Assembly: GCA_039090665.1 (NCBI GenBank) | Contig: JAWCSL010000006.1 | Location: 1 to 44,067 of the forward strand | Reading direction: 5' to 3' | Length of the DNA stretch: 44,067 nt | DNA from: Candidatus Aenigmatarchaeota archaeon | GTDB taxonomy: Archaea; Aenigmatarchaeota; Aenigmatarchaeia; CG10238-14; SCSR01 | In this document: positions 1-44,067 of the stretch, piece after piece | How the letters are laid out: every line of letters begins with the position of its first letter | Numbering within the stretch: position 1 is the stretch's first letter | Made by a program: the position numbers and the translations under genes | The notes under the pieces: generated by a model | The model's database searches: none | What the model saw: the letters and a program-made list of their open reading frames with translations, nothing else | What the model was told of the DNA's origin: nothing

Positions 1-2
1 GT

Positions 3-521
3 CTTGTTAAAAAAGATTTTACAAGCATAGAAGCTAATGATACAACCAAATTCACAATTCTTTTCTGGAACACAGAAGAAACTCCTTATCAAGTTAAGCT
101 AAAAGTTGTAGAAATTCCAAAAGGTTGGTTTATCAGTTTACAACCAAAAGAATTCATGTTAAGCTCTTCTGTTGGTGAAGAGTATGTAAGCTTGCCTTAC
201 ACTTCAAAACCTGTGAAGGCTTTTCCTGTTGATGTGTTTGTTAAACCAGAAAATGCCAAACCAGGTTCTTACCAAATTGTCATTAAAGCCAAAGCTGGTC
301 TTCCTTCCAGGGGCATAACTTTCTTCCAAGAAAGGGAATTCAAGCTCACAGTAAACATTCGGGGAGAAAAGATTCAAGACAACGGAATTGAAGTCCTAGA
401 AAAAACCACAACTTTGCCATTAAGAGAGGAAAATTCGGGACAAACTTCTTCTGTTTTCACTTATCTCTTTGCCATATTTTGCATTTTAGTGGTTTCTCTG
501 CTAATATATAAATATGCGTAA
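3..521 (+). CDS. 5'-truncated hypothetical surface protein with C-terminal membrane anchor
   Basis: Frame is open from position 3 through the ORF-track ATG at 156; beta-rich body, C-terminal hydrophobic helix (YLFAIFCILVVSLLIY). Confidence 0.6.
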   Translation, partial: LVKKDFTSIEANDTTKFTILFWNTEETPYQVKLKVVEIPKGWFISLQPKEFMLSSSVGEEYVSLPYTSKPVKAFPVDVFVKPENAKPGSYQIVIKAKAGLPSRGITFFQEREFKLTVNIRGEKIQDNGIEVLEKTTTLPLREENSGQTSSVFTYLFAIFCILVVSLLIYKYA

Positions 522-1758
522 AATCTACTTTGCCCTAGTTTTGATTCTCTTGCTCGTATCTATTTTTATCTTGAGAAACTTTTTGTCAAAAGTTGGTCTT
601 GTCGTGAACACCATAAATGTTTCTATTCAAGAAAAATTGATTGGAAAATTGCTCTTAGCCTTTAAACCTTATCTTGAAATTGGAGAAACTCAACAGATAA
701 CAACAGAATTCATCAACATAGGAACTAAACCTGTAACAGAAAAAATTGAAATAAGGGTTAGTGGTTATGTGAACGGGACTTTAAGACCTCTTGCTTATTA
801 TTATGATGTTCAAGTGCCATTGAATCCAGGTATGAGAAGAAGTTATAGCACTGTGTTTTTACCGCCAAACATTGGTCTATATTATATTCAAGCAAGAGCA
901 TATTATGATACAAGAGTTGTGGAAGTATGGGGAGTTTTTACAGTTTCTTCACCACCTCCTGAAATCATTCCAATATATCCGCCTGCTGCACCTGAAGCTC
1001 CTCCTTCTGCTCCTGTTCTCGGAATACCTGACTTAAGCTTGGAGTATCCATCTCAAGCCAAGTTCTACAAAGGAGAAAAAAGGTTGCTAAATATAACAGT
1101 GAAAAATGTAGGGACTGCCGTGCTGCACAATCTTAAACTTTACATATCAATCTCTTCTTTAATAAATGTGGAAATTCATCCTAAACAAGTTTCAGTCTTG
1201 GGCTTGAATCAATCTGTTATATTTGTGGTTTCTGTTGAAGTTCCTGAAAATGTGGAAACTGGAATTTATCCAATTGAGTTTGAAGTTTGGAATGATGAAG
1301 GAATGAAGAAGAGAGGGGAAATTGCTATAGAAGTTGTTGCTGTTGCTCCACCAGAAGAAGAAGAAATTCACAGCAAGATCTTGAATTATCAGTTCTTGAT
1401 ATTTGAAATTCAAAAAGAAATAAATTCTGCTTTTTCTGAAGGGTATGATGTTACTCTTGCAAATCAAACTTTGAATTATGCTAGACTGAGTTTGGAAAAA
1501 GCAAAAGATTATTTGAGACTAAAAAGAATTGTTGAAGCGAAGAAAGAGTTGGGTTTGGTTGAAAAGTACATTGAAAGCGCTGCTCTGCAACTTGCAAGCA
1601 CAACACTATATCTCTACAAACCACCTGCTTTTCTCTGGTGGCTTATCCTATTGATGATAATCTTGATAGTTATAGCTTTCTTAGTGTATTGGTACTTGAA
1701 GAGAAGGAAGAAGAAACCAAAACTTTTGCAAAAGTTGGAAGAAGAAATAGAAAGATAA
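514..1758 (+). CDS. membrane-anchored surface protein with Ig-like/CARDB-like domains
   Basis: N-terminal signal/TM, Pro-rich linker, 'NITVKNVG...L.NL' CARDB-like motif, C-terminal TM followed by basic KRRKKK. Confidence 0.6.
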   Translation: MRKIYFALVLILLLVSIFILRNFLSKVGLVVNTINVSIQEKLIGKLLLAFKPYLEIGETQQITTEFINIGTKPVTEKIEIRVSGYVNGTLRPLAYYYDVQVPLNPGMRRSYSTVFLPPNIGLYYIQARAYYDTRVVEVWGVFTVSSPPPEIIPIYPPAAPEAPPSAPVLGIPDLSLEYPSQAKFYKGEKRLLNITVKNVGTAVLHNLKLYISISSLINVEIHPKQVSVLGLNQSVIFVVSVEVPENVETGIYPIEFEVWNDEGMKKRGEIAIEVVAVAPPEEEEIHSKILNYQFLIFEIQKEINSAFSEGYDVTLANQTLNYARLSLEKAKDYLRLKRIVEAKKELGLVEKYIESAALQLASTTLYLYKPPAFLWWLILLMIILIVIAFLVYWYLKRRKKKPKLLQKLEEEIER

Positions 1759-1781
1759 AAACCAGAAACAAAAGATAAATT

Positions 1782-2033
1782 ATGGGACTTTTTGGGCCTT
1801 TCGTGTATAAGTCGAAAAAGACTGGCCAAAAATTTTGGCTTCATATGAAAGTTAGGGGGAATGCTAGAATTTTCTATTTCTCCAAAGATCCCACAAATGC
1901 TATTTTTGACTTACCTCTTGGCTATGAAGTGGTTGAAAATCCAAAAACAGGTCTTCCATTCTTGAGGAAGAAAACTAGTGCTGGATTCTTCTCGATTTTT
2001 AAATTCAAAAAGGAAGAAGCTGAGAAAAAATAA
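1782..2033 (+). CDS. small basic hypothetical protein
   Basis: 83-aa ORF co-oriented in the operon; no family recognised with confidence. Confidence 0.6.
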   Translation: MGLFGPFVYKSKKTGQKFWLHMKVRGNARIFYFSKDPTNAIFDLPLGYEVVENPKTGLPFLRKKTSAGFFSIFKFKKEEAEKK

Positions 2034-2061
2034 GTAAATAACAGCACAATTATTAAATAGC

Positions 2062-2856
2062 ATGGCAAGGATAATTGGAATTGTTTCTGGAAAAGGAGGT
2101 GTTGGGAAAACAACTTTAACAATAAACTTAGGAGCAGCTTTATCACATTTTTTAAATAAAAAAGTAACTGTTGTGGACTGCAACATCACAACTTCTCATT
2201 TGGGCTTGTATCTTGGAATGTATTATTGTCCAATAACTTTGAATAAAGTGTTGAGGGGGGAGTGTGGGATAGAAGAAGCTTTATACGATCATTACACTGG
2301 AATGAAAGTTGTCCCTGCTTCACTTTCTGTGACTGAACTTGAAGGTGTTGATGTTACTTTACTCAGAGAGAGTTTAAAACCATTAGAAGAGAAAAATGAC
2401 ATAATTCTTTTGGATAGTAGTCCTGGTCTAGGAAGAGAAGCTATGGCTTGTTTAAAAGCTTGTGAAGAAGTTTTGTATGTAACTTCACCTTATATTCCAT
2501 CTGTAATTGATATAGTAAAATATCAAGAAGTAGTTAATGAATTAAACCTCAGACCCATAGGAATAGTTTTGAATGCTGTTGATAATGCAAGATATGAGAT
2601 GAATGTAAAAGAAATAGAAGAACTGACTCGCTTACCTGTGCTTGCTTCAATTCCTTATGATAAAAACATCAAGAAAGCTTTGTCTCTTAAAATGCCTGTG
2701 GTGATGTTGAATAAAAACTCTCCTGCAAGCAAAGAGATGATAAAGTTTGCAGCAAAGCTTGTGGGTGAAGAGTACAGGGTAGAAAGCTCTTTTTCTAGAA
2801 TAATGGAAAGATTGAAGAACTTCATGAAGCTTAAAGCTTCTTTAAGCCCGATTTGA
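2062..2856 (+). CDS. minD: MinD/ParA-family ATPase
   Basis: Deviant Walker A SGKGGVGKTT, 'LLDSSPG' Walker B, 'IPYD' C-terminal motif. Confidence 0.85.
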   Translation: MARIIGIVSGKGGVGKTTLTINLGAALSHFLNKKVTVVDCNITTSHLGLYLGMYYCPITLNKVLRGECGIEEALYDHYTGMKVVPASLSVTELEGVDVTLLRESLKPLEEKNDIILLDSSPGLGREAMACLKACEEVLYVTSPYIPSVIDIVKYQEVVNELNLRPIGIVLNAVDNARYEMNVKEIEELTRLPVLASIPYDKNIKKALSLKMPVVMLNKNSPASKEMIKFAAKLVGEEYRVESSFSRIMERLKNFMKLKASLSPI

Positions 2857-2926
2857 AACTAGTTTTTCCAAGACTTTAATTTTTAGCAGTTATCTTTAAA
2901 TATTTAGTGTTTAAATAATCTAAAAT

Positions 2927-3271
2927 ATGAAAACTGAAAAAAGAGCAGTGTTGATAACCTTTAGTGTGAATTCTGAAAAGTTTGAAAGTTATTATGAAAG
3001 GAATAAATTTTTCAGAAGTTTGTACGGTTGGAAACAAATGGTAAAAAAAGAAGTTTTCATTAGCAACAAACCAAAAGAAAAAGTGTACACTTATCAAAGG
3101 GAAGGCTTACTTAACGGAATTCCCCACAAAAAAGTTGATCAAAGTAGCTTTATTATTCCAGAAGATGAATTTGATAAAGTGGAGAAATTTATGAAAGAAT
3201 GGGGAGAAAAAGTTATGTGGAAAGCTTTCAAAGTATTATTGGAGGAAGATATTTTTGAGGGGGAAGATTGA
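2927..3271 (+). CDS. hypothetical protein
   Basis: 114-aa ORF with upstream TTTAAATA; its stop directly abuts the cdc48 start. Confidence 0.6.
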   Translation: MKTEKRAVLITFSVNSEKFESYYERNKFFRSLYGWKQMVKKEVFISNKPKEKVYTYQREGLLNGIPHKKVDQSSFIIPEDEFDKVEKFMKEWGEKVMWKAFKVLLEEDIFEGED

Positions 3272-5572
<2,301 letters not shown>

Positions 5573-5608
5573 GAATTTTGAAGACCAATTTATTATAAGG
5601 GAAAGAAA

Positions 5609-6034
5609 ATGTTGATAAAAGATGTGATGAATAAGGAAGTTGTGGTAATAAATCCTAGCGTAAGCTTGAGAGAAGCTTCTAGGGTCATGTGTGAAAAACA
5701 CATAGGAAGTTTAATAGTTGTGGAAAATGATGAGATAGTTGGAATTTTAACACAAACTGATATCTTAAAGGCAGTGGCAGAAGAAAAAGACCTTGACACC
5801 ACAAGTGTTGAAGAAGTGATGAACAAAAAAGTGTTCACCATAGATTATGAGAAAACTATTGAAGATGCTGTCAATTTGATGATGGAAAAAAAGATAAAGA
5901 GGCTACCTGTTACTAAAGAAGGCAAGTTGGCAGGAATTATAACAGCAAGTGACATAATTACAGTTGAGCCAAAGCTCATAACAGGAATTGCCAACTTGCT
6001 CTCAATGAAAATCCCTGGCTATAAAGGTGGTTGA
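5609..6034 (+). CDS. CBS domain pair protein
   Basis: Two CBS repeats (IGSLIVV..GILT..DI; IKRLPV..GIIT..DI). Confidence 0.9.
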   Translation: MLIKDVMNKEVVVINPSVSLREASRVMCEKHIGSLIVVENDEIVGILTQTDILKAVAEEKDLDTTSVEEVMNKKVFTIDYEKTIEDAVNLMMEKKIKRLPVTKEGKLAGIITASDIITVEPKLITGIANLLSMKIPGYKGG

Positions 6035-6179
6035 AATAAAAGCAAGGTGCTTTTGCCCGAAACATGGAAAACTTAGCTTGGAAGAAATTGTGGTTAAGAA
6101 CGGGCTTCCAGTTTGCTCTAAATGCTCAAGCGAGCTTCAATTCACGGATATAAGACCTAGATTCAACCCCAAAAAGTAG
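6027..6179 (+). CDS. small zinc-finger protein, 50 aa (not in ORF track)
   Basis: GTG start overlapping the CBS gene end; MVEIKARCFCPKHGK...PVCSKCSS (CxxH...CxxC). Confidence 0.6.
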   Translation: MVEIKARCFCPKHGKLSLEEIVVKNGLPVCSKCSSELQFTDIRPRFNPKK

Positions 6180-6186
6180 AGAGATT

Positions 6187-6327
6187 ATGTTTGAGTGTCC
6201 AAATTGTAAGTCAAGTAATATCAAGTTCATGCCATGGCTTGGAATGGTGTATGAATGTAAAGATTGTGGTTACAAAGGACCAATAGTGATTAGGAAGAAG
6301 ACCAAATCCCAACTTTCTTTATCCTAG
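6187..6327 (+). CDS. small zinc-ribbon protein, 46 aa (not in ORF track)
   Basis: MFECPNCKS...YECKDCGYKGP, two CxxC knuckles. Confidence 0.7.
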   Translation: MFECPNCKSSNIKFMPWLGMVYECKDCGYKGPIVIRKKTKSQLSLS

Positions 6328-6739
6328 CTTCTTCTTCTGCTTTTTCAAAACACTCATAATACTTAACATCTTTTCCTGCCATAGATTTAGCAAGTCCAAG
6401 TTTTACCATCTCACAATTCACTAGCTTTTCTTCCAAGAAAACATATCTTAAAAGCCTCCCATATTTGTCTTTGTCTAAATTTTCATCTTTCTCGATTTTA
6501 ACAATATTGCCCAAGAGTATCTCTTCAAGAGCAAGCTTAGCTTCTTGAGAAAAAGCTTCACCAATCTCTGGTGCATCTATTCCTAGAAGCCTTATCCTAT
6601 CACCATTTTCAAGCTCTATTGTATCCCCATCCAAAACTTTTACAACAAAATGTTCTTGAGTTTTCGACAACAAGAATTGTGAAAAATGGGCTAAAATTAG
6701 GAGTATTGTGGGCAAGAAATATAATAGTTTTTTGAACAT
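6290..6739 (-). CDS. thermonuclease (staphylococcal nuclease-like), secreted or membrane-anchored
   Basis: DGDT, RIRLLGIDAPE and DKYGRLLRYV motifs; N-terminal hydrophobic segment. Confidence 0.92.
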   Translation of the reverse strand: MFKKLLYFLPTILLILAHFSQFLLSKTQEHFVVKVLDGDTIELENGDRIRLLGIDAPEIGEAFSQEAKLALEEILLGNIVKIEKDENLDKDKYGRLLRYVFLEEKLVNCEMVKLGLAKSMAGKDVKYYECFEKAEEEARIKKVGIWSSS

Positions 6740-6871
6740 AGTTAATTTTTACTCGGCTTGGTTAGTTGAATTTTTCCTACTCTCTTTTTTAGAAAGAAAA
6801 AATCACCACTATAAAGTTGGTACAGAAATAGGTTTTTAAATAATGTTTACAAACTATGGTTAAGGATGAGT

Positions 6872-6979
6872 ATGAATCTACCAAAACTTAAACCATGGCA
6901 ATGGGCTGTCGTGGCCGTGTTGGTAATCATAGTTCTAGTGGTCTTGGCCCAAGCCATGGGGTTAGTAAAACTCTTCTAA
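6872..6979 (+). CDS. 35-aa single-TM microprotein (not in ORF track)
   Basis: MNLPKLKPWQWAVVAVLVIIVLVVLAQAMGLVKLF; upstream TTTTTAAATA and downstream T-tract; alternative ATG at 6866. Confidence 0.55.
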   Translation: MNLPKLKPWQWAVVAVLVIIVLVVLAQAMGLVKLF

Positions 6980-7015
6980 AGAACTTGATTTTAACTTTTT
7001 CTTTCTTTTTTTTAA

Positions 7016-7255
7016 TCAACCGGCAAAAGATTTTTCAAATTTAACGCCTTTCTCAAAAGGCTTATCATCTTTATGTCCAAATTCTTCAACAGCTTCTACT
7101 GCTTGCATATCTCCAAGTCTTTCGCTACATTCTTTACAAATTGTCAAGACTTTTTTTGTATCCTCATCACCCAAGCTAAAAACTGTTGTTTCTTTACCAC
7201 ATAAATCACATTTTCCCTCGAAAGTTGCTGAAATCTTAAGTTTCATTACATCCAA
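7016..7255 (-). CDS. small zinc-binding hypothetical protein
   Basis: CDLC...CKEC; true start may be the ATG of MKLKI. Confidence 0.65.
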   Translation of the reverse strand: MDVMKLKISATFEGKCDLCGKETTVFSLGDEDTKKVLTICKECSERLGDMQAVEAVEEFGHKDDKPFEKGVKFEKSFAG

Positions 7256-7279
7256 TTTGTTCTTTCTTCTATATATAGA

Positions 7280-7747
7280 TCAAAAATTGTCGAGAAGAAG
7301 ATGTAAAGAATAAGCAGAAAATACGAGGAAGAAAAAAGAGAAGAAATTGTGTGGATTGAAATTGAAAATAGGTAAAAAGATGAAAGTCAAGAAAAAAGAA
7401 AAGACTAGGGAAAAAGGGAAAGAGTGGGTAATTCCTCGATGTTTGGTTGGTAAAAGAGTTATCAAGAAATAAGAGAGAAAAAAATAGGCCAAACCATAAT
7501 ACCAAGTTGCTGGAAAAAGGGTGAAATAAAGCAAGGCTATTTGGGTTGAAACAAAAAAGGCAAACACTTTTCTTGATTTGGATTTTTTCATGTCTATATC
7601 TGGAAAAATGCTAACAAAAGGAACTAGCAATATAAGCAAGGTGGTTTTTTGAATATCTGTTTCTAAAAGAGGGAAGATCTTGTTAAATGTGAGCCAGAAA
7701 GAAAGAAGGAGAAGACCAAAAATTAGGTGAACTTTCCAGTCTGGCAT
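7280..7747 (-). CDS. membrane-bound metal-dependent hydrolase (YdjM-like)
   Basis: N-terminal H, PDID, HRGITHS and HLLLD motifs; multiple TM segments. Confidence 0.8.
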   Translation of the reverse strand: MPDWKVHLIFGLLLLSFWLTFNKIFPLLETDIQKTTLLILLVPFVSIFPDIDMKKSKSRKVFAFFVSTQIALLYFTLFPATWYYGLAYFFLSYFLITLLPTKHRGITHSFPFSLVFSFFLTFIFLPIFNFNPHNFFSFFFLVFSAYSLHLLLDNF

Positions 7748-7758
7748 TTTATCACAAA

Positions 7759-7871
7759 TAGCCCCGGCCAGATTCGAACTGGCGTGTTCAGGTTTCTTTC
7801 TTCATCTTTTTATCTGAGCTTTAGACTTGAAGTCCAAAGCCTGACATCCTTGACCGCTAGATGACGGGGCT
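7759..7871 (-). tRNA. tRNA-Gln(UUG) with 40-nt intron at 37/38 (7794-7833)
   Basis: Acceptor AGCCCCG/CGGGGCT (A1-U72), anticodon stem TCAGG/CCTGA, T-loop TTCGAAT; strict BHB (CTTT:AAAG, CTTCA:TGAAG). Confidence 0.93.
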
Positions 7872-7895
7872 CTAAAAATTAACTTAGGTGTCAGG

Positions 7896-7904
7896 TTATA
7901 AAAA
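7896..7904 (-). promoter_or_regulatory. TATA box of tRNA-Gln
   Basis: TTTTTATAA about 25 nt upstream of the tRNA 5' end. Confidence 0.5.
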
Positions 7905-7908
7905 TTTT

Positions 7909-8136
7909 TTACTTATTTTTTGCTGCTTTTATGCCTTTGGTTGTGATGATATAACTGCTTGAGCCTAATGGTGAGATATTTGCCAAATAACCTTTTTCAA
8001 TTAAAGATTTTAACAAGTTATCTAAACCTGCAACATCAAGCTTACCTTCAACAAGCTTGAACAGCTCTTCTTTACTCATCACAAGCCTTTTCGCCATTTC
8101 TTCAAGAATTTCCTTTTCTATTCCATCAGTATCCAT
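7909..8136 (-). CDS. small winged-helix protein
   Basis: 'LLKSLIEKGYL...YIITTKG' wHTH-like pattern. Confidence 0.55.
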   Translation of the reverse strand: MDTDGIEKEILEEMAKRLVMSKEELFKLVEGKLDVAGLDNLLKSLIEKGYLANISPLGSSSYIITTKGIKAAKNK

Positions 8137-8670
8137 TCAAGCCACCAATTGTTTCTTAACTTCCCATGCTTTCTCTTTTCCCAAAAGCTTTTCGACTATT
8201 GCTAAAGCAAATTCCAATGCTGTGCCTGGACCTTGAGAAGTTATAATATTGGCATCTACCACAACCTTCTCGTCTCTTGGATAAGGCAATTCTTTCTCCA
8301 TTCCAGGATAAATTGTTGCTCTTTTGTTGTCAAGCAAATGATATTTTGCCAAAATAGAAGGAGCTGCACAAATTGCAGCTATAAGCTTTCCTTTTTCATT
8401 CATTTTTTCCAAAAATTCTTTGACTTTGCTTGATTTCAAAAGATTAGCAACTCCTTTAGAGCCTCCTGGCAAAACTATCCCATCATATTTCTCAATATCA
8501 ATTTCATTCAACTTCTTATCTGCCATCACATTTATGTTATGGCTTCCTGTAACCCAGCCAGAAGTTATGCCTACAGCATCAACTTCTATTCCTGCTCTCC
8601 TAAGCACATCTATAACAGTAATTGCTTCTATTTCTTCAAAACCGTCTGCCAGCAAAACAAGGACTCTCAT
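8137..8670 (-). CDS. DJ-1/PfpI (YajL/ThiJ-like) family protein
   Basis: GFEEIE, LPGG, AICAAP and TSQGPGT motifs. Confidence 0.93.
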   Translation of the reverse strand: MRVLVLLADGFEEIEAITVIDVLRRAGIEVDAVGITSGWVTGSHNINVMADKKLNEIDIEKYDGIVLPGGSKGVANLLKSSKVKEFLEKMNEKGKLIAAICAAPSILAKYHLLDNKRATIYPGMEKELPYPRDEKVVVDANIITSQGPGTALEFALAIVEKLLGKEKAWEVKKQLVA

Positions 8671-8701
8671 AAATTAATTTTTGTTTTCGTTTTATTTATT
8701 T

Positions 8702-9049
8702 ATGGAAAAATTCAAGCAGGTTATTGTTGTTAGAACTGACTTGAAAATGGGAAAAGGAAAGATAGCAACTCAAGTGGCACATGCTGCTGTTGGTGTTTTA
8801 AAGCTTGTAAATGAAGAAACAGTGAAAAAGTGGGAAAGGGAAGGAAGCAAGAAAGTTGTTTTGAAAGTTGGAAGTGAAGAAGAACTTTTGCAGCTGTATA
8901 AAAAAACAAAAAAAGAAAAAATTCCTTGTTTTTTGGTCAAAGATGCTGGCTTAACTCAACTTAAGCCAGGTACGATAACAGCTTTGGGAATTGGGCCTGT
9001 TGAAGAAGAAAGGATTGACAAGATAACTGGAAAGCTTAAGTTGCTTTAG
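8702..9049 (+). CDS. pth2: peptidyl-tRNA hydrolase Pth2
   Basis: KQVIVVRTDLKMGKGK..QVAHA, KKVVLK, DAGLTQ, GIGP; ATG at 8702 preferred. Confidence 0.95.
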   Translation: MEKFKQVIVVRTDLKMGKGKIATQVAHAAVGVLKLVNEETVKKWEREGSKKVVLKVGSEEELLQLYKKTKKEKIPCFLVKDAGLTQLKPGTITALGIGPVEEERIDKITGKLKLL

Positions 9050-9095
9050 AGCCTTCTTCATAAAATACTTTGTGCTTAATATTTATTAAGAGACT

Positions 9096-10316
9096 ATGCA
9101 GCTGATAGATGTTGTGTATTTGATAGTTTACTCGGTAATTATTTACTGTTCTGTACTCTGGTTTACCGTATTTTTCAAAAACAAGGAAAAAATGTTTTAC
9201 GATCCAAAACCAAAAAGATTTCCTTCGATAACTTTTCTAGTTCCAGCTTACAATGAAGAAAAAAATATAGAAAAGTGTTTAAAATCAATTCTCAACCTCA
9301 ATTACCCGAAAGAAAAGCTCAAAATCATAGTTATTGATGATGGATCCACAGACAACACTGGAAAAATAGTTGAAAAATTTAAAGGAGTTAAGTTGATAAA
9401 ACAGCAAAAACAGGGAAAAGCAAGGGCTTTGAACAATGGCTTGAAGCATGTGAAAACAGAGCTTGTTGCTTGCATGGATGCTGACTCTTTTCCAGAAAAA
9501 GATTTTTTGATGAAAATGATTGGGTATATGGAAAAAAGAGGTGTTGCTTCCGTCACTCCTGCAATTAAAGTTTTTAAACCCAAAACCTTGATGCAAAAAA
9601 TTCAATGGGTTGAGTATTTGTGGTCAATATTCTTGAGAAAGCTTTTCAGTTTTTTTGATTGTCAGTATGTGACTCCAGGTCCAGGAAGCATTTACAAAAC
9701 TTCTGTTCTCAAAAAGCTTGGTGGTTTTGATGAAGATAACTTGGTGGAAGATACTGAAATAGCTCTAAGGCTTTTTAAGAATGATTATAAAATTGAAAAT
9801 AGCATTAATGCTTATGTTTACACTAAAACTCCTGCCAGCTTTAAAGCACTTTTCAACCAAAGGTTAAGGTGGTATAGAGGCTACATCCAAAATGTTTTCA
9901 AGTACTACAAAATGATTTTGAATCCAAAGTACGGAAACTTAGGGTTTTTTGTTCTGCCTATCAATTTTGTTTGGATGTTCATTCTTGGGTTTTTGTTCTT
10001 CTCACAGATCTTTACCCTTGTGTGGAATGGTATACAATACCTTATAAGTTGGTATCACATAAAATTTGCAATAATGCAGCCAGAAATTACTTTTGATATT
10101 TTCATGATTGATTTTTACACTTATTTCTTCGTGCTTTTCTTGTTTATGAGTATATTTGTTTTATGGTTGAGCGTGGTTTTCTCTGGAGAAAAGTTCAGCT
10201 TGAGAAAAAAGTTCAGCTTTTTCTTGAGCTACCTCTTCCTCTATCCTTTCCTTATATCTATTTTTTGGCTTTCATCCATAATATATGAAATAGTGGGGGC
10301 TAAGAAAAAATGGTGA
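9096..10316 (+). CDS. GT2 processive glycosyltransferase (PgaC/cellulose synthase-like)
   Basis: VPAYNEE, DDGS, DAD, ED and QRLRW motifs; C-terminal TM helices. Confidence 0.9.
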   Translation: MQLIDVVYLIVYSVIIYCSVLWFTVFFKNKEKMFYDPKPKRFPSITFLVPAYNEEKNIEKCLKSILNLNYPKEKLKIIVIDDGSTDNTGKIVEKFKGVKLIKQQKQGKARALNNGLKHVKTELVACMDADSFPEKDFLMKMIGYMEKRGVASVTPAIKVFKPKTLMQKIQWVEYLWSIFLRKLFSFFDCQYVTPGPGSIYKTSVLKKLGGFDEDNLVEDTEIALRLFKNDYKIENSINAYVYTKTPASFKALFNQRLRWYRGYIQNVFKYYKMILNPKYGNLGFFVLPINFVWMFILGFLFFSQIFTLVWNGIQYLISWYHIKFAIMQPEITFDIFMIDFYTYFFVLFLFMSIFVLWLSVVFSGEKFSLRKKFSFFLSYLFLYPFLISIFWLSSIIYEIVGAKKKW

Positions 10317-10981
10317 AAAGAAGAGTTTTTTGGGAATTTTATGTGATTTCAGTAGCAATAACTGCTTTCATCCTTTTCATGGGAATTTACATGGGAATTT
10401 TTTTAAGCAAAGGAAAAATAGAAGAGCTTCAAACTGAGCTCAGGAATCTTAAGCTTAATCAAGAAGACTTAATTTTCGAGCTCAGTTTTCTAACACTTGA
10501 TAAAAATGTTTCTTGCAACTTTATCGGCCAAGCTCTAGAAAGAGTAAGTTACGAAGCTGGAAAACTTGGAGAAAGAGTTGAGGCTTATGAAATAAGTGAA
10601 AAAATCAAGCATCCAGATTTTTACAATTTGAAAAAAGATTACATGATCACTTTAATAAGGTATTGGCTTTATGTTGAAGAATTGAAGAAAAGTTGTAACA
10701 AGAGTGATTTGGTCAGCGTGCTTTACTTTTACTCCAATAAGAATTGCTTTGATTGCAATTCCCAAGGAATGATATTAACTTATTTGAAGAAAAAATATCC
10801 TCAAAACTTGATGGTTTTTGCTTTGGATTATGATATAGAGCTGAACACAATCGAAATTTTAAAGAGAGTTTATGGTTTGGAAAGAGTTCCCAGCCTTGTG
10901 ATAAATGGCAAAAAATATGAAGGTTTGTTAACTCTAGAAAAATTGAGCCAAATACTATGCTCTGAGTACAAGCTTTGCTAA
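10310..10981 (+). CDS. membrane-anchored coiled-coil protein with C-terminal thioredoxin-like domain
   Basis: N-terminal TM; YFYS..CFDC; 'VPSLVING' cis-Pro motif. Confidence 0.65.
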   Translation: MVKRRVFWEFYVISVAITAFILFMGIYMGIFLSKGKIEELQTELRNLKLNQEDLIFELSFLTLDKNVSCNFIGQALERVSYEAGKLGERVEAYEISEKIKHPDFYNLKKDYMITLIRYWLYVEELKKSCNKSDLVSVLYFYSNKNCFDCNSQGMILTYLKKKYPQNLMVFALDYDIELNTIEILKRVYGLERVPSLVINGKKYEGLLTLEKLSQILCSEYKLC

Positions 10982-11556
10982 ATTTTTATTTCAAGAGCAG
11001 CCATCAAGAATTTAGTTACTGCCAAATCAAAATTTCTTAGCTGCTCCACCGAGCTTTTTGCATTTTCACCTTTGATGTAGATTACATGATTTTCAAGCTT
11101 TACTGAAGTTTCGTTTGAATAAATTGGATGGACTAAAGCTATTATTGGATTTTCTCTCGTTCCTTTCAAGTTTTCATAGCTCGTGATGTTAACAACATTA
11201 AAATTTGGTATGTAAGCAAAATTCAGTTTATAAGCTAATGTTAGCTTGTATGTGATTTCAAAAACTTCTACTGCGTAATGAGCATTGATTGTTTCATTTC
11301 CCGGCTTAAAAACTATTGTTATATTTTCTACAAAACTGTTCAAAATTTCTTTTCTCACTGCAATTTCGCTTGGATAAATCGGTACTTTTTCCGCATCTCT
11401 CAAGTTTATCCTAAACTTGAGGTTTTTGCCATAATAATTCCAAGAATATACTGGAAGCTTTATTCTTTGGAATAGTGTCAAAGCTAGCAAAAACAGCAAA
11501 AGAATTGAAGCTAGCAATAATATTTTCTTTTTGCTTAAAGTTAACCTGACTTTCAT
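10978..11556 (-). CDS. hypothetical membrane-anchored protein
   Basis: 192-aa ORF with N-terminal TM, downstream of the S-layer gene. Confidence 0.6.
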   Translation of the reverse strand: MKVRLTLSKKKILLLASILLLFLLALTLFQRIKLPVYSWNYYGKNLKFRINLRDAEKVPIYPSEIAVRKEILNSFVENITIVFKPGNETINAHYAVEVFEITYKLTLAYKLNFAYIPNFNVVNITSYENLKGTRENPIIALVHPIYSNETSVKLENHVIYIKGENAKSSVEQLRNFDLAVTKFLMAALEIKI

Positions 11557-11627
11557 TAGAATTAGAATTGTTTTTCAAAAATAAAAAGAAAAGAAAGCTG
11601 TCAAAAGCTTACAACAAGGTACCAGCC

Positions 11628-13685
11628 TTACATTGGCGTGATACCTGTTGTCGTGGCTGCAGTGACCTTTATAGCTTTGACATTCTGGTCTTTTAGTAAA
11701 GTAGCATATTGCTGAACAACAGCACAAGCTGTTCTTGTGTTGGCTGCTTCCCATCCTGCCACAATCACTGTGTACTTACCGGAAGCAGGATAGTCTTCAA
11801 CTATTTTAATTATGGCAGCGTTCTCTGGTATTCCAGATGCTTCTCCACAAGCTGGGAATGTTAGACCCAAAGCTGCGGCAGCTTCCTGGTTTACACATGG
11901 TCCACCTACAACAACAAGGTTCTTTGTTTTGTCTGCAGCAGAAAGCTCTGTGTCGAGCTTTGCTACTGGTGCTGTGACTGGTGTGTACTTAAGGTAAGTT
12001 TGTCCTTCTACTGCTGCTCCAAGCTTACCAACATACACAACAGCTTTCTGTTGGTCGGCTGGGAGCTTCATAACCACTTTGTCTCTAGCTGTGTATTCTT
12101 TAATTCCTAATATTTCTGTTCCATAGTCAAGAGTTTCTTTCCATTCTTGTGTTCCTAGATTTACATTACAATTTCCATCCCCCTCTTCGTCTATGCATAC
12201 ATCTGCATCTTCAGCTTCTCCAGTTTTATTACCAAGCTGGAATTTCTTTCCATCATCACTTAGTTTATAAGCCAAATTTATAGTACCAGTGTCGCTTGTG
12301 TCTACTATTGTCACATTATTTTCATCGTCGAAAGTGATTGTGAAATCATGTTTGTCAAATGTTCCATCTATCTCTGCATCCTTAGTTGAAGCGCTAAGTA
12401 CCGTTCCTACTATCTTTCCTAATGACTCATCGTAGTATGCTTCAGCAACATGGCTTGTATTGAATGCAATGTATGCCTTCTTGTAAACTTCCCCTCCAAA
12501 CACAGGTTTGTCAGCTGTGATTACTATAGCTGGTAGCTCTCCTGCAATCTTTGTTTCTACATTCGTTGAATCATAAATTCCACCGCTTGTCTTTCCTGCT
12601 TCAAAGGTAAGAGTTACATACTCTTTAACTGCAAGCTCTTTAAAGCCAAATTCAAAGTAGTTGTTTGGAACGATTGCTTTCTCTCCTGCTTTGAGATATT
12701 GATTTGTTTCATTAATGTTGTAAATAAGTGATATTTCTTCTAGTTTATTGTTATCACTAAGTTTTATTGTGTCAAATGTCCAGTAATCATTAGTTGGGAA
12801 TGCATCACCTTCTTTGTATTCTTTCAATGTCTTACCTTTTGGTCCTACTACTACATCAGCTCTTAACACCACATTGTCGGCAGAAACCCATGCATCTATA
12901 AGCCTTACTTCTAAGCCTGTTGCTGAAGATGTAGCAGGTGATGTTTTGCTAACATAAAGTGTGTCAACTGTGCTGTCTCCTTTCATTATCTTTACTCTTA
13001 TCCAAGAGCCGTCCGCGGCGCCTATATCTGAGTAAATTGTGTATTCTCCGTAGGTTAACCCAGTTGTTCCATCGATTGAACCTGTAACTCCTGTCAATAT
13101 CTTAATTGAATTTAAAGTTTGGCCTTTTGTTGTTTCTACTATTGAAAACTCTTGACCAAACAACTTCAATTTCAAAGCTTTGTTAATGCTGCCTGCTAAA
13201 TTTAACTCTTTTGTGAATGTTACTGTGTAAATCAACTTTTTTCCTGTTAAATCTACATATATAGTTCCGTTAAGCTCATCGTCATGCTTCACTTTAGCAC
13301 CAGGAAGTGTTATCTTTTCTATTAGCATAGCACTTTGGTCTTCATATTCTATGGTTTCTCTTTTCAATAATGGCACTTGAGTTTTTGTGTAGGTTTCAAC
13401 TGAGATTGAACTACCAAGTGCTACTGACTGCTCTTTCCCTTCAACAGCTGCAGAAACTCCTGGCACTGCTACTTCTTCTGTGGATTGAACAGCTAAAGCA
13501 ATTGCTACATCTGCTGCTCCTACAACATCCTCAGGCTTGGCAGCCGCTCCAATTACTATCAAGAAATCTTCAACAGGCTTTCCCAAGAAACCGGGAAAGT
13601 CTGCTAGGGTTACTGCCAAGGCTGGGTAAACTGTTGTAAGAGCGGTCAATGCAGCCATCAAGCTTGCAATTATCTTTTCTTTCAT
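11628..13685 (-). CDS. S-layer protein (Methanococcus/Thermococcus-type N- and C-terminal domains)
   Basis: Signal peptide; 'IVIGAAAKPEDVVGAADVA' N-domain; 'NLVVVGGPCVN' and 'VAGW...T' C-domain; GAGGT RBS. Confidence 0.88.
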   Translation of the reverse strand: MKEKIIASLMAALTALTTVYPALAVTLADFPGFLGKPVEDFLIVIGAAAKPEDVVGAADVAIALAVQSTEEVAVPGVSAAVEGKEQSVALGSSISVETYTKTQVPLLKRETIEYEDQSAMLIEKITLPGAKVKHDDELNGTIYVDLTGKKLIYTVTFTKELNLAGSINKALKLKLFGQEFSIVETTKGQTLNSIKILTGVTGSIDGTTGLTYGEYTIYSDIGAADGSWIRVKIMKGDSTVDTLYVSKTSPATSSATGLEVRLIDAWVSADNVVLRADVVVGPKGKTLKEYKEGDAFPTNDYWTFDTIKLSDNNKLEEISLIYNINETNQYLKAGEKAIVPNNYFEFGFKELAVKEYVTLTFEAGKTSGGIYDSTNVETKIAGELPAIVITADKPVFGGEVYKKAYIAFNTSHVAEAYYDESLGKIVGTVLSASTKDAEIDGTFDKHDFTITFDDENNVTIVDTSDTGTINLAYKLSDDGKKFQLGNKTGEAEDADVCIDEEGDGNCNVNLGTQEWKETLDYGTEILGIKEYTARDKVVMKLPADQQKAVVYVGKLGAAVEGQTYLKYTPVTAPVAKLDTELSAADKTKNLVVVGGPCVNQEAAAALGLTFPACGEASGIPENAAIIKIVEDYPASGKYTVIVAGWEAANTRTACAVVQQYATLLKDQNVKAIKVTAATTTGITPM

Positions 13686-13710
13686 ATTTTTACCTCATAT
13701 TTTTTCCTAC

Positions 13711-13742
13711 CTGCCCAGTATAGCGAGAACTATACTGAGCAG
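13711..13742 (-). promoter_or_regulatory. 13-bp stem-loop in the putative S-layer 5' UTR
   Basis: Minus strand CTGCTCAGTATAG-TTCTCG-CTATACTGGGCAG (one G-U pair), between TATA-like TTTATATA (about 13783-13790) and the RBS. Confidence 0.55.
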
Positions 13743-13929
13743 TCTCGGGAATTTCTAAATAAAATTAAGGTTTCGGTAGCTATATATAAATTTCTTGAAA
13801 CAGTTTACACAAAATTTAAACCATTCTTTTAGACTCACTTTTTTCGCCCTTTTTTAAATTAAAAAATTGCTAATTGTTTCTAATACAAAAATAAGCCTTA
13901 TTTTTTAATTTTTTGGCTTATTTTTCCTT

Positions 13930-14862
13930 TTAGAAAAACTTGAACTTTTTCTTCACAATTTTGAGCCTGTTCGTCCTTCCCAGTTTTTCCACTTCTATTA
14001 AGCCTCGTTCAGCCAAGCTCTTAACAACCCTAGAAACTTTTGCTTTGGAAAGATTTGTTGCTTGAACTATTTTTTTCTGGCTTACATCACCCCCAGCAGC
14101 AACAATTGCATCCATAACTTTTCTTTCAAACTCATCTAGAACAGAAAGTATGATCTTCTCGGGCTTCTTTAAGAACTTGAAATAAACAAAAATTGAAATG
14201 AAAGTTGCGAGAACTATCAAAATTCCAGAATAGAAGAAAACTTGCGAAAATTTTTCTGTTTTTATTTTTTCGTAAATTATTCTAAATTTGAGCTCTTGTG
14301 CTGAGGATACATTCAAAAGCTTCCAAGTTATTATGTGATGTCTGCCATCGCTTAGAATTGTAACATTCTTCGGGAAAGAAAGTCTTTCTTTTACTTCTTC
14401 TCCCACAAGTGAAAACCCTTCCGGAAGCTTAACAGAAACAAAAACACTTTCAACATCCATTTTCAACCCTAACTCTGCATCAAACACATAATTCTTTTCA
14501 TCAAAAGCTTTTACAAAATCTAGTGTTTCAAAATTAAATTCAATTGTTCTTCTTTCTTGAGTAAGATTGAGCTTACATTTGAAATTACTGACAGCACCAG
14601 AGCTTAAGCTACAATCCAGTGGTACTCCAAGGCTGCTTGCATTGAATTTCTCTATTCTCCCTATCAAACTAAACTCAAAACTTTCTTCTGGTTTAGGAAA
14701 AGTTATGGTGAGCTTGACTTTAGCTTTTCCTTCTTCATTCAAAATGACATCTATCCCATAGTACTGAACTTGAGCAAAACCTATAGAAGAAAATAAGAGT
14801 AGAGTGAATAAAAATGAAACTAAAGCTAAAATCTTCACAAAATAAATGAGTTTTCTTGCCAA
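13930..14862 (-). CDS. membrane-spanning protein with C-terminal winged-helix DNA-binding domain (COG2512-like)
   Basis: Signal peptide, extracellular domain, TM, then 'SQKKIV..TNLSKAKVSRVVKSL.ERGLI..EKLGRTN'. Confidence 0.8.
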   Translation of the reverse strand: MARKLIYFVKILALVSFLFTLLLFSSIGFAQVQYYGIDVILNEEGKAKVKLTITFPKPEESFEFSLIGRIEKFNASSLGVPLDCSLSSGAVSNFKCKLNLTQERRTIEFNFETLDFVKAFDEKNYVFDAELGLKMDVESVFVSVKLPEGFSLVGEEVKERLSFPKNVTILSDGRHHIITWKLLNVSSAQELKFRIIYEKIKTEKFSQVFFYSGILIVLATFISIFVYFKFLKKPEKIILSVLDEFERKVMDAIVAAGGDVSQKKIVQATNLSKAKVSRVVKSLAERGLIEVEKLGRTNRLKIVKKKFKFF

Positions 14863-14875
14863 TTTATCCTTTTCC

Positions 14876-15874
14876 CTACTTCAAAACAATGTTTATCTTA
14901 AGCCCACAGTTTGGACATCTACCTTCAGTTAGATTTACCTTTTTCACAACCAAGTTTTCTCTTACTATTAAAGGCTCCCTGCAATTATAGCAGTAAGTGT
15001 TTTGGTCAGGATGTTTTGGAACATTGCTTATATAAACAAACCTCAAGCCTGCTGACCTGGCAACATCAGCACACCTTTCTAGTAAAGAAACTGGTGTCAT
15101 CGGTAATCCAGAAAATTTGGGATTTGGATAAAATTGTAGCAAATGGAAAGGCACTTCCGAACCAAATTCAGTGTTTATTATTTCAGCCAATTTCCTACAT
15201 TCTTCAACATCATCCCCAATTTGTGGGATTATGGTGTTGGCAATCTCAAAAAATACCCTATGTTTTTTCATTTGTTTTAATGTACTTATGATTGGAGAAA
15301 TTTCCGGAATTAGACTGTACCTTTTCATGAATTCTTTACTTCCCGATGCTCTCAACCTCACGCTTGCTGCATCAAGATATTTAGCTATTTTTTTCACAGC
15401 TTCTTCGCTTAAATAACCATTCGTCACGAAAACATTCTTAAGATTGGACCTATAAGCATACTTGGCAATTTTGAAAGCAAACTCAAAAGAAATTGTAGGG
15501 TCTGTAAAAGAATAGGCTATACTACTACACTTCCTTTTTTCAGCCATTTCTACCACATCTTCTGGACTGAGCTTTTTTGCTTGCAAGTTTGTTAAAACAA
15601 AATCATCTATACAGAAATGTTCGTTTAGATCGCAACCCAAAGTTGAAACAGAAAGACTTTTCGTTTTTGGCAAAAAATGGAACAAAAACTTCTTTTCTAT
15701 CCATTCTTCGCTTACATCAACCACTTTTTCGTAATTTAAAGTGTAGAGCTTGTTGTTTACATTTTTCCTCACTTGACACAAACCAAGCTTGTCTTTAGCA
15801 ATAAAACAATTAGCATGACAAAGATCACATCGCACACCATTTCTTTCCCTATGCCAAAGCATTGCTTCTTGCAT
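14876..15874 (-). CDS. AmmeMemoRadiSam (AmrS/PflA-like) radical SAM family protein with degenerate Fe-S motif
   Basis: N-terminal CDLC...C...GLC.VR, 'FVTNGY', C-terminal TYCYNC...CPNCG; the CxxxCxxC motif reads CDLNEHFC. Confidence 0.8.
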   Translation of the reverse strand: MQEAMLWHRERNGVRCDLCHANCFIAKDKLGLCQVRKNVNNKLYTLNYEKVVDVSEEWIEKKFLFHFLPKTKSLSVSTLGCDLNEHFCIDDFVLTNLQAKKLSPEDVVEMAEKRKCSSIAYSFTDPTISFEFAFKIAKYAYRSNLKNVFVTNGYLSEEAVKKIAKYLDAASVRLRASGSKEFMKRYSLIPEISPIISTLKQMKKHRVFFEIANTIIPQIGDDVEECRKLAEIINTEFGSEVPFHLLQFYPNPKFSGLPMTPVSLLERCADVARSAGLRFVYISNVPKHPDQNTYCYNCREPLIVRENLVVKKVNLTEGRCPNCGLKINIVLK

Positions 15875-15935
15875 CTTCTCCTCCCCTTTTAAACCTAACA
15901 AATTATTATTGGTTGTGAAAAGAAATATAGATTAG

Positions 15936-16020
15936 GCCCCAGTAGCTCAGGTGGTAGAGCGGCTGAGATGAGCCGAACCTCGTAAGCAGTAGGTCGAGGG
16001 TTCGAATCCCTCCTGGGGCT
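15936..16020 (+). tRNA. tRNA-Thr(CGU) with 12-nt intron at 30/31 (15966-15977)
   Basis: Acceptor GCCCCAG/CTGGGGC; removing AGATGAGCCGAA restores the GCTGC/GCAGT stem; BHL motif CGGC:GCCG, GAG:CTC. Confidence 0.92.
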
Positions 16021-16064
16021 TAAGAATTAAAATCTAGCATACAAAATAAAAATGAGGTGAAAAG

Positions 16065-16391
16065 ATGGAAATCGTGCTTTCGATTGAGCAAAAGAACTTG
16101 CAAAAAGTTAAAGATTTGTTGTTAAAAGATGATGTGGTCTCAAGAGCAAGCATCATTTTCAAAGAAGCTAAAAGCTTGAACGGAAGAGAAGGGATTTATT
16201 GTTACATCTCTGGCTTAGAAGAGCAGTGTAAAAGGGCTTTAGAAAAAGTTAAAGTAAAAAATGAGAAAACAGGTGAAATTCTAGAAATAGCAAGAGAAGT
16301 CAGCGGTGAAGAAAAAGAGGAAGTGATAAGCAAAATTAAAGAAGAAGAAAACAGAGCTCTAGAAGGATTTGGTGGAATTTTTCGAGAATAA
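16065..16391 (+). CDS. hypothetical protein
   Basis: GAGGTGA RBS; 108-aa ORF. Confidence 0.7.
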   Translation: MEIVLSIEQKNLQKVKDLLLKDDVVSRASIIFKEAKSLNGREGIYCYISGLEEQCKRALEKVKVKNEKTGEILEIAREVSGEEKEEVISKIKEEENRALEGFGGIFRE

Positions 16392-16432
16392 TTTTAATTT
16401 TTTTAACAACTCTTCACTTAAAAACTATATAT

Positions 16433-16519
16433 GCGCTGGTAGTCCAGTCTGGTCTAAGACGTCGCCCTGCCAATTAAAGCTGAACGGCGGAGACCCGGGT
16501 TCAAATCCCGGCCAGCGCA
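16433..16519 (+). tRNA. tRNA-Gly(GCC) with 12-nt intron at 37/38 (16473-16484)
   Basis: Acceptor GCGCTGG/CCAGCGC; stem TCGCC/GGCGG; relaxed BHL (CTGC:GCTG, 3 of 4 pairs). Confidence 0.9.
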
Positions 16520-16566
16520 CTTAAACTTATATTCTTGGTTTGCAAAATAATTTATTAGTTGGTTCC

Positions 16567-17115
16567 ATGCTATTTGGTAGGAAGAAAGAAGAAGTTAAGA
16601 GAGAAGAAGTTCAAGAAAATGAAGAGATAAAGCTTCCGACAATTGATGAAATCAAGCAACAATTAGGAAAAATAGAAGTTCAAGAAAAAGCTTTGCCAGT
16701 TCCAAAAGTTGAAGAAAGCCCTGTTCAAGTAAGAATGGAAAAGAAAGAACTTGAAAAAAGAACAAGAATTGAAGAATTGAAAAAGTCTGTGCCTCTTTTC
16801 ATAAAACTAGAGAGATATGAAGAAATCTTGAGCATGATAGAAGAGCTCAGAACACTTTTAAGCCTAATCAAAAACTCTTTTTCAGTTCTTGATGAAAGTG
16901 AAAAAATAAAGAGCGAAATTATAGAAACTATAAAAGAAAATGTGAAAAAAATGGAAGAAAAGGTAGCTTCCTTAGACTCAAAATTACTCAAACCAACTGG
17001 ATATGAAGAAATGGAAGAAAGAATAGAATATAAGTCCAAAGAAATGGAAGATGCTCTTTCGACACTTAAATCGCAAATTGATAAACTCAAACAAGAAATT
17101 CAGTCCCTTGAGTAA
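16567..17115 (+). CDS. coiled-coil hypothetical protein
   Basis: E/K-rich heptad pattern; ATG at 16567 preferred over TTG at 16540. Confidence 0.65.
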   Translation: MLFGRKKEEVKREEVQENEEIKLPTIDEIKQQLGKIEVQEKALPVPKVEESPVQVRMEKKELEKRTRIEELKKSVPLFIKLERYEEILSMIEELRTLLSLIKNSFSVLDESEKIKSEIIETIKENVKKMEEKVASLDSKLLKPTGYEEMEERIEYKSKEMEDALSTLKSQIDKLKQEIQSLE

Positions 17116-17152
17116 ACTTTTTCCATTACCATTTTTTAAAATTAATTATTGA

Positions 17153-17268
17153 GCAGGGGTAGCCAAGCGGTTAAAGGCGGCAGGCTCAAGTCAAGTTGAG
17201 CTTTGATTTCAAGATGAAAGAAACCTGCTGGCTTAGTGCCTTCGTGGGTTCGAATCCCACCCCCTGCA
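17153..17268 (+). tRNA. tRNA-Leu(CAA) with 32-nt intron at 37/38 (17191-17222)
   Basis: Acceptor GCAGGGG/CCCCTGC, stem GCAGG/CCTGC, long variable arm, T-loop TTCGAAT. Confidence 0.92.
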
Positions 17269-17374
17269 CAAGATTTTCTCTTGATTTCAATAAAAAACAG
17301 AAAACTTTTGTAACAACTCAATAGAGTCTAAAAAAATCTAAATAAAAAAAGAAAGAAAGCTGAACTAAATGCTT

Positions 17375-17653
17375 CTAGAATACTTCTATCAATGTTTCAT
17401 AGACTATGAGTAGAGCTCCTAGCAAAGCTAGAAGCCATGCAACAAGCTCAAAAGCTTCTCTGAGCAAGCCAATTTGTGGTGATAGGTAAGCTACAACAGC
17501 TGGAGCTGACCATGCCGCCACTGATAAGAAGAGAGCTGCAGCAACAGCCATTAACTGCCATCCTTTTGTTATCTTGATCTTTGCATATTGTGCCAAAGCT
17601 ACAGCTAGAAGGAACCCTACTCCCAGACCAAGAGTTCCTTCAAATATTACCAT
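17375..17653 (-). CDS. small multi-TM membrane protein
   Basis: Three hydrophobic helices; AGGTGA RBS. Confidence 0.7.
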   Translation of the reverse strand: MVIFEGTLGLGVGFLLAVALAQYAKIKITKGWQLMAVAAALFLSVAAWSAPAVVAYLSPQIGLLREAFELVAWLLALLGALLIVYETLIEVF

Positions 17654-17906
17654 CTCTTCACCTTAATTCAATATAATATATAGATGAGCATATAAAGGCT
17701 TCTGTTGCTTAAGAAATGATCATTGCTAAGTGATAAATTTTAAAAACTTCTTCAACTTCCTTTTTTGATTTTTTGATCTCCAAGTAAATGAACAAACTGT
17801 AAAAAGAAAGTTTTGAGTGAAAATTGAGAACACCACGAAAAATTACTCAATAGAATTCAGAGCTAAAGAAAAATAAAAAAATTAAAAAATTGAGAAAAAG
17901 ATTGAA

Positions 17907-17999
17907 TTACCATTCTTCCTCTTCTTCCTCTTCTTCCCAATCCTCTTCTTCCCAATCTTCCTCTTCTTCCCAAGTATCATCAAACTCTTCGAATTCCAT
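17907..17999 (-). CDS. 30-aa polyacidic Trp-spaced microprotein (not in ORF track)
   Basis: MEFEEFDDTWEEEEDWEEEDWEEEEEEEEW*; GGGTGA RBS just upstream; TTTAAATA about 40 nt upstream; T-rich tract after the stop. Confidence 0.65.
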   Translation of the reverse strand: MEFEEFDDTWEEEEDWEEEDWEEEEEEEEW

Positions 18000-18101
18000 T
18001 TTTTCACCCTATATGTCTATGTAAAGACACATCAAAGTATTTAAATCTTACTCTCTTTAAAAAAATTACCACCCTAAGGTATTCACTTGAAAACAAAAAA
18101 G

Positions 18102-18108
18102 TTTAAAT
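18102..18108 (+). promoter_or_regulatory. TATA box of SRP RNA
   Basis: A-rich BRE-like tract plus TTTAAAT about 25 nt upstream of 18133. Confidence 0.5.
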
Positions 18109-18132
18109 TTACTTTTGAGTTTAATTCTTTTT

Positions 18133-18421
18133 GCAGGAGGTCCCTGGTCGGAGAGCTAGGCCCTCTCTACTGGCAAAAAGCCAGTGGCAAATGGTCTAAA
18201 TGGCCGACCACAGCTTGAGGGCGGTACAGCTTTGGCAAACTATTCCAAGCTATCGACTGAGAAGTCTTGTCCCATAGGGCTGTCTTCCCATCGAACCCAG
18301 CCAGGCGAGGAATCGAGCAACTGTAAGATGGGTAGACAAGCGCTTATGGTAAACAGGACGGAGAAGATAGCTTGGGTGTAAATAGTTTGTCAAGCTGTAT
18401 CCACCGAGAGCGACCTCCTGC
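18133..18421 (+). ncRNA. ffs: archaeal signal recognition particle (7S) RNA
   Basis: Terminal helix GCAGGAGGTC/GACCTCCTGC; helix 8 CCAGG-CGA-GGAA-TCG-AGCAA; helix 6 GACT-GAGA-AGTC; about 290 nt followed by a T-tract. Confidence 0.9.
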
Positions 18422-18452
18422 TTTTTATTTCAAGAAAAAGAAAGTGATTTAC

Positions 18453-19190
18453 ATGAAAAGTTTTGTAATAATTCTTATCTTGTTAATTGCAACACTAGCT
18501 TTTCTGAATTTTTTCACAATCAATTTTGAAGAACTCAAGACTGAAGTCTCGATCCCTAGCTTTGAAAGAAAAACCATTTCTGAAAGCAATGTTGTTAAAT
18601 TGCCTGTACCTGCTATAGATGAAAATGGAAATGGTGTTTTGACTACTTTGATAGTTGAAGCTGTTCCTGGCAAAGGAAGAGTGCTCACTGACATAAATCA
18701 CTTGCTTTTCTTCATCGACACTCAAAACTCTATTCAAATAGCAAAATCCGTCGCTCAACAAATCACGGGCATAGACACTTCAAAAATTGATTTGATTTAC
18801 CAAATAGAGACAAATGCTTCAGCTATAGGCGGACCTTCAGCTGGGGCTGCTTTAACTATAGCTACAATAGCTGCATTGGAAAATAAAACACTTAACCAAA
18901 AAGTTGGAATAACAGGAACAATAAATCCTGATGGTTCCATAGGACCTGTAGGTGGTATAGAAGAAAAAGCTAAAGCCGCAAAAGAAGCAGGAATAGAAAT
19001 TTTCTTGGTTCCAAAAGGCCAAGGAACTCAAATAACATACACACCAAAAAGAGAATGTAAAAAGATTGGGCCAATCTTGTATTGTACAACTGAATATTTG
19101 ATAAAGAAAGTTGATGTAAGTGAGAGTGTTGGTATTCAAGTGAAAGAAGTGAGCAACATTCAAGAAGCCTTAAAATATTTTTTGGGATAA
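18453..19190 (+). CDS. membrane-anchored Lon-type S16 protease domain protein
   Basis: GGPSAG (Ser), TGTI, GPVGG..EK (Lys); N-terminal TM; no ATPase domain; ATG at 18453. Confidence 0.88.
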   Translation: MKSFVIILILLIATLAFLNFFTINFEELKTEVSIPSFERKTISESNVVKLPVPAIDENGNGVLTTLIVEAVPGKGRVLTDINHLLFFIDTQNSIQIAKSVAQQITGIDTSKIDLIYQIETNASAIGGPSAGAALTIATIAALENKTLNQKVGITGTINPDGSIGPVGGIEEKAKAAKEAGIEIFLVPKGQGTQITYTPKRECKKIGPILYCTTEYLIKKVDVSESVGIQVKEVSNIQEALKYFLG

Positions 19191-19760
19191 ATGATTATAA
19201 TGATGTTTAAAGAACTATTCACAAAAGAAGAAGTGAAAGATTTAATTGTTTCAACTATAGCTATTTCCTTTATTTTTGCTTTTCCCAGGTTTGAGTTGTT
19301 TTTCTTTTATTTGATTGCTGTTGTGTTTGCTTTTGTTTTTCATGAACTAGCCCATAAGTTTGTTGCTATAAAGTTCCATTGCTCAGCCTTTTATGAAATG
19401 TGGCCTTTGGGATTAGCATTAGGTTTTTTGTTCATGTTGCTTGGGATAAAAATACTTGCTCCTGGGGCAGTAATAATAAGGCCCTACAAGTTTGGAAGAT
19501 GGGGATTCAGAGTTACCAGGCTTACCGTGCCTGAAAGCGGGATTATATCTTTAGCAGGTCCTGCCGTAAATTTAGTTTTTGCTTTAATCTTCTATCCTTT
19601 TCCTGCCTTAAGCTTCATTTCTGATGTAAATGCTTGGCTTGCTTTTTTCAACCTTTTGCCAATTCCTCCTTTAGATGGAAGTAAAGTAATAGTATGGAAA
19701 CCTTGGCTTTGGTTGCTTTTCATCATCATAGCTTTTATTCTTGTTTCAAGGTTCTTTTGA
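19191..19760 (+). CDS. site-2 protease (peptidase M50)
   Basis: HELAH, AGP and FNLLPIPPLDG motifs. Confidence 0.92.
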   Translation: MIIMMFKELFTKEEVKDLIVSTIAISFIFAFPRFELFFFYLIAVVFAFVFHELAHKFVAIKFHCSAFYEMWPLGLALGFLFMLLGIKILAPGAVIIRPYKFGRWGFRVTRLTVPESGIISLAGPAVNLVFALIFYPFPALSFISDVNAWLAFFNLLPIPPLDGSKVIVWKPWLWLLFIIIAFILVSRFF

Positions 19761-19769
19761 GTGAAATAA

Positions 19770-21032
19770 ATGAAAATAATAGCCGATTTTCACATCCACT
19801 CATTTTTTAGTAGAGCAACTAGCAAGCAAATGAATTTAAATGGTATTAGTGAAGGGGCAAAAATCAAAGGTTTAAACTTGGTCGGCACTGGTGACTTCAC
19901 TCACCCAAAGTGGCTTGAAGAATTGAAAGAAAAATTGGAACCTGTAGAAAACAGTGGATTTTTTGAATTTAACAATGTTTTGTTTACTTTGACTACTGAA
20001 GTTGCAACTTATTTTGAATTTGAAGGTATGATTAAAAGGGTCCATCATGTTATTCATGCTCCAAGTTTTGAAGTTGCTGAACAAATAATTGATAGTTTGA
20101 AAAAATATGGTGATTTAAGCTCTGATGGTAGACCGGTTTTAAATTTAAGCGCAGCACATCTTGTAGAAATTTTAATTCAAATCAGCAAAGACATTTTAAT
20201 TTATCCTGCACATGCTTGGACTCCTTGGATGAGCTGTTTTGGAAGTAAATCAGGCTTCAATTCTTTAGAAGAATGTTATCAAGACCAAATTAACCATATC
20301 TTTGCTTTGGAAACTGGTTTGAGCAGTGATCCAGCAATGAACTGGAGATTGTCTTCGCTTGATGAAGTTACTTTGCTTAGCAATAGTGATTCTCATTCAC
20401 CACACCCATGGCGCTTGGGAAGGGAAGCAAATGTTTTTGATTTAAAAAAGATAACTTATTGGGAAATACTCGACATAATTAAAAATAAAGATGAAAAAAA
20501 GTTTTTGTACACTATAGAAGTCGATCCGAACTATGGAAAATACCATTTTTCTGGACACAGAAATTGTGAAGTGTGTTTGCATCCTAAAGATGCTATCAAA
20601 TTGAGCAACATATGTCCAAGATGTCATAGAAAGCTTACTATTGGTGTTTTGCAAAGAGTTGAAGAACTAGCTGACAGGCCGGAAGGTTTCGTGCCAAAAA
20701 ACACAATTCCTTTCAAAACTTTGCTTCCATTATACGAAATAATTTCTTTTGCTTGGGGCACTGGAGAATTATATTCAAAAAAAGTTTTGGAAGAGTATAA
20801 CAAGCTGATAGAAAAGTTTGGAAATGAGCTCAATGTTTTACTTGAAGTGCCAAAAGAAGAATTGCTAAAAGTTACTAATGAAAAAATTGCCGATGCTATA
20901 ATAAAAGTTAGGGAAGGAAAAGTAAAGTATCAACCGGGGTATGATGGAAATTACGGTAAGCCCATTTTTGATTCAAATTTTGAAATCAAAAAACAAAAAT
21001 TTTTGTCTCAAAAAAATTTAAGCGAATTTTGA
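19770..21032 (+). CDS. endonuclease Q family (PHP domain plus Zn finger)
   Basis: DFHIHS..SRATS, GTGDFTHP, ETGLSSD, SNSDSHS, GKYH..GHR.C..C, CPRC, PGYDG.YG. Confidence 0.88.
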   Translation: MKIIADFHIHSFFSRATSKQMNLNGISEGAKIKGLNLVGTGDFTHPKWLEELKEKLEPVENSGFFEFNNVLFTLTTEVATYFEFEGMIKRVHHVIHAPSFEVAEQIIDSLKKYGDLSSDGRPVLNLSAAHLVEILIQISKDILIYPAHAWTPWMSCFGSKSGFNSLEECYQDQINHIFALETGLSSDPAMNWRLSSLDEVTLLSNSDSHSPHPWRLGREANVFDLKKITYWEILDIIKNKDEKKFLYTIEVDPNYGKYHFSGHRNCEVCLHPKDAIKLSNICPRCHRKLTIGVLQRVEELADRPEGFVPKNTIPFKTLLPLYEIISFAWGTGELYSKKVLEEYNKLIEKFGNELNVLLEVPKEELLKVTNEKIADAIIKVREGKVKYQPGYDGNYGKPIFDSNFEIKKQKFLSQKNLSEF

Positions 21033-21533
21033 AATGTTTTCATTTTTGTAAATTCCAGAATAAAGATGTTTTGTTGGTTTGCTCAGCTTAAAGAAAACAA
21101 ACTGTGCCACTCTTGCATTTTTCTTTATTTTTATTCCATTCTTGTTAAAAACAACGAGCAAACTATTGCTTCTTCCACGATATCCTGGATCCCAAAGAGA
21201 AGAAACTATAGTTGCTCCCATCCTGATAAGAGAAGACCTTGATCTTACAAAAGCCATTAAGTCGCTCGGCATGTTCACGATTTCATTGAAAGTTATTATA
21301 TAGCAACCTTGCTTGAGTTTGATCCAACCTTGCTTAAATTCAATTTTTTCCAGTTCTGGTAATTTCCTCTCTTGATTTGAGAAATCTATTTTCCCAAAAT
21401 TTTTCAAGCTATAAACTTCTCTTAGAGTCAAATCAAAACTTGATGGCTGCAACTGCACTTCAAGATCAATAAATTCTTCTATAAGCTTATCTTTCTTTAT
21501 TCTTTCTAGAATTTCTTCTCCAGATAAAATCAT
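21018..21533 (-). CDS. trimeric dUTPase / dCTP deaminase family protein
   Basis: QPSSFDLTL, RSSL.R, WDPGYRG and RVAQF motifs. Confidence 0.88.
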   Translation of the reverse strand: MILSGEEILERIKKDKLIEEFIDLEVQLQPSSFDLTLREVYSLKNFGKIDFSNQERKLPELEKIEFKQGWIKLKQGCYIITFNEIVNMPSDLMAFVRSRSSLIRMGATIVSSLWDPGYRGRSNSLLVVFNKNGIKIKKNARVAQFVFFKLSKPTKHLYSGIYKNENISKFA

Positions 21534-21566
21534 GAATTAAATTTATAGGTTCAAATAAATATTATT

Positions 21567-21648
21567 GGGTCCGTGGTCTAACGGTAGGACGCCAAAATTG
21601 CGGAACCCTCACACGGTGGAGAATTGGGTTCAACTCCCAACGGACCCA
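21567..21648 (+). tRNA. tRNA-Val(CAC) with 11-nt intron at 29/30 (21595-21605)
   Basis: Acceptor GGGTCCG/CGGACCC; removing AAATTGCGGAA restores CCACC/GGTGG; relaxed BHL (CGC:GCG, AGG:CCT). Confidence 0.9.
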
Positions 21649-21688
21649 CTTCTCCAAAAATTTAATAGAGCAAAACAATTTTGTTTTT

Positions 21689-22462
21689 ATGCTAGAGCAA
21701 TTGAAAGACTTTTTAAACTTCCTAATCATGCCACAACCACATTACACTCTCTTAAACACTCTTGTATATTCGCTTGGTTTTGTTTTAACTTCTTACCTTT
21801 TCTTCCTATTTTTAAAAAGAATGAAAATTAAAGTAGATAGAAATTTGGCTTTGGCTTTCATTCCTTTCATACTTCTTGGTAGCTGTTTAAGAGTTTTTGT
21901 TGACGCAAACATCTTTGAAAGCATTTTTTTGGTTACTCCTTTAATTTATCTAACAATCGGCTTCCTTTTTTCTTTAATTTTGTTTTTTTCAGTTCTATTC
22001 CAGAAAAAGTTCAAAACACCTTATTTCAAAGTAACTCTTCTTGTTGGAATTTTATTATCTCTGCCCGTCTTAGCAATTCTTTTAATTAAAGTCATAAATC
22101 TGCTTTCTTTATTGCTTGTTTCAATTTTTTTATTACCTTGGTTAATATTGCTAAAAGCTGTGAGATGGAAAAGAGAAAACAAAGCTGTTTTTTTAGTTCA
22201 AACTTTTGATGCTACGGTCACTTTTGTTGGAATAAGTTTCTTTGGTTATGAAGAGATGCATGTGTTGCCAAAATTTATAATCAAATTTTTTACTCCCATA
22301 TCTTTCATATTTTTAAAGGCTCTCGTAGTTTTACTGATTTTAACGCTACTAGATAAATTGAGGGGGAAAAAAGAAATCAAAAATTATGTCAAACTTATGA
22401 TAGGTGTTCTAGGTGCTTCAACAGGAATTAGAGATCTTTTCAGACTTCTCCTCTTAGTTTAG
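21689..22462 (+). CDS. DUF63 family membrane protein
   Basis: 'Y...NTLVY', 'PFILLGS.LRV..D', 'FDA..TF.G', 'Y.E.HVL', 'G.RD..R'. Confidence 0.75.
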   Translation: MLEQLKDFLNFLIMPQPHYTLLNTLVYSLGFVLTSYLFFLFLKRMKIKVDRNLALAFIPFILLGSCLRVFVDANIFESIFLVTPLIYLTIGFLFSLILFFSVLFQKKFKTPYFKVTLLVGILLSLPVLAILLIKVINLLSLLLVSIFLLPWLILLKAVRWKRENKAVFLVQTFDATVTFVGISFFGYEEMHVLPKFIIKFFTPISFIFLKALVVLLILTLLDKLRGKKEIKNYVKLMIGVLGASTGIRDLFRLLLLV

Positions 22463-23559
22463 TATTGATAAATTGTTAAGGTGACTTCTTCGAGCAAATA
22501 AGATCCTCCCTTTTCTGTAGAAAATGAAATTGTGTTTATGCCAGGATTGAGCTCAATTTTTTCACCAAGTCTTTCAACAAGATAATATGGTGGTACATCT
22601 TCGTAAACTGTTTTGCCGTTTATTTTTATTATCAACTTTGCTTGCTTTTGGGGCAAGCCCATTTCATATTTTTTTGCAAAGAGGGAAATTTTACCATCTT
22701 TATAATTCTTGACTTCAAATTCTTCAAGAGAAAAGTTGAATTCCCTGAAAATTGTTCCATTGTATTCAACCACAAATCTCACCAACGCTATTTTGTAAAA
22801 AGAACTTGACCAGAAAACAAAACCCGGAGTGTTAGTTTTCAAGAATACTGAATTTGATTTCTTGATCAATTCTTTTGGAATTTCCACTATCACTTCCCCG
22901 ACCCCAACTTTTTTATCAAAAATATTATTGTCATTAAATTCAACTCTCAAATTTCCTAAAGAGTTTGTTTGATCTACAATTATTTGCAAATAACCTCTTG
23001 AAATCAGTGGAAGCTTTTCTTCTGGAATTAAAGCAGCAAAACTTGATGGAAATTCGGAGAAATAACTTTTTTCAACATTAAGATTTGTTCTTTCTGCAAT
23101 AGTTTCTTCACCAATAATGTAGCCAACTGAAAAATCACCAAATGAAATTGGAATTGTATTTTCTTTTGTTTGTGTAGACACATCAACCGAAATTGGAATT
23201 ATTTTCTTGAAGCCTAGAGCTTCAACATAAATTTCGCCCCAATGTGTGCCATAAGATGCTGAAAGTGGAACATTCACAAAAACTTTGACTTTATCTTCTT
23301 TTTCTACATTCAGTTTGCTTCTTTCAAAACTTATCCAACTAGCAATTTCTCCAGAACTTCTCAAACTTATGTTGTATGCCGTGCCGTTAATGAAAATGTA
23401 GAAAGATGAAGAAGATCCCCTTGCTATTGTCAAATGTTTCGATTCTGGCATAACTGTTATTTGAGTTGATGCTTGAGAACTCCAAACAACAACCAAAATA
23501 CCTATGAGGATTAAACCTGCTAAAAGAATTAATGCGAACTCGTCTATTTGACCTTTCAT
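22459..23559 (-). CDS. surface protein with class III (prepilin-like) signal peptide
   Basis: MKG-QIDEF followed by a hydrophobic helix; beta-rich body. Confidence 0.65.
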   Translation of the reverse strand: MKGQIDEFALILLAGLILIGILVVVWSSQASTQITVMPESKHLTIARGSSSSFYIFINGTAYNISLRSSGEIASWISFERSKLNVEKEDKVKVFVNVPLSASYGTHWGEIYVEALGFKKIIPISVDVSTQTKENTIPISFGDFSVGYIIGEETIAERTNLNVEKSYFSEFPSSFAALIPEEKLPLISRGYLQIIVDQTNSLGNLRVEFNDNNIFDKKVGVGEVIVEIPKELIKKSNSVFLKTNTPGFVFWSSSFYKIALVRFVVEYNGTIFREFNFSLEEFEVKNYKDGKISLFAKKYEMGLPQKQAKLIIKINGKTVYEDVPPYYLVERLGEKIELNPGINTISFSTEKGGSYLLEEVTLTIYQY

Positions 23560-23601
23560 CAAAAGTCCCTTAATTTAAATTATGTTTGAAAAAGAATAAG
23601 T

Positions 23602-23793
23602 TTATTTTAGCTCTTTCTTTTTCAAAGAAGTTATGTAGCCTGCCACTATATTCCTTATTCTTTTCGAATTTATGTCAACTAGTTGAGAAACAATTTTTTT
23701 GTTGGTTTCGAAATCTGTGGTGAATTTATCAGCATTTTCCTCCAATAAATTTCTTGCTATTTTCTTGATAAAAGAAGTTTTTATTCTTCCCAT
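23602..23793 (-). CDS. rps17e: 30S ribosomal protein S17e
   Basis: MGRIKT..IK, F..DF..NK and RN.VAGYIT motifs. Confidence 0.95.
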   Translation of the reverse strand: MGRIKTSFIKKIARNLLEENADKFTTDFETNKKIVSQLVDINSKRIRNIVAGYITSLKKKELK

Positions 23794-23804
23794 AGAATCA
23801 CTGG

Positions 23805-24371
23805 CTATGGTGTCAATCGCTTGATCTCATAATAAGTACAATCATTCTCCCTATCGACAACTGCCCACACGAAAGTAGCTCTTATGTTATGAGCGAGCCT
23901 TACTGCTCTTGACATTTCTGGTAAAGAAAAAGCAGATTCTTCTGGGACTGCATGGACAACAAATTTCGTGTGTTCATGTGGTGCTTTTGGACCTCTAATG
24001 AGCTTCACACCCCTCTCGTAAACTCTGAAATGAGCCCCGAATTTAAAGCCCGTTTTAACTAAGTAACCCCTTTCTCTCAAGTCACGATAAACCACAAACT
24101 GGGGATGAAACTGATTGACTATTTTCGTTGAAATTTCCAACATCTCTTTCAAATCTATGTACCTCTTCTTATTTTCTTCTTTTACAAAAACCTTGATTTT
24201 TCCTTTCTCCAAAAGATAAGCCGCTTCCACCAATTCTAACTCAAGTCTTTGAGGATTTTCCTCAGGAACAGGCTTACCGTAACCAGAATCATCATAAAGT
24301 CTAACAGCATCTCTATCCCAAATTATTACCCTATTTTCTATTAACTCTCCTTCCCAAATCTTTTCCATCAT
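23805..24371 (-). CDS. endA: tRNA-splicing endonuclease, single-unit catalytic-type subunit
   Basis: LEL.LVEAAYL, VYRDLRERGY.VKTGFKFG.HFRVY and VRLAH motifs. Confidence 0.93.
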   Translation of the reverse strand: MMEKIWEGELIENRVIIWDRDAVRLYDDSGYGKPVPEENPQRLELELVEAAYLLEKGKIKVFVKEENKKRYIDLKEMLEISTKIVNQFHPQFVVYRDLRERGYLVKTGFKFGAHFRVYERGVKLIRGPKAPHEHTKFVVHAVPEESAFSLPEMSRAVRLAHNIRATFVWAVVDRENDCTYYEIKRLTP

Positions 24372-24413
24372 ACAACTATTTTACTTTATTAGGTTTTAAA
24401 AACTTTTCTAGAA

Positions 24414-24926
24414 TCAGACCAAGATTTTCTTCCAACAACTTTGGCAGAACTCTTTCTTTTTCCTGTCCACATCGCCGACTGTATTTGAAAAACTCATCAC
24501 ACATGTTGAAATTGTACAGTGGTCTAAACCAAGCATATGACCAACTTCATGAACTGCTTCTTTGACTGCCCTTTCCATCAAAATTTTTTCATTAGGAGCT
24601 TGCTTGTAGAAAGTGGGGTCAAGCCTATGGATCGAAACAACAGCATAATTTCCTGGACAATAAGCTTGACCAAAAACAAAGTTCAGAGATTCAGCATAAA
24701 GATCTTTATCAGTTATCCCCAAAACTTTGCCTCGAAATCTTTCTGACAAGAACTTAAGCACAAGTGGTGCTGGATATTGATGACGAAGTGAATTGTAAAT
24801 TTCTTTTGGAATTTCCATTGGTTCTGTTGTTTCTGTAATCAAGTTAAGAGTTTCTCTCAATTCTGAAGTTATTGCAGTCAAAATATTTTCTGGAATTTTG
24901 CCAAGTTGAACAATTGTAATTTTCAT
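24414..24926 (-). CDS. amzA: archaemetzincin
   Basis: NFVFG.A, HEVGHMLGLDHC, CVMSFS and FC..C motifs. Confidence 0.92.
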   Translation of the reverse strand: MKITIVQLGKIPENILTAITSELRETLNLITETTEPMEIPKEIYNSLRHQYPAPLVLKFLSERFRGKVLGITDKDLYAESLNFVFGQAYCPGNYAVVSIHRLDPTFYKQAPNEKILMERAVKEAVHEVGHMLGLDHCTISTCVMSFSNTVGDVDRKKKEFCQSCWKKILV

Positions 24927-24956
24927 AAGTAATAATTAAGAATTCAATTAAAAAAA

Positions 24957-25045
24957 TGGGACGGGTGGGATTTGAACCCACAACACATCGCTCTTCAGGC
25001 GATCTAGAGCCAAATGGTTGCTCTCCCGGGTTGAGCTACCGTCCC
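24957..25045 (-). tRNA. tRNA-Phe(GAA) with 15-nt intron at 26/27 (25004-25018)
   Basis: Acceptor GGGACGG/CCGTCCC; stem ATCGC/GCGAT; BHB AGAG:CTCT with inner CC:GG pairs. Confidence 0.88.
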
Positions 25046-25071
25046 TCGATTTTATTTATTGGTTTTTAAAT

Positions 25072-25755
25072 TTATTTCTTTAACCTGTACTTTATCCCTT
25101 CTTTGATCACAAAGATCAAAACACCCAAAACCATTCTCAAGCCTCTTAGAATTCCTGAAATTTTATTGTAAGTTATTGTCACAGGAACTTGTGCTATTTT
25201 TAATTTATTTTTTACAGCCGAAATCAGCATTTGATCTTCAAGAATATAGCCACCATGAATATCATCTTTAATTTTTTCCATAGCTTTTCTAGAAAATGCA
25301 ACAAATCCGCAATTTGTATCTTCCATCTTTTGACCAAACAAAATATTGAAGCTCGTCCTCCAAATGTAGTTTCCAAGCCTATGTCTTAAAGGTACTTTCG
25401 ACCAATCTCTTTTTCCCATCACGAAGTCTACTTTCTCTTCTTTCAAGACTTTGATAAATTTTGGCACATCTTTTATTTTGTATTGTCTGTCCGCATCTGC
25501 AATTATGATGTAGCTAACATCTTTTCCCTTCAAATAATTGAAGCCTGTTTTTATAGCTTCACCTTTACCTTTATTCTTTTCATGTCTCAAAACAATAACA
25601 CCAGACTTTTTTGCAATTTCAAAAGTCCTGTCTACAGAGCCATCGTCAATCACAATTATCATCGAATTAGGCAAGAATTTCTTAGCTTCGCTTATAACAC
25701 TTTTTATATTTTTCTCTTCATTGTAAGCTGGTAAAATTAAAGCTACTTTGTTCAT
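25072..25755 (-). CDS. GT2 glycosyltransferase (Dol-P-sugar synthase/DPM1-like)
   Basis: PAYNEE, DDGS.D, N.GKG, DAD.Q and DT.CGF motifs. Confidence 0.88.
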   Translation of the reverse strand: MNKVALILPAYNEEKNIKSVISEAKKFLPNSMIIVIDDGSVDRTFEIAKKSGVIVLRHEKNKGKGEAIKTGFNYLKGKDVSYIIIADADRQYKIKDVPKFIKVLKEEKVDFVMGKRDWSKVPLRHRLGNYIWRTSFNILFGQKMEDTNCGFVAFSRKAMEKIKDDIHGGYILEDQMLISAVKNKLKIAQVPVTITYNKISGILRGLRMVLGVLIFVIKEGIKYRLKK

Positions 25756-25802
25756 TTAACTCTTATTCAATTTAAGAGTTTACCTTTTAAAAGTTAAAAC
25801 TT

Positions 25803-26900
25803 TCAATCTAAGAAATCTTTGTTCTTTATTTTTTCTGGAAGATACTTATCAGAAATAAAGGTTATTCCTTTTGAAGAGAGTGCAGCCAACTCAGCTTTTG
25901 CTGCCATTTCTTTCATCATTTTAAATTGCCTTTGCCATTCTTTGTTATTCTTAAACCACTCGTAATTTTTTATTTGCTCCAGTCTTTTGAAATCAATTTC
26001 TTTAAACTTTATCAAATGTTTCTTCAAATCATAATTTTCTACATCATCAGCCGTCAAGCCCAAAAATTTCGCTTCCGGAATTGCAAGTCTTTCTGAAATA
26101 TGGGCTAAAGAAATAGAACCAAATTTAATAACAGAATAAATATAAAATCCCCAGGGATCGAAATCCGTCAAGACATAAATCGGTAAATTATGCTCTAAGT
26201 GAAGCCTTTGAAGGAGCCTTCTCACTCCTCTTGTTGCTTGTCCTTGAGAACTAACAATTACACACTTCAATTTCTCCCACACTCTATCTTCATGCAACCT
26301 TTCCCATTCAGCAGCTTTCTCCATGTAGATCACAAATTTTGCATCAACTCTCTTGAAAACTATGTCTTCCACATTTGATGGTATGCTCCAACCTCCAGAG
26401 CCAAGCTTGCTCCAATCAACAATATCTCCCTTATCTTCAATCACTACTTTTCCAGCAACAGAACCCATTTTATTCGCATTTATGTGGAGCTGCTCTCTTG
26501 AAGCATCAACTATTAGTTCCAAGTCTTCTATTGCTTCATTTGACTCTGTTTGCTCATCAACGAGATTTATATTTGATCCTGGCAAAGTTCTTTTCATTCT
26601 ATAAAAAGCTTCTCTCAAACTCAAATGTTTATTCACTTCTAACAATTCTTTCGAAAGGGCTGCCGCTTCTACAGTTTGTACAAACTTCCTTACATGGGCT
26701 ATGTTGAAAAAATATCTTTTGGCTGTTGCATTCCCTAAAACAAGCATTTTTGTTTTTTCATCAAACTTGACATTACTCAAAGCTCTTATTGGAACATCTA
26801 GACTTGGATTCCTTCCATTTTTAATATCATCCAAAATCTTTTTGCCTAAGTTCTCAAGACGCTTCTTCACTTCCTCCTTCTTCTTTTCCACTTTCTTCAC
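25803..26900 (-). CDS. top6A: DNA topoisomerase VI subunit A
   Basis: LRE.FY catalytic Tyr region, EK, GQ..R..R and DFDPWG TOPRIM motifs. Confidence 0.95.
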   Translation of the reverse strand: MKKVEKKKEEVKKRLENLGKKILDDIKNGRNPSLDVPIRALSNVKFDEKTKMLVLGNATAKRYFFNIAHVRKFVQTVEAAALSKELLEVNKHLSLREAFYRMKRTLPGSNINLVDEQTESNEAIEDLELIVDASREQLHINANKMGSVAGKVVIEDKGDIVDWSKLGSGGWSIPSNVEDIVFKRVDAKFVIYMEKAAEWERLHEDRVWEKLKCVIVSSQGQATRGVRRLLQRLHLEHNLPIYVLTDFDPWGFYIYSVIKFGSISLAHISERLAIPEAKFLGLTADDVENYDLKKHLIKFKEIDFKRLEQIKNYEWFKNNKEWQRQFKMMKEMAAKAELAALSSKGITFISDKYLPEKIKNKDFLD

Positions 26901-28437
26901 CTCTTTTAATCATTTTTTCTAATTCTTCAATTATTTTTTGTTTTTGTTCTCCAGTTAATTTTTCTAAAGATTCCGCAAGTTCTGGTATGTATTTTCCAAA
27001 CAATTCTTTTCTCATTTTTAATTCTCTTTCTCTTCTTATTTGTCTAACATAGCTTGCGAGCTTTCTCCCAGCATCTTGAAGAGCAAGCTTAACTTCACGA
27101 ATAATTTCTGGATATTTTGCTATAGCTTGTTTTCCTTCAGAAGTGAAAGGAACCCAAACTGAAGCAAAGTGTATAAAAATAACTAAAGGTCCAACTGGTA
27201 GCTGACCTTGAGATTGTGATAAGCCGTAGCGACGAAAATCTGTTTCTATTGCTGCTTCAGTTAAAGCACAGTCTGCTTGATGATATAGCAATGGGACTTT
27301 GTTGGCAAATCTCAAGAGTTGAGCTGTTTGGTCTTGTGGTAAATTGCCCCCATAAGCTAGACCACATTCAACTTGAAAAGGATTGCCACGATAGACACTG
27401 GGTGGTCTTGTGACAGCAACCACATATTCAGCACCTGTTTCTTTTTTCAATCCTTCCATTATAAGCTTTTCGCCTAAAGGAGAAAGACAGTCTGTTGGAG
27501 GAGCGATGAGCTTGACTAACTGCATAGCTTTATGTAGCCTTTCTGATTCTTCATGTGTTAATTGTTGTGGTTTTCTATTCAATTCAAGTTTTGCTAGTTT
27601 ACAAATTTGTTCGGCTGATCTCCTTCCAACCCTACAAAATTCAGAAGTCAAAAATTGCAAAAGAGTTTTTGTTTTTGTAGTTGAAAGCATTCTCCTTAAG
27701 AGACCAATCTCAACACCATAAGGATGTGGCTTAATTTCTTTTGGTTGCTTTGGCATTTCATTAATAGTTCTTTCAAATTCAATTTTGCCATTTGGCCCAT
27801 CAAAAATTATTCTAGCATATGGATTTGCGATTGCTGTTTGCCTGAGATATTCAGGAACTGATTGCGCTCTTTCAACATATTTTCCTTCAATTTCCATTTC
27901 AATCTTAACACCATGCCATTTGTTTGGATTTTTCTCCACTTTATGTGAAACGATTATTGGCTCATTCTTAGTAACATCTATCATTAGCTCGAAAATGTGA
28001 ATGTCTTTTCCGGTACTCGTTGTTATTTTTGTTGGCTTACCTGTGGTAAGTTGAGAATATAGAACTGCACCGTGAATTCCTAGGCCTTGAACACCTCGTG
28101 ATTGTCTTAGCCTATGGAATTTTGACCCATATAAAAATTTACCAAAAGCATAAGGAACTTTTGATTCAACTACACCAGGTCCGTTATCTTCAATCACGAC
28201 TTTAAATCTCTCAGCATTTGTTGGCTTAACAACAACTTTTATTTCTGGTAAAATCCCTGCCTCCCCACAAGCATCCAAAGAATTATCAACACCTTCCTTT
28301 ACTACAGTCAACAAAGCTTTCGCAGGATTTTCGTACCCAAGTAAGTGTCTATTTTTCTCGAAAAATTCTGCTACCGAAACTTCTTTCATATCTTTTGCCA
28401 TTTTTTCTGCTATGCTTTCTTCAACCATATTGCTCAT
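26854..28437 (-). CDS. top6B: DNA topoisomerase VI subunit B
   Basis: EFFEKN..LLG, KE.VDNSLDA, EDNGPG, QSRG.QG.G, RFANKVPLLY and VPFTSEGK motifs. Confidence 0.96.
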   Translation of the reverse strand: MSNMVEESIAEKMAKDMKEVSVAEFFEKNRHLLGYENPAKALLTVVKEGVDNSLDACGEAGILPEIKVVVKPTNAERFKVVIEDNGPGVVESKVPYAFGKFLYGSKFHRLRQSRGVQGLGIHGAVLYSQLTTGKPTKITTSTGKDIHIFELMIDVTKNEPIIVSHKVEKNPNKWHGVKIEMEIEGKYVERAQSVPEYLRQTAIANPYARIIFDGPNGKIEFERTINEMPKQPKEIKPHPYGVEIGLLRRMLSTTKTKTLLQFLTSEFCRVGRRSAEQICKLAKLELNRKPQQLTHEESERLHKAMQLVKLIAPPTDCLSPLGEKLIMEGLKKETGAEYVVAVTRPPSVYRGNPFQVECGLAYGGNLPQDQTAQLLRFANKVPLLYHQADCALTEAAIETDFRRYGLSQSQGQLPVGPLVIFIHFASVWVPFTSEGKQAIAKYPEIIREVKLALQDAGRKLASYVRQIRRERELKMRKELFGKYIPELAESLEKLTGEQKQKIIEELEKMIKRGEESGKEEGGSEEAS

Positions 28438-28915
28438 CCGCTAACTTCCTAAAAACTGTACCATGTTTTCTTCCTTGCAATAAACTTTCCACAGCCCTTT
28501 TTGCTTTTTGCACATCTTCCCACTTTCCAATTATTGAGACTGTTTTACCGTAGATTGCAATTTTAACATTTGTATATTTTTCTATTAATTTTTTTGCTTT
28601 TCCCTTTCTACCTATTACTCTTCCTTTAACCACAATCATTCTGTTCTTCGATTTTCCAGAAAAATCTTGTATGTTTATTGTTTCTAAACAATATTCTTCG
28701 TCCAATAAATTTAACGCGTCTTCAAAATCAAATCCTCTTCCAAAAGCTTTAATCACTTCTTTTAATCTCATCAACAAAAAAGGGTCTTCACATTCTATTG
28801 AAATTTCTTCATTTATATTTATGTTACAATTTGTCAACATTTTCAACTTTCTTGAATAATCCTTTTCTTTAAAAATCTTCAATCTTTCTTCAGGAATTTT
28901 AATTAAACCCATCAT
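28421..28915 (-). CDS. KH-domain rRNA-processing protein (Dim2/Pno1)
   Basis: KA.GRGF, KGRVIG..GK, GKTV.IIG and G.KH..V motifs. Confidence 0.9.
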   Translation of the reverse strand: MMGLIKIPEERLKIFKEKDYSRKLKMLTNCNININEEISIECEDPFLLMRLKEVIKAFGRGFDFEDALNLLDEEYCLETINIQDFSGKSKNRMIVVKGRVIGRKGKAKKLIEKYTNVKIAIYGKTVSIIGKWEDVQKAKRAVESLLQGRKHGTVFRKLADEQYG

Positions 28916-28920
28916 TTTAA

Positions 28921-29244
28921 CTACTCTATTTGGAGATTTTTCACATAACCCTTTCTTTTAAGCCAATTGACCTGAGTTGGAGTGTACTTGAAGATTATAT
29001 CTCCTCTTTCATTGCTCTGAACTTTCCATGGTTGAACCAAAACCAAATCACCAGCACTGACCCAAACTTTTTTTCTTAGTTTACCTGGAATTCTACAAAT
29101 TCTTGTGTTACCATCATCACAAATCACTTTAAGCTTATCTCCACCAAGCATCATTTCTACTGCACCAAGAACTTCTCCTTCTTTTGGAATTCTAATTCTG
29201 GCTATTTCTAATTCTTCTTGTGTTGGTTCATATTTTTTTGCCAT
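28921..29244 (-). CDS. eif1a: translation initiation factor aIF-1A
   Basis: MLGG....V.C.DG..R.CRIPGKLRK.VW...GD.V.V.PW. Confidence 0.95.
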   Translation of the reverse strand: MAKKYEPTQEELEIARIRIPKEGEVLGAVEMMLGGDKLKVICDDGNTRICRIPGKLRKKVWVSAGDLVLVQPWKVQSNERGDIIFKYTPTQVNWLKRKGYVKNLQIE

Positions 29245-29259
29245 TTTTACCACTTCCAC

Positions 29260-29952
29260 TTATTTATTTTCTAAAATATCACTAGAAATAGAAATTAATA
29301 TCGTATCTCTATAAACTTTTTTGCCCCTAATCCTTCCTGCCAATTTTCTAGTGATCTTAAGCTTTGCTTTGTATTTTGTCTTAAGTAACCTTGCCATTTC
29401 ATTCGCAGAATTCTTTGATCCCACAAAAACATCAAATCCGTTTTTGGTTTCCTCAAGTTTTGAAATGAAAGCAAGGTTGTCATATTGATTTAAATAACTC
29501 ATTTGTTTTTCTATTTCTTCTTTAATTTCTTGCAAGAACTCAGGTGGAGCTCTAACTTGTAATATTGCTTGAAAATAACCAGAAGCTTTCATTGAGCAAG
29601 CCTGGCAAATTATTTTCTTTATCACCAAATCCAGAACTTTCTCTTCTTTCTTTTCCAAATTGTTTATTTTCAAGAGTAAATTAAGGTAAAGTTTATTATC
29701 GCTTATTCTGTAAGAAATTGAAGTTAAGTCTTCTTCTTTCAAGAAGTTTTGCAGAAATGTTTCTATTAAATTTTCCATCGAACCACACGATTTGTTTAGG
29801 AAAAATTTTCCACACAACTTACATTCTTTAACTAAAATTTTTGCTGGAATTTTTTCAGCAAAAGAAAATCTTGATAAAAAACATGATTCACAAAAACCTT
29901 CATACAGTTTTTCAGTTCTTTTCCCACACCTTGGGCAAAATTTTTCTCTCAT
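29260..29952 (-). CDS. nmd3: NMD3-family protein, short form
   Basis: FCPRCG, C..C, CKLC, CQAC, YFQAILQVR, G.D...GS and YR.TI motifs. Confidence 0.85.
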   Translation of the reverse strand: MREKFCPRCGKRTEKLYEGFCESCFLSRFSFAEKIPAKILVKECKLCGKFFLNKSCGSMENLIETFLQNFLKEEDLTSISYRISDNKLYLNLLLKINNLEKKEEKVLDLVIKKIICQACSMKASGYFQAILQVRAPPEFLQEIKEEIEKQMSYLNQYDNLAFISKLEETKNGFDVFVGSKNSANEMARLLKTKYKAKLKITRKLAGRIRGKKVYRDTILISISSDILENK

Positions 29953-30005
29953 AAAAAGAAAGTTATTTTTAAATTAGTTAAGTTTGAAATAGAATTTGAG
30001 AAAAA

Positions 30006-30100
30006 GCCTCGTTAGCTCAACGGTAGAGCATCCGAAGAGCTACAAAGCTCTGGTGAACCTTGTAAGCGGAGGGTTGTGGGTTCGAATCCCACACGAGGCT
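30006..30100 (+). tRNA. tRNA-Thr(UGU) with 23-nt intron at 30/31 (30035-30057)
   Basis: Acceptor GCCTCGT/ACGAGGC; stem TCCGC/GCGGA after splicing; strict BHB (CATC:GGTG, AGAGCT:AGCTCT, GAG:CTT). Confidence 0.93.
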
Positions 30101-31138
30101 TTATTTTTTAAGAAAATCTACATCAAGCCAACCAGCAATTTTTGTCAACCCAAAATTTCTGACAATAGAAAAAGCTGTTGGTGAGGAAAAATTGGAAAAA
30201 ATCCATTTTAAAATCAAGCCTTTTCTTATCGGCCAAATCAATTTTTCTTTCCACTTTTTGTCATAATTTTCTATGAAAAATTTTTCGGAAAAATTCTCTT
30301 CTTCTAGAGCTTTAACAATAGCTTTTCCGGCAACTTCTGAACAAATTTTATTATAAACTAAGCCTCCACCAGAAAAAGGTTTTATCTGACAAGCAGAGTC
30401 GCCAACCAAAAGTACATTACCTTTAACTGATTTTTCAATTATTCCAAATCTCAAAACATCTCCAATCTTCTCGTGAAATTCTATTTTCCCAAATCTCTTT
30501 TTCAAAAAGGTTTCTAAATAATTGTTTGGATTTTTGTTTGACATCAACCCTACTCTTGCTATTTTTTCATTTTCAGGGACAATCCATGCAAACCCTGAAG
30601 GAGCAATGTTTGAACCAAAATGAAGTTCCACACTATTATCATCAAAAGTTGATTTCACTTTAACTTGCAAAGCAAAAAACAAATTTTCAGGTTGTTTTAT
30701 TCTAGCCTTCTTTGCAACACTTGAATTTGGTCCATCTGCTCCAACCAAAATTTTCGTTTGAAATTTTCCTTTGGTTGTGAATATTATGCCGTTTTTTAAG
30801 TCAATGAATCTTGTTGATGTCTTTATCTCGGCCCCAGCTTTTTTCGCTCTTTCCGCAAGCCATAAATCATAATTTCTCCTATCCAGGACAAACATTGGTT
30901 CTTTTGAATCAATCTCAAAAAAGTTTTCACCACAAAAAAATCTTGCTTTCTCAATTTTATTCAAGATTATGCTTTTTGGAATTTTACCAATTCTTTTGCT
31001 CACCAAACCAGTACATTGAACAGGCTCCCCTATTTTTGGATGTTCTTCCAAAATTAAAACTTCATATCCTTCCCTAGCTATAATTTCAGCTGTTCTACAG
31101 CCAGACGGTCCAGCACCAACCACAACACAGTCAAACAA
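30101..31138 (-). CDS. geranylgeranyl reductase family flavoprotein
   Basis: VVGAGPSG, PVQC.G, VGADG..S, FAWIVP and LVGD.A.Q.KP.SGGG motifs; TTG start. Confidence 0.85.
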   Translation of the reverse strand: MFDCVVVGAGPSGCRTAEIIAREGYEVLILEEHPKIGEPVQCTGLVSKRIGKIPKSIILNKIEKARFFCGENFFEIDSKEPMFVLDRRNYDLWLAERAKKAGAEIKTSTRFIDLKNGIIFTTKGKFQTKILVGADGPNSSVAKKARIKQPENLFFALQVKVKSTFDDNSVELHFGSNIAPSGFAWIVPENEKIARVGLMSNKNPNNYLETFLKKRFGKIEFHEKIGDVLRFGIIEKSVKGNVLLVGDSACQIKPFSGGGLVYNKICSEVAGKAIVKALEEENFSEKFFIENYDKKWKEKLIWPIRKGLILKWIFSNFSSPTAFSIVRNFGLTKIAGWLDVDFLKK

Positions 31139-31195
31139 GAAAACCTACCAAAGCAAATATAGAAATACAAAAATTTAAAAAAACAAAAATTTGTT

Positions 31196-31900
31196 CTATT
31201 TACCAAAATTTCTTTGAACAGAATTATACCATTTTATTGCTTTAATCAACTCTTTTTTAGAGAAATCTGGCCAAAGAGTTTTTGTAGTGTAGATTTCAGC
31301 ATAAGCTGCCTGGATTAACATAAAATTTGAAAGTCTGGAATAGCCTCCTGTCCTGATCACAAGATCAAGAGGAACTGGAACGAGCAAATTAGCTTCTATA
31401 TCTTTTTCTGTTATCTCTATTCTACCAAGCTTAATTGCTTTTTCTGCAATTTTCTTTATTGCTTGTGTTAATTCAAACTTACTTCCATAAGCAATCATTA
31501 TGTTTAAAATTCTTTTCTGATATTTTGCAGTTTTTTGCATTATTTTCCCCATAAGTTTAACTAGTTTTGGAGGCAATTTTTCCAAATCACCAACAAACCT
31601 TACTTTGACTTGATATTTGTCTAAAAAACTCCCTTCTTTCTTTTCCCATTTTTCAAAATATTCGTAAAATAGCTTGAATATTTCTTCCAGTTCTCTTTTT
31701 GGTCTATTCAAATTTTCTGTAGATAAAACATAAGCTGAGATTTGTGGTATTCCAAGTTCTAAACACCATCGCAAAAAGTTTTCGAAATTTTTTGCACCAT
31801 ATTTATGACCTTCCCATGGTTGTAAGCCATGAAGCTTGGCCCATCTTCTGTTCCCATCTAAAATTATGCCCAAATGATTTGGAACTTTCAAACCATTCAT
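31196..31900 (-). CDS. uppS: cis-prenyltransferase (undecaprenyl/dolichyl diphosphate synthase)
   Basis: HLGIILDGNRRWA, STEN..R, IRTGG..RLSNF, WPDF and RNFG motifs. Confidence 0.95.
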   Translation of the reverse strand: MNGLKVPNHLGIILDGNRRWAKLHGLQPWEGHKYGAKNFENFLRWCLELGIPQISAYVLSTENLNRPKRELEEIFKLFYEYFEKWEKKEGSFLDKYQVKVRFVGDLEKLPPKLVKLMGKIMQKTAKYQKRILNIMIAYGSKFELTQAIKKIAEKAIKLGRIEITEKDIEANLLVPVPLDLVIRTGGYSRLSNFMLIQAAYAEIYTTKTLWPDFSKKELIKAIKWYNSVQRNFGK

Positions 31901-31977
31901 ATAATCACTGTTTTTCAAAATAAATTTTTAAATACATAATAAATACTTTTAGAGTTTAGGTAAAATTTAAAAATAAT

Positions 31978-32080
31978 GGGGTCGTCGTCTAACCAGGCAG
32001 GACAGCAGGCTCCAGTTTCATGGAGCTCGGATAAAAGATGAAGAAACCTGTATGTGGGGGTTCAAATCCCCTCGACCCCA
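31978..32080 (+). tRNA. tRNA-Trp(CCA) with 30-nt intron at 37/38 (32016-32045)
   Basis: Acceptor GGGGTCG/CGACCCC; stem GCAGG/CCTGT; T-loop TTCAAAT. Confidence 0.92.
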
Positions 32081-32725
32081 CTACTTTTCAATCAATTCAA
32101 CAAAAACCACAGGTCCAAGATTTTTCTTTTTAATTTTTCCATCTTTTGTTTTCTCCAAACAAATTAAATCTTGGCTATAAGGTGGTCCTAATGGTGTGAC
32201 CAAAATTCCTCCAGGTTTAAGCTGATCGACCCAAGCTTTCGGTATTCTTTCTCTTGGAGCTGCACTCGAAACTATTTTGTCGTAAGGAGCAAATTCTGGT
32301 AAACCTTTTGAACCATCTCCCAGTACAAGCTTAACTTTATTCCAATAACCAGTTTTTTTCAAATTCTTTTTGGCAAATTCATAAGTCTCAGGGATTATTT
32401 CTATACCATAAACTTCTCCCTTTTCTCCAACAATTTCTTTCATATAAGCCAATAAGATTCCTGAGCCAGCACCGATTTCAAGGACTTTTTCCCCAGGTTT
32501 GAGATTTAAAACTGAGAGAAAAATAGCATGCATGTGCTCTGCTGAAATAGTCATGTTACCTGGAATTGGTAATGGTACATTAGAGTAAGCTTTATCTCTA
32601 TATTCTGGAAGAACAAAATCCTCTCTCTTGACTTTTAACATTGCTGCCTTGACAGCAGGATATTTTATGTAACCACAATTCTCCAAGAATTGAACCATTT
32701 CTTTTCTTTGTTTGTCCAAGTCCAC
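32081..32725 (-). CDS. pcm: protein-L-isoaspartate O-methyltransferase
   Basis: R..FV, TISA.HM, VLEIGAGSG, GDGS.G...APYD and QLK.GG motifs. Confidence 0.92.
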   Translation of the reverse strand: MDLDKQRKEMVQFLENCGYIKYPAVKAAMLKVKREDFVLPEYRDKAYSNVPLPIPGNMTISAEHMHAIFLSVLNLKPGEKVLEIGAGSGILLAYMKEIVGEKGEVYGIEIIPETYEFAKKNLKKTGYWNKVKLVLGDGSKGLPEFAPYDKIVSSAAPRERIPKAWVDQLKPGGILVTPLGPPYSQDLICLEKTKDGKIKKKNLGPVVFVELIEK

Positions 32726-32757
32726 ATTTAATATTTGTAAAAAAATAAATTCATTTT

Positions 32758-33576
32758 ATGCAAACTCCTGCACAAATTGTTAAAAAGATAAAATCTGTGA
32801 AAGTCCAGGGAGCAAAAGAAATAGCTCTTTATTCTCTAAAATATTTGAGAAAATTTTGTGAGAAAAATGGTTTTGGGCTGAAATTTGAAGTTGTTGCAAT
32901 GATGCTTGAAAATGCTAGACCAACAGCTGTAGTTTTGCACAATTGTTTAGAAATCTTGAAAAAAGAAAAGAAACTCAAAACAATTGATAAACTTATAAAA
33001 GAGTTGGAAAATTCGAGCAAAAAGATTGCAATAATCGGACAAAAAATCATAAGAGATGGGCAAAAAATTTTAACTCATTGCCACTCTGGAGAAGCTTTAG
33101 GAATAATAAAAGAAGCTGCAAGGCAAGGAAAAAAAATATCTGTTTATGCAACTATAACAGAGCCTTTGAAGCAAGGCATAAGAACAGCAAAGGAACTAGC
33201 AAAGGAAAAGATTCCTGTAACTTTGGCAGAAGATATAGCTGTGGGTCATTTAATGCATTACGCTGATATTGTTATTGTTGGTTCTGATGCTATGAGGAAA
33301 GAAGGTTTTGTTAACAAAGTTGGTACTTGGCTTATAGCAGAAGAAGCCAAGAGACATAAAAAGCCTTTTTATGTTGTTGGTAGTCATTTTAAGTTTGATT
33401 CGAGGAAAAAATTGGTTTTAGAAGAGAGGCCTGTCTCAGAAATTTTACTAAAACCAATAAAAGGAGTTAAGGTAAGAAATCCTGCTTTTGATCTCGTGCC
33501 CTGGAATTATGTTACTGCTGTTATCACAGACAAAGGAATTTTTAAACCAGAAAAGATTAAGGAGATGATAAGATGA
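32758..33576 (+). CDS. ribose-1,5-bisphosphate isomerase (eIF2B alpha/beta/delta family)
   Basis: LTHCHS, VG.D, NKVGT and NPAFD..P motifs; adjacent to RuBisCO and AMP phosphorylase. Confidence 0.85.
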   Translation: MQTPAQIVKKIKSVKVQGAKEIALYSLKYLRKFCEKNGFGLKFEVVAMMLENARPTAVVLHNCLEILKKEKKLKTIDKLIKELENSSKKIAIIGQKIIRDGQKILTHCHSGEALGIIKEAARQGKKISVYATITEPLKQGIRTAKELAKEKIPVTLAEDIAVGHLMHYADIVIVGSDAMRKEGFVNKVGTWLIAEEAKRHKKPFYVVGSHFKFDSRKKLVLEERPVSEILLKPIKGVKVRNPAFDLVPWNYVTAVITDKGIFKPEKIKEMIR

Positions 33577-34796
33577 AGTATTTGGACTATGTTGACTTGA
33601 AGTATGAACCAAGAAAAGATGATGTGGTTTGTCTTTTTAGAGTTGAGCCTGAAGAGGGAATCGAGATAAAGGAAGCTGTAGGTGCTGTTGCAGCCGAAAG
33701 CAGCATAGGCACTTGGACTGAAACCACAACTACAAAACCTTATGTTGAAAGACTTGCAGCTAGAGTTTTTGAAATAAATGGAAATTTCATAAAAATAGCT
33801 TATCCTTTAGAGCTTTTTGAACCAGGAAATTTGCCAAACATTTTGAGCAGCATAGCTGGAAATATTTTTGGTATGAAGCATTTGAAAAACTTGAGGCTTC
33901 TTGATGTCGTATTTCCTGAAAAAATTTTGAAAAGTTTTAAAGGCCCAAAGTATGGGATAGTTGGAATAAGAAAAATTTTTAAAGTAAAAGATAGGCCTTT
34001 GGTAGGGACTATAATTAAACCAAAAGTTGGTCTTAAGAGCAAAGACCATGCAAAAGTTGCTTATGAAGCCTGGGTTGGTGGTTGTGATATTGTAAAAGAT
34101 GATGAAAACTTGAGCAATCAAAAATTCAACAAGTTTGAAGAAAGGTTGGAAAAAACTTTCAAGATGAAAGAAAAAGCTGAAAAAGAGACTGGAGAAAAGA
34201 AAGCTTACATGATAAACATAACAGCCGAAACTGAAGAAATGTTAAGAAGAGCAAAGCTTGTTGAAAAAATCGGTAATGAATATGTGATGGTTGATATCAT
34301 AACAGTTGGCTGGGCTTCCTTACAAACTCTAAGGAAAAAAGAATTTGATTTGGTGCTTCATGCTCATAGGGCTGGGCATGCAGCGATGACGAAAAATCCA
34401 AAGCATGGAATTTCTATGAAAGTTTTGGCCAAGCTTGTAAGAATGATTGGTTTAGATCAACTTCATGTTGGAACAGTTGTTGGAAAGATGTTTGAAGGAA
34501 AGGAAGAAGTTTTGGAAAATTGTAAGGTTTTGAAAGAAAAAATGGGGAAATTTAAGCAAGTGATGCCTGTAGCTTCTGGTGGTCTTTCCCCATTTCATGT
34601 GCCAAAAATAATCGAAATTTTTGGAAAAGATGTGGTAATTCAAGCTGGGGGTGGAATTCACGGCCATAAACTTGGGACAAGAAGTGGAGCAATTGCCATG
34701 AGACAAGCGATTGAAGCTGTGGAAAAAGGAATTCCTTTGGAAGAATATGCGGCAACTCACAAAGAGCTTAAGATTGCTTTGGAGGAATTGAAATGA
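33573..34796 (+). CDS. rbcL: form III RuBisCO large subunit
   Basis: AAESSIGTWT, GTIIKPK.GL, GCDIVKDDE, HAHRA.H, GT.VGKM, SGG and GGGIHGH motifs. Confidence 0.96.
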   Translation: MKYLDYVDLKYEPRKDDVVCLFRVEPEEGIEIKEAVGAVAAESSIGTWTETTTTKPYVERLAARVFEINGNFIKIAYPLELFEPGNLPNILSSIAGNIFGMKHLKNLRLLDVVFPEKILKSFKGPKYGIVGIRKIFKVKDRPLVGTIIKPKVGLKSKDHAKVAYEAWVGGCDIVKDDENLSNQKFNKFEERLEKTFKMKEKAEKETGEKKAYMINITAETEEMLRRAKLVEKIGNEYVMVDIITVGWASLQTLRKKEFDLVLHAHRAGHAAMTKNPKHGISMKVLAKLVRMIGLDQLHVGTVVGKMFEGKEEVLENCKVLKEKMGKFKQVMPVASGGLSPFHVPKIIEIFGKDVVIQAGGGIHGHKLGTRSGAIAMRQAIEAVEKGIPLEEYAATHKELKIALEELK

Positions 34797-35068
34797 TGAA
34801 AAATTTTTTAATTTTACTGTTTTTTGGAATAGCTTTTTCCATTATCGCTTTTCACAAGTTAACAAGAAACATTTGTATTTTTGATTCAGAATGTGAATGG
34901 AAAATAACGAACTGTTGTTCTGAAAATGCTGGAGCTAAGTGGGAGTGTATGAACAAGAAAACTTTTGTTGAACCGGAATGTCCAAAATATGTGATATGTC
35001 CAAAAATTTTATCTCCAAAACCAAATTTATCATGTAAGTGTGAAGAAGGAAAGTGTGTGATAAGATGA
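34793..35068 (+). CDS. small secreted Cys-rich protein
   Basis: Signal/TM followed by 10 Cys; ATGA overlaps with both neighbours. Confidence 0.7.
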   Translation: MMKNFLILLFFGIAFSIIAFHKLTRNICIFDSECEWKITNCCSENAGAKWECMNKKTFVEPECPKYVICPKILSPKPNLSCKCEEGKCVIR

Positions 35069-36609
35069 TGCTAAAAGCAAAAATTTTGGAACTTGAAACA
35101 GGAGGAAAACCAATAGTAATAGTTAACAAGGAAGATGCTGAAGATCTTGGCATAAGAGGGCTTTCTAGGCTTGTCATCAAAACTAAAGAAAGAAAACTAA
35201 CAGGAATAGTGAACATAACAACAAGTATTGTTGAAAAAGGAGAAATTGGGCTGAGTGAAAGTGTAGCAAAAACTTTGAACTTAGCTGGTGGGGAAGAAGT
35301 TGAGGTTGAAGTTGCAAAGTTTCCTTCTTCATTACAACACATCAAGAACAAGATTAAAGGCAAAAAACTAAGCTATGAAGAAATTTTTGAAATAGTGAAA
35401 GATACTGTTGAAGGAAATTTGAGTGAAGGTGAAATAGCTTCTTTTGTTGTTGCTTTAGAAGCTAAAGGCTTGGATTTGGATGAAGCTGCTAGCTTGTCTT
35501 TAGCGATGGTTGAAACTGGAAAGAAGCTTGAACTCAAAAAGAAAATCATAGTTGATAAACATAGCATTGGGGGAATAGCAGGAGATAAAACTACTTTGCT
35601 TGTTGTGCCGATAGTTGCTGCTGCTGGTTTGGCAATACCAAAAACTTCTTCCAGAGCAATAACAGGAGCCGCTGGCACTGCTGATAGAGCTGAAGCTTTA
35701 ATGCCTGTCAATTTGAGAATAGAAGAGATGAAGAAAGTTGTGGAAAAAACAAATGGATGCATAGTATGGGGAGGAGCTTTGCATTTAGCTCCTGCTGATG
35801 ATGTTTTCATTCAAGCAGAATATCCTTTAACTATAGATCCTTTACTCTTACCTTCTATTATGGCGAAGAAAAAAGCAGTTGGATCGAAGTTTTTAGTTGT
35901 AGACATACCAACAGGGAGAGGAGCAAAAACAAAAACTATAGGAGATGCTAACTTGCTTGCAAAAGATTTCATCGAGCTTGGAACAAGACTAGGAATAAAA
36001 ACTCAATGTGCAATCACTGATGGTGAACAGCCCATTGGATATGCTGTTGGCCCTGCCTTGGAAGCAAGAGAAGCCTTAGAAGTTTTAATGAGAAGGAAAA
36101 ATGTTCAAGATCTTGTAGATAAAGCTGCTCATCTTGCTGGAATTTTGTTTGAGATGGTTGGAAAGAGGAATGGATACAAACTTGCTCTTGAAATTTTGAA
36201 TTCAGGAAAAGCTGAAAAAAAGATGAGAGAAATTATTGCAGCTCAAGGCGGATGTGAAAAAATAACTCCTGAAGAAATACAAGTTGGTGAAAATAAGTTA
36301 GATATAATTGCTGAAAGAGATGGAATAGTTTTATGGTTGAATAATGCTGGAATAAATGAAGTTGCAAGAGCTGCTGGCTCTCCAAAAGATAGAGGAGCTG
36401 GTGTTTTGCTTTACAAGAAACTAAATGACAAAGTTTCTAAAGGAGAAAAATTGTTGACAATATATGCTGAAAAATCAAGAAAACTGGAAAGAGCTAAAGA
36501 AGTTTTTGAAGAAAACAATGTAATTGGTGTTGGTGATAGAAGAGAGATGTTGATTCAAGAAGTGAAAGAAGTACCACTACACAAAAAGACCTTCATTCTT
36601 GAAAGGTAA
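35065..36609 (+). CDS. AMP phosphorylase (thymidine phosphorylase family)
   Basis: N-terminal double-psi-barrel extension; DKHSIGG, PKTSSRAIT..AGTAD, APADD and GPALEA motifs. Confidence 0.93.
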   Translation: MMLKAKILELETGGKPIVIVNKEDAEDLGIRGLSRLVIKTKERKLTGIVNITTSIVEKGEIGLSESVAKTLNLAGGEEVEVEVAKFPSSLQHIKNKIKGKKLSYEEIFEIVKDTVEGNLSEGEIASFVVALEAKGLDLDEAASLSLAMVETGKKLELKKKIIVDKHSIGGIAGDKTTLLVVPIVAAAGLAIPKTSSRAITGAAGTADRAEALMPVNLRIEEMKKVVEKTNGCIVWGGALHLAPADDVFIQAEYPLTIDPLLLPSIMAKKKAVGSKFLVVDIPTGRGAKTKTIGDANLLAKDFIELGTRLGIKTQCAITDGEQPIGYAVGPALEAREALEVLMRRKNVQDLVDKAAHLAGILFEMVGKRNGYKLALEILNSGKAEKKMREIIAAQGGCEKITPEEIQVGENKLDIIAERDGIVLWLNNAGINEVARAAGSPKDRGAGVLLYKKLNDKVSKGEKLLTIYAEKSRKLERAKEVFEENNVIGVGDRREMLIQEVKEVPLHKKTFILER

Positions 36610-36634
36610 AAAATAAAGAAAAGGAGAGGAAACT

Positions 36635-36916
36635 TTACTTTCCAAGGGTTATGGTAATCGTTGAAACATTGATCTTCGTCTTGTCCTCCAACTCTTTTTC
36701 TTCTGTTCCTATTTCTATGTTCTTCACTTTTGCATCTGGGATAAACCTTCTTGTAACTATTTCTGCAACATCTACTGCTCTTGAAATTGCTTTTCCTCTA
36801 GCTTTTATGTGCACTTCTTTCTTGCCATTGTTGAACTGAGTTATCACTGCTAGCACGTAAGCCATGGAGGGTTTTTTACCGACGAAGATCACATTGTCTT
36901 CTGATTTTTCTGCCAT
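36635..36916 (-). CDS. albA: DNA/RNA-binding protein Alba
   Basis: IFVGKKP.M.YVLA and [15 protein letters not shown] motifs. Confidence 0.96.
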
Positions 36917-36997
36917 TTAATCACACACCTCCTGTGTTTTTCAATTGTTTTTGTTTGAAAGATTATTTAAATTTAGTGTAGAAATATTTAAAAGCTT

Positions 36998-38248
36998 TTA
37001 TTCACAGCCTGTACACCAGTTTCCTGGAGGACAAACGCAAACACCATTTGATTCTATACAATCCCCCTCATCATAGCAATTCATTGATCTTAACTTGACC
37101 ATTGTGTGCACACTGAATATCAAATATCTATCTCCCAAAACTGAAAGCAAATATTTTTTATCTGTACAAGAAAAGACAGCTTCCATCGATCCTTTTGTTT
37201 CAAACCAGACTTTACATTTTTTGGTTGAACATGAATCGGAGAAATAAATCTTGTTTTTTGATTTGGGGAAAAATAGATTTGAATTTGGAAGAAAATAACT
37301 AAAGCTTTGAGTTTGTGTCCTTTCTGAAAGAATAGATTTAGAACACAATTCGCCAGGCTTTTCTATAAAACAGCTTCTGCAAGCAGGAGCATCTTCCCAA
37401 TCAATACATTGTGGTATGCCAGAGCATGGTTCAAGTTCATGATAGCAGCCTATCAATTTTGCTGTGCATGTAACATATTCATCAAATGAGTTTTGTAGAG
37501 CTTTTCTTGCAGTTTCGACCAAATTTTCCAAACACGATTGAAATCCAGGGCAAGTTGACGAACAAGGCTGACAGCCGCCTACATAATTAGAATTTCCACA
37601 AGCACAAATTCGTGATAAGCAATTGCATGTGCCTCCAACTAAAATTCCTGTTCCAACAGGTGCCCATTCTCTGAATTTTCTATACATGTACCAAAATCTA
37701 TTCTGTGCTATTTCTTCGTAAACTTCATTTGAAGATGTTACTAAATTTTCATCAAGAGTTATGTTAGTTTTGCTTCCGTAAGCACCAACATTGAATTTTT
37801 CATCATTTTTCCCGGAAAGAACTGAATTTTCATTCACATCATAATCAACACAAGTAGAGTTTGTTATATTTATTATTGGTAAATCTTGAAGTTTGAAATT
37901 GTTCAGATATTTGTTTAAACTTAATTTTGTTTCTTCTGAAAGGAAAAATCTTACTTCATCCACTTTTGGCGAAATTTCGGTATTGCAAATCCAGCTTCTT
38001 GGAAAGCCTGTGTCGCTTGTCTGACCACCTTGACCTGCAATATATTTTGTTTCTGCGTGAACTGCAAATATAAGAGCATTTCTTGTGAATCCTTTAACAT
38101 AATCTAAGTATTTTGAGATTTTTGAGATTAATGTCTCCTGGACGAGCCTTTGTGATGAGGTTGTAGTCAAAAATGTTGATAAAAGCCAAAGAATGAAGAA
38201 AGTCCCTAAGAGAAAAACCAATACCAACAAACTTGATTGAGATTTCAT
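36998..38248 (-). CDS. Cys-rich surface protein with class III-like signal
   Basis: MKS-QSS followed by a hydrophobic helix; many Cys in the C-terminal half. Confidence 0.65.
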   Translation of the reverse strand: MKSQSSLLVLVFLLGTFFILWLLSTFLTTTSSQRLVQETLISKISKYLDYVKGFTRNALIFAVHAETKYIAGQGGQTSDTGFPRSWICNTEISPKVDEVRFFLSEETKLSLNKYLNNFKLQDLPIINITNSTCVDYDVNENSVLSGKNDEKFNVGAYGSKTNITLDENLVTSSNEVYEEIAQNRFWYMYRKFREWAPVGTGILVGGTCNCLSRICACGNSNYVGGCQPCSSTCPGFQSCLENLVETARKALQNSFDEYVTCTAKLIGCYHELEPCSGIPQCIDWEDAPACRSCFIEKPGELCSKSILSERTQTQSFSYFLPNSNLFFPKSKNKIYFSDSCSTKKCKVWFETKGSMEAVFSCTDKKYLLSVLGDRYLIFSVHTMVKLRSMNCYDEGDCIESNGVCVCPPGNWCTGCE

Positions 38249-38249
38249 G

Positions 38250-39767
38250 CTACCACACTTTTATATGTAAATAAATTATTTCACCTCTCCAACTCGGTAT
38301 AGGAAGTGGGGCAAAAAATGTTATTAACCTTTCTGTATTTTTTGGTTTGTAACCAAATTCTACACTTTTTCCTATTGTTATCGGTGGTGTGTTATAACTT
38401 GTGAAGAAATTGTAAACATAGTGTCCTGAACCAAACTTGCTCCCTATTTCAAATTTCAAGTCTTTATCAAACCTTTGTATTTCTCTGTCAAGGCAAGTGA
38501 CCCAAATTTTGCCCAAGATATCTATACCAACTCCTGTTGGTTGTCTGCAAGTAGAACTTCTGCCCAATTCATTTCCTTCTTTGTCATATTTCACTATCAA
38601 ATTTTTTGCTGAAGAAACAGCATAGATGTTTTCTTCACCATCAACAATCACTCCTCTGCCTTGATATAGCTCTGGTTTTTGTAAGTTGAAAATGATAGAA
38701 TTTGTTGTAGTGTTGACTTTTATCAATCTCGAATCCTCATAAGCATTAATTACAAGACAGTCCTCCAAATAACAAGGTGCAATTCCATAAACTTTGTATC
38801 CTATATTTATTACCTTGAATTCTTCTGTTTGAGGATCAAACTTGACTAGCTTAAGCTGATGGACGCCAGAAATCCAAACTATACCATTTTTATCAACAAA
38901 GCATCCATAAGGATTAATTCCAACTTGACTCAAGTCCCATTCTTTTAAAACTTGACCATCGTTTGAAACTTTGAAAAATTTTCTCTCTCTATAGAGACCT
39001 GCATAAACAACATTTTCTTTTTCACTGAAACAAACTGCCCTCACACCTTCTGCTCCAAATCCTCCATAATCATTACCCCCTAAAAAAACTTCAGCTAAAA
39101 GACACTCATCCTTACCAAATGGAAGAACCTCATTATCATCTATTAATCCATTGCCATTCAAATCTTCGGAAGTTTCTATCTTACTATTACCGTTCTTATC
39201 CACACATTGACCATTCTCTTTTAAACCGATTTTTACCAAAGTTCTTGTCCCTCTATTACCAACCCAAACATTCCCGTTTTTATCTATGGATACTCGAGAT
39301 GGGTTTCCATTTCTGTTTGCGGGCACAGTATAATACTTCCCAAGTTCCCTTCCATCAATAATTGAAATTTTTGAAATAGAATTTTCATCACCAGAATTTG
39401 GTATCCAAAGCACATGAAAAATTTCTGTTCTTGCTGTAAGATTTAAATTCCATCTATCTTGGAAGTGAGAATCAAAATAATCGTAAACCAATTTGGTCAC
39501 ATTTATTCCACCATATTTTTCTCCATAATCTACAACATCTTCACCACCATTAACAATCATGTCACCAAGCAATTGACCATAAGTTTTGTCAAATTTTGGA
39601 ATTTTTGTGTAAAGGAAATTCCTTGTAGCTTCAACTACTCTTTCATACTCGTGTTGAGTTGAAACCATGCTTACAGATTGTTGAGTTCTTGAAGAAAAGA
39701 AAAAGTAAGAGATGAAGATTAAGATTGAAATGCCAACTACCAAAATTAACAAATCCATTAGCTCCAT
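38250..39767 (-). CDS. membrane-anchored beta-propeller (Vgb/NHL-like) surface protein; possible upstream CTG start at 39782
   Basis: Repeated 'D..G.VW' blades; DxNxNG Ca-binding-like loops (DKNGN, DLNGNG); N-terminal TM. Confidence 0.7.
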   Translation of the reverse strand: MELMDLLILVVGISILIFISYFFFSSRTQQSVSMVSTQHEYERVVEATRNFLYTKIPKFDKTYGQLLGDMIVNGGEDVVDYGEKYGGINVTKLVYDYFDSHFQDRWNLNLTARTEIFHVLWIPNSGDENSISKISIIDGRELGKYYTVPANRNGNPSRVSIDKNGNVWVGNRGTRTLVKIGLKENGQCVDKNGNSKIETSEDLNGNGLIDDNEVLPFGKDECLLAEVFLGGNDYGGFGAEGVRAVCFSEKENVVYAGLYRERKFFKVSNDGQVLKEWDLSQVGINPYGCFVDKNGIVWISGVHQLKLVKFDPQTEEFKVINIGYKVYGIAPCYLEDCLVINAYEDSRLIKVNTTTNSIIFNLQKPELYQGRGVIVDGEENIYAVSSAKNLIVKYDKEGNELGRSSTCRQPTGVGIDILGKIWVTCLDREIQRFDKDLKFEIGSKFGSGHYVYNFFTSYNTPPITIGKSVEFGYKPKNTERLITFFAPLPIPSWRGEIIYLHIKVW

Positions 39768-39778
39768 GGTTTGAGCTT

Positions 39779-41200
39779 TCAGACTATCACCTCTAAAACA
39801 TTATCCAGGTTTTTCGTGTATATTTTATATCTACCTGGCGAGAGACTTGAAAATTCTATCTTTTTGTTGCAAGCAAGTTTCTGACAAATTTTCTTTCCCT
39901 CGATTTCTAAACATATTTTATTTGTCAAAGGTTCAAGAGAAATTGGATAATGAAATGTGAAGATGTTTTGAAAATCAGTGTTTGTTAAACAGCTTCTGTC
40001 CAAGAAGCCTCTGAATTCTTCTAGCTCACCATCCACAATTCTTATTGTCATTTTTCCAGGAATTGTTGTTGTTCCATCAATAAAAACATTTATCGGAACA
40101 GAAATTGAAAAAGCCAATCTTAAAGCTTCTTTTTCTGAAAATTCTAAATCACCAAATTCCCATGTCATTGAAGGAATTTCGACTTCAAGAGTTTCTCTTG
40201 GTTGTGAGACAAGTTCTTCACATGTTCTTGCATCGAAGAATTGTCCATTGGTTATTGACGCTATCTCTTCAAGCCTTGCCACATCCGCCTCTGAACCATA
40301 TGCAACTGTATAAACTGGGATGTTTGTAGATTTGTAATTGTTTGCAATTTCTATACTTGAACCACACATATTTTCAATCCCATCTGTAAGTAAGACTATG
40401 GCTTGGCCGCCATTAGAAATAGCATATTCGAATCCTTTTTTAAGACCAGGTGCCATAGGAGTCTTGTCATAAGGATAAAGCGAAGAAATTTTGGATTTCA
40501 AATTTTCTCTAACGGAAAAACTATTTAACTTCGTAAACGGAAAGAGCAATTTCGGATCGCAGTCATTCTCATCTCCATAGGGGATTACAGCAATTTCGCT
40601 ATCATCACTCATTTTTTCAATGAAACCATAGATGAAAAGCTTTAAACAACAAATTTTTGTATTTTTTCTCACATCAACATCACATTTTCCACCAGGGTCA
40701 CCCATACTACCGGAAACATCTAGAACAAAAACCACTTTTTTGCCATCTATGAGAGAAAGTAATTTTCCGAAAACACCTTCTTTTTTTCCAACTTCGGCTG
40801 AACTTATTTTCAAAGGAAATGTCTCTACATCAACTCTATAGCCAAAATCAAAATCTCTTGCACAATCTGGTTGAATTTCACTAAATCTTAAAAAGTCATC
40901 GAGCTTTCTTTTGTCCAAAATTCTATGAGAGCTCAGCTCTATTATTCTATTTTCCAAACTACCTTTTTCCTTATAAGCTAAGCACCTTACATCACCTGCA
41001 AGAACATCTAGCAATCTGTTTGCCCTGTTCTTGAGCAATAAATTTCTTTCTTGTTGGGCTGAAGCTAAGTTGGAGAAAAAAATTCTGTTTATGAATATGG
41101 CTATACTTACTAACACCAGAATGATATAAATTCCTTTTATCAATAAGCTGGTTTGACCTTTCTTCTTACCATTCCCTTTCTTTTCCACTCCTTTCACCAA
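39779..41200 (-). CDS. von Willebrand factor A domain surface protein with class III signal
   Basis: KKKG-QTS plus TM; MIDAS VFVLDVSGSM, TP, LLTDG; VYTVAYG. Confidence 0.82.
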   Translation of the reverse strand: MVKGVEKKGNGKKKGQTSLLIKGIYIILVLVSIAIFINRIFFSNLASAQQERNLLLKNRANRLLDVLAGDVRCLAYKEKGSLENRIIELSSHRILDKRKLDDFLRFSEIQPDCARDFDFGYRVDVETFPLKISSAEVGKKEGVFGKLLSLIDGKKVVFVLDVSGSMGDPGGKCDVDVRKNTKICCLKLFIYGFIEKMSDDSEIAVIPYGDENDCDPKLLFPFTKLNSFSVRENLKSKISSLYPYDKTPMAPGLKKGFEYAISNGGQAIVLLTDGIENMCGSSIEIANNYKSTNIPVYTVAYGSEADVARLEEIASITNGQFFDARTCEELVSQPRETLEVEIPSMTWEFGDLEFSEKEALRLAFSISVPINVFIDGTTTIPGKMTIRIVDGELEEFRGFLDRSCLTNTDFQNIFTFHYPISLEPLTNKICLEIEGKKICQKLACNKKIEFSSLSPGRYKIYTKNLDNVLEVIV

Positions 41201-41201
41201 C

Positions 41202-41795
41202 TCAAATGATTGTTGTTACAGATAATACTTCTCTATCTTCAGAAATTATGCCGCACAAGCCTGTAGGAAATTCTAAAGATTTAAGCATGCAAACTCTCTT
41301 AACAGGTTTTCCTTGAAACACAGCAGGTGATGCTACAAATCTTGCAGCAGTAATTTCTGTTAAATTTTCTCCAATTCCAATTAAATATTCCTTAAAAAGA
41401 GATATGGCTTCTTCATCACTTATTTTCACTTCTGGCACCGTACAAGAGCGAGAAGTAATATTACAGACCATTCCTTCTATGTTACAATTACAATCAATAC
41501 AACAGTTCCATTCATCTTCCCCTATTTCACAAATCCCATTTCCACAACATTCTTTCAATTCAACACATTCACAAATATCATTGATGCACTTTTGCTCTTT
41601 ACATGTTCCACAACTCCCTTGACACTCTCCACAATCTTTCGGACAATTACATCTGTTTTCATTTTTTTCACAAATTCCATTTCCGCAATATTTTGAAATT
41701 TCACTTGTTCTTATCAAAATGTAAAAGACTATTACAAGAATAATTGCAACCAAAGCAATCAAAAGTAAAACTGTTACATTTTTTCTCTCTTCCAT
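41202..41795 (-). CDS. membrane-anchored Cys-rich protein with CGNGICE repeats
   Basis: Two CGNGICE..E...NC..DC repeats after the TM. Confidence 0.72.
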   Translation of the reverse strand: MEERKNVTVLLLIALVAIILVIVFYILIRTSEISKYCGNGICEKNENRCNCPKDCGECQGSCGTCKEQKCINDICECVELKECCGNGICEIGEDEWNCCIDCNCNIEGMVCNITSRSCTVPEVKISDEEAISLFKEYLIGIGENLTEITAARFVASPAVFQGKPVKRVCMLKSLEFPTGLCGIISEDREVLSVTTII

Positions 41796-41803
41796 ATAAA
41801 TCC

Positions 41804-43621
41804 CTATTTAATTCTTATGGATGGATCGCCATAAAGTTGAGTTTGATGGCCAATTCTATAAGAACAACCACCGCAAGTATCTATCATGCTCAAATACAAA
41901 TTCTTTCCTTTTATATAAGCATCGCCTATTGTTTGGGCTGTGAAAAAAGAGTTATAAATTTTGTCATACAAGCAAGATGTGCAACTCCCTAGACACGGAT
42001 CACTAGATGCATGAAATCCTAAGAAACCAAACCAACCAAATTGTGTTGCAGTTCCACCGAAATAAGCAATTGCTGGCTTTCCGTTTGTGTTTCCATTTAA
42101 GATGTTCAAAACAATTGAAGAAGAGAAATCAACATTATGGATTCTCCCACCATAACAAGGAACAGCGATAACCACTGTATCGCTCCAATCTCTCAGTTGA
42201 GTAGTTGAAGGCAATATGTTCACTCTGCCATTATCATCGCTAAATCTTTGAACATTGAAAGGATTGCCATGATGGAAAATATATGCCCACTTAGAATTAC
42301 TTCCCCAATCGGGACCTCCATTGTAATTTGGTGGAGAAATGTAGCAATTTGAATAAGAATTACAAGTAGAACCAAAATTTTTAATCATGAAAGCTTCTTC
42401 TGACTCATAAGCATAATTTGAGCTCCCCTGTTTTCCCATCATGTAAGCAAAAAATTTTCCATTGGGAGAAAATGTTCTCTCGTTTTTATGCAAAGGTATA
42501 GCAACTTCTTTCAAATAATTTCTAATCACATCATCATTATGGTCAATGCTGTCAGGTATTCTTCCGATAGCAACATCTGGTTTAGAATCGCTATCAATAT
42601 CAACATACCAATCATCACTGTAAAAATGTGAATAAAGTGGGTCATAGCATGTTGCTATTGGAACTTCTTTTTGTCTTATGTAGTTATGACCTCCCAATAT
42701 AACAACATATCTAGCATTATATTTGATCACACATTTTGGAATTATTTTCTGAGCATCTGAAGAAGGAACAGGCACACTAGAAGGAGAAAGATTTGTATCA
42801 CATTCTTTTACATCATTTTCCACATCTAGCTGAATTAGTTTTGGTGAATAGCCATCTGAAATCAAAGCTGATTTATATTCGTTTATCAAATCTTGCCCAA
42901 TTTTATATACTACTCCTGAAACTGTGATAATAAGAACATCAGCCCTTTTTTCACACTCATTCTCATATTCTTCTTCATCCATACATCTTGGGCTACTACC
43001 ATCTTTAGGTTGATCGCACCATTTTGGTTTATCCATAGGACAACAATGTCCATTAGTACAGACTGGTAAATCAGATGGACAGCAATCTCTTCCTAAAAAA
43101 TCTTTCTTAGCTTCTGGTGCTCCTGTACAAATCTTGTCTTGTGAGCAAATTGGTATCTCTTCACATTTTCCACTAGCTTGATTGCAATATCCAGAGCAAC
43201 AGAGTAAAGAATCTGAACAACTTTCTTCCAATTCTAGGCATCTACACATCAAAACTATTTTTCCCTCTTTCTTCAATACAAAAATCTTTTCACAATCTTC
43301 AAATTGATTTTCAACAATTTTTGGAGCTGTTTTTGAGAAGCTAGCCTGCTTTCCAGAAATTTTATCCAAAGCTCTAACGACATTGTTTTCAATTTCAACT
43401 TTGTATTGCTTGATAATTGGATAATAAATGAAAGCTGCATCGCCTGTTGTTCCTATAGCTCTATCAACTATTGATTCCAAATCTTTGATAAAGGCTGAAA
43501 TAACTTCCTCTTCACCTAGTTGTTGTTGAGCTATGTAAATTCCTCTTAGTTGAAAAGCTGTAATACCAACAGCAATCAATACACCAATAGTTAAAATAAT
43601 TTCTGTTGCTAAACCTTTCAC
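41804..43621 (-). CDS. class III signal protein with Cys-rich linker and C25 (gingipain-like) peptidase domain
   Basis: MKG-LATE plus TM; YVVILGG, SD.WY.D.D.D..PDVAIGRIP, HG, PCYGG and LYGDP motifs. Confidence 0.75.
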   Translation of the reverse strand: MKGLATEIILTIGVLIAVGITAFQLRGIYIAQQQLGEEEVISAFIKDLESIVDRAIGTTGDAAFIYYPIIKQYKVEIENNVVRALDKISGKQASFSKTAPKIVENQFEDCEKIFVLKKEGKIVLMCRCLELEESCSDSLLCCSGYCNQASGKCEEIPICSQDKICTGAPEAKKDFLGRDCCPSDLPVCTNGHCCPMDKPKWCDQPKDGSSPRCMDEEEYENECEKRADVLIITVSGVVYKIGQDLINEYKSALISDGYSPKLIQLDVENDVKECDTNLSPSSVPVPSSDAQKIIPKCVIKYNARYVVILGGHNYIRQKEVPIATCYDPLYSHFYSDDWYVDIDSDSKPDVAIGRIPDSIDHNDDVIRNYLKEVAIPLHKNERTFSPNGKFFAYMMGKQGSSNYAYESEEAFMIKNFGSTCNSYSNCYISPPNYNGGPDWGSNSKWAYIFHHGNPFNVQRFSDDNGRVNILPSTTQLRDWSDTVVIAVPCYGGRIHNVDFSSSIVLNILNGNTNGKPAIAYFGGTATQFGWFGFLGFHASSDPCLGSCTSCLYDKIYNSFFTAQTIGDAYIKGKNLYLSMIDTCGGCSYRIGHQTQLYGDPSIRIK

Positions 43622-43652
43622 AAATATCTTATTGGAAAAGCGAATAAAAAAA

Positions 43653-44066
43653 TCAACCGATTGTTATTAAAACTTCATCACCAGAAGTTTTATTTATCAA
43701 GAGTTCATAATCTCTTCTTGGTGGCCTTCCCAAAATTTTGTTAACAGCAACAAAAATGTCTTCATGTTCAGGTAAAACTCCCAAATGCGGCATTTGAATT
43801 CTACAATAGAACTGTCTTGGTGGCTCCGGGCAACACCTCAAAAATTGCTCGTCTTTGAGTTGCAAGCAAATGTTTCTTCCATAACTGATTTCTTGATTTT
43901 TTATTTTGTCTAAAACTGTTGGTAAGGCGTTGCTAACATCTTCTGTAGCATAAACTACTCTCACTATCATCGGGAAGCTATATTTTTTAACCAAATAATT
44001 TCCCAATTCTTGAAGACAAACTGTGTTGATATTAGAGCACAAATCTGAAAATTGTGCTAAAGCATC
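43653..44066 (-). CDS. 5'-truncated hypothetical protein
   Basis: Frame is open to the window end; co-oriented with the downstream surface cluster. Confidence 0.55.
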   Translation of the reverse strand, partial: DALAQFSDLCSNINTVCLQELGNYLVKKYSFPMIVRVVYATEDVSNALPTVLDKIKNQEISYGRNICLQLKDEQFLRCCPEPPRQFYCRIQMPHLGVLPEHEDIFVAVNKILGRPPRRDYELLINKTSGDEVLITIG

Positions 44067-44067
44067 T

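Follow-up and report, generated by a model that had tools for sequence, protein, structure and literature searches.

In this study, we found that three tRNA genes in a 44,067-nt stretch of DNA from a Candidatus Aenigmatarchaeota archaeon (the whole stretch is referred to as the window) carry short introns with a guide antisense to their own anticodon arm. Each intron is probably a minimal box C'/D'-type guide with a single K-loop, which would act on its own host pre-tRNA and direct methylation of nt 34. A preliminary description of this DNA had proposed a single D'/C' K-loop half guide that extends wobble methylation beyond tRNA-Trp. The proposal is supported by the invariant register, by covariation of the guide and the K-loop, and by the genes for fibrillarin and Nop5, and methylation is predicted on these grounds.

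The Gln, Leu and Trp genes were all scored as tRNA in an Rfam search of the window. The tRNA-Gln(UUG) gene (7759..7871, minus strand; RF00005, 46.7 bits, and sequence) has a 40-nt intron at 37/38, read from the sequence at 7794..7833 (minus strand), with A38 at 7793 and a boundary ambiguous by one A. The tRNA-Leu(CAA) gene (17153..17269, plus strand) contains a 32-nt intron at 17191..17222, and the tRNA-Trp(CCA) gene (31978..32081, plus strand) a 30-nt intron at 32016..32045; both genes were identified from the sequence, ARAGORN and Rfam, and both introns were placed by reading the sequence. The coordinates first proposed for the three 37/38 introns were borne out by this reading. With introns allowed, ARAGORN also found all three genes; it misplaced the Gln intron and called the gene a suppressor, 'Stop(tta)'. 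The Gln anticodon was assigned as UUG because the canonical BHB fixes it.

Each guide is antisense to the anticodon arm of its own host from G30, as had been claimed for all three. The Gln guide CUAAAGCU (7817..7824, minus strand; read from the sequence) is antisense to G30-G37 over 8 bp, including 2 G.U. The Leu guide UUGAGCU (17196..17202, plus strand) and the Trp guide UGGAGCU (32021..32027, plus strand), both identified by sequence and folding, are antisense to G30-A36 over 7 bp. The guide hairpin was the minimum-free-energy fold in 3/3 anticodon-arm-plus-intron segments of the window, at -13.5 kcal/mol for the Gln guide with its anticodon loop. In the three introns a box of the form NNGA begins after one spacer nt past the guide, and the fifth nt upstream of it pairs with nt 34, in agreement with the register first described. 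At 7-8 bp in Leu and Trp, the guide duplexes are short, and this was counted against reading them as methylation guides.

We next consider related introns. The parser had three requirements only, 5 nt perfectly antisense to nt 32-36, an anticodon stem free of mismatches and a T-arm, and GA was not among them. The parsed set comprised 117 anticodon-arm-plus-intron records, 112 of them unique (by tRNA: Trp 24, Leu-CAA 23, CAU 23, Gln 20, Lys 19 and Leu-UAA 3). The 100% guide-helix pairing in these introns is partly built in by the parser. In 117/117 records GA occupied positions 3-4 of a box whose start lies exactly 2 nt past the guide, which places nt 34 at N+5. When checked in related genomes, as the preliminary description had proposed, guide/anticodon covariation, the GA box and the N+5 register were all kept in the 117 parsed introns. 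By eye, all 17 further loci that the parser missed shared this layout; they have an extra intron or a mismatch in the stem or guide. The design was present in 134/134 orthologous loci fetched, a count biased toward intron-bearing genes by the use of intron-containing BLAST queries. Exceptions in detail were two orthologues without the C' UGA (L031, L062) and one with a degenerate guide (L025).

The guide follows the anticodon: UGGAG for CCA, UUGAG for CAA, UUAAG for UAA, (C/U)AAAG for UUG, AAAAG for UUU, AUGAG for CAU and AGAAG for UCU. Guide position +2 likewise tracks nt 31, being U with A31 (L045, L082, L086) and G with C31 (Arg, L115-117). The covariation of guide and anticodon initially noted is therefore seen across six tRNA species and extends to nt 31. 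The family had been described as one of three tRNAs. Those three stand, and the size does not: the same genome has further members in Lys(UUU) and CAU tRNAs plus a Cys variant, and relatives add Leu(UAA) and Arg(UCU) hosts. The Cys variant aims the module at C39, which lies at N+5 in all 8 loci (read by eye). A covariance model (R1) gave matches in 100/151 sampled Aenigmatarchaeota genomes and in 50/51 of the same order, with 4-8 matches per genome within the family to which this archaeon belongs. These results indicate that the design is conserved across the phylum.

The D'-like boxes of the window are CAGA in Gln (7813..7816, minus strand), UUGA in Leu (17203..17206, plus strand) and CGGA in Trp (32028..32031, plus strand). 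All three differ from CUGA, and the GA of each is at the same register in the related introns. The C' box was originally taken as AAGATGA, separated from the D-like box by 3-4 nt. This was corrected: the conserved partner that covaries with NNGA is (R)UGA-N5-N6, 3 nt downstream of AAGAUGA, and the D'-to-C' loop then measures 5-11 nt. The upstream GA of AAGAUGA is missing in many orthologues (e.g., L008, L012, L015, L018, L020, L021). The C' core is UGA-AG in Gln (7800..7804, minus strand), where G6 pairs with C1 of CAGA and GAAG also serves as the h' strand of the BHB. It is UGA-AA in Leu (17215..17219, plus strand), where A6 pairs with U1 and A5 with U2, and UGA-AG in Trp (32039..32043, plus strand), where G6 pairs with C1.

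The motif is unspecific by itself, since the loose form YNGA-N3-6-RGATGA has 129 matches in the 620-kb genome. What goes beyond chance, in our view, is not the motif alone: the register is fixed, and covariation is seen across relatives. The downstream UGA was found in 110/112 unique related introns. N1-N6 was Watson-Crick in 82/82 unique single-UGA introns (C-G 30, U-A 51, A-U 1); 5000 shuffles averaged 42.7 and never exceeded 58 of 82, and the count was 15-51 of 82 when the partner was slid by 1-3 nt. In single-UGA introns, N2 = C was always opposite N5 = G (8/8). The C-G and U-A types of N1-N6 both occur inside each of five tRNA species, and RNAalifold independently predicted the same N1-N6/N2-N5 pairs. 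Both GA dinucleotides are near-invariant in the related introns. Near-invariant GAs with covarying flanking pairs make up what appears to be the signature of a K-loop with a non-canonical stem.

Compared with the definition of a K-turn or K-loop, the introns show, at the sequence level, NNGA facing (R)UGA-NN, with predicted tandem sheared G.A and a short non-canonical stem. A guide also lies immediately upstream of D/D', and the fifth nt of its duplex is the predicted target. Only one NNGA/UGA-NN pair fits into introns of 23-63 nt, rather than two K-motifs per RNA, and neither an RUGAUGA upstream of the guide nor a second guide was found in the window introns and the parsed related introns. 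Because there is only one K-motif, the introns would work like a box C/D guide and are not full members of that class. In Rfam searches, no snoRNA/sRNA family reached the gathering score anywhere in the window; around the Gln gene, there was no such match even at E <= 1.

We examined the genome for the C/D proteins, whose presence the preliminary description had named as a check. In a profile search, fibrillarin (289.8 bits) and Nop5 (215.3 bits) were found, adjacent on contig C3. This Nop5 can be aligned over its whole length with that of S. solfataricus (3ID5), and its coiled-coil/dimerisation region is kept. That part of the check was confirmed; L7Ae was not found by the profile search in the 90.6%-complete assembly, though it was above the cut-off in 39/39 relatives searched. 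In four congeners L7Ae lies 2.7 kb upstream of a tRNA-Leu gene whose orthologue here is truncated where contig C3 begins. The single PF01248 match was rejected as an L7Ae candidate; it scored only 16.1 bits on the L7Ae model and is L30e by gene order (by eye). There was no FtsJ/Trm7-family match above the cut-off in the genome.

The window also encodes the tRNA-splicing endonuclease EndA, an ORF of 188 aa (23805..24371, minus strand) that is the sole PF01974 match in the genome (94.8 bits). In Gln, the 3' part of the BHB spans 7794..7799 (minus strand): the H strand AAAG (7796-7799) pairs with C32-U35 at 4/4 positions, and AA (7794-7795) with A38 forms the 3' bulge. The Leu H strand AAAG (17217-17220) overlaps the C' core. 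In Trp, GAAG (32040-32043) is also the H strand, facing C32-C35 at 3/4 positions (C34.A), and is directly followed by the 3' bulge AA|A (32044-32046). A 3' splice-site bulge with a 4-bp helix to nt 32-35 is a feature of the family as well, with AA|A in 90/112 introns. The H helix was 4/4 in 34/39 Gln and Lys introns, 3/4 in 24/24 Trp introns, and 2-3/4 in most Leu and CAU introns. Helix h' and the second 3-nt bulge are perfect in Gln (CUUC/GAAG) and, by eye, weak or absent in Leu and Trp, whose introns look like the relaxed bulge-helix-loop form.

Since the splicing helix is a different one, formed by NAAG at the intron 3' end with nt 32-35, the guide is an extra element. Introns of Arg(UCG), Tyr, Thr, Val and Phe tRNAs in the same genome have no guide module. 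The C' UGA-NN overlaps the H strand by at least 2 nt in 63/110 introns, and the guide occupies nt 32-36, which the H helix also needs. The relaxed BHB therefore competes with the guide and the K-loop, which implies two conformers. Covariation is seen in three helices.

We propose the following mechanism. After transcription, the 7-11 nt guide would fold back onto nt 30/31-36/37 of the anticodon arm. One nt 3' of this duplex, NNGA and the downstream UGA-NN would form a K-loop with two sheared G.A, two covarying pairs and a loop of 5-11 nt. L7Ae would bind the K-loop and bring in Nop5-fibrillarin, and fibrillarin would 2'-O-methylate the nt opposite the fifth guide position upstream of NNGA, namely wobble nt 34, or C39 in the Cys variant. 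The RNA would then refold, EndA would cut and the exons would be ligated. L7Ae binding and methylation are inferred, and so are the order of methylation and splicing and the way the guide would act, in cis or, once excised with the intron, in trans. The predicted targets in Leu(CAA), Leu(UAA), Met and Trp tRNAs are exactly the wobble sites given as C/D-guided in Pyrococcus according to PMC7994747.

It is tempting, if still speculative, to extend this to a modify-before-splice switch, in which Aenigmatarchaeota may use a one-kink, one-guide module in the introns of up to ~8 tRNA species and splicing would be licensed only once the RNP has acted and left. In one state, the C' strand (GA-NN) and loop nt C32-N35 would pair with the D' box and the guide, giving a methylation-competent RNP. 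In the other, the C' strand and C32-N35 would pair with each other, giving a BHB cleavable by EndA. The single K-motif of each intron counts against methylation by these introns, since the C/D RNPs of archaea are described as methylating efficiently only when a C/D and a C'/D' motif are both present; with the coiled-coil region of Nop5 kept, a dimeric partner would be expected.

An alternative is that the K-loop binds L7Ae or another K-turn protein solely as a folding or splicing aid that shapes the relaxed BHB or times its formation, with a regulatory or protective anticodon helix and no methylation. Such a role would fit the competition of both K-loop and guide with the BHB, the overlap of C' and H strands, and the single K-motif per intron, and a helper could be useful where the H helix is imperfect, as in C34 tRNAs. 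We consider it unlikely, however, as it predicts neither nt 34 at N+5 in 117/117 introns nor the re-aiming of the Cys module to C39. Nor does it explain why the module sits in the very tRNAs that have a C/D-guided nt 34 in Pyrococcus, as reported in PMC7994747, and the Arg(UCG), Tyr, Thr, Val and Phe introns are spliced without the module.

Somewhat less likely still, the introns may be true C/D-type guides that act mainly in trans after excision, as linear or circular RNA, on another pre-tRNA or mature tRNA, with two introns per Nop5 dimer. The H. volcanii Trp intron is stated to act in trans (PMC11408192, PMC4090602), and a two-RNA particle, for which the Nop5 dimerisation region is kept, would solve the single-K-loop problem. 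However, in many short forms the guide-target helix is capped by a loop of 4 nt, G37 and 3 intron nt (GAAA, GUAA, GAGA; L015, L020, L021, L023, L027), which looks selected for intramolecular pairing. Moreover, pairing of the Cys guide spans the 3' splice junction, so that this guide can act only on unspliced RNA. Finally, mere common descent of a duplicated or transposed intron, with the usual splicing pairing and coincidental boxes, is highly improbable: introns of different tRNAs are clearly homologous (common frame ...AGCU-NNGA...GAUGA...GAA|A) and the genome, which is AT-rich, has many matches to the loose box motif, but the splicing helix is a separate element and N1-N6 switches repeatedly within each tRNA lineage while the GAs stay fixed, which is not expected from neutral descent.

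A minimal guide in the host's own intron would mean that these tRNA introns have a function, and that selection has grounds to retain them in genomes of ~0.6 Mb. With such a natural half-size substrate, one could ask what number of K-motifs a C/D RNP really requires; specific Nm34 and Nm39 sites follow as predictions for uncultured archaea. The arrangement suggests an RNA switch by which modification comes before splicing; if this is true, it would be the smallest natural C/D-type guide and would explain why the introns persist.

The euryarchaeal tRNA-Trp intron has a length of roughly 60-100 nt and carries a C/D as well as a C'/D' motif. The guide in that intron (Haloferax volcanii; Pyrococcus sR50) resembles those described here in its 37/38 site and in being antisense to its own anticodon arm (PMC4090602, PMC11408192, PMC7994747, PMC6313347). 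According to these sources, nt 34 is likewise at N+5 of a D-type box and guide pairing competes with the BHB. The Trp intron additionally guides Um39/Cm39 (PMC6313347), the site predicted for the Cys variant. It uses L7Ae, Nop5 and fibrillarin, whose use here is predicted from sequence. The reviews describe it as a complete box C/D sRNA with two sites, whereas the present introns of 23-63 nt have one K-loop, one guide and no terminal C/D pair.

In Pyrococcus, the tRNAs Leu(CAA), Leu(UAA), Met and Trp each have a C/D sRNA directed to their nt 34, which for Trp is the tRNA's own intron (PMC7994747). The guides for the other three share their targets with the introns here, but are described as independent, two-motif RNAs acting in trans, whereas here the guide sits within the target's own intron. 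The elongator tRNA-Met of Nanoarchaeum equitans has a 66-nt intron that yields a stable C/D-like RNA (Randau 2012, PMC3491384). It is likewise from a DPANN archaeon and box C/D-like with a non-Trp host, and a CAU tRNA is also a host here; unlike the present introns, it is longer and has box C, box D and a GC hairpin. Neither a target register nor a further host tRNA is given for it in the available text of PMC3491384. Archaeal BHB and relaxed BHB (hBH, BHL) introns share the 37/38 site, the AA|A 3' bulge by the anticodon stem, the 4-bp H helix with nt 32-35 and an EndA gene, but an ordinary BHB intron needs neither a second anticodon-complementary element nor a K-loop, both of which are present here. 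A DPANN alpha4-type EndA with an extra loop has been reported alongside disrupted tRNA genes (PMC5829648). The tRNA-Trp intron guide has been called 'a unique example' (PMC4090602); in the known euryarchaeal system the host is Trp, whereas here the principle appears general, as one phylum has the minimal module in tRNAs for Trp, Leu, Gln, Lys, Arg and Cys and in the CAU tRNA.

In the window, Rfam recognised eight tRNA genes and one archaeal SRP RNA. Three tRNA genes, tRNA-Gln(UUG) at 7759-7871 on the minus strand, tRNA-Leu(CAA) at 17153-17269 on the plus strand and tRNA-Trp(CCA) at 31978-32081 on the plus strand, carry an intron at 37/38, and reading of the sequence bore out the intron coordinates given for them in the preliminary description. 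ARAGORN in default mode missed all three genes and mis-called others. Its intron mode recovered all three, with the Gln intron off by two bases and the gene labelled a suppressor. The Gln intron forms a canonical bulge-helix-bulge (BHB) for splicing (C32-U35 facing AAAG, bulge G36 G37|A, helix CUUC/GAAG, bulge AA|A38), which fixes the anticodon as UUG. The SRP RNA (RF01857, 116.7 bits) lies at 18134-18420 on the plus strand, about 0.9 kb downstream of tRNA-Leu. Every DNA data set holding the stretch 15900-17300 was labelled as hot-spring metagenome, and at least 0.69 of the sampled words of this stretch were found in three further sequencing studies (X7, X8 and X9).

Each of the three introns contains a guide, antisense to its own G30-A36/G37, followed by one nucleotide and a D'-like box, NNGA. 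The sequences are CUAAAGC-U-CAGA in Gln, UUGAGC-U-UUGA in Leu and UGGAGC-U-CGGA in Trp. As previously described, the fifth nucleotide upstream of NNGA pairs with the wobble nucleotide, nt 34, in all three (N+5 register). The guide hairpin was the predicted minimum-energy fold of the Gln, Leu and Trp segments in RNAfold (-13.5, -12.6 and -11.4 kcal/mol, respectively). Since the box motif alone is common, with 129 matches to the loose pattern YNGA-N3-6-RGATGA genome-wide, the case was built on register and conservation.

The genome comprises 620,606 bases in 15 contigs, C12 being the window (completeness 90.57%, G+C 34%). In this genome, ARAGORN with introns placed the same layout in tRNA-Lys(UUU) (contig C9, 45746-45857) and in a CAU tRNA, elongator Met or Ile2 (contig C1, 35745-35851), and an altered form in tRNA-Cys(GCA) (contig C13, 23315-23419). 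Thus, the family proposed for Gln, Leu and Trp stands for these three hosts, and its limit to three does not. The layout was absent from the Arg(UCG), Tyr, two Thr, Gly, Val and Phe introns of this genome, and by eye no NNGA/UGA-NN pair was seen in the window introns of Val, Phe, Thr(UGU) and Gly. Val(CAC), assigned by eye to an Rfam tRNA at 21567-21648 on the plus strand that ARAGORN did not see even in intron mode, has an intron of about 12 nt within the 5' strand of the anticodon stem. The gene at 24957-25045 on the minus strand, called tRNA-Pyl(cta) by ARAGORN, reads by eye as tRNA-Phe(GAA) with the anticodon arm AUCGC-CUGAAGA-GCGAU; its intron of about 15 nt near 26/27 has no K-loop. tRNA-Thr(CGU) (15935-16021, plus strand) and tRNA-Thr(UGU) (30005-30101, plus strand) are interrupted at about 30/31 by introns of 12 nt and 23 nt, respectively. 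The AGAUGA of the Thr(CGU) intron was dropped as a box, the same place reading AACUAA in a relative of the same genus (locus L036). The partial tRNA-Leu with which contig C3 begins was also excluded as a member, having a 12-nt intron without a K-loop. Rfam gave no C/D family match for the introns. A strict pattern search of the whole genome for free-standing C/D sRNAs gave one match, within an ORF-like stretch, and the loose-pattern matches outside long ORFs were either unconvincing or, as judged by eye, part of the rRNA operon or of a CRISPR array. These pattern matches also pointed to CRISPR-array-like GTTAAAATCAGACTAATGTAGGATTGAAAG-like repeats with variable spacers at about 81000-82700 of contig C1.

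To follow the introns across relatives, 60 related genomes were searched with each intron-containing gene, and 134 loci were obtained from the first five of these searches. Because the queries held the intron and the best 23-30 loci per query were taken, these counts are no measure of intron frequency among orthologues. The parser's only requirements were a T-arm, an anticodon stem of five perfect pairs and, downstream of a loop containing U33, five nucleotides perfectly antisense to nt 32-36; no box was specified. The yield was 117 records, which reduce to 112 unique ones (Trp 24, Leu-CAA 23, CAU 23, Gln 20, Lys 19 and Leu-UAA 3). In all 117 records, GA occupied box positions 3-4 of a box starting exactly two nucleotides past the guide. 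The 17 loci outside the parser all showed the same design by eye, their departures being a mismatch in the stem or in the guide, an odd T-arm or an extra intron; three of them, from two relatives in the same genus, are tRNA-Arg(UCU). Weak cases were L025, whose guide has two mismatches, and L031 and L062, which have no downstream UGA.

The guide changes with the anticodon: UGGAG for CCA, UUGAG for CAA, UUAAG for UAA, (C/U)AAAG for UUG, AAAAG for UUU, AUGAG for CAU and AGAAG for UCU. Guide position +2 tracks nt 31, with U facing A31 in L045, L082 and L086 and G facing C31 in the Arg genes. The 100% pairing of the central five guide pairs follows from the construction of the parser; the change between species and the nt-31 covariation are independent of it. 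Both the motif and the guide/anticodon covariation hold in the orthologous introns retrieved from related genomes.

The partner of NNGA differed from that first proposed. AAGAUGA had been taken as the conserved box, and its first GA is missing in many orthologues, such as ...CUGA-AAAA-UGA-AG-AA|A in L020 and L021. The constant element is UGA, and the next two nucleotides (N5 and N6) pair with the first two of NNGA. N1-N6 was Watson-Crick in 82 of the 82 unique introns with exactly one UGA past the box (C-G 30, U-A 51, A-U 1). In 5000 shuffles of N6 the mean was 42.7 and the count never exceeded 58, and with the partner moved along by one, two or three nucleotides 15 to 51 of the 82 were Watson-Crick. 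N2 is mostly U, opposite A, G or U, and where N2 is C, N5 is G (8/8). As each of the five hosts Trp, Leu, Gln, Lys and CAU has introns of the C-G and of the U-A type, the N1/N6 double changes arose repeatedly. With UGA-NN as the partner, the D'-to-C' loop measures 5-11 nt, in place of the 3-4 nt spacer reported before. At the level of sequence, the two fixed GA, the two covarying pairs and the loop of 5-11 nt have the make-up of a K-loop (a C'/D' motif), as recognised from established knowledge of K-turns.

Given a MAFFT alignment that covered 56 of the 112 unique introns, and no structure, RNAalifold predicted three helices, namely the anticodon stem, the guide helix including the nt 31/guide position +2 pair, and the two D'/C' pairs. 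This third helix was only 79.5% paired on the alignment because the short-form C' is misaligned by three columns; the 82/82 is the register-aware count. In five long-form Trp introns of relatives (L016, L019, L028, L030 and L032), the sequence of the anticodon loop recurs as (C)UCCA within the D'-C' loop. This copy could base-pair with UGGAG of the guide and, as a decoy, may leave the anticodon loop available to the BHB.

The Cys variant was found at eight loci in six genera. It retains the K-loop, with UC/GA covariation in L143 and L144, and its guide, UUGGUCUU, lacks complementarity to the anticodon. As judged by eye, this guide would pair with GAG|A38-C39-C40-G41-A42 over the 3' splice junction, placing C39 at N+5. 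The anticodon stem is invariant among the Cys loci, hence covariation is silent on the C39 pairing. The known Trp intron likewise guides a second site, and this is position 39 (PMC6313347). Four tRNA-Gly(GCC) genes of relatives (L037, L039, L040 and L044) have an extra D-loop intron with AAGAUGAA or GAGAAUGA beside UCUGGA, which is complementary to the D-arm GUCCAG; these introns may form another class of self-complementary intron.

A covariance model was built on the 56-sequence alignment. It matched in 100 of 151 sampled genomes of the phylum, including 50 of 51 from the same order and 49 of 99 outside it, all labelled as the same class. Genomes of the same family had 4-8 matches each, and this genome had five (Lys, Gln, Leu, CAU and Trp). 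Matches from other families showed the same design by eye.

The splicing helix is distinct from the guide. The intron ends in the six nucleotides NAAG + AA, and 90 of 112 introns show the 3' bulge AA|A38. NAAG (the H strand) forms 4/4 pairs with C32-N35 in 34 of 39 Gln and Lys introns, 3/4 pairs in 24 of 24 Trp introns, with A opposite C34, and 2-3 of 4 pairs in most Leu and CAU introns. The identity of its N tends to suit nt 35, with G in Trp and U in most CAU introns. A instead of G faces C34 nearly throughout the Trp, Leu-CAA and CAU loci, with UGAG in only 2 of 70 unique introns; this persistent C34.A mismatch may make the BHB weaker in comparison with the guide fold. The C' UGA-NN overlaps the H strand by at least 2 nt in 63 of 110 introns, and nt 32-36 are taken by the guide in every case. 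Owing to these shared strands, the guide/K-loop fold and the BHB fold are mutually exclusive. The single gene for the splicing endonuclease EndA (188 aa) lies at 23805-24371 of the window. In DPANN archaea, alpha4-type EndA with an extra loop is reported to go along with disrupted tRNA genes (PMC5829648).

We examined the genome for the C/D proteins. The profile search found fibrillarin (289.8 bits) next to Nop5 (215.3 bits) on contig C3. The closest fibrillarin homologues are from Candidatus Aenigmatarchaeota (identity up to 88%), consistent with the DPANN placement in the preliminary description. Two of the three expected proteins were found; L7Ae was not found in this assembly, yet it scored above the cut-off in 39 of 39 relatives. 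The sole PF01248 match was rejected as L7Ae, its score against the L7Ae model being 16.1 bits (cut-off 134.6); it sits by eye between RNA-polymerase-like and KH-domain ORFs and is L30e by its neighbours. In four relatives of the same genus, L7Ae lies 2.7 kb upstream of a tRNA-Leu gene. Since the orthologous tRNA-Leu, with the same downstream flank, is truncated here by the start of contig C3, the missing L7Ae is likely an assembly gap. No FtsJ/Trm7 family member reached the cut-off in this genome (best 22.2 vs 24.1 bits), and the family was present in 14 of 14 control genomes. A 214-aa ORF abutting tRNA-Trp (32081-32725, minus strand) gave a weak fibrillarin-family match (26.8 bits). It is disfavoured as a second fibrillarin and by eye resembles a protein-L-isoaspartate methyltransferase.

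We consider it probable that the intron is a minimal single-K-loop C'/D'-type guide. It would position Nop5-fibrillarin at nt 34 of its own pre-tRNA, which would then refold into the BHB and be spliced. The chief rival, in which the element is solely an L7Ae-dependent splicing aid, appears unlikely. The guide reading is favoured because the N+5 register is strict, because the module is re-aimed to C39 in Cys, and because the hosts match the tRNA species whose nt 34 is C/D-guided in Pyrococcus, according to an excerpt (PMC7994747). The main weakness of the guide reading is the single K-motif against a dimeric-looking Nop5. A Nop5 without the coiled coil, suited to a half-size RNP, was ruled out: residues 1-351 align to 2-372 of S. 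solfataricus Nop5, and this whole-length alignment indicates that the coiled-coil region is retained. Two RNAs per particle, or trans action of the excised introns, are possible alternatives.

Compared with canonical C/D sRNAs, the introns have the K-loop and the N+5 register, with one K-motif per RNA instead of two. The euryarchaeal tRNA-Trp intron is a full box C/D guide, whereas the introns here have one K-motif. In Nanoarchaeum equitans, a C/D-like stable RNA is located in a 66-nt tRNA-Met intron, and in the excerpted text its author states that only tRNA-Trp was known before (PMC3491384). In the literature compared, with the founding 2001 paper outside the comparison, no description of one-kink guides was found for Leu, Gln, Lys, Arg or Cys introns. 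We rate what is new here as a probable one-kink variant of the intron-borne C/D guide, short of the canonical two-motif C/D sRNA.
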